A stretch of 58,667 nt of DNA, from assembly GCA_041737755.1 (NCBI GenBank), contig JBGSRE010000491.1:1-58667 (forward strand), read 5' to 3'. Positions 1 through 58,667 of the stretch are shown here, one piece after another. The DNA is from Oligoflexus sp. GTDB taxonomy: Bacteria > Bdellovibrionota_B > Oligoflexia > Oligoflexales > Oligoflexaceae. How positions within the stretch are numbered: the stretch's first letter is position 1; each line of letters starts with the position of its first letter. Made by a program: the position numbers and the translations under genes. The notes under the pieces were generated by a model that was given only the letters and a program-made list of their open reading frames with translations, was not told where the DNA came from and ran no database searches.

Positions 1-1093
1 CAAAGGCAATGTAATAGGGTAGCGACAAAAGTTTTTCGTTGAGTTCTTGCAAAACAAAACCACTGCTCACTGCCCCATCGATATTGAGAGCTCTGGCTAT
101 AGCAGTAGGGGCACTCATCAAATCAAACGTTGCTCGCGTCAGCCAATTGCCTGCACCATCAGGACCTGCCTCAAAATGCCCCGACACAGCAGAATCTGTT
201 GAGCGAGTGATACGGCTATCAAGGTAGTTGCCGCGAGATTGCCAAAAGTGCTCCGGCTCGCCAGCAATTCCCATTGCGGTCTTTTGAATCGCCGCTGCCG
301 TTGCAAGGTTTAAGGCCACACTTTTAACCCTTTCTGCCTCTCGGGTGTTAGGGTCTGGCCAAGTGGTACGGAGATGACCGGGATCTGAAACATCGCCCGA
401 ACTTACTGCGAGATAGTTGCCTTCTTCGGGTTTGGTAACGCCTTTGGATTCGATATGCCGACGAAGGCGAGACCTCACATCGACCAACAGGTCATAGCAG
501 CTCATATCCCGTCCACGGACGGCAATCTTTCTTGTTCGTAGTGGCGATGGATCAAACCGTTCCTCATAGATTGGAGTACCTGATGGCGAAGACCTCAATT
601 TCCCGCCAAATAGATCGGCTGCCGTCATTGGATCACCGTCGATATTTGAGATATTTGGGATACAGGAACTCAGCGCCATATTGAGATCATCTTGCAGTCC
701 AGGTTCCGAAATCTCGACGCCGTTTGCGCGCAAGATCGTACTCATGACCCATCCTGGTGGCATCGTTCTAGTCGCTGCAGGACCTTCGAGAACTTTGACC
801 GCTGTCTTTTGCAGCTGGTAGGCCAACGCTGATCCGATACCATTTACAGCTGCATAGCCTAAGGGCTTGCCTCCAACCGGTAGACAACAAAGCCAAGCGA
901 AAAAAAATGCCAATGCCCGCCTTGGCGACTCACCGCGATGCAGGCTAAAACCGAGAGAAATGAACGCAAGAGTTCCGCCGACTAAAACCACTAGATGGGC
1001 TAACCCTGAGCCGTATAGATCCTCCATGATCGCCCGCATGACATAGTCACCAAAGTCTTTGACCATGCGGGACAGAACCGTTTCGTTAACCAT
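1..1093 (-). CDS. traG: TraG-like mating-pair stabilisation protein, N-terminal part (runs off window edge)
   Basis: Not in the ORF track. ATG at 1093 follows RBS GGGAGG. The frame reads MVNETVLSRMVKDFGDYVMRAIMEDLYGSGLAHLVVLVGGTLAFISLGF... with hydrophobic N-terminal segments and ends ...NEKLLSLPYYIAF at the edge. It lies directly after the TraH-like gene. Confidence 0.6.
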   Translation of the reverse strand, partial: MVNETVLSRMVKDFGDYVMRAIMEDLYGSGLAHLVVLVGGTLAFISLGFSLHRGESPRRALAFFFAWLCCLPVGGKPLGYAAVNGIGSALAYQLQKTAVKVLEGPAATRTMPPGWVMSTILRANGVEISEPGLQDDLNMALSSCIPNISNIDGDPMTAADLFGGKLRSSPSGTPIYEERFDPSPLRTRKIAVRGRDMSCYDLLVDVRSRLRRHIESKGVTKPEEGNYLAVSSGDVSDPGHLRTTWPDPNTREAERVKSVALNLATAAAIQKTAMGIAGEPEHFWQSRGNYLDSRITRSTDSAVSGHFEAGPDGAGNWLTRATFDLMSAPTAIARALNIDGAVSSGFVLQELNEKLLSLPYYIAF

Positions 1094-1136
1094 AATCACC
1101 TCCCTGGGCCATCGCCCAAACACAAATAAATGGACC

Positions 1137-2648
1137 CTACATACTGCCCGGCAAAGGGATTGGCCCGGCTGGTGGATCTGCTGGCGGACGACCTCGCGTG
1201 GTCATATTGCCCAAACGCTGGCCCTGCACATCCCTGACTATGGCGCCAATCTCGACTTGGACCGTGCGAGCCTGCCGCTCGGCATCACGCTTATACGCAA
1301 GAATTTCGATTTCACTTTTGGTGCGTTCCAAGATCGCCTTGCAGTTCTCCTGTGCAAGAGCTCCCTGATAGGCCGGATCACGACGGCAACGGTCAAGAGT
1401 CCTTGAGTAAATTTCAGCTAATAGATCATTGACCTGCACATGACTCACCGACTCCGACAGACGGTCGATGACCTGCTTCATTTCAGGGGTATCAAGAGCT
1501 TTATCGGGATCACGCTCTCCCGGTTTGGCTAGTGAGAGCAGCATCACTAACTGCTCGGGAGTGACTAAAATAGAAGGTTCACCGCCATCAGACCTGGACC
1601 TGTAAAGTGGTGATGGTTCACCTTTTTGATCCCAGCTTGGGCGATCCTCCCACTGCGACCGCGTCTTCTCAATGATCTGAACCGGTGTATAGCCTTGGTC
1701 TTGAAGTGGTTTCATAGTCTTAAGGACCAAAATAATTCGATCCTTAGCAGTTTGATTGCGGCTGACCATAGTTCGCTCGACAGTTGGGTTGAAGGTACCC
1801 CCTCGCATCACACTCGATTGTTGCCTGATCTCGATACCCGGAAATAATTCGGTCATGAGCAGTTTTGATTGATGAAGCCGCGAATAGCGGTAGGTTCCCG
1901 ACCCTAGAGAATAGGTGGCACCACCTGGTTGATTAACGGAATCGGGGAAAATGGATTTGACGAAGCTGACCATTGAAAAACTTGATCCAGGATCACCTTG
2001 CGATGCCGTGCGGGCAATTTTGTCTCCCTTTTGCAAATCAGCACTTCCTGGATTCGTGAGGCAACGCTCCCGTGCTTCACTGGCCGTGATGTTTCTCCCT
2101 GTTTTCATTTGATTGCTCACGCAATTTCGAAGCGACTCTGCCTGAGTCATCGACACATTAGCCACCCCATCCAGCATCTGGCAGGTGTTAAAGGTGAGTT
2201 GACCTTCAAAGGCGGACATCATTTCTGCTTGGTTGAAAACATGGCAAAAGGTAGGGGAAACATTACAAGCCAACATTGACGGCAATGCCCCAGTGAGGGA
2301 CATGGCTAGCCGCGTTGCCTCGTCTTGAAGGCCGCGCCCAATATTGCGCCAGTAATCTTTCGATAGGAGTTTCTTTGGCAATCGCAGCTGGATTGTACTC
2401 CAATCGGTATAGCCGCAGACCTGCTGCGCTTCGAGACCAACTTGATAATCTGCTAGATTGATGACAAATCCTCGCGCTGGGGGCTGGCTCGATGGAAAGC
2501 CAAATGGCGCCACGACTCGGCCTTGCGAATCAGATTGCACCGTAAATCGACCCGCTACAGCCAAATCAGACACGGCAAAACTTGTGAGAACGACTCCGAC
2601 AACAAAGGGTCGCAATTTAACTGTTTTTGTCAATTTTTTTAGAATCAT
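1137..2648 (-). CDS. TraH-like / PFL_4711-like periplasmic conjugation protein
   Basis: Signal peptide; 'QVCGYTD' and 'GALPSMLACNVSPTFC...TCQM' Cys pattern; sits between VirB4 and TraG. Confidence 0.55.
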   Translation of the reverse strand: MILKKLTKTVKLRPFVVGVVLTSFAVSDLAVAGRFTVQSDSQGRVVAPFGFPSSQPPARGFVINLADYQVGLEAQQVCGYTDWSTIQLRLPKKLLSKDYWRNIGRGLQDEATRLAMSLTGALPSMLACNVSPTFCHVFNQAEMMSAFEGQLTFNTCQMLDGVANVSMTQAESLRNCVSNQMKTGRNITASEARERCLTNPGSADLQKGDKIARTASQGDPGSSFSMVSFVKSIFPDSVNQPGGATYSLGSGTYRYSRLHQSKLLMTELFPGIEIRQQSSVMRGGTFNPTVERTMVSRNQTAKDRIILVLKTMKPLQDQGYTPVQIIEKTRSQWEDRPSWDQKGEPSPLYRSRSDGGEPSILVTPEQLVMLLSLAKPGERDPDKALDTPEMKQVIDRLSESVSHVQVNDLLAEIYSRTLDRCRRDPAYQGALAQENCKAILERTKSEIEILAYKRDAERQARTVQVEIGAIVRDVQGQRLGNMTTRGRPPADPPAGPIPLPGSM

Positions 2649-5221
2649 ACACCTTCTCCTCCTGACTCTCCAAAAGGGTAGTCCTTCGCCATCGTCTTAA
2701 GTGCCTCGCTGGCAGCAAGACCCTCCCGACGCAATTTTGCATAAAGTTCGACCTGACTTCCGCTTGAGGTCACCAGTGCATCCATCGCTGGGGATAGCGG
2801 CAAAAACATGGTTCCCCGGTAAGGAGCATCCGAGTTTTCTGAACGAACATAGAGTTCGCTGCGTTTAAGCCGGCGATTGATCTCAAGACTGGCAAGAATC
2901 TGGAATTCAGCATCAGTGAATTCTCCTGTGCATTTCGCCTTTAGATCAGAAACCATTGCATCGCCTAAGGGTAAAAACAGCTTTTGAGTCGCAATGGTCC
3001 ACAGTGTCTTTCCCGCTGGTTTATCGGTGTAATCACCAACACCGTTGGTCAGAGAAATAGCCTGAGCATTGAGTTTTGCGCAGGTTTTTACAACGTTTTG
3101 AATAAATTCGGCATTGAGCTTTTGCGCCTGCGAGTCGCCGTGCAAAAGCATACCCAGCTCTTCAAATACGATCAGCTTTGGCGTGCTACGAGGAAATTTA
3201 GCTAAATCTCGCGTGATTTTTAAAAATGCCATCTGCGCAGCGAGAAGTTGTAAGACTGGATCTGAAATGCCATCGAGGTCATAAACAAGAAAGCTCGCCA
3301 GAGCGGTAGCCGAATCCTGCCGCTCATGGGCTGAGAAGATAAATCCATACTGCCCACTAGGCCCAAGACTGACGCTCCATGCGGCCAGTTGCTCCCTAGC
3401 CTCCCCTGCTCCCTTGACCCCAGCCTCCGCTTTTAGATTTGCGGCCTGTGGCAATGCGGCAAGAACATTCGTCCAGACAGGGTGCGGGTCGAAACTACAA
3501 TCCCCAGTTCGGTCCGCATGCCTAATATTAATCAGCTGGTTGTTGTAGGCGATCTTGATCGCATCACGCAAAAGTTCCGTATGCAGTGACGACAAATCAA
3601 TTCCAGGATTTTTTTGAACCAGCGCCGTCGCCAATAGAACATAAATCCCCTCAATGTCATCATCCTCCCAGTCGCCAAGGGCAAATGGGCTATAGGGATT
3701 TAGCCGTAAGGCGCTTTCGGAAAAAGATACAATCTTGCCACCAAGTAAATCGGAGAGCTTAAGGTAGCTGGTTTTCTTATCGATGACCCGGATCACCCCC
3801 TCAGGAAATCGCTCCATAAACTCCAGCAAAAGCTGATTCATAAGGCAACTCTTCCCTGCCCTGCTGGTGCCCAATACCGTTGTCATGCGATTACCCTCAC
3901 CACGAAAAAGGTCAAACCGTGTCGGTGTGAGATTGCGGCTACAGTGCCAACGAACCCCATGTTCTCTCGATGGACCGTCATAGATGGGCCAGAATCCAAC
4001 AGCATTTTCCAAGCGAATCTGCCGGCATCTACCTGATATTCGGTTTCCCTCCCGCGAAAGACAGAGCGGAAGACTTGAAACCACCATGTGGACCCCAATT
4101 TGGCGTTCGGGGATAAGCCGGGCACCAATGTGATCCATAGCCAGGGTTTGAATGCGTGCCTTGGTCGCATCATCAATGTCATAGGTCAAAAGCCGCAAAG
4201 ACTGGACCCCGTGTGGTCTTAGAGCATCAAGGTTGTTTTGAAAGGAAATCAGATCTTCATGTTTACCGCGATGAGCAGGCCCATGACTGAACCAACTGGA
4301 TTTGACAGCTAAAGCTGATCCAAAATCCCTTGACCCATGGGAAAATCCCCAAACGATATCGAAGTTTTTTACCGGCAAACTATCGATAAAATGCCGCATT
4401 AGGCCAGCGGCATATTCATTAGGCAGCTGCGAAAGCACAAACGGAGTGATCCTACTGCCCCCTTCAATTTCAACTCCATCGGGAGTTCCTGTTAGATTCG
4501 ACGTATAAATGGACTCTTGAATATTTTTTTCATTCGGATATATGAGCCGCTGCGCCGTGGCCCCATGCAGAACATCGGCATAGTAGTGAAGAAGTTGCGA
4601 TAGACTCAGTCGACTGATTTTCCGCGCAGAATTGAATTCTGCCTCAAGATTTTTGAGGGTGTCCTCAAATTCATCGGAATAATGATGGACCTTATCTCGC
4701 TCCTGATCTTCAAGGGCTCCATCAGGCTTAAACAGATCCAACATGGTTCGAACTTTTTGGATCGCGCTGCCCGTATCTTTCGGTGGAGTATAACGCACGC
4801 ACATCAGGTATCGCCGCTGCACCAGACCCATCGAAAAAAGACGATCTTCTTCGCTGCGAAGGATGCCGCCAGCTTCACTTTTCACGGGACGCACTGGATT
4901 AGGAATGGATTTTTGCTCTCTTTGCGAACAAATTAACTGAACTACAGTGTTACGCAGACCAGCATAAGTTGGTATCCCCACCACTATCTGGCGCAAAAAC
5001 TTCATAAAAGGAGTCAGTGCACCGAGAATTTCCGATTCCGAAAGCAACTCATCATAGATGCCGTCGACTTCATAGACTACACCCAGCTCACCACTTGCCA
5101 GTAGGAACACCCCATTACCAAGGTGCTCCCTGAGTGGAATATGAGCTTCAGCAAAGCTCAGTGGTAATTCCAACGCCCGCGCCAAGTCTCCTTTAGTCAT
5201 CGTCTGAGTTTGGTGATTCAT
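2645..5221 (-). CDS. traC: VirB4/TraC-family T4SS ATPase
   Basis: 858 aa; Walker A GTSRAGKS, 'VIDKKTSY', Walker B 'IVFEE'; tra operon context. Confidence 0.9.
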   Translation of the reverse strand: MNHQTQTMTKGDLARALELPLSFAEAHIPLREHLGNGVFLLASGELGVVYEVDGIYDELLSESEILGALTPFMKFLRQIVVGIPTYAGLRNTVVQLICSQREQKSIPNPVRPVKSEAGGILRSEEDRLFSMGLVQRRYLMCVRYTPPKDTGSAIQKVRTMLDLFKPDGALEDQERDKVHHYSDEFEDTLKNLEAEFNSARKISRLSLSQLLHYYADVLHGATAQRLIYPNEKNIQESIYTSNLTGTPDGVEIEGGSRITPFVLSQLPNEYAAGLMRHFIDSLPVKNFDIVWGFSHGSRDFGSALAVKSSWFSHGPAHRGKHEDLISFQNNLDALRPHGVQSLRLLTYDIDDATKARIQTLAMDHIGARLIPERQIGVHMVVSSLPLCLSREGNRISGRCRQIRLENAVGFWPIYDGPSREHGVRWHCSRNLTPTRFDLFRGEGNRMTTVLGTSRAGKSCLMNQLLLEFMERFPEGVIRVIDKKTSYLKLSDLLGGKIVSFSESALRLNPYSPFALGDWEDDDIEGIYVLLATALVQKNPGIDLSSLHTELLRDAIKIAYNNQLINIRHADRTGDCSFDPHPVWTNVLAALPQAANLKAEAGVKGAGEAREQLAAWSVSLGPSGQYGFIFSAHERQDSATALASFLVYDLDGISDPVLQLLAAQMAFLKITRDLAKFPRSTPKLIVFEELGMLLHGDSQAQKLNAEFIQNVVKTCAKLNAQAISLTNGVGDYTDKPAGKTLWTIATQKLFLPLGDAMVSDLKAKCTGEFTDAEFQILASLEINRRLKRSELYVRSENSDAPYRGTMFLPLSPAMDALVTSSGSQVELYAKLRREGLAASEALKTMAKDYPFGESGGEGV

Positions 5222-5595
5222 CGCTTTAATTCCTCTTTTTGAACGCCCGCATCACTATTGCGAGATGCTGGCTGCATCGTGGGAGTGATGAGGGAATCGA
5301 GCGAGATATCCTCACGCCCTAAGTTGATAAGCAGCGGCCCACCGGTCCAGATGTCTCCACTTTCGAGCATCTGTGGGTAACTATAGGCTTCGATATAGAT
5401 AGGCCGACCTTTATTCAGAGCCTGCGCGCTGGTCCGGCTTTCCTTCATATCCCGAACAATTTTAGGCCCCAGCTGCAGCTCTCCATCAGGAATCGTTGCG
5501 CACCCATAACCAACTGTAATATTTAGACAAATAAGAACCCCCAAGAGGGTTAAAATGCCATTTTGGCGTACTATATTGTTACTGCTCTTGCTCAT
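5218..5595 (-). CDS. traV: TraV-like outer-membrane lipoprotein
   Basis: Lipobox-like GYGC; 'IEAYSYPQMLESGDIW' resembles the TraV core; lies between traB and traC. Confidence 0.55.
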   Translation of the reverse strand: MSKSSNNIVRQNGILTLLGVLICLNITVGYGCATIPDGELQLGPKIVRDMKESRTSAQALNKGRPIYIEAYSYPQMLESGDIWTGGPLLINLGREDISLDSLITPTMQPASRNSDAGVQKEELKR

Positions 5596-6911
5596 GGTTT
5601 ATCCTCTCCTTCGTCCTTTGATGTTCCCCCACCCTCGCCTATTACTTCCTGATGCGATGCCTTGAGAGCATGACTGGTATTAACTTTTTGTGATGAATCT
5701 GCAGAATCGCCCGGCTCTCCTTTTTCTATCAAGGAAATGGCCTCGATTTGACGGGAGTTTAGTTTTTCGCCAAAAAACACCTTTGGAATGTGGACTGTGC
5801 GATGCAATGCCAAGTAGATTTTTTTGCCTGGACCAATTGCAATGGTTGGCGACAGGCTTTGATAGTAGTCGATCCACCAATCAAGGAATTTTGCCGATGA
5901 GCCTGAAAGAGTCTGGCCGATAATGTACTTATTCTTATCGCCGCCGACGTTGCTACCTTTGACAGGATCACCAAATCCTCCGCCAGAACTGACTTCTGTA
6001 TTCACCTGCGCAGCTGCCATAGCAGAACCGAATGACTTGACCCCATCAGACAGAAACGACAGCGCCGATGCCAATGCCTTACCTCTGGCTACCAAAGTCC
6101 CTCTGGCCCCCAGATATTCCTCTTTTTGATCGACCATATGAGCCTCAATGGGAATATCAAAGGTTTCACCGGTTGGAGCCCGACAACTGATCGATTGAGA
6201 TCGCCCATAAATCCTTTCTGTCGAATAGTCCCCGCGAACCGAGATCCAAAGACGACAATTTTTCATCTCCACAACCGTCCCGTTGGGACCGAGCCAGGCA
6301 TAATTCAATTCAGCTGGAACAAAGCGTTCAACATTCCCGGTGGCCTCAATTCCGTAAAGAGTGGTTGCTAGGGCAATCGATGTTGCCGGCAGAGTGAAGG
6401 TGTCTTTGCCTGGGGATCGAGCTGCAATCAGGCCCTGATTGAAGATGCGAACACCCTCCTTGGTATCGCTATAGCTTGGTCCGTCGCCCTGTGAGACTGA
6501 ATACGCCCGATTCTCATACCTATTTTTTATTTTTTTGCGCACAGGTGGCGTCGGAACTGCCTCTGGCAAAGGCTGCGATTCTGCCGCAACAGGCTGTGCG
6601 TCAGGCTCGGCAAGCGCACTCTGTGCTGGTTCTACTGGAGGCTGCGCCCCCATCGGCCTATTCCTAATATCCTCAAGAGCTTTACGGGATTTTTCCATTG
6701 CCGCCCTAAGCTCAGGATCTCCGACCTCGTAGCTTGGAATCGTCTGATCACCCGGAAGCATCTTGGCCTTCTGCCCGGAATTTTGCGAAGCTCCTGACGG
6801 AATGAGCTTGTCACCTGGAAGAACGCTTCCTTGAGGCAGGCTCTGGGCCGAAACTACTCCCGGGAAAATCGCCGTCAATAAACCTAAAATGACTAACTGA
6901 TGGTTCTTCAT
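5592..6911 (-). CDS. traB: TraB (VirB10-like) T4SS core protein
   Basis: Pro-rich linker; 'GDYSTERIYGRSQSISC', 'GARGTLV' and 'PTIAIGPGKKI' are typical of the TraB C-terminal domain. Confidence 0.8.
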   Translation of the reverse strand: MKNHQLVILGLLTAIFPGVVSAQSLPQGSVLPGDKLIPSGASQNSGQKAKMLPGDQTIPSYEVGDPELRAAMEKSRKALEDIRNRPMGAQPPVEPAQSALAEPDAQPVAAESQPLPEAVPTPPVRKKIKNRYENRAYSVSQGDGPSYSDTKEGVRIFNQGLIAARSPGKDTFTLPATSIALATTLYGIEATGNVERFVPAELNYAWLGPNGTVVEMKNCRLWISVRGDYSTERIYGRSQSISCRAPTGETFDIPIEAHMVDQKEEYLGARGTLVARGKALASALSFLSDGVKSFGSAMAAAQVNTEVSSGGGFGDPVKGSNVGGDKNKYIIGQTLSGSSAKFLDWWIDYYQSLSPTIAIGPGKKIYLALHRTVHIPKVFFGEKLNSRQIEAISLIEKGEPGDSADSSQKVNTSHALKASHQEVIGEGGGTSKDEGEDKP

Positions 6912-7867
6912 GGCAGTCTCTCCATCATTTCTTTGGGTGAAATGTCGCCACGGGAGAGGACATAGAATAAAAATTCATCACCCTTGCGAAAAATCGGCCT
7001 GGGATTCGTAGCTATTTTTGAGGGTGATGCTGGGTCCCGTGCGCGGAATGTTGAAAAATAAAATTCACCAAGTTTGGCGTCTTTTACAGCCTGTGGTGCT
7101 GAGAAATCACGCCCCGCTGTCCCTTCAAACTTCCAGGCCTTAAAAAGGTCTTTGTCAGTCCCAACATAAACGAGTTGATAGGATCCAATTGATGTTGACC
7201 TTCTGAGTTGACGTGATGACGATGAGTTATCGCGACCAAAATTGTTTGATTCTGATGGGGTTTCTTCAGCAAGAAAAGCCAAATCGCCGCCTGATACAAA
7301 AGCCCTAAAAAGATTGATAGGGCCAAGGGCCTGACTCAGCACAGCTCCCGATTTAGCTTTTTCCATAATGCTTCGAAACTCAATAATCGGTTTACTCACC
7401 ATTTTAGACAGGGTCAGGCGCACGTTGATCACTTGCTCGTTGGTGAGCCTGATGGCACAGGTGGTCGTACCCGATGTACGCTTGGGAACCAGCTTCAGGT
7501 GCCGAGCGACGAGATCCGAAGCACCGCCTCCTTCCCCTGCCACTCCATTATCCGAGACACCAGCGGTTGGTGGCAGGCCAGCAACCTGGGAATTCTGGAT
7601 ACCTCTCGGAATCAGAAAGTTATCGAGATCATTGGTGCTTTCCACGGGGTAAAGTTCTATAATCCCTGCCGGTTGACACACTCTGGCAAAGGGCGGCACA
7701 GGGAAAGACAATAAGGTTTCCGACTCTGCCGAGACCTCTAGATCACGGGCACGGTCGCTAAAATAGTAGATCTCCTGGGCCTGGCTGTAACCGGAATGGA
7801 CCAAAAATCCAGTGATAGTCGTACAAAATAGAACCAAACTATTGAAATGTTTTGCTAGCAATGTCAT
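6908..7867 (-). CDS. TraK-like periplasmic core protein
   Basis: Likely start is ATG 7867, giving a signal peptide (MTLLAKHF...SQAQE). Occupies the traK slot in the order traL-E-K-B-V-C. Confidence 0.5.
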   Translation of the reverse strand: MTLLAKHFNSLVLFCTTITGFLVHSGYSQAQEIYYFSDRARDLEVSAESETLLSFPVPPFARVCQPAGIIELYPVESTNDLDNFLIPRGIQNSQVAGLPPTAGVSDNGVAGEGGGASDLVARHLKLVPKRTSGTTTCAIRLTNEQVINVRLTLSKMVSKPIIEFRSIMEKAKSGAVLSQALGPINLFRAFVSGGDLAFLAEETPSESNNFGRDNSSSSRQLRRSTSIGSYQLVYVGTDKDLFKAWKFEGTAGRDFSAPQAVKDAKLGEFYFSTFRARDPASPSKIATNPRPIFRKGDEFLFYVLSRGDISPKEMMERLP

Positions 7868-8639
7868 TGGGAAGCTCTCCTTTCTTTGCCGCCTCCAGCG
7901 CTTTCTTGAGTGGCTCGTAGTCGCCAATCACAAGACGAGTTATGCGCAGGGCGAATGGATTAATTTTTGTTGGGTAGATGCTCTCTGAAAAAATAAGGTA
8001 AGCACTGTCGTCAGCGCGGTATGGCTGGTTGCCATCGATGTAAAGGGTTTGCCGACCAACCACAAGCCCACAAGCTAGGTTGAGAGCCGCGCACCAAGTG
8101 TATTCACTTCGGTCGCGATCGATCTTATAGGTGGAAACCATTTTGTTTTGCTTGACCTGTTCAAATCGACCGGATTCACTGAGATTCGCCTTGGTTCTGG
8201 TGCTCAGATCATTGGAATAGTAGTGCTGAAAAAGATCCTGGTAGTTTTCCTCGATGGTTTCGAAGGTCCAAGACGAATTTCGCTCAGAAACATGTTCAAA
8301 AGCCGCCTTAATATAGCTGTCAGTAACTTGCCCAGGCGTTGCTATCTCAAAGCGTTGAACAGCCGGTGAAAGAATGATCTGGGTTCGGTCAGCGTTTTTA
8401 ATGTTCCAAACCGCGAGCCCGACAACCAATAGTGCCAGCGGCAAACAAGCTCCAGATGTCCACGCCGCAACGCTTCGCCAGAGTCTGGCTCTCGCCTTTG
8501 CTCCTGCCAGCTCATCAAGGTACGATCTCCTATCGCTAAGATCCTGGTCAGTTAGTTCACTCGGACCTAATGTTAAGAGGTTTCTGGGTTTGCCGAGGCC
8601 AATGGTCAAGCGCTTCATTTTTTGTAGCAGTCTATTCAT
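7839..8639 (-). CDS. traE: TraE-like (VirB8-type) bitopic membrane protein
   Basis: One TM helix followed by 'IILSP', 'VTDSYI' and 'SWTFETI'; C-terminal 'NPFALRI'; synteny. Confidence 0.65.
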   Translation of the reverse strand: MNRLLQKMKRLTIGLGKPRNLLTLGPSELTDQDLSDRRSYLDELAGAKARARLWRSVAAWTSGACLPLALLVVGLAVWNIKNADRTQIILSPAVQRFEIATPGQVTDSYIKAAFEHVSERNSSWTFETIEENYQDLFQHYYSNDLSTRTKANLSESGRFEQVKQNKMVSTYKIDRDRSEYTWCAALNLACGLVVGRQTLYIDGNQPYRADDSAYLIFSESIYPTKINPFALRITRLVIGDYEPLKKALEAAKKGELPNDIASKTFQ

Positions 8640-8648
8640 ATGATCCTC

Positions 8649-8987
8649 CTATTCACGATACAGTTTGCGTGGAAATTCAATCGCTCCAAGACTAGGAAGC
8701 AACGCACTTAAGTGCTTTCGCATGGAACTTGGTAAACGCTGTAGAAGGCCCATCAGTCGGGGATTTAGGGTGACAGGTTCGCCCCTAGTCTCTAGTGCGT
8801 AGCAGTAGCGACAAAGCATGATCACAAGGACAACGCTCCCCAATGCGAGAAGTGGCCCACCTAACATCAATCCCAGCAGAAACCCCCAAAGCAAATATGG
8901 GAAATAGCCGAGTTTGACGCCGAGGATATGAATCTCGTGATCGACATTTTCAATGTGGTACCGTTTTACCTGTCCATAGTCATACAT
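8649..8987 (-). CDS. traL: TraL-like small membrane protein
   Basis: 112 aa with a central hydrophobic hairpin; lies between the pilins and traE. Confidence 0.55.
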   Translation of the reverse strand: MYDYGQVKRYHIENVDHEIHILGVKLGYFPYLLWGFLLGLMLGGPLLALGSVVLVIMLCRYCYALETRGEPVTLNPRLMGLLQRLPSSMRKHLSALLPSLGAIEFPRKLYRE

Positions 8988-9264
8988 GAGGTGTTTCTCC
9001 TTTCGATTCTTGATTTTTGAGACTTTTTGAATGGATTTCTTTACCGCTCGTCTCTTGTTGCCATTTCATAAACAGTTCATCACGACATAGTTTTAAAACC
9101 AGTTTGCTAACAATCTCTCCTGGGGAAACACGGAAATTCATATGATCGGAGAGAAACCGAGTGTATTCTTCGAGAATTTTCGCTGCAGCATCAGTTAAGG
9201 TATAAGATCTTCTGGTCCTTACATCATGCGAAACATTGATCATTGGTTTGGACTTCTTCATCAC
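8980..9264 (-). CDS. Small putative ribbon-helix-helix DNA-binding protein
   Basis: 'RRSYTLTDAAAKILEEY...SPGEIVSKLV' strand-helix-helix pattern; RBS GGAGGGG; overlaps traL. Confidence 0.45.
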   Translation of the reverse strand: MMKKSKPMINVSHDVRTRRSYTLTDAAAKILEEYTRFLSDHMNFRVSPGEIVSKLVLKLCRDELFMKWQQETSGKEIHSKSLKNQESKGETPHV

Positions 9265-9278
9265 CTAATCCCCTCCCT

Positions 9279-9644
9279 TTAAATAAATGAAAACGCTAAA
9301 TAGCCACCAAGACCAGCAATCACAGCTCCAATTGCTGATCCAAATGCCGCTCCATATTCTTGATCGTTAAACCTCTTGCCGGAATGAATGGTAAACATGG
9401 TTGCCGGCACCGCGCATGACACCATAAGGATCCAGTTGATCAGCCCAATGGCATCTTTCGCTTTTGCGTTACCCCGAAGAAGTCCATCAGGATCGGACAG
9501 CAGCGCCCTCTGTCCTCCCTGTTGTGCGAAGGCCACCCCGTCGCTGGCTTGTGGTCCAGGGGCTGCCCAAGCGAGAAAAAATATGCCCAAGTGAGCAGCG
9601 AGCATAATGATTCGAGAGAAAATAAAAATTCTTTTGTGGTTCAT
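9279..9644 (-). CDS. Conjugative pilin-like protein (paralogue 2)
   Basis: Long leader plus two hydrophobic helices separated by a basic loop; RBS GGAGG. Confidence 0.55.
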   Translation of the reverse strand: MNHKRIFIFSRIIMLAAHLGIFFLAWAAPGPQASDGVAFAQQGGQRALLSDPDGLLRGNAKAKDAIGLINWILMVSCAVPATMFTIHSGKRFNDQEYGAAFGSAIGAVIAGLGGYLAFSFI

Positions 9645-9659
9645 GTGTAAACCCTCCCT

Positions 9660-9989
9660 TTATCCTAAAAATAGAACGGTTGATAGATAAGGACTTGCGC
9701 CGGCTATGAGTGCGCCCACAAACGTGATCAGTGCTCCGTAATAGTCTTCGCGGTGAATCCTCGTAGCGCACATACTGAGCAGGATCGTTGCCGCCACGAC
9801 AGCTAGACCTCTGGCACCCCAAGTGAGCGTCGTCGCAGCACCTGCACCATCGGCAGCAACGTTTAATGCATCACCTTGCGAAATTGGGATGTTAAATGGT
9901 TCATTCCAATCAGCCAGTGCGAACTTAGAACTCATCAAGAGATCTAAAGACCATAGGGCAAAGAGTGTTTTTTGAAGACTTAAGACCAT
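9660..9989 (-). CDS. Conjugative pilin-like protein (paralogue 1)
   Basis: Leader plus two hydrophobic helices; shares R-x4-5-Y..GAxIAGxxxYL with 9279..9644. Confidence 0.55.
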   Translation of the reverse strand: MVLSLQKTLFALWSLDLLMSSKFALADWNEPFNIPISQGDALNVAADGAGAATTLTWGARGLAVVAATILLSMCATRIHREDYYGALITFVGALIAGASPYLSTVLFLG

Positions 9990-10006
9990 GTGTTACCTTC
10001 CTTTCT

Positions 10007-10894
10007 CTAATTGCTTTTAAGTTGATCCGACCCCAAAAGTGACGGATGTACCGGACCTGGAAATGCCCATTTAGCTTTTGATTGGTTCTGGACGGCCGCC
10101 GCAGCCGTCAGGATCTCTTGAGAACTGCGAGCGCCACGCAGCTTCAAAACTCGATTGGTCTTTGGATGATAGACCGCCAAAACTGGGACTCCACCCGGTT
10201 GATCACCATCTTTAACGTAGGCCGCAATGGTCTCTGGAGTCGCTCGATCCGACCCAGGAAGCCCCGGCCAGTTTACGATCTCACCGTCAGTAACCTGGAG
10301 AGGGTGAACGTTCGGAAATCCAACGAGAGATTGCGCCAGCCGCGCACAATGAGGACAGGTCGGTGAGAAGAGAAAATAGAACTCGATATCATCCAGACCA
10401 GCTCGAGACAGATTAGGAGGATTGCTCTGGGGCTGATTTTTACCAAGAAATCCTGCAGGTGTAGCCGATGCCTGGCTCACCATATTGAACCTATCAACCA
10501 TCAAGCCACCGCCTACCAGCTCCTTTTGAGCCTCCTTAACATACCCAAATAGCTCCTCAAGGTTTTGAGCCTTTGACTCCATCCTGAGCAGCCATAGCTT
10601 TGCGGTTTCTTTCGATGGATTTCTAGCAAACAGTACAAACCCAGCATCGGGCCGATGGTTGCCCTCCATCCAGTATTCTTCAAACGCCCGGTTCAGGAGT
10701 GGGATCCATTCGGAAGGGATTTTTAGATCCTTCGGCAGCTTTATCGCTGAGGCCCCGCGTTTGACTTCATTCATTGAAGGCTGCGGTAGAACCATGGTTG
10801 TAGGCATCGTATTGACTCGACTCTCTTCTGCCCTTAGACGCAATGACAGCAATGTCCCCACCGATATCACTAAAATTAGAACTATTTTGTTCAT
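10007..10894 (-). CDS. Periplasmic thioredoxin-fold protein, TraF/TrbB-like
   Basis: Signal peptide; 'FLFSPTCPHC' CxxC and 'GVP' cis-Pro motif; first gene of the tra operon. Confidence 0.7.
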   Translation of the reverse strand: MNKIVLILVISVGTLLSLRLRAEESRVNTMPTTMVLPQPSMNEVKRGASAIKLPKDLKIPSEWIPLLNRAFEEYWMEGNHRPDAGFVLFARNPSKETAKLWLLRMESKAQNLEELFGYVKEAQKELVGGGLMVDRFNMVSQASATPAGFLGKNQPQSNPPNLSRAGLDDIEFYFLFSPTCPHCARLAQSLVGFPNVHPLQVTDGEIVNWPGLPGSDRATPETIAAYVKDGDQPGGVPVLAVYHPKTNRVLKLRGARSSQEILTAAAAVQNQSKAKWAFPGPVHPSLLGSDQLKSN

Positions 10895-10947
10895 GACCTT
10901 GCTCCTTAACTATCCATGCCGATGATCGGCCCTACACAGTTATCCTT

Positions 10948-10964
10948 CGCAAAAATGAGGCCAA
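10948..10964 (-). promoter_or_regulatory. Putative sigma-54 -24/-12 promoter of the tra operon
   Basis: Minus strand reads TTGGCCTCATTTTTGCG (TGGC-N7-TTGC, GG-N10-GC), about 55 bp before the first tra start codon. Confidence 0.65.
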
Positions 10965-11149
10965 CCGCTTGCAAACTTTTTTTTGATCCCATTTCAGAAT
11001 TGGTCCTAAATTCTTCGTTTCTGCTCTTGGCCTGCTTTTTGCCTGTAATTAATTGGGTTTTAGTGAGTGGCTTTATCTGAAATTTGGCAAAAACCCTGAA
11101 TCTCTCGTGGATTTGAGCATGGTGCTTTGAGTGGCTGGTATGAGCGGTT

Positions 11150-11189
11150 TTCACGGAGTTCCGGACAATGGTTCCCGGGTTTCCGGACA
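11150..11189. promoter_or_regulatory. Paired 18-bp motifs, putative enhancer (UAS) sites
   Basis: TTCACGGAGTTCCGGACA (11150-11167) and TTCCCGGGTTTCCGGACA (11172-11189); the same motif recurs twice at 19842-19891. Confidence 0.55.
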
Positions 11190-11217
11190 AATTCACTGAA
11201 ACCCAGAAAGGATGGCG

Positions 11218-12360
11218 ATGAAACATTTTGAACTTTCGAGGTCACTAGGACCCGATGAGCTCATTCGTAAGAACGACGTTTTTTCGAGTATTTGGCGCGA
11301 CATATTTCAACGGGCGCACCTTGAAAAGACGTCAGATATTCATATCGAAACTTTCTCAAACATGATCAGAGTGAGGATTCGTAAAAATGGCGAACTCATG
11401 GTCGTTAAGGAGTTTACCGAGGCCGAACTTCTCGATCAGTTGATGATCCGCCTCAAGGAAATCTCTGGGCTTGATATCTCAACTCGCGATGAAACACAGG
11501 ATAGCGCCTTCGAACTCAGGTCTTTTGGAAGCCGGTATCGTGCCGCACTTTGCCCTGCGGTTTATGGAGAAACAATCGTCCTGCGAGTCATCCAAGAGAG
11601 CAACCTCCCCAAGTTGGCTGATTGTAGGTTATCGCCCCAGGCTGAAACAGACCTGCGTCACGCTCTCAATCAGGAGAAAGGCTTTATCTGTATCACTGGC
11701 CCTACGGGATCAGGCAAATCAACAACGCTGCAGGCCTGTCTTATGGAGACTGACCGCCTTGCCAAAAAGGTGATCACCCTAGAGGATCCGGTTGAGCGCA
11801 AACTTCCCGATGTGGTTCAGCAGCAAATCAGTTCCAAGCTGACCTGGGCTAAAGGCATCAAGATCGCTATGAGGCAAGATCCAGACATTATACTGGTCGG
11901 TGAAATTCGCGATCCAGAATCTGCAGCACTTGCCCTGCAGGCGGCGCAAACAGGGCATTTAGTGCTGTCTACTCTGCATACTAATGATGTCCCAGGTATA
12001 GTTGATCGGCTCATCGGGCTTGGGGTAGATCGGCATGTTTTAGCCGAAAATCTGCTCTTTATTTCAGCGCAGCGCCTCCTGCCCACTCTATGCCTATCGT
12101 GCAGAATCCAATCCTCGGAGGATCGGTATTCTCGTGGTCCAGGCTGCAGTGTCTGCGACGAACAAGGGCTGCTGGGACGGACAGCAGTTCTTGAATATGC
12201 GATTCATCCAACCCCAGACAGTATTCTGCAATTTTCTCGCGATAGTTTTATTCGATTCCAGCTCAAACAATCGCTTCGGGAAGAAACCCAGAAATTGGTG
12301 CGGGCTGGATTAGTAGATTGGAGCTATCTTGAACGCTACACCGATGATGCAGACGCATAA
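11218..12360 (+). CDS. GspE/PulE/PilB-family secretion ATPase
   Basis: 'SDIHIE', GPTGSGKST, 'TLEDPVE', 'MRQDPDIILVGEIRD', 'TGHLVLSTLHTND' and a tetra-Cys CLSC...CSVC motif. Confidence 0.92.
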   Translation: MKHFELSRSLGPDELIRKNDVFSSIWRDIFQRAHLEKTSDIHIETFSNMIRVRIRKNGELMVVKEFTEAELLDQLMIRLKEISGLDISTRDETQDSAFELRSFGSRYRAALCPAVYGETIVLRVIQESNLPKLADCRLSPQAETDLRHALNQEKGFICITGPTGSGKSTTLQACLMETDRLAKKVITLEDPVERKLPDVVQQQISSKLTWAKGIKIAMRQDPDIILVGEIRDPESAALALQAAQTGHLVLSTLHTNDVPGIVDRLIGLGVDRHVLAENLLFISAQRLLPTLCLSCRIQSSEDRYSRGPGCSVCDEQGLLGRTAVLEYAIHPTPDSILQFSRDSFIRFQLKQSLREETQKLVRAGLVDWSYLERYTDDADA

Positions 12361-12384
12361 AATGCACAAAAAATCAACCAAAAT

Positions 12385-12516
12385 TAAGTCAGACTTAGCC
12401 TCTTATTTATTGCGTCAAAAACTTGACAACAAAACCTTGAGTTGGCGACAATGAATAAGTAATTCGATGATAAGAAATGCGTTTCGCGACGCGGATCATA
12501 ATTTAACTCAGACTTA
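12385..12516. promoter_or_regulatory. parA promoter flanked by two operator-like palindromes
   Basis: TAAGTCAGACTTA (12385-12397) and TAACTCAGACTTA (12504-12516, abutting the RBS) flank TTGACA (12423)-N18-GACAAT. Confidence 0.45.
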
Positions 12517-12527
12517 GGAGGGTTGAA

Positions 12528-13406
12528 GTGAAGAACAGTAAGACAAGTATTCTTGCTATTTCTAACCAAAAGGGCGGCGTTGGTAAAACCACGACGGTTA
12601 TCTCACTTGCTGCAGCATTTGCAAAACTCGGTCATAAAGTCTTGATCGTCGACTTCGACTTTCAAGGGAATGCCTCTGATTGGCTCGGCATCCAGGAAAA
12701 AGCTATCGAAGAAAAAAGAACTGTAACCTATGCAATTCAACGCAATCTCACCATTGGTGACGTAAGACTATCAACATCCAACCCTGATATCGACGTTATA
12801 GCTTCAGACATTTCCCTGAATTGGGAAACACGAAAACTCAATGGTACTTCGCGACAATTCCAGATTCTTAAGCGGATTTTGGACTGCCCCGAGGCAAATG
12901 ACTATAGCATCATCCTCGTTGATACCCACCCCTCCATCGATCCACTATTTGAAAGTGTTATGAGCTTTGCACACTACTATGTCGTGCCAGTTTTTGCCGA
13001 AAAACACCCCTACTCCGGCCTTGAGTTTCTAACGAAATCGATCGAACAAATCAAAGAGGACGTCAATCCTATGCTGCATTTTCTAGGGATTCTAGTCACT
13101 CGCATGAACAAAGACAACGCGACCCACAAACGCTTTGAAGCAAAAATGCGAGAACTAGAGGAGTCCACAAAAATTCCTGTCCTTAAGACTGTCATTCCAA
13201 GTTCTGAGGCTATTCCTGGCGCTTCGGCTGCACAACAGTCCATTCTTGAATATAATCCTCAATTACCAGTTTCTTCTGCGTATATGGAGTTGGCCAAAGA
13301 GCTTATTCCACTCCTTAAGGGGAAAAGAACAGGTCGACCTCAAAAATCGCCTCAAGTGGAACGTGTGACCCCGTACAAAGAGTTTTTTAAAGATGCTTCG
13401 TTTTAA
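12528..13406 (+). CDS. parA: ParA-family partition ATPase
   Basis: Deviant Walker A NQKGGVGKTT, 'DFDFQGNAS', 'ILVDTHP'. Confidence 0.95.
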   Translation: MKNSKTSILAISNQKGGVGKTTTVISLAAAFAKLGHKVLIVDFDFQGNASDWLGIQEKAIEEKRTVTYAIQRNLTIGDVRLSTSNPDIDVIASDISLNWETRKLNGTSRQFQILKRILDCPEANDYSIILVDTHPSIDPLFESVMSFAHYYVVPVFAEKHPYSGLEFLTKSIEQIKEDVNPMLHFLGILVTRMNKDNATHKRFEAKMRELEESTKIPVLKTVIPSSEAIPGASAAQQSILEYNPQLPVSSAYMELAKELIPLLKGKRTGRPQKSPQVERVTPYKEFFKDASF

Positions 13407-13442
13407 GAACCAAATAACAACTAACAGGAGGACAAATCCACG

Positions 13443-14402
13443 ATGAAGAGCAATAAAGATATAAAGCCGGGAAATGTTCGATCACGCCCAAATATTGCGG
13501 ATAGTATTGATGCCACAGCTGTGCGAATTGCTGCAAGTTTGAATAAGCAGAACGAAAATCAAGAGTGGGATCAAGAACGGATTGAAAAATTAAAGAGCTG
13601 TGATGGCAAGGTTGGCGAAATTCCTATCAGCATGATCAAAACCAACCAGAACATTAGAAAACGAATTGATGAGAATGATCCTGCTTTCATCGCTCTCGTT
13701 GAGTCTATTCGCACCCATGGGATACTTCAGCCCCCTATCGTTACAGTAGTTACCAATGAGAACGAAACTTCGTCAATCCTCCTAGTTGGTGGCGAGCGAC
13801 GACTTAGAGCAGCACTAGCCGCCGGACATACCGCGCTCAACTGTATGGTGCGGATTTTTGATAATCAATCAACTCGCCTCACAGCTTCTGTCGCAGAAAA
13901 CATGAATCGCAGGGATCTCGAATGTCTTGATATCGGTCAATGCTTTTTGTCCCTCAGTGAACAAGGCTATAAGTATTCAGAGATCGAGAGACTCTTCAAT
14001 CGTGACGAAAGAACCATCGGTCGATACATCAAAATTGCCAAATGGCCTGAATCTGTCCAAGAAGCGATTCGCAATCACGAAGAGAAGTTCTCGACTCGAT
14101 ACCTCTTTTCCTTGGCATCAAGAAAAATATCTGATGCGGATCTTGAAAGCGAAATAAATGCAAAAATCAGCGGCGAAAAGACAAATGAGCCCAAAGGGAA
14201 CAATGGCAAGCAATCATCTCAGGCAAAACGTATCTCACGCTACTTTGAGAACAAAAATCTTGGGCAATATGAGCAAGATCTGATCTACGGCGCTCTAGTC
14301 GAGCTTGGGTTCCTCAGTCCGGAGGCAGTTCAAGGCATCCCGTCGAGGCCTATCAAGGGTGCATCTGCCGAAAAGGCCGCGGAGGTGGTTGATGTTCTCT
14401 AG
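13443..14402 (+). CDS. parB: ParB/RepB/Spo0J partition protein
   Basis: 'SIRTHGILQPPIV', 'GGERRLRA', 'AENMNRRDL' and an HTH. Confidence 0.93.
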   Translation: MKSNKDIKPGNVRSRPNIADSIDATAVRIAASLNKQNENQEWDQERIEKLKSCDGKVGEIPISMIKTNQNIRKRIDENDPAFIALVESIRTHGILQPPIVTVVTNENETSSILLVGGERRLRAALAAGHTALNCMVRIFDNQSTRLTASVAENMNRRDLECLDIGQCFLSLSEQGYKYSEIERLFNRDERTIGRYIKIAKWPESVQEAIRNHEEKFSTRYLFSLASRKISDADLESEINAKISGEKTNEPKGNNGKQSSQAKRISRYFENKNLGQYEQDLIYGALVELGFLSPEAVQGIPSRPIKGASAEKAAEVVDVL

Positions 14403-14417
14403 TCACTTCGCAGGAGT

Positions 14418-14589
14418 GGACACGCGTGTCCCCTTTTATAGGCAGGTAGGAGCTACCCTTGACCGGACACGCGTGTCCGGTTGTAGATTGTTAAAATTGA
14501 CTTGGTTTACGAGTTCTACCGGACACGCGTGTCCGGTCCTGTGCTGTCGCTCTTATCAATAGGTTTAAAAGAGGACACACGTGTCCGGT
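14418..14589. repeat. Four palindromic parS-like sites (ACC)GGACACGCGTGTCC(GGT)
   Basis: Copies at 14418-14431, 14462-14481, 14518-14537 and 14573-14589 (the last has one mismatch), immediately after parB. Confidence 0.8.
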
Positions 14590-14604
14590 AGAGGAGAGGC
14601 AAAA

Positions 14605-16236
14605 GTGGAAATAGAAGTGCCATCATCTGAGAATGAATATATTAAAGATCAGGACCAACCTTGTCGCTATTGCCTGGACGAGGGGATTGTGCTTTCCACG
14701 GCTGAACGACATGTGACTGCCACTCATTGTTCCTCTTGCAGCACTAGTTGGGATATCCGAAAAGAACGAGAGAGCTCTGCCGAAATTATTAACCATGCTC
14801 AAATACCAAGCGGATTTTTCCAAGCAAAAACGGCTTCGGAAATTCCTTCTTTTGTAGAAGAGTGGTTTTCCAAACTCACCTCGACTTCTAAAAAAGCAGA
14901 TCAATCCCTTTACCTTTGTGGTCCATCAGGATCAGGAAAAACCTTCGCGGCTATAGCTTTAATGTTTCGCTTTGCAAAGCGGGGACAGCTCGTTCGCTAT
15001 ATTGATTGCTCTGAATATTTGATGGACCGGCGCGCAAGTTATAGCACAAAACATATTGGTGGCATGGGTGATGCATTTGCAAAGAAAACCGAAAACGATC
15101 GGTGGTCTATCGCTCGATACGATGTCGTAGTATTGGACAACATTGGCGTTGGCACATCCAATGATTGGACCAAAGAGCAATATGACCACTTAATAGATAC
15201 TCGCCAGACATCAGGCAAACCAACCATTTACATTTCTAACTATGCCGACGATCTTCAATTCACAATTGAGGGCAAAAAGTTGACCGGCCTTATAGGCCAA
15301 AGAGCAGCGAATCGCATCAATCAATCAGCTATGCTTTATTTGAAGGAGCGCACAGCGGCATCATCCATTCCACCTGCAGCACTATTTGAACCTGTAAAGC
15401 CGCCTCGTACCCTAGCCACGAATGAGACCACTTTTCTTCATATTTGGGCAAGGGAAGGGTTATTCAGCATGGTCTCCAAAAAGGAACGATCAACCCTAAC
15501 CGCTAAGTCAAAGGTCAATCCTAGAGAGGTGATTGAACTGCCTTTCCCCAAACCGCGCGAATATATCAGTTGGTCGGGTTTCCATGTGGTTTTGCAGGGA
15601 CCAGTGGTCGATTATGAGGATGCGAATGTCTTAGCTGCACTCATGCGAATCTACCATGATATCGGTAGCTGCGGCACAGTATGCACCTCGTTAGGCAATA
15701 TCCTGAGAGAGCTCGGATTAGATACCCACTCTGGTGCCAAACAAAAGCAGCTAAAACGATCTATAGTCCGACTCGCCGAATCGAGAATCACTATTAGAAC
15801 GATCCCCCAAGACTCCAAAGTTAAGTCTGAAGAAATGATGTGGATCGGGGGCTTTCTTGAAAATGTCATTTATGAAGGCAGCACCAAAAGTCGTAAGGTC
15901 ACTATAAAATTTAATGACGCCATGGCTCCCTTTTACCAAAAAAAGCTACTCGTATTGTTGCCTCTAGATACCCTGACCAGCCTCTCCCCCTATGCTCAAG
16001 GTATTTATCGCTTCCTGCTGGGGCACCGCGATAGCTACAAGTTCATCAGTTTGGCTCGCTGGCGAGAAATTCTAGCCATTAACCCCAACGTACAGGAAAA
16101 AAGCTTTAAAGACTGTATGCGACTGGCCATCAAAGAACTTGTTACCCGTAACCTGCTAACGGAACACTCAAATATTGATGCTAATGGCATTTTTCATTCC
16201 TACATCGTTCGTTCCGTCCCAGAGCAAGCCCATTAG
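14605..16236 (+). CDS. Replication initiator: Zn-finger + DnaC/IstB-like AAA+ ATPase fused to a TrfA-like Rep domain
   Basis: CRYC..CSSC; GPSGSGKT; 'VVVLDNIG...DWTKEQYDHLIDTR...KPTIYISN'. The C-half 'GPVVDYEDANVLAALM...SLGNILRELG...LKRSIVRL' is TrfA-like. Adjacent to iterons. GTG 14605 follows RBS GAGGAG. Confidence 0.72.
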   Translation: MEIEVPSSENEYIKDQDQPCRYCLDEGIVLSTAERHVTATHCSSCSTSWDIRKERESSAEIINHAQIPSGFFQAKTASEIPSFVEEWFSKLTSTSKKADQSLYLCGPSGSGKTFAAIALMFRFAKRGQLVRYIDCSEYLMDRRASYSTKHIGGMGDAFAKKTENDRWSIARYDVVVLDNIGVGTSNDWTKEQYDHLIDTRQTSGKPTIYISNYADDLQFTIEGKKLTGLIGQRAANRINQSAMLYLKERTAASSIPPAALFEPVKPPRTLATNETTFLHIWAREGLFSMVSKKERSTLTAKSKVNPREVIELPFPKPREYISWSGFHVVLQGPVVDYEDANVLAALMRIYHDIGSCGTVCTSLGNILRELGLDTHSGAKQKQLKRSIVRLAESRITIRTIPQDSKVKSEEMMWIGGFLENVIYEGSTKSRKVTIKFNDAMAPFYQKKLLVLLPLDTLTSLSPYAQGIYRFLLGHRDSYKFISLARWREILAINPNVQEKSFKDCMRLAIKELVTRNLLTEHSNIDANGIFHSYIVRSVPEQAH

Positions 16237-16260
16237 CTTCCGATCCTCCACATGATAGGC

Positions 16261-16612
16261 ATTTCGTCTTTTCACCCGCTCTATCTTCAAGATTGAAGAA
16301 CTCAAACCTTTTTCTGAAAATTTTGAGTTAAAATTCATAGATTTGACTGCTCCTCTCCAGCAAGGAACTGAAGCGATCCCTATTGCGTTGCTGCTGTTCC
16401 GAAAGATAACTGCCAAAATGATTTCGTCTTTTCACCCGCTGATTTCGTCTTTTCACCCGCTGATTTCGTCTTTTCACCCGCTGATTTCGTCTTTTCACCC
16501 GCTGATTTCGTCTTTTCACCCGCTTGATTTCGTCTTTTCACCCGCTTGATTTCGTCTTTTCACCCGCTTGATTTCGTCTTTTCACCCGCTTGATTTCGTC
16601 TTTTCACCCGCT
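16261..16612 (+). repeat. Iteron array (oriV), unit ATTTCGTCTTTTCACCCGCT
   Basis: One isolated copy at 16261-16280 and nine tandem identical copies at 16421-16612 (21-bp then 22-bp period), directly after the rep gene. Confidence 0.9.
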
Positions 16613-16635
16613 CGTTCTCAGGACAAAACAACGAG

Positions 16636-16644
16636 TTATCCACA
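16636..16644 (+). promoter_or_regulatory. DnaA box
   Basis: Perfect TTATCCACA 23 bp after the last iteron; a one-mismatch inverted box lies at 16802-16810. Confidence 0.8.
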
Positions 16645-16724
16645 CGTACCATCAAGTTACATACCTGATTTGTTTGTGATATATGGTTGCGCCTATTTTT
16701 TGGGCTCTACGGTAAAACGGGTCT

Positions 16725-16759
16725 AGAGAGGTTATAGAGAGATTAAAAGAGAGATTAAA
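16725..16759. repeat. Three 11-12-bp A-rich repeats, putative DNA-unwinding element
   Basis: AGAGAGGTTAT AGAGAGATTAAA AGAGAGATTAAA, downstream of the iterons and DnaA box. Confidence 0.5.
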
Positions 16760-16804
16760 AGATACCCCTATAGAGCTCAATCAGCGGCAAGATAGGGGAT
16801 TTGT

Positions 16805-16865
16805 GGATATATATTTATCCATCTTGACATCAGATCACCATCTCTTTATGGATACACATGTATCC
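16805..16865. promoter_or_regulatory. Two GGATA-N6-TATCC operators around a TTGACA -35 box
   Basis: GGATATATATTTATCC (16805-16820), TTGACA (16824-16829) and GGATACACATGTATCC (16850-16865), upstream of the 94-aa ORF. Confidence 0.5.
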
Positions 16866-16891
16866 GCGTTCGTTCCCTTGATGGAGTCGCA

Positions 16892-17176
16892 ATGTCATAT
16901 TATTCATCGTACACCAAGTTTCATGTCACCATTGGCGTCGAAGCAACAGCTCGTCGCACGACAGTCTCCATCGAGACCTATCTTGCTGAAGCACTAGCAC
17001 TCAAACTTGGAAAGCAGCCTCAGACACCAGAAGCTCATGCTGCAGTCAGGAAATGGCTCCAGGAGCAGCAGGATAAAGAAGGCGCCACTCTACAGCCATA
17101 CCTGATCAAGAGAGCTTTAGTTTTGGAAATTATGGCTCCAGATATATCCAAATCTTGGTGGAACAGCCGGCAGTAG
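16892..17176 (+). CDS. Small putative RHH-type regulator
   Basis: RBS GGAG; 'RRTTVSIETYLAEALA' beta-helix pattern; operator pair upstream. Confidence 0.5.
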   Translation: MSYYSSYTKFHVTIGVEATARRTTVSIETYLAEALALKLGKQPQTPEAHAAVRKWLQEQQDKEGATLQPYLIKRALVLEIMAPDISKSWWNSRQ

Positions 17177-17266
17177 GGATAGACAACCTACGCTGAAGCT
17201 CCAAATAGAACGCGATTGTGTAGCTTCTTTGACGTAGAAAAACACCTGAAAAAAATGGAGGCACAT

Positions 17267-17989
17267 GTGGTCGACTTAACAGTTAATCCATCAAATATCG
17301 CTAAAGCAGCTACTGAGTTCCTCTCATCCCTCAAGGTTGCGGCTAAAACGAAGCGGCAATATGAGGATGTCCTTTGGCTCTTGATCGAGAGTTTGAAAGG
17401 AGATGGATCTAGCTGCATCGAGCTACCGGATGGCGCCTATGTCCTCAATGACAACTGGGACGCGTTTTATGGCGGAGCCATCACAGGATTTATTGATTGG
17501 TTTCTACCGCGCAAAGTCATGATGTCAGAAGACGATATGAAAAGAGTACCGGGGATCCTTCGCAAATTCATTCAGTGGAGCTTCGACCACAATTTTTTCG
17601 ACAAAAAACATTACGACGGGTATATGGATAGCCTACCCAAATCAAAGTCTAGTGAAGTCAAACGTCTTCGTGACTTGGAAAAACTACTGTATCACCTTCA
17701 CAGTCCAAACCCTGGAGCATGGGCTCGCGGAGAACTGGACAAAGTTCAATCGATAGCTCAAAAACGTCAACCAGAGGAAGTAGCCGAAGGGTACATGGTT
17801 TTTGTCCAGTCTGAAAATGAAAGAGGATTCTTCAAGTTGGGCAAGAAAAAACTTGGCCCGGTGCTTTTGACCAACGAAATCGCTTCCAAGCTCAAAAGCG
17901 GCGACATTGCCAATTTAACAATAGGTCGGTACGGAAAAATTTGGATGGTACTCGAAACCGGCAATGTTTATCCAGAAGGTACAATGTAA
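17267..17989 (+). CDS. Hypothetical protein with an integrase core-binding/SAM-like helical N-terminus
   Basis: GTG after GGAGG; 'EFLSSLKVAAKTKRQY', 'FIDWFLPRKV...LRKFIQW'; no catalytic recombinase motif visible. Confidence 0.55.
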   Translation: MVDLTVNPSNIAKAATEFLSSLKVAAKTKRQYEDVLWLLIESLKGDGSSCIELPDGAYVLNDNWDAFYGGAITGFIDWFLPRKVMMSEDDMKRVPGILRKFIQWSFDHNFFDKKHYDGYMDSLPKSKSSEVKRLRDLEKLLYHLHSPNPGAWARGELDKVQSIAQKRQPEEVAEGYMVFVQSENERGFFKLGKKKLGPVLLTNEIASKLKSGDIANLTIGRYGKIWMVLETGNVYPEGTM

Positions 17990-17994
17990 GCATC

Positions 17995-18918
17995 ATGGCA
18001 AAGCGACATTCAACATCAACAATTTGTGCTGATGGGAGTATCTCCCCTTGGTTAGGCGCATCTGGGCCATTAGCCTATAGCCCCGAGAATCACCCCGAAA
18101 CGAACTATTTTTTTCAATACGGCTGGCTCATGCCAAGCCTGTTCCCCGACCGAAGACATTACTATTTTGGTTACTGGTCCTCCATGGCCCGAAGAGACAC
18201 TTTTGATAACATAACAATTGAATTCTTGGTGGATTTTTGGGCAAAGAGCCAAGCTGGACGAGTGATACCCGTTATTGTTCGCAATAGTTATGCAACCAGT
18301 TTGGACTTTGGAGCTCCCATCGCATGTTACCAGTATCGCCGCCCTAGAGACCGAACAGATTCTTATATGCTGATGCAGCATGGTAGCTATCAAACAGTTC
18401 CAGGACGCAAGCAACCTCATCTTCATGAAGGAAAAATCATCGTCTATCGAGGTATTGGCAAGGCTGCTGTTTTCAAACATTTTTGTCCCGATAAAACGGC
18501 GATTTCTGAAACAGAATTGAGATCATTAAAGCACTATTGGGTCGCCCACCAGAAAGCATTTGCTGATTCCGAAGTGTCCTTTAGTGTTGCGCATTCCAGA
18601 ATCCACAGGTCGGAAACCGATTTTCTCAACATCAATTATGATTGGTCATCGATCGCACATGAAGAGGGGTTAGACTGGACTGGATGCGAATTTGCTAGGT
18701 TGCTAAGGGCAAGCTATCTGCAATCATTTACGTTGGACCAACAGATTGCCAAGAATAAATTTGGCCCCAATTATGCGGCATTCTTGACTCCGATAGAAAA
18801 CATCAGGCTAACAACTTTTTTCGCAGGGGAACAAGAGGTCTTTATTCTTGACCCTTCAAAGATGGAAATTATAAAGGCATATGGATGTAAAACGGAACTC
18901 ATCACTGGTCGAAGGTAA
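17995..18918 (+). CDS. Hypothetical protein with a C-terminal ADP-ribosyltransferase-like (R-S-E) motif set
   Basis: 'IIVYRG'...'QSFTLDQQIA..KF'...'GEQEVFI' in the canonical order; ATG is 5 bp after the upstream stop. Confidence 0.5.
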   Translation: MAKRHSTSTICADGSISPWLGASGPLAYSPENHPETNYFFQYGWLMPSLFPDRRHYYFGYWSSMARRDTFDNITIEFLVDFWAKSQAGRVIPVIVRNSYATSLDFGAPIACYQYRRPRDRTDSYMLMQHGSYQTVPGRKQPHLHEGKIIVYRGIGKAAVFKHFCPDKTAISETELRSLKHYWVAHQKAFADSEVSFSVAHSRIHRSETDFLNINYDWSSIAHEEGLDWTGCEFARLLRASYLQSFTLDQQIAKNKFGPNYAAFLTPIENIRLTTFFAGEQEVFILDPSKMEIIKAYGCKTELITGRR

Positions 18919-18944
18919 GCAGGGATGAACTAAAATAACGTTGA

Positions 18945-19415
18945 TCAATCAATATCAATCTCACATTTTCCGTCCAACAATACACCACCCTTGGCTTGAC
19001 ATTTCTTTGCTTTTTCTTTTAAGGCCTTTTTATCGACCGTTACTGGTCCAGATTCTACCGACGACTTTTTACCAGTATAGCGAAAAGCCACCAATGTTAC
19101 CGAAGCAGTGCCTAAAGTTCCGGCATCTTGAGCCTGAATATAAACATCCTTGCCACCGCAATCACAAGCCTGATCTTTATGCTTCTCGATAGCGGTTGCT
19201 ACTGTATGCGAAAATGATCCAGAGCTCGTACCAGTAATGACACAAAGCTCCTCTATATCCCCCTTGCTTTTGGCCGCTTCCAAAGAGCTATGAAGAGTTA
19301 CATGACATTCGCTTCGAGCTATAGGCTCAGACGGGTTAATTTGTGATACTGAAGCCGTGCAACCCATAATTGCTATAACTGCTGCAAGACACGCAACAGA
19401 AGTAATATTCAGCAT
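18945..19415 (-). CDS. Cys-rich lipoprotein of unknown function
   Basis: RBS AGGAGG; lipobox IMGC; several Cys residues. Confidence 0.7.
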   Translation of the reverse strand: MLNITSVACLAAVIAIMGCTASVSQINPSEPIARSECHVTLHSSLEAAKSKGDIEELCVITGTSSGSFSHTVATAIEKHKDQACDCGGKDVYIQAQDAGTLGTASVTLVAFRYTGKKSSVESGPVTVDKKALKEKAKKCQAKGGVLLDGKCEIDID

Positions 19416-19666
19416 GTTTAGCCTCCTAAATTTCGATTATCTTAAAATGAATTCAAAAGGGTATTTTAACATAGTTCGCTGTTAACGCCAGTCAGCTGTT
19501 TTGCCTGAACTAAGAAAACATTTTTGAATAACCAACCGTCAGACATACACAATCAATCTCATCTAATGCTTTTACCATCTTATGCAACAGTAGCTAGGCT
19601 CCGCTCGCGTTGCTCCCTGCGCATTCGGCCATCCCTTCGGGCTGCCCTCACTTGCTAGAGGTTATC

Positions 19667-19693
19667 ATACACACCCTATGCACCTGTTGTGCT
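19667..19693 (-). other. oriT, MOB_F-type nic site (predicted nick between 19671 and 19670)
   Basis: Minus strand reads AGCACAACAGGTGCATAGGGTGT^GTAT: a GCAC/GTGC hairpin then a nic core like R388 (GGTGCGTATTGTCT^A) and F (TGCGTGGGGTGT^G). It lies upstream of the RHH-T4CP-relaxase genes. Confidence 0.75.
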
Positions 19694-19841
19694 GGGTCCG
19701 CGTCTAGATCAGCTTCAATCGACTACAATCATTATGAAAAGAAGTATACGGTCGTATACGCAAGGAACCATGAGTCACCCTCAATGCTTCGATATTTTAT
19801 CCAAAACTATAGCTGCGCAGAGTAGACCGTGAGCTTGAGCA

Positions 19842-19891
19842 TTCCCGGCATTCCGGTAATCCAAGCACAAAAATTCACGGATATCCGGACA
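19842..19891. promoter_or_regulatory. Paired 18-bp motifs, putative enhancer (UAS) sites
   Basis: TTCCCGGCATTCCGGTAA (19842-19859) and TTCACGGATATCCGGACA (19874-19891); the latter matches 11150-11167 at 16 of 18 positions. Confidence 0.55.
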
Positions 19892-19953
19892 TAAGCCCTT
19901 CAAGAGACGGCGCCAAAATAAGGTAACTGCCTGAAATGTCCAGCAACCACCAC

Positions 19954-19970
19954 TTGGATCGCAAATTGCC
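19954..19970 (+). promoter_or_regulatory. Putative sigma-54 -24/-12 promoter of the mob operon
   Basis: TTGGATCGCAAATTGCC (GG-N10-GC with TTGC), about 50 bp before ATG 20018. Confidence 0.5.
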
Positions 19971-20017
19971 TCTCTATTATTGGTCAATGTTGAATCTCTT
20001 TTGGTGTGGGGGCGGGA

Positions 20018-20476
20018 ATGGCAAATGAAATAAAAACGCAGCGACGCGGTCGAGCACAGATAACCAGTGGACTCGTTCCGGTGACCTTACGGATATCAGC
20101 TAAAGATCGAGACAATTTTGAGCATCTCGCCAGGGTCCATGGATCGAATCTTTCGGAGTACCTGAGGGCGCTTCTTGATGAGTATGCATCCAAGGCATCA
20201 TTTGGGCACCGACTCGATGATATTGGCGCGCAGCTCAATGCCATCTCGGAGAAGGTCCATCAGGTTTCCGGGCAAGAGCAGGTGTCGACGACAAAATCAG
20301 AGAGCCACGCCGACCAAACTCTGCATGAAATCAGTAAGCAGTTGGCAGCCACGACCACAAGTGTCGAGCAGTTCACAACTTTGATCCAAAGTAGCTTCGA
20401 ACAGTTGTTTGATGCATTTTTCAAACTTCAAACCTTTATTGAGCACATGAGCAAAGCACAAGGGGGTCGTCGATGA
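20018..20476 (+). CDS. RHH relaxosome accessory protein (TrwA-like)
   Basis: 'VPVTLRISAKDRDNFEHLARVHGSNLSEYLRALL' RHH plus coiled coil; lies between oriT and the T4CP gene. Confidence 0.7.
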   Translation: MANEIKTQRRGRAQITSGLVPVTLRISAKDRDNFEHLARVHGSNLSEYLRALLDEYASKASFGHRLDDIGAQLNAISEKVHQVSGQEQVSTTKSESHADQTLHEISKQLAATTTSVEQFTTLIQSSFEQLFDAFFKLQTFIEHMSKAQGGRR

Positions 20477-22434
20477 AGCAGAGATTCATAAGCGCGGGTA
20501 TGCTTGCTTCATGTTTGGGAATTGGGCTCTTTTTAATCCTCTCCAAGAGGATCAATGTCGCGACATTTCTCTTCGCTCCTGACAGGATCGCTTTAATCCA
20601 ACAGGCCATAAGCAAAAAGGTGCCATCAGTTGTAGCTACTGGCGGCCTGACTGTTAGTCTCGTGTTGCTCATAATTGCGCTCACGGTCCTGATCGAACTT
20701 GAAATGCGAAAAAAGGACCAGAGTCCAGCGACATTGATTTCGCATTTGGTCTTTGTATCAATCGGTCTTGTCGCAGCACAAATCATACTCAATGTCGTCG
20801 CATCAATGATTTTGCGGCAGCGCATTCCACTGAATGGATTTGGTGTTGTTGCTATACCGCTAGCTGTGCTCGGATTCTATGCACCAATCCGGATTTGGTT
20901 CTGGCAGCGACCAACCTCTGGGGATGACTCTCTGAACCGTGGCATCAAGGTTATATTTGATCCTGCTCGTAGCGCGCAAATTCTGAGGCGCAAAGCCGTA
21001 TCAATAGGAGCAACCGGCCTTGCCATTCATGATGACGTAATATTGCCAATTGGTCAGGAGACCAAACATACACTCCTCATAGCGGCTCCAGGGGGCGGCA
21101 AGACTCAGGTTATATACCCCTTGATTGAGCGAATTAGAGCACGCGGTGACGCTATGCTCCTTTATGACTTTAAGGGAGATTTTACGGCCGCCTTTGGCGA
21201 GGATCTCGGGGTCTTAATCCTAAGCCCTTTCGATGCACGTGGTTATGGATGGGATATTGCCGCTGATGTAACCACAGACATAAAAGCGATGGAGTTCGCA
21301 GCCTGCCTCATGCCTGACCTGGATTCCAAAGAGCCCTTCTTCAAAAAAGCTGCGCAAGATTTGTTAACGGGGGTGATCACAAAACTGATTAGGGAGAAGC
21401 AAGGGGTTTGGGGAATTGGTGATCTTGTGAGCCTTCTAACCAATAAGTCAGATATTGTTGCCTCTTGCCAACAATATCGACCCGCAGCGTTGAGTGCGCT
21501 TGGTCCCGTTGATGAGAAGCAAGCAGCCGGGGTATTTGGAGAGCTGAGAACCGGGTCCATTCAGCTTGAATATTTGGCGAGAGCTTGGCCATCGACTCAG
21601 AAAAAGATCTCACTTACCAAATGGGTGCGAAATCCGGAACTCCGTCAGGAGCAGCCGATCATCATGCTCCGCGGGCATCAACAGTACCGGCGCCTTGATG
21701 GTTTTTTAACCTCGTTGGTCTGCGCACTCGTGATCAAAGAAGCCCTATCACTCCCCGACTCCTATGAAAGGCGGATCTGGGCGGTCTTAGATGAGTTTGG
21801 TAACTTGCCGCGAATTGAGGGCATAGATGCGCTTTTAACCGGGGTCCGTTCAAAGGGGGTGCGGATCGTAGCCGCGATTCAAGATATTGCGCAAATAGAG
21901 GAAACCTATTCAAGGTCTTTTGCGCAAACTTTTTTTAACTGCTTTGGGACTATTCTCGCGGGGTTATGCTCGGGGTCAACGGCTCGTTACCTGTCTGACT
22001 CTTTCGGCAAAAATAAAATCGACCGTCTTCAACACAGTAAGTCTCGTAAAAAGGGCGCCCAGGGGATGGGTGCTGGAACCTCAATTTCAGAAACTCAACA
22101 AAGCGTGATCGAGAATGCCCTTATTGATACCGATTTTTCAAACCTAGAACCACCTAACATGAATACCCCTGCATCGTTTTGGCTTCGAATCTCTGGCTGG
22201 CCTATCGGGCGGCTCAGTTATCCCGTGCGGCCTCTGCCTAATAAATACCCGTCTCATATCGAACCGGATTGGTTAAAAGACCCAGCTGTTTCTACGAACA
22301 CCGTGCACAGCGATCACGAGAACGAAGTCGAAGATGATAGTTTGCCTGAATCGGTGGTCCCGCTCGTGCGTGAGTACCGGCCCTTTGGAGCCAAGGCCGA
22401 CGGCGGTATTGAATCACCTAGAAGCGGGGGGTAA
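20473..22434 (+). CDS. trwB: Type IV coupling protein (TrwB/TraD family)
   Basis: N-terminal TM helices; 'HTLLIAAPGGGKT', 'YDFKGDF', 'PFDARG', 'LDEFGNLPRI', 'QDIAQI'. Confidence 0.92.
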   Translation: MKQRFISAGMLASCLGIGLFLILSKRINVATFLFAPDRIALIQQAISKKVPSVVATGGLTVSLVLLIIALTVLIELEMRKKDQSPATLISHLVFVSIGLVAAQIILNVVASMILRQRIPLNGFGVVAIPLAVLGFYAPIRIWFWQRPTSGDDSLNRGIKVIFDPARSAQILRRKAVSIGATGLAIHDDVILPIGQETKHTLLIAAPGGGKTQVIYPLIERIRARGDAMLLYDFKGDFTAAFGEDLGVLILSPFDARGYGWDIAADVTTDIKAMEFAACLMPDLDSKEPFFKKAAQDLLTGVITKLIREKQGVWGIGDLVSLLTNKSDIVASCQQYRPAALSALGPVDEKQAAGVFGELRTGSIQLEYLARAWPSTQKKISLTKWVRNPELRQEQPIIMLRGHQQYRRLDGFLTSLVCALVIKEALSLPDSYERRIWAVLDEFGNLPRIEGIDALLTGVRSKGVRIVAAIQDIAQIEETYSRSFAQTFFNCFGTILAGLCSGSTARYLSDSFGKNKIDRLQHSKSRKKGAQGMGAGTSISETQQSVIENALIDTDFSNLEPPNMNTPASFWLRISGWPIGRLSYPVRPLPNKYPSHIEPDWLKDPAVSTNTVHSDHENEVEDDSLPESVVPLVREYRPFGAKADGGIESPRSGG

Positions 22435-22437
22435 CCC

Positions 22438-25164
22438 ATGCTAACCATCAAGAAAATATCAGGATCACAGGCGGCAGCTGATTATTATGCCAAGTACGCT
22501 CAGGAAAAGGGTGAGGCTCAAGGTTACTGGATTGATAACAGCGGTCAGCTCGTAGCTGGGGGGGCTCATGTCGATCCGCAGGCCATGCTCTATATGCTCA
22601 AAGGTTATTCTCCCGATGGCAAGGCAGCTCTTTGCCAAAACCCCGGTGAAGATCACCATCCTGGTTGGGATCTGACTTTCTCACCACCAAAAAGTGTTTC
22701 CATAGCCTGGTCAAATGCATCGGACGATCTTCGGATCGACATTGAATCAGCCCATCGTGAAGCAGTTGCTCGGGCTCTTGGGTTTATCAATGACGAGGCC
22801 ACATGTGTTCGGGTGGGCAAGGGGGGAGCTGGGGTCGAGCAGGCACGAATGGTCGCAGCTCTCTTTCAGCACTCATCCAACAGGGCTGAGGAGCCGCAGC
22901 TCCATACCCACGCAATCGTTTTTAACGTGGCACAAACCAAATCTGACGGGAAGTGGCGGACTCTACACCCTTACCCTATCTATCGAGCCTACATGGCCGC
23001 TGGAGCCATTTATAAGGCCGAGATGGCCGATCGTATGAAGGCATTGGGTTTTGAAACCCACAGGACCAAAGACAGTTTCGAATTGTCGCAAGTTCCTGCG
23101 GCTGTTTGTGATGCTCAGAGTTCTCGGTCCAAGGCGATCGAAGCGGCCTTGGAGCGTCAAGGACAGACCAGATCGAGTGCTTCGGCGGTGACAAAGGAGC
23201 TCTTGGCCCTTGATACCCGTGCTGAGAAGGGTAGTGAACGAGTGGTCCGCGACTTCGATCGTTGGCAAAAAGAAAACTCTGCATTTGGATTTGGACCAAC
23301 TGAGCAATCCGTGGTTTTGGATCTTCAAGGTCCGAATCAAGAGCAGACGCCATTCAATGGCAAGGATCATCGCGAGGTTATGAGCGAAAGCCTACAAAAG
23401 CTAACGGCAAGATCATCCACGTTCAACGACTTTGATCTTTATAGAGCTGCGGCCGAGGCAGCCATCACCGAGACGGGTGCTGATACAGCGTTGGCTATGG
23501 CACGAGAGGCGAAAAAAGACGGAGAGGTAGTTGCTCTTGGTCCAAATAGGTTCAATGAAAATCGCTATAGTACACAGGAAATGGCAAAAATTGAGCAGGA
23601 GAATATGTTAATCGTCGCTGAAAGGCGGCAAGAAAATCAACACCCGGTGCCTGCTAACACCATAATTCAGGTTCTTGAAAAGCGACCAACGATACAAAGT
23701 GAGCAGGCAGAGGCCCTAAGGCATGTGGTGGGCGGTAAAGATGGAGTCACTTTTATTGAAGGCGATGCAGGAACGGGCAAGAGTTTCTTAATGTCAGCTG
23801 TGAGGGAGGCATATGAAGCCAGTGGTTACGAGGTTCGCGGCATCTCTTTTACCAACAAGGCTGCAAAAAATCTCGAAGAGGGCAGCGGGATCAAAGATTG
23901 CCAGAGTGTTGACTCACTCCTGATTGAACAGCGCAAAGGGGAAAACCCCCTCCATGGTCGGTCCGTGCTCGTTCTCGACGAAGCTGGGATGTTGGATAGT
24001 CGCAAGATGCGTGAGCTGATGCGTCATTGCAAAGACAGCCATACCAAATTGATTTGTATTGGCGATCAAAAGCAGATCCAACCAATTGCAGCTGGGCAGG
24101 CTTTTGGCTCCATGAAGCGCGAGTTCGGATCAAAACGATTGACCGAAATTATGCGGCAAAAGGATGAATGGCTAAAAACAGCCATCAAAGACTTCGCTGA
24201 AGGGCGTGTTCGACAAGGGATCGATGAATTTGATCAGCGAGATGCCTTGCAAATTTCAAAGAATCGCAATGAGGCTCGACAAGCTATTATCTCTGAGTGG
24301 AAAAATCAGATAGATGCGAGTGGCCTCGCAAAGGCTCCGCTCATGGTGGTGACTACCAATGCTGAAGTCGACCATTTGAATCTTCTCGCGCGTGATCAGT
24401 TGGTAAAAAGCGGTGTTTTAGAGCAGGGTCTTGTTATTGATACAGATCATGGTCAACGATGCTTCGCGGCAGGAGACCGAATAGTCTTCACCTCAAATTT
24501 TAAAAAAAAAGGTATCTACAATTCAGGTGTCGCAACTATTGAAAAGATAAAAAAGCCACTAAACACCAGTAGTTCTAGGACAATAACCGTAAAAACCGAA
24601 AACGGACGTCGGGTTAAGTTCGACCCCTCAACCTTCAAATCATTTCGCCATGCATACGCCATAACCACCCATAAGTCGCAGGGGTCCACTGTTGATCGGG
24701 TTTTGGTTCTCGTTGATGGCACATTGATGGACCGGGAAAAATTCTACGTTGCGGTTTCTCGGGGGCGTGAAAAACCAGCCGTGTTTGTTGATCAGCAAAC
24801 GCTGGGAGGTGTGCCAATGGATGAACGGCAGCGATTAGTAGCCCTTCCGATTGAAGAGCGATCCAAAGAGGAGCGGGAGCTATTTAAGTTGTCACTTGGG
24901 CGCATGTTGGGAGCGTCCCATGAAAAGGATACGTCACAAGACTATTCAATCACCAAGAGTCAATTGCGCGATGCCATCAAATCTAAACCAGAGAAGGAAT
25001 TGACTGCATGGGATGGCTTTAAACTTAAAGTTACTGAGCAGTTACGCAATATTCACATAAGGCTTAGTGCGGCATTTGGGGATCGTTCACCCGAAGGTAA
25101 ATCTGGAGCAGATACTGGCATGTCTGCGGACAAATCGGCGAAAGATATGTCCTATGACCGTTGA
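22438..25164 (+). CDS. trwC: MOB_F relaxase-helicase (TrwC/TraI family)
   Basis: 'AADYY', 'GWDLTFSPPKSVS', HUH 'HSSNRAEEPQLHTHAIVFN'; RecD-like helicase motifs GDAGTGKS, 'LDEAGM', 'YAITTHKSQGST'. Confidence 0.95.
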   Translation: MLTIKKISGSQAAADYYAKYAQEKGEAQGYWIDNSGQLVAGGAHVDPQAMLYMLKGYSPDGKAALCQNPGEDHHPGWDLTFSPPKSVSIAWSNASDDLRIDIESAHREAVARALGFINDEATCVRVGKGGAGVEQARMVAALFQHSSNRAEEPQLHTHAIVFNVAQTKSDGKWRTLHPYPIYRAYMAAGAIYKAEMADRMKALGFETHRTKDSFELSQVPAAVCDAQSSRSKAIEAALERQGQTRSSASAVTKELLALDTRAEKGSERVVRDFDRWQKENSAFGFGPTEQSVVLDLQGPNQEQTPFNGKDHREVMSESLQKLTARSSTFNDFDLYRAAAEAAITETGADTALAMAREAKKDGEVVALGPNRFNENRYSTQEMAKIEQENMLIVAERRQENQHPVPANTIIQVLEKRPTIQSEQAEALRHVVGGKDGVTFIEGDAGTGKSFLMSAVREAYEASGYEVRGISFTNKAAKNLEEGSGIKDCQSVDSLLIEQRKGENPLHGRSVLVLDEAGMLDSRKMRELMRHCKDSHTKLICIGDQKQIQPIAAGQAFGSMKREFGSKRLTEIMRQKDEWLKTAIKDFAEGRVRQGIDEFDQRDALQISKNRNEARQAIISEWKNQIDASGLAKAPLMVVTTNAEVDHLNLLARDQLVKSGVLEQGLVIDTDHGQRCFAAGDRIVFTSNFKKKGIYNSGVATIEKIKKPLNTSSSRTITVKTENGRRVKFDPSTFKSFRHAYAITTHKSQGSTVDRVLVLVDGTLMDREKFYVAVSRGREKPAVFVDQQTLGGVPMDERQRLVALPIEERSKEERELFKLSLGRMLGASHEKDTSQDYSITKSQLRDAIKSKPEKELTAWDGFKLKVTEQLRNIHIRLSAAFGDRSPEGKSGADTGMSADKSAKDMSYDR

Positions 25165-25239
25165 AAGTATAACAGTTATGCTTTTGAATTGAGCATTGGA
25201 CACCAAAAAGCTATTATTCGGGAGGTTCAGTAGGGATCA

Positions 25240-25539
25240 ATGGTTGGAAATTTTGAGGGAAGCATGGTTGAAGGAATTGAGACTCAACGGCAAGGAGCTA
25301 GGCCCCAGGCAAATAAAGTTCAAAGCGGCAAGCGAACCAAACCCCGCCGTGAGGTTCCAGATGTGTCCTCCAGTGAAGCAATCACCAAGGTAAACCTGGA
25401 CCTGTCAGCGACAATGCTACAGGAGCTTGATCAGCTGGCGTTGCTTCTAAATGTTTCCCGGCAAGCTGTTATCAAGAATTTTGTCAAAGACGGGCTTGAT
25501 CGCCATTTTCTCGGTCAGAGAGCTCGCGATAAAGGTTAA
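25240..25539 (+). CDS. CopG/RHH protein resembling BrnA-type antitoxins
   Basis: 'KVNLDLSATMLQELDQLALLLNVSRQAVIK'; start uncertain. Confidence 0.6.
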   Translation: MVGNFEGSMVEGIETQRQGARPQANKVQSGKRTKPRREVPDVSSSEAITKVNLDLSATMLQELDQLALLLNVSRQAVIKNFVKDGLDRHFLGQRARDKG

Positions 25540-25568
25540 GGATAAAATATGGGCCGGCACTTTGAGGT

Positions 25569-26405
25569 ATGACTATGAAACGCTACTTAATCGTGAATGC
25601 AGATGACTGCGGCTTTGATACACCAACCACAGACGGGGTGTTTGATGCGCATCTCAACGGGATCGTGTCGTCGACATCTGTTGTTGTCAATTTTGATGGT
25701 TTTACCTATGCAGCCAAGCGCCTTCTTGAAACTCCAACTTTAAGAGCTGGGGTTCATCTCAATTTCTATCAGGGCAAGCCAGTTCTAGAAGCAGCAAAAA
25801 TACCAAGTTTGATCAATCCACTGATCGGAGAGTTTGATCCAATAATCCAAAAATCATGGGAAATTAGTCCGATTCACCTAAAGGCTGAATTTAGAGCTCA
25901 AATCGAAAAATTTCTAGCAGCTGGTCTCACCCCCACACATCTTGATAACCATAGGCCCGAAATTTACCTGGATGTTCAGTTATTTAAGGTTGTCATTGAG
26001 CTAGCCGAGGAATATCGACTACCGATTCGTATGCCGTTTGATAAGTGTTTTGCACGAGACGATCAAAAGCTCACATCAATGACCGGTGTACCTTGGGAGA
26101 TCGTTCAAGCCAGAGGTAAGCTGATTCGCGACGAAGTCGTAAAGCGTGGAATCTCGTTTCCAGACTATTTTTGCTATGAGTTTACAACTAAAGGACGCAC
26201 CATCGAGTCCTTATGTGAAATTTTAATGAGTCTGCCAGAGGGAATTTCTGAGATATGCACGCACCCTGGATATAGTGGTGATCGCCAAATTCAAGAACTT
26301 AATGTGCTACTAAGCCCCAAGGCAAAAGATGCCGTAAGCGCAATGGATATAAATCTTTCCTCATTTGAAGTTGCTCAAGGGCATTCGGGAGGAAACTGCG
26401 TTTGA
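25569..26405 (+). CDS. ChbG/HpnK/YdjC-family carbohydrate deacetylase
   Basis: 'LIVNADDCG', 'GVHLN', 'PTHLDNH', 'EICTHPG'. Confidence 0.9.
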   Translation: MTMKRYLIVNADDCGFDTPTTDGVFDAHLNGIVSSTSVVVNFDGFTYAAKRLLETPTLRAGVHLNFYQGKPVLEAAKIPSLINPLIGEFDPIIQKSWEISPIHLKAEFRAQIEKFLAAGLTPTHLDNHRPEIYLDVQLFKVVIELAEEYRLPIRMPFDKCFARDDQKLTSMTGVPWEIVQARGKLIRDEVVKRGISFPDYFCYEFTTKGRTIESLCEILMSLPEGISEICTHPGYSGDRQIQELNVLLSPKAKDAVSAMDINLSSFEVAQGHSGGNCV

Positions 26406-28513
26406 TGAATTGGGTTTCCATCCTTGTGACAAGCCTTACTCTCCTCATTTTCAGTGGGGTTGGAGCGGCATCTACGATTAGGCTCGAAAAGGGTTGGGAA
26501 ATCTCGTGGGAATCAAAAGCCTTCCCGCAAGGTTGGACGCCTTGGCAAAGTGTGGATCTGCCATGTATTCCTACATTCAAAGTAGATGGTAACAAGATCG
26601 CCGCTCGAATTCATTTGCCACCCTTCGAATCACAGGATCCGAGCATACTTATAAAACTGCTCGATCAACCATTTGTGATGTCAGTTGATGGAAACGAGAT
26701 CTATCGATTTGGTGAGATGAGTGATGGTCACAGAAAATTTCTTGGCCTTCCTTGGCATATTGTGTCTCTACCAGCAGAATTTCAGGGTAAAGACCTTGTT
26801 TTCAATGTTCGCAGATCATCTGATCCCAAGTCTGGCCTGTGTGACGAAGTCATACTCGGATCGCGGGCTGAGCACATCGCGAACATGATAACAGAAAATT
26901 TTGATATTATTGTCTTAGCCACGGTTTCACTTATGGCTGCAATGATCAATCTTATCATTGCTCTCTCGATGAGAAAGGCGAAGCCTTACCTAGCCTTTTC
27001 TCTCTTCGCATCTGCTATTGGAACATGGGTATTTTCGAATTCGAGCAATCAGATCAAGCTATTTTTAATTCCAGACGCAGTGTTTTGGGCTTGGTTGGAC
27101 CTAACATCACTCTACTTGATTCCGGCCTTTGTTCTTCTTTTTGTTTATCAGGTATTTGGCAATCCTCCTAAAAAGATCCTTCTTTGGCTGTCAATTGTGC
27201 ATTTGGCATATGCTGCCGGCGCGACTATTTTAGTTGGATATGGAGCAATTGACCCTAAGACTCCGCTATTTCCGTATAACTGTCTTGTCCCTGTGACGCT
27301 CGTGGTGCTTACAGTTTATACCATCCTACTCATTGCTCGAAAACAGGCAGATGCTGGCTTTATCGGAGCTGGTCTCATTCTTATGATTGGTTTTGCCATC
27401 CATGACTTGATGGTTGGATTGCAGATACTGCCTTGGACGCGGCATACCTTGCAGTTCGGTCTTACGTCAATGCTTATACCATTTTCTGTTATTGTCGTAA
27501 GGCGCGTGCATCAGCTTTTAGACATGCAAAGACAAGCGGAGTTTCAGTCGATAAAAGACCGGCAACGAGCAGAAATTATGCAAAATCTTGCTCATGATAT
27601 CAAAAATCCTCTCGCGGTTTTCGAGCTGATTGCTTCCACGAAGACCTGGGAAGAGTTTTTAGACTGGAAATTAGAGATGGGACGGGCTGTAGAACGAATC
27701 CATGGAATTATTGCTGGATTTAGAAAAGACGCAGACACAACACCACTGAAAATCGAAATAGGCTTCATTGATTTGCAGGCAATCGCCTCAGATGCGATGA
27801 AAACTCTTGGCTCAGAACGCCTCGCGATCAAGGCGGATTCTGCAACTGACGGCGTTGCCTTGCATATAGATCGGGTAGCGATCGAACGTACTTTATTCAA
27901 CTTGATCACAAATGCTGCTGAAGCCGGATCATCGACTATTTTGATTAGCTCCCGTGTTACCGGGGGAGATCTTACTCTATCGGTTGCCGATAATGGACCA
28001 GGTGTCCCGCCCGAAATTAAGCAAAGTCTTTTTCATCGCGGGCAATCTTTTGGCAAGATTGGAGGTCAAGGTATTGGTCTTTTTAACGTCAAAAGTATTG
28101 TGTGTGGCCATGGTGGAACTGTCGAATATATTAGAACAAATGACCTATCAATTTTTCAAATCAGACTACCTGACACTGTGGAAATCAAAAATGATCCTTT
28201 GCTAGATGACGAGATTAATCAATCGGATCAACCAAAGCAGCAGTCGGTCCTTATTTCCATTCTGGATATTGGGCGAAAAGAAGAGGTTTTGAGTGCTTTG
28301 GCTAGTTACCCATTAAAGATTTATTTAGCAGTGCATGGAGATCAAGTTCCTAGCTTGGTTTTTACCGACGACCATGAATTAATTGAAAAATATTTGGCAA
28401 TGGGCATTCCCATTATGATGGAAAATGGAAAAGACGCACCAGAGAAGATTGCCAAACAGATTGTCCGCAGGGTGAGGGGACGGTCAGAGCATAAGCAAGA
28501 AAGGATTGATTAA
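26402..28513 (+). CDS. Sensor histidine kinase with an extracellular beta-rich domain and 7TM-DISM-like membrane domain
   Basis: Signal peptide; about 7 TM helices; H-box 'LAHDIKNPL', N-box 'NLITNA', G boxes 'DNGPG' and 'GQGIGL'. Confidence 0.88.
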   Translation: MMNWVSILVTSLTLLIFSGVGAASTIRLEKGWEISWESKAFPQGWTPWQSVDLPCIPTFKVDGNKIAARIHLPPFESQDPSILIKLLDQPFVMSVDGNEIYRFGEMSDGHRKFLGLPWHIVSLPAEFQGKDLVFNVRRSSDPKSGLCDEVILGSRAEHIANMITENFDIIVLATVSLMAAMINLIIALSMRKAKPYLAFSLFASAIGTWVFSNSSNQIKLFLIPDAVFWAWLDLTSLYLIPAFVLLFVYQVFGNPPKKILLWLSIVHLAYAAGATILVGYGAIDPKTPLFPYNCLVPVTLVVLTVYTILLIARKQADAGFIGAGLILMIGFAIHDLMVGLQILPWTRHTLQFGLTSMLIPFSVIVVRRVHQLLDMQRQAEFQSIKDRQRAEIMQNLAHDIKNPLAVFELIASTKTWEEFLDWKLEMGRAVERIHGIIAGFRKDADTTPLKIEIGFIDLQAIASDAMKTLGSERLAIKADSATDGVALHIDRVAIERTLFNLITNAAEAGSSTILISSRVTGGDLTLSVADNGPGVPPEIKQSLFHRGQSFGKIGGQGIGLFNVKSIVCGHGGTVEYIRTNDLSIFQIRLPDTVEIKNDPLLDDEINQSDQPKQQSVLISILDIGRKEEVLSALASYPLKIYLAVHGDQVPSLVFTDDHELIEKYLAMGIPIMMENGKDAPEKIAKQIVRRVRGRSEHKQERID

Positions 28514-29981
28514 CATGAGTGAACAATCATCGAAAACAAATAGATCAATTTTGATCGTTGAAGACGATGGATCTCAGCTCGGACGGTATCTAGAGATGGC
28601 GCGCGAGGCAGGTTTGGAAGCACGCGGCGCTCTCAATGATAAAGATGCTCTTAATCAGCTGGCAAATATCAGCTTTCAATATGTGCTGACCGACATCCAC
28701 CTTAATGGGCAGTTAAACTACAACGGATTTGAAGGGATCAAGATTCTCCGCTATTTGAAGGAGAATATGCCTGAAGTCATTCCGTTAGCTATGACCTCAG
28801 ATCCAAAGATTGAGACCTATAGGGAGGTGTTGAGCGAGGGGGCAGAATACCTTTTTCGCAAGCCGATCATTAGCAAAGATGAGCTCTTGATTCATCTCAA
28901 CGCTGCCCGAAGTCGGCGACTCATGGGCTTTCTGGTTAAGCGCCGACCAAAGGAGGCAGGCCTTCCAGAGAGAATTAGACAGCACTGCCCCGATGGTGTC
29001 GTTATTGCTGAAGCAATTCGAGAAACTGTCCGTAAAGTTGCTGCCCATGGTCGAGTGCCAGTGGTCATTTTTGGCGAAACCGGCACTGGCAAAGAAGAAG
29101 TTGCGAAGCTCATCCATCGCCGTCGATTTGAGATCAGCGGTCCTCTTCCATTTATCCCGGTTAACTGCGCTAATCTTCGTGGCGAGACAGCAATATCGTC
29201 TATATTTGGCCACAAGAAGGGTTCATTTACAGGAGCAGATCAAACGACCAATGGCTTTGTAGGGGAGGCTGATGGTGGAATTCTGTTTTTGGATGAAATA
29301 CATGCGCTTTCTATTGACTGCCAGCAAAGGCTTTTGAGGGTTTTGCAAGATGGAACTTATTTTCGATTGGGCGACACCAAAGAGCTCCACTCATACTTTC
29401 AAGTGATCGTGGCAACGACTCGTGATCTTGATGATGAGACTGATGCAGGTCGTTTCCTGCTTGATTTGCGCACTCGATTGATCGGTTTTGACATCAGCTT
29501 GAGCCCGCTTAGAGAGAGAAAAGAGGACCTGCCCGTCTTGGTAGACCTCTGCTTTGCCCGCCATGGGGTCAATGTTCCTGAGAGTGAAGTCCAGCGCATT
29601 GCCAAAAAATGTGGGGAATATTATTGGCGAGGTAATATCCGGCAGCTGTTTATGGTGCTGCAAGCCCTAATTGTTGAAGCTGAAGGGAATGAGCAGGAAA
29701 TTCGGGCCGAAAATCTTCCAGTGGTTAAACATATGTTGCCTCCTGGGGAAGAGAATATTTCGACTAAAGCTCTAGGAATTCAGGGAATACCTGCCGATAG
29801 TGGTCGAATTATTGAAGGTGCCTTACGAAACGATCAACCGCTGCATGATACGGTGGCCCTGTTTGAAAAGTTCGTTATTCAGGCGGCGATGGCAAGGCAC
29901 GCGAAACTTGGCGATGTCGCAAGTTCACTGGGTATTGGGCGAAGTACCCTCGATGAAAAGCGGAAGAAATATGGTATTTAA
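28506..29981 (+). CDS. Sigma-54-dependent response regulator (NtrC-type enhancer-binding protein)
   Basis: Receiver domain (IVEDD..LTD..KP), GETGTGKE, GSFTGA, 'LFLDEI', 'WRGNIRQL' and a Fis-type HTH. Confidence 0.95.
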   Translation: MINMSEQSSKTNRSILIVEDDGSQLGRYLEMAREAGLEARGALNDKDALNQLANISFQYVLTDIHLNGQLNYNGFEGIKILRYLKENMPEVIPLAMTSDPKIETYREVLSEGAEYLFRKPIISKDELLIHLNAARSRRLMGFLVKRRPKEAGLPERIRQHCPDGVVIAEAIRETVRKVAAHGRVPVVIFGETGTGKEEVAKLIHRRRFEISGPLPFIPVNCANLRGETAISSIFGHKKGSFTGADQTTNGFVGEADGGILFLDEIHALSIDCQQRLLRVLQDGTYFRLGDTKELHSYFQVIVATTRDLDDETDAGRFLLDLRTRLIGFDISLSPLRERKEDLPVLVDLCFARHGVNVPESEVQRIAKKCGEYYWRGNIRQLFMVLQALIVEAEGNEQEIRAENLPVVKHMLPPGEENISTKALGIQGIPADSGRIIEGALRNDQPLHDTVALFEKFVIQAAMARHAKLGDVASSLGIGRSTLDEKRKKYGI

Positions 29982-29994
29982 TGGAGGAAATAAC

Positions 29995-30828
29995 ATGCAA
30001 TTCAGTTCATGGACAGCGCCAACATTGGAAGGGCTAATGCTGATTGTTTTAGCCTCTTGCGGTGGAGGTGGTGACAAGAAAGCAATTGATGATGGCACCA
30101 ATTTGACAAAGCCAGGTGATCAAGCTGATGCTGCACAAGCACAATCCTGTGAAATCGGTGAAACTAAGCGTGACGATGGAAGCTGTGTCCGCGCTTGTCG
30201 AGTTGGGTCTAACAAGAGCGAATACTGTTTACGCAACAGTGAAATGCCAAGTGACATCGATCCAACCAAAAAAGTAGCTGCTTGCAAGTATGGCTTTTTT
30301 GACAATGAAAAGTGCAAAAAAGTCTTTTTTAAGGCCACCAAAGATGGTGTATCGCTGTTCGCCGGAGAGACTCTCAGAGCTAGAGCTGGCAACGACGAGC
30401 TGATGCTCGAACGGTTGTCTCTTGGTGGTTTTAGCGGGAATGGGTATCAAGTCGAATATGATTACCCTACCGAGTTTCCTCGGATCGCTTTAAGTGAAGA
30501 GTCTATCGGAAATGTCTCGGTATTTATCGAGAAGCCTGGTCAAGCTAAGGAAGCTAGGATTGTTGCGGATAGTTTTTATGATGATCCCTTAAGCAGGGCG
30601 GCGATTGATTTTTATGGAGTTCAGTTCGAAATGGGTCCGATGACCAAGGCTGATTTTGGGTTGCTTTGCAAAAAGTTGTCTGGGCAGAACATCTTTCCCG
30701 AGCGGAATACGTTCAAATTCCTAGAGATTGATTCTTATAAATATTTCTGTGGTGAGACGCCCCCATCTTTGCTGATGCAATGCGAGGGTGTCGATTGCCG
30801 AATCACTGAGATAGATGCTGTCTGGTGA
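29995..30828 (+). CDS. Cys-rich lipoprotein of unknown function
   Basis: ATG 29995 after GGAGGA; lipobox LASC; multiple Cys pairs. Confidence 0.7.
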   Translation: MQFSSWTAPTLEGLMLIVLASCGGGGDKKAIDDGTNLTKPGDQADAAQAQSCEIGETKRDDGSCVRACRVGSNKSEYCLRNSEMPSDIDPTKKVAACKYGFFDNEKCKKVFFKATKDGVSLFAGETLRARAGNDELMLERLSLGGFSGNGYQVEYDYPTEFPRIALSEESIGNVSVFIEKPGQAKEARIVADSFYDDPLSRAAIDFYGVQFEMGPMTKADFGLLCKKLSGQNIFPERNTFKFLEIDSYKYFCGETPPSLLMQCEGVDCRITEIDAVW

Positions 30829-31177
30829 TGATAAAAAGTAACAGGAACTTTTAGTAGAAATTCTGGAATTGAACGATGATGTCAAAATTTAGGCTTGTTA
30901 AAGATAAAAGTGCTTGTGGTAATGCTAGTCAGTTTTTTGTTGCTGGTGAACTATGCAATTGAACGGCGACCCTTTCGCCTCTGATCTTTGCGCACGTCAA
31001 TCCTTACGGGACGTTCAAACTCGATATGCCGAAGCGCCCGGCATTGGGCGCGGCATGATCGGTGCTGCTGCTCAGCTTCGTGGTACTTTGCGGTTCATTC
31101 ATTCTGCCCCCATAAAGCGAGGGCGTCGATTGATGACGGCAAACGGACTAAGCCACCTAAACGAAAGATTGCAGGTC

Positions 31178-34100
31178 TCAATCCTTGACGAGCCCTTCGC
31201 CAACGTCTCGCATCCTTCGAAGATACCCCTCACACTTTCTTGATTCGAAGGGCGCTTTACTCACAATTTCCATTACCTGGACGCAAGAGTTGAGCTGAAA
31301 CGTCGTTGGCGTGAGATTCTCGCAAATCAACGCGGCTGCCTCTCCATACTTATCGAGTACGTCGACCCACGATTGCCACTTGGCGTTCGTGATGTCTCCG
31401 GCTCGCGGATCGCCATCGCTGCCGTCTGCACGCTTCACAACAAGTTGAGCCAACTCAGTGTACCAATCCAACCCCACCAGGAAGAACGTTCCGCGAAATG
31501 AGTTGTTCTTTCTTTCAAGGATCTGATCGAAGATCATATAGATGTCGTACTTTGACCCTGACTGGACTGCCTCTCTTATTACAGACGTTAGAGGGACAAA
31601 CCACGGCTTCAAAATCCTAGTAGATTCGGGAGTCGCTAGGTCGCTAATCCAAGACGTAGCATACAGCCAAAAATTTTCTGGCTTCGTTGCCCGTTTCCGC
31701 TCTGAATCATAAATTAGCTCCCATAGATGCTGAATCCGATAACAGTAGGTACCAGGAACACATTCTTCCCAGTTTTGGGATGCGGCCTCCTTGAGCCCAA
31801 ACAAGTAGTCCCAGAGGAACTCAAGTCGCGCTTGTTCATTGGCGAGAACCTTGGCCTCGTGTTCTCCTCGGATCGCTTTGTCAAAGAGCTCATTAACTAT
31901 TGTCGCGTTTGGTCCTTGAGATACTCCATATGCGCCAAAGGTTCTACCGAGCGAAGATAGATATTCTTTAGCGTCCACAAACTCATCACGATTCAACAGC
32001 AAACTAAAGCATTGCCCAACAGTGTTGTCATCGAGGTATCGAAAGAGGTTAATGTATAGGGACAACGTCTTGTATGATTTCGCACCTTTTGCAACCTCCA
32101 CGAATAAAGACTTTGTGTCGATTGTCGGCGTTGCGAACCAGTTAAACGGCCTAATCTCCATTCCGAATGCCCATCGCATGTTTTCGCTTTGACGAGACAA
32201 CGCCTGAACAACGTAAATACCAAATCTGTTCAAAATGTCAGATATCCTTAGCTCCGGATGGATGAGAACAGAGTCGATGCAATCAAGTACACGCATATAG
32301 TCGAGCTGAAGCAAGGCGGAGTCGTCGAACTCGTCGTTCTCGAATACGGTTGCCGTAGATTCCAATATATCCATGCAGGTAGTAGCTATTAGGCGTGCTG
32401 TTTTTATTGATGGCCAGATTCCAGTTGTATCCTTCTTTCCATTCAGCCCGGTGCAAGCATCGAAGACTTTTCCAATGGAAACAAAGATCCACGTTTCAGT
32501 TCGGAATGACCCAACATCACCATTTAACTCGGCGACGGCTCTATCCACCTCAGCACAGAGGGCTGAGGTCTGGTCAATACTCAGCCGAGGCTGCTGCGGA
32601 AGCTGCTTTGTGGCTTTATGCAGAGCTTTCATAGCTTCCTGAATTGAGACCGCTCCCCATGCGGCGAAGTCTCCATCTGCGGAATGGTCGGATTCAAATC
32701 TAGCCGAAATACGCTCCCGCTGTGTTGGATCAGATAGCTGGAAAAATTTATCGGACTGTTTGAACGCTTGTACAGTCAAACGCCAACCTTCCGGAACGTC
32801 GGATTCAGGCAACTGAGCTAGGAGATGATTCTTATGAAACTCGTCATCGTCGAATGCTTCGAGTGCTACTGAAATCACCTTGTTCTTATCCACGGATGAG
32901 ATTTCGGACCATACAGCAGCTATGGCCTTTTCAATCCAAAACGCAGTTCCTGGCACGTCATAGAATCTCCGATCCATCAGGTAACGCATGAGAGTCTCGT
33001 GTCTCAGTGCGCAGCTCGGAAGGTCGAAAAGCACGTTGACAAGTATAGCGTGAGTCGTTGGGGATCTGCTCGTTCTGACAACCTCAATTACTTTGGAAAG
33101 CTCGGAAGTTCCTCGCGCTGACATCTCGTGAACAGCATGAGCTATGGCGCGAGCTAGTTTGAAGCAATCCCCACTTGTGTCTCCTGCTCCCCAATACGTA
33201 TATTCGGGATAGTCCCGCTCAAACCAATCATCGCCAGTTGGAACCTTGAGATCATCCTTGTAAAGAGCCTCATAGATTTCTCCCAGGTCACCAACTGAAC
33301 TTTCCCTGAGCTTCTTGTTGCGAGCCGATTTTCTTCGCTGTTCACGCAGCCAACAGCCCTCGAAGAGGTCGACAGCAGTCTTTAAGAAATGTGGGGGATT
33401 CGTAGCGAGGAGCCCTGCGTACTCACCTTTTCTTGTTCCTAACAAGCACCAATCGAGCGCGTCGTGGTCAAAAACTGGGGCGCTCCAAAACTCCTCGGAA
33501 ACATCCCAAACGCCTTCACTCTTTCGCAGGGACACAAGATTTCTAAATGACTCGTCTATTTCTGCGAGAGCATTCAGGTCGCCGCTATGAGCAAACGCTA
33601 GAACGGGCAACACCCCAAGGCATGCGCTGATCAAGCGATAGTCTGAAATGACAGAGAGTTCACTTATCCAGCGAATCGTTACCTTCGTCGGGTCGGTGGT
33701 CGCAACTATCTCGACAATTCGCGCTCGTACCCAATTTGCATATCTATTGTCTTTTGGCAGTTTGTTCGACTCAGACCACTCGCGTAGTCCTCGGCATACA
33801 CTCAATGTTGCTGCAGCAATCTCGGTCTGCTTGCTCATTTCTCCTACATATTCAAAGCACGCACGGAAAAAATCCACGTTGATCCAATTAACGGAAGCGG
33901 CCCAGCCTTTGGTTTGAGGCCAGGCGGCAATCTTTTTTAGCCAAGCTCCATTGCGTGTTCTGGTGGCGGCTCTCAAAAGCCTTGCGCCGAAGTCAGGGTC
34001 CAGTTCTTTCCATTGTTCTATGAAGATCGAGTCGAGGCATTCGAATTCGCCAAGAATGTCAGCAACATCATGGCTAACATTGGCATCTGACTTCTGCATA

Positions 34101-35992
34101 TACTGATCAATTGATATCAACGGATAAAATTCGCTCTTCTTGCCCTCACACATGGCTTCGACGACTGCTCTATGCAATCCCCAACGGACTACGGATACTT
34201 TGATCCTTGCGATCTCGGAGTGGATCTGCTCCGGGGCAATTTTTTCAATGATCCGCTGCGATCCTGCAAACGCCAGAAACAGCGGATGCCTAAAATAAAC
34301 GACCTGATGAGCGGATGGTTTCGTTAAGACGCCGCATGAGACAAGAGAGTCAAGACTCGTCCTTTCGGCTTCAGAAACGTCAGCGATCCGAAGCGCTCTC
34401 CCTATACACTCATGGTCGATCGCTCGTTCAATGATCCCGGCACGAAACGACGCGTCATGTCCAGCAATCACTTTCGCATTCCAAAAGGCACTTAGCAGCG
34501 CATGCCTGGTTTCGATTCCCTTGGGGTCCGAGTCTTCGCCATCGAAAGTTCGGACGAGCAGATCCAGATAGAACGGCACTCGAACGAGTTCTTTCAGCGC
34601 TGGAGAAAGCGATCGTGCGATCTGATCGCCAGTGATTGTTTGCTCGACAAGTGCACTCTCCCACTTTGCGAGTTCAACCGTCTTAGATCTTGGTAACTGA
34701 GCGCCATCTCGTTGCCAGTCTACTGATCGACAGGAAACAACTATAGAGACTTCTTGTTTTGATGACACCATATCAAGAGCATGCAAAATTTGCTTTCGTT
34801 TTGCGTGATTAACTTGATCCAATTCATCGACGAGGATGGTTGGGCGCTTTCCTCCGAGATAGGAAATGTCGATGAAAAGTTCGATCGCAACGGCGAAATC
34901 ACCCCCAAAGCTCCGCTCGTCCCATCGTTGCATGTCAGAGGCCCGAAACGGCAGAAACGCAGATACGTCAGGACAACGTTGCAGGTGGGAGTAGATCTGC
35001 CGCATGCAAACCGACTTGCCCTGTCCGGCCTCGCCAAGAAGAACAAGATTTTCTCGTTTCTGCGAAGCCAACCAGGAGGCTGCTTCGGGTTGGGTTCGGT
35101 CGATTGTTAGTTCGGGGATATTCTCTGTGGCCGTTTTCGAAGCCCAATACTGAAGAATTGCAGTGCGGCATTCGTCAGCAAGAAATTTAAGCAGACGGAT
35201 GCCGTCCTTTGGACGCTCCACAAATTTTCGCAACACTTCGACTTCAGTAATCAGGTCGATCGCAGAGAATAGCTTGAGATCGTTCTGCTCCGATACGGCC
35301 TTGTTCGTCAGCCACCCCTGAAGTTGATTCCTGGCAATCCGATGATCAAGACCACTGAAAAGTCGAGACAGTTTTATCGAAAGAGCCTCATCCAATTTGC
35401 TCTTTTCTACAAGAATGAGGTCGAAGGATCTTAGCAGCCGCAAGGCGGTTGCTGGCTCCACGACTCTGGAGGCAATCTTTCGTTCCTTTTTATCGCTGCT
35501 CTTGATATGGGTCGCGCAACACATCCACCACAGCGCTTCTTCCATGAGTTTCTCGACGTTCGTTACATGGTCCTTCGGAGAGTCCTTTGGGAGCTGCAAT
35601 GCCGAGACTGAAATGGCATGAGCACGGAGCCCTTGCCAAGCAGGGAATGCGGCTGGCCTGTTTTCGCTGTTAACCACCAACTGAGGAACAACCTTCTCGT
35701 GCCCATTGTCGGACACCAGCGATCTGATCCGAAGCCAAAATACACGTCGATCTTGTGCAGAAATGGCGCCGCTTTTTACTTCTTGAACTCTGCATTTATC
35801 GGTTTCGATGACTAGTACGTCCCAGTCCTTGTCATCGCCATCCTTTATCGAGGCTTCGATTCCATACTTTGGCTTTCCATCCGCTTGCCCTGACAAAATA
35901 GAAAGGTCAACGTCCAGCGAATCTCGAAGGGCAAGATCGAGCAGATAGATATCCGAAAAGAGAAAGCCGCTTCTGCTTGTCTGTCCAGACAT
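31178..35992 (-). CDS. Avs-like antiviral STAND/NACHT NTPase with an N-terminal PD-(D/E)XK-type nuclease
   Basis: 'DWDVLV...QEVKSG'; GEAGQGKS; 'ILVDELDQ'; 'VSCR', 'PFYL', 'FRHP'; long helical C-terminus. Confidence 0.75.
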   Translation of the reverse strand: MSGQTSRSGFLFSDIYLLDLALRDSLDVDLSILSGQADGKPKYGIEASIKDGDDKDWDVLVIETDKCRVQEVKSGAISAQDRRVFWLRIRSLVSDNGHEKVVPQLVVNSENRPAAFPAWQGLRAHAISVSALQLPKDSPKDHVTNVEKLMEEALWWMCCATHIKSSDKKERKIASRVVEPATALRLLRSFDLILVEKSKLDEALSIKLSRLFSGLDHRIARNQLQGWLTNKAVSEQNDLKLFSAIDLITEVEVLRKFVERPKDGIRLLKFLADECRTAILQYWASKTATENIPELTIDRTQPEAASWLASQKRENLVLLGEAGQGKSVCMRQIYSHLQRCPDVSAFLPFRASDMQRWDERSFGGDFAVAIELFIDISYLGGKRPTILVDELDQVNHAKRKQILHALDMVSSKQEVSIVVSCRSVDWQRDGAQLPRSKTVELAKWESALVEQTITGDQIARSLSPALKELVRVPFYLDLLVRTFDGEDSDPKGIETRHALLSAFWNAKVIAGHDASFRAGIIERAIDHECIGRALRIADVSEAERTSLDSLVSCGVLTKPSAHQVVYFRHPLFLAFAGSQRIIEKIAPEQIHSEIARIKVSVVRWGLHRAVVEAMCEGKKSEFYPLISIDQYMQKSDANVSHDVADILGEFECLDSIFIEQWKELDPDFGARLLRAATRTRNGAWLKKIAAWPQTKGWAASVNWINVDFFRACFEYVGEMSKQTEIAAATLSVCRGLREWSESNKLPKDNRYANWVRARIVEIVATTDPTKVTIRWISELSVISDYRLISACLGVLPVLAFAHSGDLNALAEIDESFRNLVSLRKSEGVWDVSEEFWSAPVFDHDALDWCLLGTRKGEYAGLLATNPPHFLKTAVDLFEGCWLREQRRKSARNKKLRESSVGDLGEIYEALYKDDLKVPTGDDWFERDYPEYTYWGAGDTSGDCFKLARAIAHAVHEMSARGTSELSKVIEVVRTSRSPTTHAILVNVLFDLPSCALRHETLMRYLMDRRFYDVPGTAFWIEKAIAAVWSEISSVDKNKVISVALEAFDDDEFHKNHLLAQLPESDVPEGWRLTVQAFKQSDKFFQLSDPTQRERISARFESDHSADGDFAAWGAVSIQEAMKALHKATKQLPQQPRLSIDQTSALCAEVDRAVAELNGDVGSFRTETWIFVSIGKVFDACTGLNGKKDTTGIWPSIKTARLIATTCMDILESTATVFENDEFDDSALLQLDYMRVLDCIDSVLIHPELRISDILNRFGIYVVQALSRQSENMRWAFGMEIRPFNWFATPTIDTKSLFVEVAKGAKSYKTLSLYINLFRYLDDNTVGQCFSLLLNRDEFVDAKEYLSSLGRTFGAYGVSQGPNATIVNELFDKAIRGEHEAKVLANEQARLEFLWDYLFGLKEAASQNWEECVPGTYCYRIQHLWELIYDSERKRATKPENFWLYATSWISDLATPESTRILKPWFVPLTSVIREAVQSGSKYDIYMIFDQILERKNNSFRGTFFLVGLDWYTELAQLVVKRADGSDGDPRAGDITNAKWQSWVDVLDKYGEAAALICENLTPTTFQLNSCVQVMEIVSKAPFESRKCEGYLRRMRDVGEGLVKD

Positions 35993-36402
35993 CTGTGTTC
36001 CTCGAATTCGCGCAACTTTCCAGTCTTGAATGATGGAGAAGATGCCGATAATTATAGCAGAAATCAGTCAAAACGCTAAGTCGTATCTCGAATCGTTGGT
36101 AATCACTCCTTCTGAATCTGTCGAGGCCTGACCAGGAATTATGCAAGGATGATAGGGTAATCAGCGCCCTTTTTTCCAAGGTATTGTTAAGTGGAGAGTT
36201 TTCAACTGGTCTTTGCCTAAGTCAAAGTTTGGCTTTTTAAGGTTGTCCTAACCTCATTTTGAAGTTTGTTCAAGTGAGCATGCCTAGTTTCATTCCCATC
36301 CTCCCGATAATGGACAATACCCTAGAGGCGTCCAGGGGAGCCTGTTAGAGACTTTCTTTCGCCTCCTGATTGGACCTTAATTCATAATCTTCCTGATTGA
36401 AG

Positions 36403-37245
36403 TCAAATATCCCAACTCTTCAAGGTATTTACTACATTTTCAAAGGACACCTCGAATTGAGGGGACGATTTTGTCGTTGAAACCGCCGTAGCCCACCCTC
36501 GCTTCAAGACACTCGTATCAATCGATGCAAGAACTTCCCATATCACAGTAGGAAGCTCGTCTCCTCGAAAGGTAAATGTGGCTTTAATAGCTTCACGCAA
36601 CATGGTCGGATTTGCTTGTGGCAAAAACAATTGGATATCGTAGACATCCTTCGAACGCGAATTCCTGTCACCAAGAATGACCATGGCATGGAGTTTTTCT
36701 GCCAAAATTGTTTCGACTGGGTAAACCTGCCACGTCAGGCTACCTTCCCCTATCGTAAAACTGGTCGAAATCAGTCGCGGCGCTGGCGTTACCGGGTCCC
36801 CAATTCCCAAATCGATATGAATCAGCTGAGACTTTGATATTTTTGCTGGTGGTTCGCCCAATCCACCACGAAAGGATATTCCAATACCACCATAATCACC
36901 CTGTGTTTTGAGGTCTTCCGTCGCTTCATACTGAAACCATACACCGTCCCCACTATCAACGGACATTGCTGCTTTGATCCGATTGACGGCATCTTTTGGG
37001 TCCATTCCTCGCACGACTGCATCCAGATCGGTGGTATATCGAGGAGAGTTGTAAACTCTAACACCAACATAACCTCCCTTGAAAACTAGGTTGCTTTGAA
37101 GAGTTACGTCGGTCAGTAATCTGACGGCTGTCCTTTCAAGTAGGAAAATAGTGAGCATTTGCTGTGATGTCGACCCACGCTGCTTAGCGATATTACTTAG
37201 TTTCGCCTGGATAGCTTGTATTTGTGCTTTTGAAGTTGTGCTCAT
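36403..37245 (-). CDS. abiEii: AbiEii-family nucleotidyltransferase toxin (type IV TA)
   Basis: 'VFKGG', 'RYTTDLD', 'IDLGIGDPVTP', 'ETILAEKLHA', 'SRSKDVYDI'; ATGA overlap with abiEi. Confidence 0.9.
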   Translation of the reverse strand: MSTTSKAQIQAIQAKLSNIAKQRGSTSQQMLTIFLLERTAVRLLTDVTLQSNLVFKGGYVGVRVYNSPRYTTDLDAVVRGMDPKDAVNRIKAAMSVDSGDGVWFQYEATEDLKTQGDYGGIGISFRGGLGEPPAKISKSQLIHIDLGIGDPVTPAPRLISTSFTIGEGSLTWQVYPVETILAEKLHAMVILGDRNSRSKDVYDIQLFLPQANPTMLREAIKATFTFRGDELPTVIWEVLASIDTSVLKRGWATAVSTTKSSPQFEVSFENVVNTLKSWDI

Positions 37246-37847
37246 TTTGTTGTGATTGCCTCCCAATTTTTGACCATGACTTGCCACAGTCCTAGTTGCT
37301 TGGCTGTTTCATGCAGCTTCTTTTCACTGGTCTTTTTTTCTTGAAGAGCAGTTCTCGCCGCAGTCAGGGCTGTCTGGTATCCCATTTTAGTGGCATATCG
37401 AAACGCTTCGACGATAGCTCGTTCAATAGTAACGATGCGATAGAGGCCGTGGCTTTCGATCCCAACCTTTGGATCATGTTTTGTATGGATAATACGATAC
37501 TGCGGGAATTTTCCCTGATTTTTGTGTGGGACCATTACCCAAGTCTGCTGGGGTACCTGGGGGATCAACACATACTGGAATAGAGCAGTTAGGCCACCAA
37601 TTACAGAATCAGGTCCAAGCCGCGAGCAAGCTACGATAAAATCCAGAGTGCTGGGATCAATATCAGCGTCTTTGTGGTGGTAGAGGCCATGCTCCAGCCG
37701 AACCAGCATGCCTTTCATCGCTAGCCTTGAAACAGTGGGTTGAGAGATTCCAGAATTGATTGCGTCGGCGGTTCGAAAAACGCCTAGGTCGCGCAGAATC
37801 TCTTCTGGCTTTTTCTTCTCATTGATTTTTTGTCCCTCCAGGCTCAC
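37242..37847 (-). CDS. abiEi: AbiEi-family antitoxin
   Basis: wHTH 'GVFRTADAINSGIS...LVRLEHGLY', 'GGLTAL', 'TIERAIVEAFR'; GTG 37847 follows RBS GGGGGAG. Confidence 0.9.
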   Translation of the reverse strand: MSLEGQKINEKKKPEEILRDLGVFRTADAINSGISQPTVSRLAMKGMLVRLEHGLYHHKDADIDPSTLDFIVACSRLGPDSVIGGLTALFQYVLIPQVPQQTWVMVPHKNQGKFPQYRIIHTKHDPKVGIESHGLYRIVTIERAIVEAFRYATKMGYQTALTAARTALQEKKTSEKKLHETAKQLGLWQVMVKNWEAITTK

Positions 37848-37860
37848 ATGCTCCCCCAAA

Positions 37861-37961
37861 TGAATGAAATATACATATCTTTTAAAAAATAACGTAAAAT
37901 CATTCAAAATATTCTGAATGAAATATACATAAATTTTAGCAAATAACGTAAAATCATTCAA
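37861..37961. promoter_or_regulatory. Duplicated AbiEi operator (two ~46-bp units, 54-bp period)
   Basis: Units TGAATGAAATATACAT...AAATAACGTAAAATCATTCA start at 37861 and 37915, each bounded by inverted TGAATGA/TCATTCA. Confidence 0.75.
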
Positions 37962-38312
37962 TGTCTGATTTTAAATTGACTGGTACAGAGACTGGAACGA
38001 CCGTTCCAGGTATTGTAACATTAAGGAAGAATGACCAAATTAGGCGTCTAATCGCGTTTAGGGCTCTGCCAGTTCGGCCATAATTGGTCCTCACGGGAAA
38101 AGCGCGCCTTTAGCAGGCGCTTGGGACAGGGAATGTCCGAGCATGGAGGACGCGGCTTTCGGCCGTAGAAAGGCGAATTTGGGGGACGGTAAGGATTCGT
38201 GCGTTAAAGTACCAGAAGTGGTCAAAACCATTGCAGGCCAATGCTTTCATGGCTTGATCTTTACGCTCAATTTCGCCGCCTCTAAGTCTGCACAACACCC
38301 TGAAATTACTCT

Positions 38313-39455
38313 TTATTCTGGTGAGCCTTTGTCGATTTTTTGACGCTTGCCGAGCTCCAGAAGAAGTTGTCGGCTGTGGCGGAGCCTTTCTTCAAGTAAA
38401 TGGATATCCGGCAGCGAGCGCTGATACTCACGAGCTTTGATATACGGCAAGTTTGCTAAGGCATACTGGGCAACAGCCTCATTTTTCGCTGCACACAAAA
38501 TAAGGCCGACGGGATGATTCTCACCCTCGTTTGTCCAGTGCTCTTTAGCGTAGTTGACGTAAAGATTCATTTGTCCAACATCGTTATACGAAAGCTTGTC
38601 GATTTTAAGATCTATCAGCACAAGACAGCGCAGGCCCCGATGAAAAAAGACTAAATCTACGCGGTAGAGCTCATCACCGATTCGGCAAGGCTTTTGCCGC
38701 CCCCAAAATGTAAAGTCATTGCCAAGTTCCAAAAGAAAGCTCTCGAGGTCGCTAATCAGTGCTTGCTCAAGGTCGCTCTCTGAATATTCGTCCTTCAAAT
38801 CAAGAAATTCGGTGACGAAGTGATCCTTGATCTCCGCCTCAGCCGATAATGCATCTTCAGGCATGGGAGTGCCAATTTTCTTCAGATATTCGCTTTTGTT
38901 TTTCGACAGCTGCATGCGCTCGAAGCTATTGGTGTCGATTTGACGAGCTAGGGTTTTGCGACTCCAGCCATGGCGCACCGATGCCTCCTCATAAAAGGCC
39001 TGAGCCTCCAAGTCTTGAACTGACATAAGCAATAGGTAATGGGACCAGCTCAGGGGGAAAGATTGTCTCACGGGTGTTGAGACAATCTTTTTCATAAGGT
39101 AAAAAGACCTGAATCTATAGAGATTTGGCCTAGAAAAACCTCTACCAAATCGATTACTTAGATCGGCACTCAGCCGATCAACAATCTGCCTCCCATAGAG
39201 CTCGCTTCGAGTTTGCCCAGCTAGCTCAAGTTCAACGATCCGCCTTCCAATTTCCCAATAAGAAACAGACATGGCTGAGTTGACCACATGTGCAATATTT
39301 CGCCTAGCCTTTTCAAGCTCAGCTGATATTTCTTTAAACACTACCTCATATCCATCAATGTCGACTATCGTCCGGCTAGAAGTCACAGCTGGCAAGGTCT
39401 CTTTATCAATAGGCCCGGGCTTATCAGGCGGAGAGTTGCTCATAAAGGTCCTCAT
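38313..39455 (-). CDS. YhcG/DUF1016 PD-(D/E)XK nuclease-domain protein (transposon cargo)
   Basis: 'YWEIGRRIV', 'LSWSHY', 'FLLELGNDFTF', 'VDLVFFHRGLRCLVLIDLK', 'GQMNLY'. Confidence 0.92.
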   Translation of the reverse strand: MRTFMSNSPPDKPGPIDKETLPAVTSSRTIVDIDGYEVVFKEISAELEKARRNIAHVVNSAMSVSYWEIGRRIVELELAGQTRSELYGRQIVDRLSADLSNRFGRGFSRPNLYRFRSFYLMKKIVSTPVRQSFPLSWSHYLLLMSVQDLEAQAFYEEASVRHGWSRKTLARQIDTNSFERMQLSKNKSEYLKKIGTPMPEDALSAEAEIKDHFVTEFLDLKDEYSESDLEQALISDLESFLLELGNDFTFWGRQKPCRIGDELYRVDLVFFHRGLRCLVLIDLKIDKLSYNDVGQMNLYVNYAKEHWTNEGENHPVGLILCAAKNEAVAQYALANLPYIKAREYQRSLPDIHLLEERLRHSRQLLLELGKRQKIDKGSPE

Positions 39456-39479
39456 ATTTTTCTCGGCTTCAATACCGGA

Positions 39480-42458
39480 TTAAATTTCAGAAGATGCGAC
39501 TTGTATGCCATACGCCAAGGGCTCTGGGCGACGTTCTAGGTTCAAAGTATAATCTCCAAACCGATTGATGTGGTCCGTTCTATACGGTGCGATTGCTCCC
39601 AATGCTTCCCGACTAAATTCACGCCCCTCTGACTTAAGGGCATCGAGAATCTTGGTCATTGCATCGACGTTATGAATAATCACGAGACTGGACACCAAAT
39701 GATTGTACTTAATGAACTTTCGCTGGTCTTCGCGGCTATTTTCGGCAATTACCCCACCGCCGCCGAAGGCCACCCACTGAGTAAAGTTATTGTATGACTC
39801 GCACTTGTTAGTAGTTGCTGTAATTGTTCGCCTGAGATCAGCATCGCTCAGATAGTTAAGCAGGAAAATACTGCGAACTACTTTTCCAAGTTCTCGAAAA
39901 GCGAAGTAGAGCTTATTTTTTCGGCTATATGTACCAAGGCGTCTGAGAATTGTTGCCGCCGTGATATGCCCTGCTTTAATAGAGACGGCAACTCTTAACA
40001 TATCTTGGAAGTGAGTCTCAATCAATTTCCAGTCAATGACTTCGTCGAAAAGTGGGTCTATATTCTTATAGAGAGATCTTTTCTCTGGTCGAAAAATTTT
40101 CAAATCTTTCCAGTTCCGAATCCTGGGCATAAGTTTGATACCGAGCAGATAGGCGAGCGCAAAGACCGGCGCACTTTGTGCCTGCGTATCGCCATGCAGA
40201 ATATCAGGTTGGATCTCGGATTGATTTTGCAAAAGGCCGTCAAGGATATGGACTGCCTCCCAGACGCCGCATGGAATAAAATGACTAAAGAGAGCGATAT
40301 AGGTATCAGAGACATGATAGTAGCCAATGCCGCCATAGCCGCCGTAGCGAATGTGATACTCTGATAACAGGTTTTGTTCGTATAGGTCCCACTTAGTGCC
40401 GTCGGCCGCTGCACGTTGTCCAGAACCCCATATTTTCGGCAGCATAAAGTCGTTATATGCATTGATAACTTCGACTATGGCCTTCTCAAGATTATCATCT
40501 GTTACATGGCGCTGGTTGACGAGAGAAACCTGACGACGATCAATCCCCTTAATAGACTGCGCAGTTTGTGTCGGGCCGAGGTTACAGCCATAGCAAAAGG
40601 TCGTTGCAATGTAGCGACTTCGGGGATTCTCTATCTTGGCTTCGTGTCCTGATAAGGGGCCGAAATGTTTTGTCCAGTTTGTCCAATATTCGGTATCGGC
40701 CAAGATATCGATGATATTTAGCTGCGGCATTCTCTCCGTGAGAAGTTTGTCAAGGAGCTTCAAGTCATTCGGTTTCGATTGACGTTCCGGTTTGCTGAGT
40801 ATGACTTCCCCGTTTTCAAACCGAGCATGCTGATTGTCCGGAAATGATTCGTCCGTTGCTGTGGCCGTAGCCGAGAGTTCGTTACGCAATTTATTAACAA
40901 AGGACTTACCGTTAGTAGGAATTCCGACCTGCTCGCCATAGGTCGCCCGCTCCTTCTCGAATTCTTCCCAGGTGATGAGCTGCGTTCTATAATCGGCAAA
41001 CTTGTCACCCCCTCGAATCGCCAAATCGCCAGACTTCAAGTCCCTCATGACTTCGGTTAAAAGACAGAGTTCAAAGTAGCGGCGCGATACGCGCAGGTTT
41101 TTCTGGTCATTTTTTTTAGCAGCCGAAAGATATGGCCACCATCTCTTATCGCTGATCCAAGAAAGGTCAAGATCCGCCAGCCATAACCATTCACTCTTAA
41201 CCTTCCGATGAACCAGTATAAAGCCAATGGCTTTTTGGAGAGCGTTATCGCTACTTGTTGCTATGAGTGGCATACTTTCAAGTAGTTCAAAAAGTGCTGC
41301 CCTTGCACCTTTATAAAATTTCGGGAGAAAAGGTAGATAGTTTTTTTCTGCGAAGGCACCGAATGCTTCGCATTGTTCCAATACTGTATCCGGGTCAGAG
41401 CCAACGGCACTGGTGATGGTTTTGAGGCGCTCCCTGGCACTTCCTTTCGATTTGCAGGCCGCTAAGATAACCTCGTGTAGCATAGCGACAAGAACGTGAG
41501 TCTGACCCACTTGGTCAAGATGGTATTTATCAAGGGCATCCTTTGCGTGCTGATGGATTTTTTGTAAGCGCTTAACGAACATCTCGGCCAGATCGTCCAA
41601 GCCACACGCGGTCTGGAAACGAATCAATGCTGCCGCGATAGCATAGCGCTTGTGCAGGGCTAAATCCCGCATCGATGCTGCATCAAGCGACTTTGCTTCT
41701 GCAGCAAATTGTCGAATCTTGATATCTGGCAAAAATGCGAAGCAATCTTCTCCTAGATCGAGTTTCTTTAGCCATCCAAGGTGTGCCGTGAACTCGCGCA
41801 TATGGCCCACGGTTGGACTTTTAGGTTCTTGTTTAACTTGATCCCAATGACTCTTGATTGACTGCGAGCCACGAGCGAGGAGAGAATCAATCTTATTACG
41901 CCCATTTTCACCAAGGGCTTGATAGATAGCTCTGTGGTAGCCACCATTAACTCTCGCACGGGCACTCTTAGCAACACGCAGCATACTGCTAAATGCTGGC
42001 AGTTCGAAACGCTGGCGAACAAGTTCTTCAATGGCTACATTGATAATATCGGCTAAATCGTCTTTCGTGCCAGCGGCGTTGATGCAAGCTTCGGTCATCG
42101 CTTCCTGGGCTTCAGGACCAACGGCCGTTACATTAAGAAAAGCACGGATGAGTTGCGCGTGTCTGGGCCTCGCTCCAGTTTCATCGTAAGTCTTAAGTCC
42201 AAGAGGAATAAATTTTAGACCTATACCACGAGCAATATGGCTAACAATAGTCGGCGAGATCTCAGCGAGAGCTGGAAAGTAGCCGAGTCGTTGAAAAGTC
42301 TTCAAAAAAACAAGAAGACCAACTTGTGCTACCGGACTCCGCGCGTGTTTTGAAGCAAAAGCAGTCTCAGTCGCGTTAGGCGTGTATACTTCTGCCAGCT
42401 CCTTCGCTGTCGGATGCGACTTCAAACGGGGATATGCAGTCTCATTGACGCTAGGCAT
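39480..42458 (-). CDS. tnpA: Tn3-family DDE transposase
   Basis: 992 aa; 'AAADGT', 'HGDTQAQS', 'AFRELGKVVRSIFLL', 'HINRFGDY'. Confidence 0.97.
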   Translation of the reverse strand: MPSVNETAYPRLKSHPTAKELAEVYTPNATETAFASKHARSPVAQVGLLVFLKTFQRLGYFPALAEISPTIVSHIARGIGLKFIPLGLKTYDETGARPRHAQLIRAFLNVTAVGPEAQEAMTEACINAAGTKDDLADIINVAIEELVRQRFELPAFSSMLRVAKSARARVNGGYHRAIYQALGENGRNKIDSLLARGSQSIKSHWDQVKQEPKSPTVGHMREFTAHLGWLKKLDLGEDCFAFLPDIKIRQFAAEAKSLDAASMRDLALHKRYAIAAALIRFQTACGLDDLAEMFVKRLQKIHQHAKDALDKYHLDQVGQTHVLVAMLHEVILAACKSKGSARERLKTITSAVGSDPDTVLEQCEAFGAFAEKNYLPFLPKFYKGARAALFELLESMPLIATSSDNALQKAIGFILVHRKVKSEWLWLADLDLSWISDKRWWPYLSAAKKNDQKNLRVSRRYFELCLLTEVMRDLKSGDLAIRGGDKFADYRTQLITWEEFEKERATYGEQVGIPTNGKSFVNKLRNELSATATATDESFPDNQHARFENGEVILSKPERQSKPNDLKLLDKLLTERMPQLNIIDILADTEYWTNWTKHFGPLSGHEAKIENPRSRYIATTFCYGCNLGPTQTAQSIKGIDRRQVSLVNQRHVTDDNLEKAIVEVINAYNDFMLPKIWGSGQRAAADGTKWDLYEQNLLSEYHIRYGGYGGIGYYHVSDTYIALFSHFIPCGVWEAVHILDGLLQNQSEIQPDILHGDTQAQSAPVFALAYLLGIKLMPRIRNWKDLKIFRPEKRSLYKNIDPLFDEVIDWKLIETHFQDMLRVAVSIKAGHITAATILRRLGTYSRKNKLYFAFRELGKVVRSIFLLNYLSDADLRRTITATTNKCESYNNFTQWVAFGGGGVIAENSREDQRKFIKYNHLVSSLVIIHNVDAMTKILDALKSEGREFSREALGAIAPYRTDHINRFGDYTLNLERRPEPLAYGIQVASSEI

Positions 42459-42620
42459 GGTGGCAGTTCTCCGCGCATCACTTATGTGAGGGAGTTTAAA
42501 CAGTTATAGGGTGGCCGCAAACTATAATTTTCGGCCATGAGCTTTTTCTGTTAGTCTGACCTTGATTAGCAAGCCTTTCAGCCTACTGTTTTAAGTGGGG
42601 TTTTCGGCCAGGGGGAAAAG
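42459..42620. other. Putative res site / divergent tnpA-tnpR promoter
   Basis: Intergenic position between divergent tnpA and tnpR; CTATAA core and repeated TTTTCGGCCA. Confidence 0.55.
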
Positions 42621-43244
42621 GTGCGAGTCGGTCTTTATGCACGTGTGTCAACCCAGGATCAGCAGACACTGCCAATGCAGATGAGTGCGATGCGCTCCTA
42701 CATCGAGCATCGTGGTTGGAAAATTGTATATGAGGTCGAGGATGTGGGCTCAGGCGCATCCGAACGGCCAAAACGCGAACCATTGATCAAAGCAGCTCGG
42801 CGGCGTGAAATCGATGCTATTCTTGTTTGGCGTCTTGACCGTTGGGGCCGGTCGCTTGCAGATTTGGTTGTCACACTTAAGGAACTTTCGGAACTCGGCG
42901 TAGGCTTTATCTCGTTGACCGAAGCCCTTGACCTAACCACACCCACAGGCCGAGCGATGGCTGGGCTACTTTCTGTCTTTGCAGAGTTTGAACGCGAGAT
43001 TCTACGTGAGCGCGTTAAGGCAGGCATTATTGATGCTCGTGTTCGCGGAGGTCAACACGGTCGACCTTCGACCACTGCTGGAAAAGCCCAAGAAATTCTT
43101 GCCCTGCAAGCTATAGGAATGAATAAATCGCAGATTGCCAGAGAGCTTGGATTAACCCGAACATCGGTGAGACGGGCGTTGATCGGCAAATCCCGTCCAT
43201 TTAAAAAATCAGGCTGCATCGAAACGCCTGCAACCCTTGACTGA
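42621..43244 (+). CDS. tnpR: Serine resolvase
   Basis: 'YARVSTQDQ', 'VWRLDRWGRS', 'AEFERE' and a C-terminal HTH. Confidence 0.95.
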   Translation: MRVGLYARVSTQDQQTLPMQMSAMRSYIEHRGWKIVYEVEDVGSGASERPKREPLIKAARRREIDAILVWRLDRWGRSLADLVVTLKELSELGVGFISLTEALDLTTPTGRAMAGLLSVFAEFEREILRERVKAGIIDARVRGGQHGRPSTTAGKAQEILALQAIGMNKSQIARELGLTRTSVRRALIGKSRPFKKSGCIETPATLD

Positions 43245-43347
43245 CAAGGCATTCAACCACATCTGGTACTTTAACGCACGAATCCTTACCGTCCCCCAAT
43301 TTCGCGTTCATTTTTTCAAGGATCAAACTCAGAAAGGTGGTTCAAGG

Positions 43348-44049
43348 ATGGATCACAAGAAAATCGTTGCTTATTTCCGAGTTTCAACCCGCAAGCAAGG
43401 GGAGTCGGGCCTGGGTCTTGAGGGGCAGGAAGCTGCAATTACCGCCTATGCGCAAAATGGCAAGGTAAAGATATTAGCCTCATATACGGAAGTCGAAAGT
43501 GGTAAATTGGGTGAGCGCCGTGAACTTAGCAAAGCCCTGGCTCATGCCCGAAGATCTAAGGCTACCCTGGTTGTAGCAAAGCTCGATCGCTTAGCCCGCA
43601 ACGTTGCATTCCTGTCGGCTTTGATGGATAGCGGGGTTGAATTCATTGCCTGCGATAACCCCTATGCAAATCGCCTCACCATTCACATACTCGCCGCTGT
43701 TGCTGAAGATGAAGCCCGACGGATTAGTGAACGTACTAAAACGGCACTAGCAGCCTATAAAGCTAGGGGGGGAAGGCTTGGGGCGAGTTTGCCGCAATGC
43801 CGAACTTTAACATTAGCCTCGCGAAAAATAGGTGCTCAAAGAGCAGGTGATACAGCCAATAGGCTTGCGAATGAAGCCTATCGCGATATAGAGCCCCTTC
43901 TAAGGGACCTTCAAGCCAAGGGATTGTCGCTTCGGGCCATGGCCCGAGAAATAAATAGGATTGGTCATACAACGCGACGGGGTAAAAACTGGAACCATGT
44001 TCAGATTAAACGGATACTTAACATGGTTATGGTAAGGAAATGTCCATAA
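43348..44049 (+). CDS. Serine recombinase (outside the transposon)
   Basis: 'YFRVSTRKQGESGLGL', 'VAKLDRLARN', 'ISERTK'; C-terminal 'GLSLRAMA...GKNW'; ATG 43348 is the likely start. Confidence 0.9.
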   Translation: MDHKKIVAYFRVSTRKQGESGLGLEGQEAAITAYAQNGKVKILASYTEVESGKLGERRELSKALAHARRSKATLVVAKLDRLARNVAFLSALMDSGVEFIACDNPYANRLTIHILAAVAEDEARRISERTKTALAAYKARGGRLGASLPQCRTLTLASRKIGAQRAGDTANRLANEAYRDIEPLLRDLQAKGLSLRAMAREINRIGHTTRRGKNWNHVQIKRILNMVMVRKCP

Positions 44050-44142
44050 ATCACTTCCGTCAACGAATCATCAACTATATAATACTCTAATACTGCTTGG
44101 TTTATACCTCGCGTCAAATAATCAAACGATATTGGTGAGCTC

Positions 44143-45315
44143 ATGGACTATTTTGACCCTTCCCACTCTCTGCTGGGGACTGATCCCATTTCTAGTTTCA
44201 GAGAACCCCCACATCAACTTAAGCCCCAATCTTTTTTTAAGCACTTGCAGTCAGATTTTGAGGGCGGAGCTTTGGGATGGGTCGGCGATTTTAAAGATTT
44301 TGCCCTCGGCTATTTAACCTTTGCTTCGACTTTGCTAGCACGAGTTCCAAACTCCCATGCAAGGCCGGTTGGCGCTGTCGTGATTGGCGAGACTTCCACA
44401 GGTAAAACCGAACTCGCTAACTCACTCATGCGCCTATTCTCCGACGATCACGTCATTTGCGTAACCTCGCTATCGGCAAAAAGCCTGATATATAGGTGCA
44501 TAGAAGACCCCAATTGCCTCAATGGAAAAGTCATTTTTGTTGAGGAGCTATCCGGCCTTCGAAATGAAGACCTTCAATACCTACTCAGAATCTTAGTAAC
44601 GCGAGGGGAAGTGCGGCACGTTACCGTTGTAAACGGAAAGCCTGTGGAAATAAGGGCCAGAGGCCATATATCACTTCAAACTACAGGATTGCCGACCGAT
44701 CGATTACGTGACGATACCATGAATCGACTTGTCACCATTCATTCAGATTCGTCTCCACAAATGACTTCTAGGGTCATTAGCGAAATAAAAAAGCGATATT
44801 CTGCCAATGCGCATTCGTCTATTCAGCAAACCAATTCTCTAGATTGGTATAAAGAATTCTTCAATCAACTCCGGCCCTATCGAGTCGTCGTGCCATTTGC
44901 CGAAGATCTACCATTATATGGATCGGAACCAGAAAGTCGACGGATGTCCAAGATCATTTTGGACCTTCTCTGCACCGTTGCGCTGATCAATCAAAAAGAA
45001 AGAGTCATCGATAACGATATACTCATAGCAGACATTGAAGATTTTAAAATTATCTCTGAATTTCTCAAAGAAACTAAAAAAAGGCAACAGCTTACTTCTC
45101 GGGACAATACCATATTAGAAGCTATCCGAAGTCTAGCTAACATATCAGATTTTACCTACGATGATGTGATCGCAATAAAACCCGGTAATGGGTCTGTTGT
45201 TGATGGTGGCTATAGCTTAACAAGTATAAAATATGCGATTTCAAGGCTGGTTGATGCAAAAATAGTTAAGGAGATTGGTCGTAGGAATAGGGTGTTACGA
45301 TTTGCTTTAACGTAA
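44143..45315 (+). CDS. P-loop/AAA+-like ATPase with a C-terminal winged-helix-like region
   Basis: 'IGETSTGKT', 'VIFVEE', 'TMNRL'; resembles the MCM-like/primase-associated ATPases of mobile elements. Confidence 0.6.
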   Translation: MDYFDPSHSLLGTDPISSFREPPHQLKPQSFFKHLQSDFEGGALGWVGDFKDFALGYLTFASTLLARVPNSHARPVGAVVIGETSTGKTELANSLMRLFSDDHVICVTSLSAKSLIYRCIEDPNCLNGKVIFVEELSGLRNEDLQYLLRILVTRGEVRHVTVVNGKPVEIRARGHISLQTTGLPTDRLRDDTMNRLVTIHSDSSPQMTSRVISEIKKRYSANAHSSIQQTNSLDWYKEFFNQLRPYRVVVPFAEDLPLYGSEPESRRMSKIILDLLCTVALINQKERVIDNDILIADIEDFKIISEFLKETKKRQQLTSRDNTILEAIRSLANISDFTYDDVIAIKPGNGSVVDGGYSLTSIKYAISRLVDAKIVKEIGRRNRVLRFALT

Positions 45316-45506
45316 AGTTCTTGGGTCGATTGAAAAGGACAGCGAGGCAAATGTTTTCGCTCGCAATAGCCCATATGTCGATTGATTTACCAGTTCCTTG
45401 CTCAGGCTCAGCGCATGGCTAACCTTCCCAGCTCGAACGTGTGAACTATTACGGTTTAGAATCGGGTCGGACGAGGCCTTCAAGATCTGTCTTAAGCGTT
45501 CTAAAA

Positions 45507-47492
45507 TCAAGCTGCTGTTGCGGATTTTGATGTTGTAATCAGGTGATTCCAGTGCTCGAAGATCATCACCATTGCAAATGTATCTAGTTCGCAATATTTC
45601 AGAAGAGCATCCTGGATCTTATTGGCCTCAACGCCCGACATCTCTGTGAACTGCATAAGGGCGAAGGCCATCATAGCAGCACCGCCGTCGGCAATTTCGG
45701 ATGAATTGACCATCGGTTCAATTTTTTCAAGCTCCTCATCAGTGAAAATCCTGGGCAGAATCTTATATGGATCTACTATGCTGCCTTCTTTGTCCTGCCT
45801 TAGCCATACCCAGTTACAATAGTTCAAGCTGCTTGGACCCTTGTCAGATCCGTAAATTGGTGAACAGTATTTCGCTTTAAGAAAGTCTGAGTCATTGAGC
45901 ACCGCGGGTAGAACCTTCTTTATTGAGTTTGAACCGTTGGTATACGGACTGTAGTAGTATTTTTTTACAAGGTCACAAAGGTCAATCATAGTTCTGTTGC
46001 CAGCGCGCTTGATTTTGTCGATGGTTGTGGTCGTCACTGAGTCTATCCAAGTTAGCAGCTCCTGAGAGTCGCCTATGGAATCACGCGCACCCACTATCTG
46101 ATCATAGATTTGGCGGAGAACTGTATTCTCATGGTGGGAATATCTAAAAATCGAGCCGTTATCTTCCTGCAGAGACTTTTTTAATTCACGAACAAAAGTA
46201 AAGTTTGGAAATGTTCCGCGCTCGCGATGGATAAATTGTCCTTTGTGATGAATCGATCCATCTCGATCAACAATGTGGTGTGAAAATTGGAATGCGACTT
46301 GCTCGTAGGGTCGGCGACCCTTGGTAAAGGGAATCGCAACCATGGTAGTTTCAAAGTCGATAAAATGTAGTGGAAACTTGAATTTCTTAAATTCGGCGCT
46401 GATGCCCTCAATGTCGATATATGCAGATTTGTCGGATGATTTTGTCTTTTGTACCTGAAGCCACTGTCGTTGGGAACTGGTGAGTCCAGGTTCATCGCCG
46501 TCTTTCGGATTGATGTCGCTTTCTTCTACTTGATGAAGAAAATAGCGGCGGCTGTCAATGAGTGGTTGACTCTTTCGAAAGTTCCAAATGTCGAAAACCA
46601 TCGGCTTTTCAAGCTCGGTCTCCGATAAACCAGTGCCTCGCCAGCACTCATTAAAGCCCGATTTTTTGGACTCAATCTTCCTGTTGTCGATGCGGAATTC
46701 GCACGACTTGCATTCCGAAGAAATCGCGGGAGGTGCTTTCGTTGCCGTGGTCACGATCCTTGCCAGGTTGTTTAGATAGTCTTCCCAGCTATCAAACCCT
46801 CCGAACTTCTTGTTAAGTATATAGTCAACGGCTTCATTAACATTGATTTTGCAAAGAATCTGTGTCCCGAGTTGCTCCTTAGTAGTACCTGAACGAACCT
46901 TGATTGAAGATTTGCCGTTTTCATCGCGCGATATCAGGAAACGTTGATTGATCCCATCAACGCTCGCGGTAACGCTCTTATCTGCAAGCATTAGGAAGCT
47001 GCTTACTTCTAGGTTCGGGTATGCTTTGCGGGCTACATAGGTTTGAAACGAAATGTCGAGAAGATACGGTTCCCATTCGGAACGGATGGTGCCCTTCTTG
47101 GTGAAAAACGTTTCGCCTTCAGTGGGGTCGAAACTTTTTGCCTTGACTTCAATCAGTTCCATTGAGCGATTCGCCTTCTTCAAAATATCGACCCTAACAA
47201 ACAGGTCATTGTGGCGAATCGCGGCCTCAAAAATTGTCGCCTTATTTGGGGCCAGAAGTTTGTGGGTCGCTACAATCGAGGCCTCATGGTCGCGCTCCAA
47301 AACTTCAGTTCCTTCTGGGTGATAGAGCTTCGCTAGCTCACCGACTTGAAAGCCGCCCTCTGCTAATGCTCTAAGAAACGGATCATCGGCTTTTGCATTG
47401 CCGTACTCGGAATTGTCTAGATAATAAAGCTTCGTTGGACACTCAGAGCCAACTTTAAATCGTGATTTTGTTAACAATAGATTTTTGTTCAA
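45507..47492 (-). CDS. DUF2779-domain protein (RecB/Cas4-like nuclease plus RNase H-like domain)
   Basis: 'TKSRF...CPTKLYY', 'VDIL...IEVKA', 'CKSCEF..C', 'HFIDFET', 'SNSIKKVLPA', 'LLKYCELDT'. Confidence 0.8.
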   Translation of the reverse strand: MNKNLLLTKSRFKVGSECPTKLYYLDNSEYGNAKADDPFLRALAEGGFQVGELAKLYHPEGTEVLERDHEASIVATHKLLAPNKATIFEAAIRHNDLFVRVDILKKANRSMELIEVKAKSFDPTEGETFFTKKGTIRSEWEPYLLDISFQTYVARKAYPNLEVSSFLMLADKSVTASVDGINQRFLISRDENGKSSIKVRSGTTKEQLGTQILCKINVNEAVDYILNKKFGGFDSWEDYLNNLARIVTTATKAPPAISSECKSCEFRIDNRKIESKKSGFNECWRGTGLSETELEKPMVFDIWNFRKSQPLIDSRRYFLHQVEESDINPKDGDEPGLTSSQRQWLQVQKTKSSDKSAYIDIEGISAEFKKFKFPLHFIDFETTMVAIPFTKGRRPYEQVAFQFSHHIVDRDGSIHHKGQFIHRERGTFPNFTFVRELKKSLQEDNGSIFRYSHHENTVLRQIYDQIVGARDSIGDSQELLTWIDSVTTTTIDKIKRAGNRTMIDLCDLVKKYYYSPYTNGSNSIKKVLPAVLNDSDFLKAKYCSPIYGSDKGPSSLNYCNWVWLRQDKEGSIVDPYKILPRIFTDEELEKIEPMVNSSEIADGGAAMMAFALMQFTEMSGVEANKIQDALLKYCELDTFAMVMIFEHWNHLITTSKSATAA

Positions 47493-47720
47493 AAGTTTAC
47501 TCCAGGTGACGAATTCCTTGGAGAAATATCGGATGAAAAGTGAGAGATATGAAGGAGGCGATGGTGCGATGGGATATTTTTACGGACTGTACCCTACTGA
47601 TTGAATGGTGCTATCAGTTATGAATTCGAAAAGTACCAAATGAGAATCAATGGCAAACTACTCACTAATTCATGAGGAAGATCCGATATCTACCCATGGC
47701 AGCGTCTATATTTTCGTTAA

Positions 47721-50372
47721 ATGCAGAACGGATTACGAATCATGAGTACGGACCGTCACCTGTTTTTATTGGACTCCATCGGAGACCATCTTGCGCTGGG
47801 GCGTAGTCTTTCTGACATTTCGAGACGACTTCGAGCGATTGCATCAGATGAAGAAATCGAAGCGGCACTATTCGAATTTAAGTCAAAAAACGAGAAAATT
47901 CGCGCTCCAAAAAGCGTTAGCTTGCTCAGGGGAGAGCATGCGGTTGAAAGTTGGTATGTTGGACCATCAGACGATCCAACAAGCCATTGGCAACTATTGA
48001 CTGATGTCTTGAGAAACAAAAAATCTCGACCGTGGAGCGATGAAATGATCAATAGTCTGGATCATTCATCTTCTATGGTGGTTGCAAATCTCTCCCCGCC
48101 AAAATCCGTCGAACCGCGTTCGGTAAAAGGCCTGGTACTGGGATATGTTCAGAGCGGAAAAACAGCGAATTTTTCAGCGGTGATTTCGAAAGCGGTAGAC
48201 GCCGGATACCGATTTGTTGTGGTTCTCGCCGGAATGCACAACATTCTGCGGCTTCAGACGCAGGCGAGATTGAATGAAGAGCTTGTCGAACCTAAAAAAT
48301 CAGCATGTACCACACTAACCAGAGTTGATGAGTTTGGTGATTTTCAAAGAAAGCAGGCTGTAGCCGGGGATCGAGCTCTCGGATCGAGTGATGGTTTCTG
48401 CCTTGTCGTACTTAAGAAAAATTCTGCCGTATTGAGGAGCTTCAATTCGTGGTTGGATGCAACAAGTAAAGAAGTCTTAGCTAGCTGTCCAACTCTGATC
48501 ATCGACGACGAATCTGATCAGGCAAGTGTCAATACAGCAAAGCCAGAAAACGATCCAACGGCAATTAACGATCACATTCGTAATATCATCAAAAAGTTTC
48601 GGGTGTCGAGCTACGTAGGGTATACAGCGACACCTTTCGCGAATGTATTGATAGATGCTTCGTTGGATGATGATCTTTATCCAAAGGACTTTGTCGTTAG
48701 TCTTGATAAGCCAGTTGGATATGTCGGAGCTGAGGAGCTATTCGGTCGCGATGCGATTGAGCCAAAGGGGGCGTTGAATGGTATACCTGTCATTAGAACC
48801 ATTCCAGATAATGATGCGGATCGCCATTCTCCCGCTCGCAGCACAAAGTCGCCAGTAAACAATGTGATAACCGGCTCTTTGGCAGAAGCGATTGATGCTT
48901 TTATAGTAGGTTGCAGCGCTAGACTTTCTCGGAATCAATGGGGTCAGCACATGACAATGTTGATTCACACTTCTCAGTTAGTCTTGCAGCACACGGAATT
49001 AAAATCGGCGATTGATCAGCTTGTTTTAGATATGAAATTGGACCGTAGGGACAACATGGAGTCATTTAAGGAGCGTCTAAAATTGCATTGGGAACGCGAC
49101 TTTGTGCGAGTGTCCAAACTATTTAAGGCTGCCGAAATCCCTGCATTTGACATCGTCTGGCGCAATTCCGAAAAGCTCATCGAAAGGCTTGAAGTAATAA
49201 TGGAGAACCATGAGTCCGAAGAACGTCTCACTTACGATCGGCCAGATCCATTCTGGGGCATAGTCGTTGGTGGAAACACGCTTTCGCGGGGACTAACCCT
49301 TGAAGGGCTCACAACCAGCTACTTCGTCAGGAACTCCAAAGGCTACGATACCCTACTGCAAATGGGACGATGGTTTGGCTATCGCCCCAACTATGTCGAC
49401 CTAACACGGATTTATGTCACCGAAGAACTCCAGTCAAAGTTCTATCATTTAGCGACCGTAGAAGAGGAAGTTCGAGACGAGATAAAGACTATGGCTGCAA
49501 ATTGTGAGAGACCAATTGATGTTGGGCTAAAAATTCGTACGCATCCCGCAATGACAGTGACTTCTAACCTCAAAATGCGGCAAGCGAAGCAGTGCTCGCT
49601 GACCTACTCAGGTGCGAAAATTCAGGCTCTTTATATGAACTTGAATGACAAAGGTCTGATTTCAAAGAATCTAAATGCAGTGGCTCGTCTACTCGATGAT
49701 GCCGAGAAGTTTTCTGGAAAGCCTACCAAGCCTTCGTTCGAGGAATTGAATGCAGCACTTGTTTATCGCAATGTGGATTCTGAATTGATACTGCAGTTTT
49801 TGGAGCGATACGAGTTTAGCCCAGCAAACATTCGATTTAGCTCGAAGATGATCAGTGACTACATTACTGATTTGGCAAAAGTACATGAACTAACTAAGTG
49901 GTCAGTGGCACTGATGTCGACGAAAACCGGCGAACAAGTCGAGATTGGAAAAGGACGATTGGTGCGGATGGTAGATAGATCGATAGTGAAAATGGCACGA
50001 TCAGATCGTGATCCGACCGCGTCCCATGTTAAAGTTGTCACGGCCCCTAGAGACGAAATAGTTGATTTAGAGGATGTACTTGCTACAAAAAACATGCGCG
50101 TTTTGTCAAAAGATGACCCTTTTGAAAATAGCGGGCTCACCGAGACTTCAATTCGACAAAATATCCGTCCAGTTGAACGTGGTTTGCTTTTATTATACCC
50201 AATTAGTCCGAACCTACATATGCCCGCTGAGGATGTGGAGCAGTACAAACATTCTCTCTCCCAGACCATGCCTTTGCGAGCAATTGCCCCAGTGATCGGA
50301 GTTGCGTTTGTATTCCCAAAGTCGCTCGGTAGTAAAAGCACGTACCGTTACGTGGTAAATGGGTCCGTCTAA
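47721..50372 (+). CDS. Z1-domain protein with an SF2 helicase-like N-terminus
   Basis: 'GYVQSGKT', 'IIDDESDQAS', 'YVGYTATPFAN', 'GGNTLSRGLTLEGL', 'DTLLQMGRWFGYR'. Confidence 0.9.
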   Translation: MQNGLRIMSTDRHLFLLDSIGDHLALGRSLSDISRRLRAIASDEEIEAALFEFKSKNEKIRAPKSVSLLRGEHAVESWYVGPSDDPTSHWQLLTDVLRNKKSRPWSDEMINSLDHSSSMVVANLSPPKSVEPRSVKGLVLGYVQSGKTANFSAVISKAVDAGYRFVVVLAGMHNILRLQTQARLNEELVEPKKSACTTLTRVDEFGDFQRKQAVAGDRALGSSDGFCLVVLKKNSAVLRSFNSWLDATSKEVLASCPTLIIDDESDQASVNTAKPENDPTAINDHIRNIIKKFRVSSYVGYTATPFANVLIDASLDDDLYPKDFVVSLDKPVGYVGAEELFGRDAIEPKGALNGIPVIRTIPDNDADRHSPARSTKSPVNNVITGSLAEAIDAFIVGCSARLSRNQWGQHMTMLIHTSQLVLQHTELKSAIDQLVLDMKLDRRDNMESFKERLKLHWERDFVRVSKLFKAAEIPAFDIVWRNSEKLIERLEVIMENHESEERLTYDRPDPFWGIVVGGNTLSRGLTLEGLTTSYFVRNSKGYDTLLQMGRWFGYRPNYVDLTRIYVTEELQSKFYHLATVEEEVRDEIKTMAANCERPIDVGLKIRTHPAMTVTSNLKMRQAKQCSLTYSGAKIQALYMNLNDKGLISKNLNAVARLLDDAEKFSGKPTKPSFEELNAALVYRNVDSELILQFLERYEFSPANIRFSSKMISDYITDLAKVHELTKWSVALMSTKTGEQVEIGKGRLVRMVDRSIVKMARSDRDPTASHVKVVTAPRDEIVDLEDVLATKNMRVLSKDDPFENSGLTETSIRQNIRPVERGLLLLYPISPNLHMPAEDVEQYKHSLSQTMPLRAIAPVIGVAFVFPKSLGSKSTYRYVVNGSV

Positions 50373-50548
50373 CTGTCTAGCTTGATCTAAGCCCCAAAAA
50401 CCCCAAGTTTTATTGATTTAGATGCAAATATTGAGCCTGACAATAGTCATTTCAGCACGTTGCCTGCCTCCTTGCGCGCAATTTAGGCGTATACATTTTA
50501 AGCAGGATATTATATATAGACCATGTCTATTGATAATAGTTGGTTATA

Positions 50549-50956
50549 ATGAGTCATAACATCAATCCAGGTATTAATATCCAGGCTCCGTGGGCTCTGC
50601 TCCTTCTTGACCAGAAGAAGCAAATCGAGACCCGGACGTATGCGTTACCGACGAAGTACGCAGGGCAGGATCTCTGGCTGATCGAGACTCCCGGGAAGTC
50701 AGGCAAATTCAAAGCACGTGTTATTGGGATTATCAGGTTCTCGGAAAGCAAAGAGTACAAGTCAGAGAGTGAGTTCTTTGAGGATGCTGATCTGCACCTG
50801 ATTGACCCTGGCAACCGCGAGTATGCTTGGCGCTCAAACACTAGGAAATTTGGTTGGATAGTCGATCGTGTAAAAGCAGTCGAACAGTTTGTTGCGCCGT
50901 TTCCGCGCGGGATTGTCTATGCAAGTCCGTTCGAAGCGCCCGTTAGGAGACAATAA
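50549..50956 (+). CDS. ASCH-domain protein
   Basis: 'INIQAPWALLLLDQKKQIETR' matches the ASCH signature; ATG 50549 is the likely start. Confidence 0.8.
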   Translation: MSHNINPGINIQAPWALLLLDQKKQIETRTYALPTKYAGQDLWLIETPGKSGKFKARVIGIIRFSESKEYKSESEFFEDADLHLIDPGNREYAWRSNTRKFGWIVDRVKAVEQFVAPFPRGIVYASPFEAPVRRQ

Positions 50957-52320
50957 TGAGCTTAGAATTAAATTATGCAGGCGAACACAAAGTAATCCCC
51001 TTTCCAACACTCCCAAGAACAATCGCCAAAGAGTCTGGACATAGTGAGTTTGCCGAAATTGGGCCAATCGAAGCCGAAATGAGAGCCAAGCTCGCGAAAC
51101 TAAAGAATTGCCGATACCCGGATGAGTTCGACTGGTCCGTCTATGACAAAATTGCTAAAAACTTCGAGACACCTCCCAGAGGAGGAGTCGTATTTAACAC
51201 AACAATGAAGCTGGTCAACTATCATTCGAGTTGTAGCAAATGCCATTACGCTTTCGAATTGGACACCTACGGTCGAGGATGCTTTCACAATTGCGTTTAT
51301 TGTTACGCGAAGGATCAATTGACCACTTATAGGTATTGGAATGAGCCGCAGCCGTTTCCGGTAAACCTTGCTGAGATCCGCAAGGTTTTCTATACGGTAT
51401 TCGAGACAGATAAGCCCTCGAAGTGGCGCGAGATCATGGAAAAGAAAATCCCGCTCCGATTAGGCTCTATGAGCGATAGCTTCATGTGGTTGGATGTGAA
51501 GTACGGCGTCACGAAAGAATTATTGAAGATTCTTAATTACTATCGATATCCGCATTTGATTTTCACTAGATCAGATCTTGTTGCTCACGATGAGTACATA
51601 AATCTTTTGGATCCTAAAATCTCTGCAGTACATTTCTCAGTATCAGGCAATAATCATGAAATGATTCGAAAAATTGAGCCAGGCGCACCTAGTTTTAGGC
51701 GTCGCATGAATGCACTTAAAAAGTTACACTCTGCCGAAATTATAACGTCTGTGCGAATCAACCCCCTGTTTCCTACTCATCCTGACGGCTATTTCTCTGA
51801 TAGAGAGAGTTTGAATTCACGCTTTGCCAGTAATGAAGAAATGCCGAGACTTGAATTGTATGATGATGACTTTATTCCGCAGATTGCAGAGTCAGGGGTC
51901 AAAAGCATTGTCGCAGGATTTGTGCGCCTGTCGGGCAACGCGATCAATAGCATATCTCGACAAACAGGTGTGGATTTACGTTCTTTCTTCAAGTCTGAAT
52001 TGCGCAAAGGCGGCAACGGAGATAATGCATACACCTCCAAGGAAATTGCTCACTACTATCGAATAATTCAGAAGAAGTGCGCGGAGAATTCTCTTCGGTT
52101 TTCGACCTGCTACATTGGAACGGGAATCAATGAATTTTTCCAACACCAGGATTTATGGACAAACAAGAAGGATTGTTGTGACATAATGGGTAGACTTCCA
52201 CTTTTTGAGAAGAGTTCGCAGGACATTGATTGGGATGTGCGCCTCAAACATGCATCCAACAAAGAAGAAGCGCTTATCGCTAGAAAAGCAGATGAAATAC
52301 ATGAGAAGAAAGACCCATAA
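50956..52320 (+). CDS. Radical SAM protein of the SplB/COG1533-like family
   Basis: CxxxCxxC in 'GCFHNCVYCYA'; 'RLGSMSD', 'FTRSDLV', 'IEPGAPS...RINPLFP'; extra CSKC and a C-terminal CC. Confidence 0.85.
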   Translation: MSLELNYAGEHKVIPFPTLPRTIAKESGHSEFAEIGPIEAEMRAKLAKLKNCRYPDEFDWSVYDKIAKNFETPPRGGVVFNTTMKLVNYHSSCSKCHYAFELDTYGRGCFHNCVYCYAKDQLTTYRYWNEPQPFPVNLAEIRKVFYTVFETDKPSKWREIMEKKIPLRLGSMSDSFMWLDVKYGVTKELLKILNYYRYPHLIFTRSDLVAHDEYINLLDPKISAVHFSVSGNNHEMIRKIEPGAPSFRRRMNALKKLHSAEIITSVRINPLFPTHPDGYFSDRESLNSRFASNEEMPRLELYDDDFIPQIAESGVKSIVAGFVRLSGNAINSISRQTGVDLRSFFKSELRKGGNGDNAYTSKEIAHYYRIIQKKCAENSLRFSTCYIGTGINEFFQHQDLWTNKKDCCDIMGRLPLFEKSSQDIDWDVRLKHASNKEEALIARKADEIHEKKDP

Positions 52321-52355
52321 CAAATTATTCAGTCTACTTGCGTAATCCTGCAATT

Positions 52356-52608
52356 TCCGACCACTGATTCTCGTTTCTTCCGACCATTGATTCCTGCCCT
52401 CGGACCATCGATTCCTGCGCCTCCGACCAGTCGAATATTTAGTGGAAACTCTGAACCGCAAGCTGCGACTGTACTGGGGTGGGGGTCGGCGAATCTCGAT
52501 CCATCACCTGTGAAGAAAAATTCCTTGAGAAGGTAATTGGCATACCTAGGCCGCTAGACTAGGGATGGGGTGGTCGGCCTAGCGAGACTGAGCGGTCTTT
52601 TTCACAGG
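52356..52608. repeat. Degenerate ~22-bp tandem repeats followed by nested inverted repeats
   Basis: GACCA cores at 52359, 52382, 52403 and 52425; stems CCTGTGAA/TTCACAGG (52507/52601) and CTAGGCCG/CGGCCTAG (52546/52575). Confidence 0.6.
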
Positions 52609-52792
52609 AATGCGCATTACTGCGGAATTCAAAACAAGTTGTTGTGATATGGAGAGATAGTCAAACCATTCATGACATAGTCTCAACAAATTGGTTGGGA
52701 TGTCCGTAACACATTAGTCAATTTAAAATTTTAGGTGAGAAGGTGCGTCTGGTCTAAATTAAAGACTCAGAAGGAAGTCGAAATTTTTACAT

Positions 52793-55700
52793 CTAAGCTG
52801 CTGTAGTGACCGCATTTCCTTTACTAGCAATAGCAATTGCAACCACCCATTTTTCGAGTACGGTCGCTTCATCTACTTTGCCAGAAGACAATCTTTCAGC
52901 AAGCACAGATACGGTTGCAAACATTTCTATGAGGCTATCCTTCTTAGTAGGCGAACTACCTATATTTGCGATCTTCGCAATCCGCTTGCGACTATCTATG
53001 AAATCCTTCTTAGTAAAATCAGCATTAGGAAATGGAAGCTCCTTCAGGTCGCCCTGTTCGAAATGGGGCATCACTAACTTATAGCCAGTTACTTTGCATC
53101 GCAAAAAGTCGTTAACTAATTTTGAATTTAGCATTCCCGTAACAAACCATTCATCAAATGGCGCGTTTGACTTCAATCGCAACATGTAGATGCTTTGGGG
53201 TACTACAACCCCTTCAAGATCTACAGCGGCAATAAAATTTGGAGAGCTTTTCTGTAAAATAATCTTTGGAGCAGAATAAAGAGATTTGTCTTTTTTGATA
53301 TCTGGTACATATCCAGAATTTTTGTAGTCTATCCTGTATTGTTTTATTGATTCTCCTCCTCTTAAAATTTTTATTTTCCCACTTGATCCGATGTGTTTTT
53401 TCGAGATTTCTTCGCCGCGACTGTCAACGCAGAAATCAGATAGCTTTCTACACGTCCCTGATGTCAATTTGTAATACTCACAGTTTGGCATTAAGTAGGT
53501 CCAGGGTAGTTCAGCGCTCTGTGGGAAGTCACTGGTTACATCAAACGCCCCAACTACACAGTGTTTTGGAACTTCAGCAGTTTTTTCAAATTCAATTCTA
53601 TCTTCTTTCTTATCAATTCTTATAAATGCTGTTTTTGGGACCTTTATTTTGGCCAGGCGAGAACAGGTGACTATAACGTTAGATACATTTGCATCTATAA
53701 AAACATCTGAAATGTGGACACATGATATTAGCGTAACATCATCGGAGTCTCGGATTAATTTCCGAAAACTCAAGCCATTCTTGCGAACAAGTAGTGGATC
53801 AGGAACAATCATTGAAAAAACGCCACCATGAGCGGTCAGCTTTCTTGCGCATAAATTTAGAAACTCAAGGTAAAGGTCACCCTGTCCCGAAATTTCATCA
53901 AATCTTTGATCTGTAATATTCTTTCGTGCTATGTAAGGAGGGTTGCCAACTACCGCATCGAATCCTTGTGATTCTGAAAATGTTTTAGGGAATGAAGTAG
54001 AAAGTTTAAAATCGTCTGACAAACTGTTCCCGACTGTCAACTGCCCATCTAAATCTTCCAGTTGTTGATTTGATGCTGCTGTTTCAAGCCAAAGGCTCAT
54101 TTTTGCTAGTTTTACCGCGCGAGAATTTATATCCACGCCGTAAATGCAGTGATGAAGAATTAATCGTTTTGCATCGACTAGGGAGATGTCGAGATCTTCT
54201 TGAATTTCATCGTCTAACTTTGAGATGTATTGCTTGGCAAGAAAGTCAAGCGCACCTGCTAAAAAATGCCCTGATCCCATGGCCGGATCACACACGCGCA
54301 TCTTCAGAATTTCCGTCGAACTTTTTCCCTTTAGAGTTGATTCCAGGCAACTTTTAACCATAAATCTGACGACGTAGTCTGGAGTATAATAGCTACCTGT
54401 CGACTTCCGGTCCTCGTTATTTGGCGAAAAAAATAATCTTCCCTTGATCGCCGTCGGTACCTTTGCTTTGCGTATTTTTTCGCTATTGATGTCTGCTGGT
54501 TTCCATTGGCCCTTCACGAAAGCCAAATCAGATTCAGCCTGCTCTAATCGAAATTCCAAAAAACTTTCATATATTGAACCTAGTTGCCTAGGCGCAAAGT
54601 AGCTATAGGCGATTTGCTGATAGGATCCAGCTTTGTCTCCATCAATGTAGGTTAGCTCAAACAGTAGATTCACCATTTCTTTGTTTGAAAGCTTATGCTT
54701 TTTAGCAAAAGCCATCTCTATTTCTGAAAACACTGTTTCTTTGAATCCGCTGATTGAAAATGTTGCGGTTGGATGCGGTAGTCCAGTCTGGAGCACTTCA
54801 ACTAAATGCATTAGTCCATCATAAAGTTGCGTTCCTTCGGAGGTGTAGTCAAATTGTTCTTTGAATCGTCTTTTTAATGTGGGTGTATTTAGATCATCGA
54901 CCTCCTTTTCAGGGTCGAAAAAATCTAGTTTGTCTATGACGTTGGAAATAGACATTTTACGATATTCAGGATTCTGCCTTATTGGAAGTATATTACGGGA
55001 TTCACAGTATCGAATGAAAAGGATATTAAAAATGTGACTTTCCGCAACGCTTCTAGTTATCTCAAATTGTGATTCGGAGAAAACTTTCCCTATTGAGCGG
55101 CGGAATCCGTTGCAAGCAATCGACATTGAAGAAACGAATCGTACTTTAAGGTTGTCTTCGATGCTATCTGAGTACTTACGGCTATACGCAATCAAGTCAT
55201 CGACGAATTTACGACCTCCTTCCTCATTGTGAAGTGCTGCTTTAGAGAAAATATGGAAGAAGTACTTTGCATTATCGACGAATAGTTTGTAATCAGATGT
55301 ATTCGTGTCCATACCAGCAAGAACGTGCTTTACTAGCTTACCCAGATTAAATTGATAGCAGCGCTTAAAGGAGCCAGAAGACAGTTCTCGATGGTAGAGT
55401 CGCCAAGTGCGTCCATCAGTGAGTATTCCGTAATCATGGTGTAGGATCTCGACATATTTTAAACATTGTTCATCGAAGTCTAGTGACTTGGTTGAATCGC
55501 GCTGATTTTTATTCTCTGTCTTGAATTTTTCTTTGCATTTTGAGTACTTGGATTCGTCGATTCGTCCCCAGTATTTTGCCTCGATTGAGATTATTGATGA
55601 TGCTCGGGCTTCCTCAAGCTTGGCATCACCACTTTTCTTTTCAATATGCCTCAGCTGCTTAGGATCGTTTACAATCAGGAAGTCAGGTTTATAAGTCTTT

Positions 55701-56074
55701 GTTTCTCCATTTTCTTTTACACTGAACGACTCGTCTTCTATCCATGGATCCAAAGCTCCAGTACTCCAACCAAGATGCCTCAAGATGGGCTTTATAAATC
55801 TATCTATGGTTGTACGTTCACTCCACGCTTCAAAAGATTCACCGCGAAGTTCTTCACAGGTGTTTCGAAATTGCTCGCAAAATTCATAGAACGGCCCAGC
55901 TGCGTCGTGTTCCCAAACGTCCCGATATTTATTGGGCACATCGCTGCGAAGGTAAACGTCGCTAAATAGAGTAGATTGCCAAAATGGATTGCTATCTTTA
56001 AGTTGTTCGAGTTGAGCGTGGGACGGGTGCGTGACTTCCTTCTTTTTCTGACTCGAAAGCTTTATCGCCACCAT
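52793..56074 (-). CDS. Type IIG (Eco57I-like) restriction-modification fusion enzyme
   Basis: N-terminal 'PDFL...IEAK' and 'GILTDGRTWRLY'; 'GSYYTP', 'VCDPAMGSGHFL', 'VVGNPPY'; TaqI-C-like TRD. Confidence 0.9.
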   Translation of the reverse strand: MVAIKLSSQKKKEVTHPSHAQLEQLKDSNPFWQSTLFSDVYLRSDVPNKYRDVWEHDAAGPFYEFCEQFRNTCEELRGESFEAWSERTTIDRFIKPILRHLGWSTGALDPWIEDESFSVKENGETKTYKPDFLIVNDPKQLRHIEKKSGDAKLEEARASSIISIEAKYWGRIDESKYSKCKEKFKTENKNQRDSTKSLDFDEQCLKYVEILHHDYGILTDGRTWRLYHRELSSGSFKRCYQFNLGKLVKHVLAGMDTNTSDYKLFVDNAKYFFHIFSKAALHNEEGGRKFVDDLIAYSRKYSDSIEDNLKVRFVSSMSIACNGFRRSIGKVFSESQFEITRSVAESHIFNILFIRYCESRNILPIRQNPEYRKMSISNVIDKLDFFDPEKEVDDLNTPTLKRRFKEQFDYTSEGTQLYDGLMHLVEVLQTGLPHPTATFSISGFKETVFSEIEMAFAKKHKLSNKEMVNLLFELTYIDGDKAGSYQQIAYSYFAPRQLGSIYESFLEFRLEQAESDLAFVKGQWKPADINSEKIRKAKVPTAIKGRLFFSPNNEDRKSTGSYYTPDYVVRFMVKSCLESTLKGKSSTEILKMRVCDPAMGSGHFLAGALDFLAKQYISKLDDEIQEDLDISLVDAKRLILHHCIYGVDINSRAVKLAKMSLWLETAASNQQLEDLDGQLTVGNSLSDDFKLSTSFPKTFSESQGFDAVVGNPPYIARKNITDQRFDEISGQGDLYLEFLNLCARKLTAHGGVFSMIVPDPLLVRKNGLSFRKLIRDSDDVTLISCVHISDVFIDANVSNVIVTCSRLAKIKVPKTAFIRIDKKEDRIEFEKTAEVPKHCVVGAFDVTSDFPQSAELPWTYLMPNCEYYKLTSGTCRKLSDFCVDSRGEEISKKHIGSSGKIKILRGGESIKQYRIDYKNSGYVPDIKKDKSLYSAPKIILQKSSPNFIAAVDLEGVVVPQSIYMLRLKSNAPFDEWFVTGMLNSKLVNDFLRCKVTGYKLVMPHFEQGDLKELPFPNADFTKKDFIDSRKRIAKIANIGSSPTKKDSLIEMFATVSVLAERLSSGKVDEATVLEKWVVAIAIASKGNAVTTAA

Positions 56075-56310
56075 TATTTGTATCCCTTAATGTGGGATAC
56101 TTGGGCAAAAGCGTAATCTTTGACGATTTTAAATTTTACTTTCTGCTTATCTTCAAGCGTCTTCCACGACGACTGCGATTCTATGGCTGAATAGTGTACG
56201 AAATAATTTTTGCCATCAGAGTCCTTGACGATTCCTTCTCCAGAAAGTTCATCAAACCAGTGAACAATGCCGGACATCCAGTCAGTTGAATTATTGTTTT
56301 GCTTTTGCAT
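56074..56310 (-). CDS. Cold-shock-domain protein
   Basis: 'GIVHWFDELSGEGIV...YFVHYSAI...KTLEDKQKVKF'; its stop codon overlaps the R-M start codon. Confidence 0.88.
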   Translation of the reverse strand: MQKQNNNSTDWMSGIVHWFDELSGEGIVKDSDGKNYFVHYSAIESQSSWKTLEDKQKVKFKIVKDYAFAQVSHIKGYK

Positions 56311-56551
56311 ATCGTTCCTCTAGCAAAAGATTGTGGCACCAAGTTGTTAAGTGTCACTTTACTCGGTCAAAAATGTAGAATTATAAATGGGAGAAAGTTG
56401 CCTAGATCCCGAAATCTACTGACTTCAGGAAGGCTGGTAGCGTGGGAATAGTTTACCTACCGGTTAAGAGGTTTTCTTCGCTCTAAGTTAGAAAGGATTT
56501 ATAGTTATATGAAAGCTGGAGAGATCATCAATTTCAAGGTCATTAATTGTC

Positions 56552-58534
56552 TCATTTCCAAGGCTTCCCAACGGTCGACCCGGTCCAATCACAAGCCTTC
56601 CTTAGCAGCTGTGACTGAATGTATTTATAGACCTCAAGCCGAATTGCTGCGTCACAGCTCTCATATTTTTTCACGGTCACCGGTCCAGTCGAGATCGTGA
56701 GCCGCGTGCTCGGGCTGCTGCATTGAACCTTTTCCCAGACCGTATAGATCCGTCGATCCCCGGGCAGAGCATTGGATCCCCCCATCTCCCCTTTTCGTGC
56801 CCGGAGTACTTCAGCAGTCACCCAAGGGGCCGCAGCCGCAGCGATGCCCACAGCCGCTTCACCATCAGGCGCCCCCCCAGAATTTTTATATTGCCGGACG
56901 GCTGCCTCACGAGCGGCAATGCTCGCTACTCCAAGGCCGGCGATATATCCAAACTCTGCCGTTCGATTCGCCGCCACATCACGCCAATAGCGGCTGGTGT
57001 AGGACATATCAACAAGAAGCGGATCTCCTGGGCGCAACAGTGCCTCAGATCGTGATTTGGCCTGCGATGGGGTATAAGGTATCCCCCATCCCTTTAGAGC
57101 ATCTGATATTTGGTTTTTGAAAGCCGCAAAGCCCTCTCCCCTTCCGGCCGCATCTGCTGTTGACCCTGGACCTTCCCATGGATATGCCAGCGACCACCGT
57201 TCAGCATCACCACGAGGTACCCCGAATAGTTCATGGGCCATTGTTTTGAATTTAATGCCAGCATTTGCGTAAGCATAATCAGATCCATAAATTCCACTGC
57301 TCATTCTAGGCGCTAAAGACCCCCACAGAGTGCAGTACGGGCCTTGCCACTTGGCGCTATCCATCGCACTAATCGCTTTTTTTGCCAGGGCCTCCGCAGA
57401 ACCAAGTATAGGCAATGAACAACCAACAAGAGCTTGCCGCCAGTCCTGGGACATGCCGCCGGTCGCATTGCTGGCTGGACCCTGATCACCAATTTTATCC
57501 CGAGATGCCCCACCCATGCCGCCTAAAGCATCCATGGCAGCCGCCCCTCCACAGCTTATTGGGTTTGATGCCGCAGCCATCTGGGTAACGGCCTGAGGAT
57601 CAAGGTAGTCAAGCATTCCCGTATCCCAGAAGGGAGCTGCATCACGACTCATTGCCACTGGGCAGGTCATTGGAACCCCTTTATAGGGCCATGAGTAACC
57701 ACCAGGACTTTTGCCCTGCTCCTTGAGCAACGGTCCACATACCGAAAAATGCTCGGCCAAAGTTTCTGATACGGCAACAGGCCAGATATTAACCTCAAAA
57801 GTCGTCATCGTCTTGTGACGACTGCCACGAACCCTTAGGTCTTCAAATGGGGTCAAGGCCGATGTTTGCATCAGCTCGCCGGTATTGACAGACCCGACTT
57901 CCATACCGAGAGCACCTAAAGCATGCTTTCCGCCAAGAACGAGAGCTGTGATTTTCAGAGCTCCATTCTTATCCATGGCGCCAGATATACTCTTCGCGAC
58001 GCCGCGTGATGCAGTATAAAGTCCATTTCGAGCTGCAAATTTAGGGTGAGAATCGTTACCCTTCTCGTTCACCTCAATGAAATACTTTGGCCAGTAATAT
58101 TGGGGATGAGGATGCTCGACTTTGATATTTTGTTTGACCAAACAACCGCCGAAGCCGTCTTCCGAAAGACAGCGTAAATGATGGGATGAATCCACCCCCT
58201 CGGTATAGGCAGCAAGCTGCGCCTTTGTCAGAACATGGCAAGCGGTTGGATAATCATGCTTGGTGGCAAGTTGAAGCCCTGATTCGGTCATGACCCGACC
58301 AAGACCTCTCAAAGCCTTTTGTAACTCACGCAGAAAGAGTTTGATGTTGGCATAATCAGCACAGTTGAGCCCAAGATTGCTCACGACCTCCTGAGCCTTT
58401 TTGGTGGTTTCTGCACTCTCCATCACGGCACGAACAAAGTCTTCAGGATTTTGGCTTCTTGCTTTTATTGGGAATATTGTAAATGCGCTTATGGTTCCTA
58501 AAACTATCATAGTATTGCTGAATTCTAATTTCAC
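56552..58534 (-). CDS. traU: TraU-like conjugation protein
   Basis: Signal peptide; Cys-rich; 'YYWPKYFIEV', 'WGSLAPR', 'YTVW'; GTG after AGGAGG. Confidence 0.6.
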   Translation of the reverse strand: MKLEFSNTMIVLGTISAFTIFPIKARSQNPEDFVRAVMESAETTKKAQEVVSNLGLNCADYANIKLFLRELQKALRGLGRVMTESGLQLATKHDYPTACHVLTKAQLAAYTEGVDSSHHLRCLSEDGFGGCLVKQNIKVEHPHPQYYWPKYFIEVNEKGNDSHPKFAARNGLYTASRGVAKSISGAMDKNGALKITALVLGGKHALGALGMEVGSVNTGELMQTSALTPFEDLRVRGSRHKTMTTFEVNIWPVAVSETLAEHFSVCGPLLKEQGKSPGGYSWPYKGVPMTCPVAMSRDAAPFWDTGMLDYLDPQAVTQMAAASNPISCGGAAAMDALGGMGGASRDKIGDQGPASNATGGMSQDWRQALVGCSLPILGSAEALAKKAISAMDSAKWQGPYCTLWGSLAPRMSSGIYGSDYAYANAGIKFKTMAHELFGVPRGDAERWSLAYPWEGPGSTADAAGRGEGFAAFKNQISDALKGWGIPYTPSQAKSRSEALLRPGDPLLVDMSYTSRYWRDVAANRTAEFGYIAGLGVASIAAREAAVRQYKNSGGAPDGEAAVGIAAAAAPWVTAEVLRARKGEMGGSNALPGDRRIYTVWEKVQCSSPSTRLTISTGPVTVKKYESCDAAIRLEVYKYIQSQLLRKACDWTGSTVGKPWK

Positions 58535-58667
58535 GTTTTAACCCTCCTAATTTCACTCAACCCTATGTTTTTTCAGTCTGTTGGCTACGCCCAGGATTGG
58601 GCGTGATTGGTTTGGAATGAGATGTTGTTTGAGCCCCCTGAGACCAACCAGTAGCTTTCTGATCATC

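Follow-up and report, generated by a model that had tools for sequence, protein, structure and literature searches.

A candidate sigma-54-type, signal-gated switch for the transfer genes of an Oligoflexia plasmid

In the plasmid described here, conjugation is likely off until a signal is detected by the sensor kinase and activator that the plasmid itself encodes, a reading suggested by the conserved sigma-54-type promoter and 18-mer pair found at all three transfer gene groups. The DNA analysed (58,667 nucleotides, hereafter the window) carries three such promoters, two pairs of 18-bp sites and an NtrC-type activator with intact motifs, and these elements are conserved in relatives. The three transfer units would probably be co-activated once the plasmid kinase phosphorylates this activator, the predicted binder of the paired 18-mers.

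The plasmid and its transfer genes

The window is a nearly closed, near-circular plasmid from an uncultured Oligoflexia-type bacterium, and its two ends each carry part of one 590-aa ORF of a relative. From its sequence it would be a conjugative plasmid, with genes for a relaxase, a coupling protein and a VirB4-type ATPase, an oriT-like site, a replicon and a partition system:

1137..10894, minus strand: F-like type IV secretion (tra) operon, running on across the contig ends; contains a thioredoxin-like first gene, two small pilin-like genes, a TraB/VirB10-like gene (5592-6911) and a TraC/VirB4-like gene (2645-5221)
56552..58534, minus strand: last tra-operon gene in the window plasmid, of no Pfam family
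11212..12360, plus strand: transfer-system ATPase gene of GspE/PilB type (PF00437), relocated out of the tra operon
12528..14402, plus strand: ParA and ParB
14418..14586, strandless: parS-like region with four 14-bp palindromes
14581..16618, plus strand: Rep-like gene and iteron-like 21-22-bp repeats
20018..25164, plus strand: mobA (NikA-like, ribbon-helix-helix), TrwB-like coupling protein and TrwC (MOBF) relaxase

The tra gene order is the same in distant relatives, where a GspE-type ATPase gene comes directly after the counterpart of 56552..58534; the relocated ATPase is 47% identical to the operon-terminal copy of one of them. The bin contains rpoN (G000:C979, E 2e-65); it is 86% complete, and the assignment of the plasmid to it is uncertain.

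Sigma-54-type promoters and paired 18-mers

A sequence-only reading of this DNA had placed a GG-N10-GC element at the head of the tra (minus) and mob (plus) operons, and both sites are found there. It had overlooked a third, at 11027-11042, which is a 14/16 mirror of the tra site. The four 18-mers that it had described, of the form TTC(A/C)CGG-N3-TCCGG(A/T)(C/A)A, were likewise recovered, the best pair indeed matching at 16 of 18 positions.

10949..10964, minus strand: sigma-54-type promoter of the tra operon, predicted start ~10937
11027..11042, plus strand: divergent second sigma-54-type promoter, of the ATPase gene, predicted start ~11054
11150..11189: pair 1 of the 18-mers (at 11150 and 11172, spaced 22 bp), candidate for a common enhancer
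19669..19684: nic-like core of oriT, unchanged in 6/6 aligned loci
~19744-19759: GTATAC repeats after the nic-like core, likely MobA sites
19842..19891: pair 2 of the 18-mers (at 19842 and 19874, spaced 32 bp), with centres at ~-130 and ~-98 relative to the predicted mob start
19954..19969, plus strand: sigma-54-type promoter of the mob operon, predicted start ~19981

The GG-N10-GC element is present at 3/3 transfer-unit heads versus 0/16 other operon heads, these controls having been chosen by hand from the ORF map (shuffle P 0.008, 0.034 and 0.009). With 7 occurrences against 5.2 expected, the window shows no enrichment of the bare YTGG-N8-TTGC pattern; it is the position of the GG-N10-GC sites, not their frequency, that is non-random. 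When the window was scanned with an approximate sigma-54 consensus matrix, the three transfer sites ranked 2, 4 and 6 of 49, and no same-strand sigma-70-like match was found at the three heads. An IHF site is common, not obligatory, at sigma-54 promoters; comparison with the IHF consensus gave no good one between enhancer and promoter, the matches there all having two mismatches.

The 18-mer pattern has four matches in the window versus 0.65 expected and was met in 0/100 shuffles, a test that is partly circular because the pattern was derived from the same sites. The window copies are moderate dyads only (10-14 of 18 positions self-complementary), and can also be read as 8-bp tandem boxes. In the host search proposed by the sequence-only reading, no tandem 18-mer occurred among the best matches of the other 1042 bin contigs. 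Pair 1 lies ~222 and ~244 bp upstream of the predicted tra start, and ~105 and ~127 bp downstream of the predicted start of the ATPase gene. Pair 2 adjoins the oriT-like block, whose core we take to resemble MOBF nic sites. The nic-to-pair distance is conserved as well as the pair-to-promoter distance, so that spacing does not separate an enhancer from a relaxosome site. Matches to the oriT core with at most one mismatch numbered 11, five of them exact, and the remaining six displayed no comparable promoter layout on reading.

Conservation in related plasmids, which the sequence-only reading had put forward as a check, is borne out: anchors and 18-mers are kept in a second genome from another family than the window host (G038), in metagenome variants and in a distant relative, the locus L108. 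Against G038, the mob motif arms agree at 25/28 positions versus 179/278 elsewhere (p 0.004) and the mob promoter anchors at 8/8, which makes them conserved above their flanks (p 0.04 and 0.02). The tra motif arms agree at 25/28 (p 0.04), and the arms on G038:C12 at 26/28 (p 0.02); the anchors of the tra and ATPase promoters taken alone agree at 8/8, but not significantly so (p 0.09 and p 0.11). In contigs from four other runs 1/36 motif or anchor positions vary, versus 31/155 others (p 0.006), and the sole varying position is a switch to the other allowed letter. GG (-24) and GC (-12) stand ten bases apart at three window sites, three G038 sites and one L108 site, and in three lineages the anchors stay while the spacers change. 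In L108 (TrwB 61%, MobA 55%) the GG-N10-GC element and a near-perfect dyad pair lie at the same offsets from nic (171/203/284), the 18-mer arms being altered and the spacing identical.

G038 holds two copies of the tra/ATPase region, both with the 18-mer pair, and each retains only the promoter of its intact neighbour gene. On G038:C12 the ATPase promoter is intact before an intact gene; on G038:C142 the -24 GG of the ATPase promoter is lost before a truncated gene, and the tra promoter has one spacer change. Three additional motif matches in G038 are all in coding-like sequence. Sigma-54-type control of the transfer genes, as proposed in the sequence-only reading, is well supported by the position of the sites, by anchors kept amid changed spacers and flanks, by loss of the -24 GG at a truncated gene and by the presence of rpoN.

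Activator and sites lie on the same DNA in two plasmids only, and these may not be independent, since the window plasmid and the G038 plasmid share an identical 141-bp contig end. A metagenome scan returned 13 loci, two of them close (L107 and L108) and one with upstream DNA, and the viral contigs searched held no close relative. The distant tra operons are without a sigma-54-type site in 7/7 cases; a strict sigma-70 pattern matched at none of their heads, and a -35-like TTGAC(A/T) was seen by eye in 6/7.

Activator and exchangeable sensing cassette

The NtrC-type activator and the kinase are located downstream of the relaxase on the same strand, as the sequence-only reading had it:

25169..25217, plus strand: BrnTA-type operator-like palindrome and weak sigma-70-like site (9/12), kept after the relaxase in G038
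25240..25539, plus strand: orphan BrnA-like ribbon-helix-helix gene, without a toxin partner here (NF047399, E 7e-9, below cut-off)
25569..26405, plus strand: YdjC-like carbohydrate deacetylase gene, variable cargo of the sensing cassette
26402..28513, plus strand: histidine kinase with a 7TMR-DISM membrane region
28506..29981, plus strand: NtrC-type enhancer-binding protein (Sigma54_activat/Response_reg/HTH_8; receiver, AAA+, Fis-type HTH)

The activator retains the receiver acidic pair, phospho-Asp, Thr and Lys, Walker A and B and the Fis-type HTH. The Arg of the NtrC1 FREDL motif has a catalytic role, and this activator family has Leu at its position; in the R-finger region the second Arg is invariant and the first is replaced by Leu or Pro throughout the alignments. 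The activator loop reads GSFTGA in the window and GAFTGA in G038 and most clade members; PMC4641369 counts GSFTGA among activation-competent variants. Judged from identities to G038, the activator is co-inherited with the transfer genes and the kinase sensor is swapped: TrwB 91%, TrwC 87%, TraC 94% and activator 85% (HTH 40/45) versus ParB 61%, Rep 72% and kinase 43%, the last alignable only over the kinase and C-terminal part. In G038 the YdjC-like gene is replaced by a hydrolase gene and a binding-protein-like gene. As the sensor part is exchangeable, different plasmids would answer different cues; for the window plasmid a sugar-type cue is our guess from the 7TMR-DISM and YdjC domains.

In a quick tree the activator falls within a 13-protein clade apart from host paralogues (SH-aLRT 99), plasmid-borne status being known for 2/16 of the rows that carry the tree's plasmid-clade label; the 14 close activators found are at 62-92% identity. 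Motif score and HTH similarity are not significantly correlated across 23 activator loci of the family (rho 0.30, p 0.17); no convincing pair was found at L291, the locus with the most similar HTH. Single-site scoring of the family promoters gave six regions at p<=0.03 among several dozen, which is near chance. G054:C12 carries a related activator gene that stands alone, with a sigma-54 site of its own and a tandem TGTCC-N8-GGACA-like pair that beats 200/200 shuffles and 37/37 control promoters. In another T4SS lineage an intergenic sigma-54-like site was seen in 4/14 stretches, several of which may be without an operon head. One of the 14 stretches (G059:C17, an unrelated element) has a clear dyad set, with one 18-bp dyad before both the activator promoter and the transfer-operon promoter. 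At G034:C137 a related activator and a sigma-54-like site occur at the transfer region, and a shared dyad was not found there.

A sigma-54 promoter gives no transcription before an ATP-driven activator acts on it. Host sigma-54 polymerase would wait at the -24/-12 sites, and activator dimers bound at each pair would oligomerise and reach it by looping. Pair 1 would serve both divergent promoters, from upstream of tra and from downstream of the ATPase promoter, and pair 2 would serve mob in a glnAp2-like geometry. Positive feedback through co-transcription of the activator with mob, also suggested in the sequence-only reading, is not established, because a conserved sigma-70-like site, together with the BrnTA-type operator, intervenes before the kinase cassette in both plasmids. 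No terminator was found between relaxase and cassette, and a BrnA-like homologue (45%) lies next to a BrnT-like gene on G000:C32. The cassette is probably transcribed at a basal level from a sigma-70-type promoter of its own, which the orphan BrnA-like repressor would damp; positive feedback by read-through from mob could come on top and would not be required.

Competing explanations and known systems

One further gene bears on the identity of the 18-mer binder:

8980..9261, minus strand: MetJ-like small gene, probably ribbon-helix-helix (RHH), inside the tra operon; rival binder

The promoters may be sigma-54-dependent while a plasmid RHH protein, more probably the product of this ORF than MobA or the BrnA-like protein, uses the 18-mers as operators or relaxosome sites, with the activator using other sites or acting from solution; we consider this unlikely, though the strongest of the alternatives. 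F-plasmid TraY works at both oriT and the tra promoter, and the 18-mers are likewise found at both. The plasmid encodes three RHH-type proteins, one specific to the tra operon of this lineage: ORF 8980 (MetJ in 10/30 atlas matches, score 0.92; two helices in a low-confidence model) is 94% identical in G038 and has no ORF at the corresponding place in 6/6 distant tra operons read. At an orphan oriT (G033:C53) the pair is present at almost unchanged offsets, but GG-N10-GC and mobA are missing there and its genome has no close activator. The tandem-box appearance of the window copies would suit such a protein; however, the L108 copies are dyads, and 0/13 short loci (1.7-3.2 kb) around ORF 8980 homologues have an 18-mer-like site. 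MobA is disfavoured, as in L108 its predicted DNA-binding strand is almost the same and the GTATAC repeat is unaltered, whereas the 18-mer arms differ; so is the BrnA-like protein, which has its own, different operator. A repressor bound at pair 1, which is downstream of the ATPase promoter, could block transcription, but activator sites so placed are reported at a minority of sigma-54 promoters (PMC4641369). An RHH binder would moreover leave the promoter regions without any other common element as enhancer.

Less probable still is that the 18-mers are enhancers used by a host activator from the same family, the plasmid pair being cargo or self-regulating only. The bin has ~15 near-complete sigma-54 activator domains, with paralogues at 38-40% that have a similar recognition helix, and the kinase and its neighbours are clearly exchangeable cargo. 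However, no host regulon with the motif was found in the bin (86% complete, plasmid binning uncertain), and the activator is inherited along with the backbone: its counterpart in a genome from a different family is 85% identical, and it falls in the clade apart from the host paralogues. The lowest probability is given to GG-N10-GC elements that are not sigma-54 promoters, arising by chance or as sites of another protein such as ParB, with transfer genes on undetected sigma-70 promoters. The chance frequency of the bare pattern, seven bases common to parS and the right arm of the 18-mer, and the activation of conjugation genes by ParB in NAH7 (PMC12421886) speak for it. Against it stand the anchors kept amid changed spacers and the -24 GG lost only at a truncated gene. 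ParB, the alternative binder named in the sequence-only reading, is rejected because G038 has a replaced parS and ParB C-terminus yet retains the 18-mer. On this sequence evidence the plasmid activator remains the likely binder.

If the activator reading holds, conjugation would be under a very tight, signal-gated on switch, given the silence of sigma-54 promoters before activation, in contrast to the repressor, pheromone and quorum circuits of model plasmids, and gene flow in a little-studied predatory-type lineage would be tied to an exchangeable environmental sensor. Relatives with the same tra operon and no sigma-54 site offer a before-and-after comparison, and a switch of three promoters, two site pairs and a single activator is compact enough for an E. 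coli reporter. We put at about even chances a broader picture in which conjugation in Oligoflexia mobile elements was rewired repeatedly, each time independently, from repressor-held sigma-70 control to strict sigma-54 enhancers under an element-encoded two-component system with a swappable sensor. Here the transfer ATPase would have been cut out of its operon and given a mirrored promoter with an enhancer in common; the enhancer beside oriT may also belong to the transfer origin.

Element-encoded regulators co-ordinate pilus and relaxosome operons in F (TraJ/TraY), R388 (TrwA), IncC (AcaCD), Ti (TraR) and ICEclc (InrR), a likeness that extends to NAH7. To our knowledge, none of these combines a sigma-54 promoter, an ATP-driven enhancer protein and its own kinase, and the literature searched held no report of such control of conjugation. 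ICEclc depends on RpoS (PMC5812530). With MOBF/F-like T4SS plasmids the window shares a TrwC relaxase, a TrwB-like coupling protein and TraC- and TraB-like proteins; PLSDB searches gave distant matches only (activator ~32%, TraC ~25% over 56% of its length), most channel genes are without a family match, and the module includes a GspE/PilB-type ATPase. NtrB/NtrC at E. coli glnAp2 likewise pairs a kinase with a receiver-AAA+-HTH activator, and its enhancers at -140 and -108, 32 bp apart (PMC5159524), compare with ~-130 and ~-98 here. That target is chromosomal and serves nitrogen metabolism, whereas the window activator (~32% identical) would act on transfer genes, with one pair between divergent promoters. 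Similar in layout is DVUA0100 of Desulfovibrio vulgaris pDV1 (PMC4641369), a plasmid-borne activator with two divergent sigma-54 promoters and a shared predicted site; its gene lies in a regulated operon, and its predicted regulon is type III secretion operons. It differs from the window plasmid in being a one-component activator and in governing protein secretion, not DNA transfer.

Predicted promoter sites at the transfer units

The window is the complete contig C331, provisionally assigned to a bin that is 86% complete and encodes rpoN. Its two ends together hold the split 590-aa gene of a relative, with ~0.55 kb absent, and it thus represents a nearly closed plasmid. The minus strand encodes an F-like transfer operon with TraC- and TraB-like matches. 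Other genes code for a GspE/PilB-type ATPase, for ParAB and for a Rep-like protein whose gene has iteron-like repeats; mobA and the genes of a coupling protein and a TrwC relaxase are also present. Nine tandem 21-22-bp repeats (16421-16618, with a lone extra copy at 16261) lie 3' of the Rep-like gene; similar repeats occur in G038, a genome with a closely related plasmid. The cargo at 31178-56074 holds many defence-like genes, and items there include a STAND-type NTPase (1604 aa), AbiEi/AbiEii, a YhcG nuclease, Tn3 with two resolvases, a Z1-domain protein, a radical SAM gene and an Eco57I-type methylase. The elements relevant to transfer control are:

8980..9261, minus strand: small MetJ-like, probably ribbon-helix-helix (RHH) gene in the tra operon
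10949-10964, minus strand: tra promoter site, GG-N10-GC
11027-11042, plus strand: ATPase promoter site, GG-N10-GC
11150 and 11172: 18-mer pair of the tra/ATPase region, TTC(A/C)CGG-N3-TCCGG(A/T)(C/A)A
19842 and 19874: 18-mer pair of mob
19954-19969, plus strand: mob promoter site, GG-N10-GC
25240..25539, plus strand: orphan BrnA-like RHH gene
26402..28513, plus strand: kinase gene
28506..29981, plus strand: NtrC-type activator gene

The four 18-mers and the tra and mob promoter sites were all found where the sequence-only reading had placed them, and the pattern at the transfer units is real, conserved and extends to a third unit absent from that reading. The additional site, before the ATPase gene, mirrors the tra site (14/16 bases identical). 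Since the ATPase is the final tra-operon gene in seven distant loci (47% identity), it is a transfer-system gene that has been relocated in the present plasmid. The promoter pattern alone occurs at chance frequency in the window (7 seen vs 5.2 expected), and a site is present at 3/3 transfer-unit heads vs 0/16 other operon heads. None of the three transfer-unit heads showed a sigma-70-like match on the same strand. The transfer genes are very likely under sigma-54 control.

A 13-bp inverted repeat (11054-11066 and 11193-11205) reaches from the predicted ATPase start to immediately 5' of its ribosome site; it encloses the nearby 18-mer pair and could fold in the leader RNA.

Conservation in related and distant plasmids

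A phylum search of 131 genomes with TraC as query gave matches in 32, one of which, at 94%, is G038, from a different family. The promoter anchors and 18-mers are kept in G038, in metagenome variants and, with altered 18-mer arms, in L108, a metagenome locus of a distant relative. All three promoters are present in G038, the mob promoter with unchanged TTGG and TTGC and altered spacer and flanks. The tra/ATPase control region exists there in two copies. In the one 5' of the tra operon, the 18-mer pair and tra promoter remain, but the ATPase promoter lacks its -24 GG and the ATPase gene is truncated; in the one 5' of the intact ATPase, the pair and the ATPase promoter remain, without the tra promoter. 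The 18-mer arms are more conserved than their flanks in three comparisons (p 0.004, 0.04, 0.02). So are the mob promoter anchors (p 0.04); those of tra and the ATPase, though 8/8 conserved, do not reach significance. Contigs of four other runs vary at 1/36 motif and anchor positions vs 31/155 others (p 0.006). L108 (coupling protein 61%) has a GG-N10-GC site and two paired, near-perfect dyads that share the core of the 18-mers and differ in the outer arms, all at unchanged offsets from a nic-like core (171, 203 and 284).

At the distant tra heads having upstream DNA, a sigma-54-type site is absent from 7/7 (best score 7.9 vs 12.0), and no activator was matched in the fetched stretches of six of these seven loci. 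A TTGAC(A/T) hexamer is seen by eye at 6/7. At L033, L034, L037, L042 and L045 palindromes overlap this hexamer, beside an apparent divergent small regulator gene, an arrangement that is likely to be repressor-held ancestral control.

The activator and candidate binders of the 18-mer

The activator comprises a receiver, Walker A and B motifs and a Fis-type HTH. Its loop reads GSFTGA, which PMC4641369 gives among functional variants, and in G038 GAFTGA. As a caveat, its family has Leu or Pro in place of the R-finger Arg of NtrC1 FREDL. In G038 the activator is 85% identical (HTH 40/45), near the values for TrwB (91%), TrwC (87%) and TraC (94%), with lower values for ParB (61%) and Rep (72%). 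The kinase match is limited to the kinase and C-terminal part (43%) and the neighbouring genes differ; the input module was exchanged, with activator and sites retained. Records of Oligoflexales and allied groups are the source of the activator's named relatives, and the host is therefore probably a member of Oligoflexia. The Oligoflexia activator subfamily is lineage-wide (42/131 genomes at E<=1e-90, <=10 copies per genome) and often forms the last gene of kinase operons; its aligned members lack the first R-finger arginine.

In favour of the activator as binder, the 18-mer pair is the only element found common to the promoter regions. At mob the two copies (about -130 and -98) are spaced by 32 bp, resembling the glnAp2 enhancers at -140 and -108 (PMC5159524). 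The sigma-54 site of a related stand-alone activator in G054 is preceded by a tandem pair of similar kind, which beats 200/200 shuffles and 37/37 controls. Against the activator, among 23 activator-family loci 8 reach p<=0.05 and only G054 beats all controls; pair scores showed no relation to HTH similarity (p 0.17), and no convincing pair was found at the locus with the closest HTH. Also in its favour, on G059:C17, an unrelated element with an activator of a different subfamily, one 18-bp dyad lies 5' of the sigma-54-type promoters of both the activator and the transfer operon, regions that hold 3 of its 4 exact genome matches. The coupling protein of this conjugative element (G059:C17:45700-47500, L353), which has its own activator, shows a C-terminal TraU-like match.

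ParB, named as an alternative in the sequence-only reading, was a serious candidate, since seven bases of the 18-mer arm recur in four parS-like palindromes and ParB activates transfer genes in NAH7 (PMC12421886). G038 has other parS sequences and a diverged ParB C-terminus with an unchanged 18-mer, and ParB is therefore rejected. The parS-like repeats and the C-terminal half of ParB have been exchanged between these otherwise close plasmids (window 14418-14586 vs G038:C12:5745-5940). Binding by a plasmid RHH protein is an unlikely explanation, favoured by the MetJ-like gene, which is absent at that place in 6/6 distant operons, and by an orphan oriT (G033:C53) that retains the 18-mer pair without promoter, mobA or close activator. 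This oriT could be a leftover; alternatively, the pair could function in the relaxosome. The plasmid's own activator would be the likely controller of the transfer genes via the 18-mers.

Orphan oriT-like blocks with the same nic core and no relaxase nearby lie on G033:C53 (the one above, L349:674-894), G033:C200 and G027:C41, and one of them has the 18-mer pair; they are possibly mobilisable elements using the present plasmid family in trans.

Possible feedback and known systems

For the positive feedback proposed from sequence, every gene from mobA through to the activator points the same way, with short gaps between them, and nothing resembling a terminator was found 3' of the relaxase; against it, a weak sigma-70-like site with a palindrome follows the relaxase in both the window plasmid and G038. 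Across this region as a whole, sigma-70-like matches occur at the chance rate (15 vs 15.3), so only the conservation of the site counts. Over 12 bases the palindrome matches the region 5' of another locus in the bin, where BrnT- and BrnA-like genes are paired, and both plasmids retain the orphan BrnA-like gene. Given this combination, the sensing cassette is as likely to have a basal, self-limited promoter as to be under feedback. The stretch 25169-25539, antitoxin gene and operator-like palindrome, is kept in both plasmids without a toxin; the antitoxin may have been recruited as a repressor of the cassette.

No report of sigma-54-driven conjugation genes was found in the full-text literature searched, which excludes most subscription journals and leaves absence unproven; conjugation terms were not found in PMC12316311. 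The closest published layout found is a predicted plasmid-borne activator of D. vulgaris type III secretion operons (PMC4641369). Both systems have a plasmid-borne activator, with type III secretion operons in D. vulgaris and conjugative transfer genes in the window plasmid.
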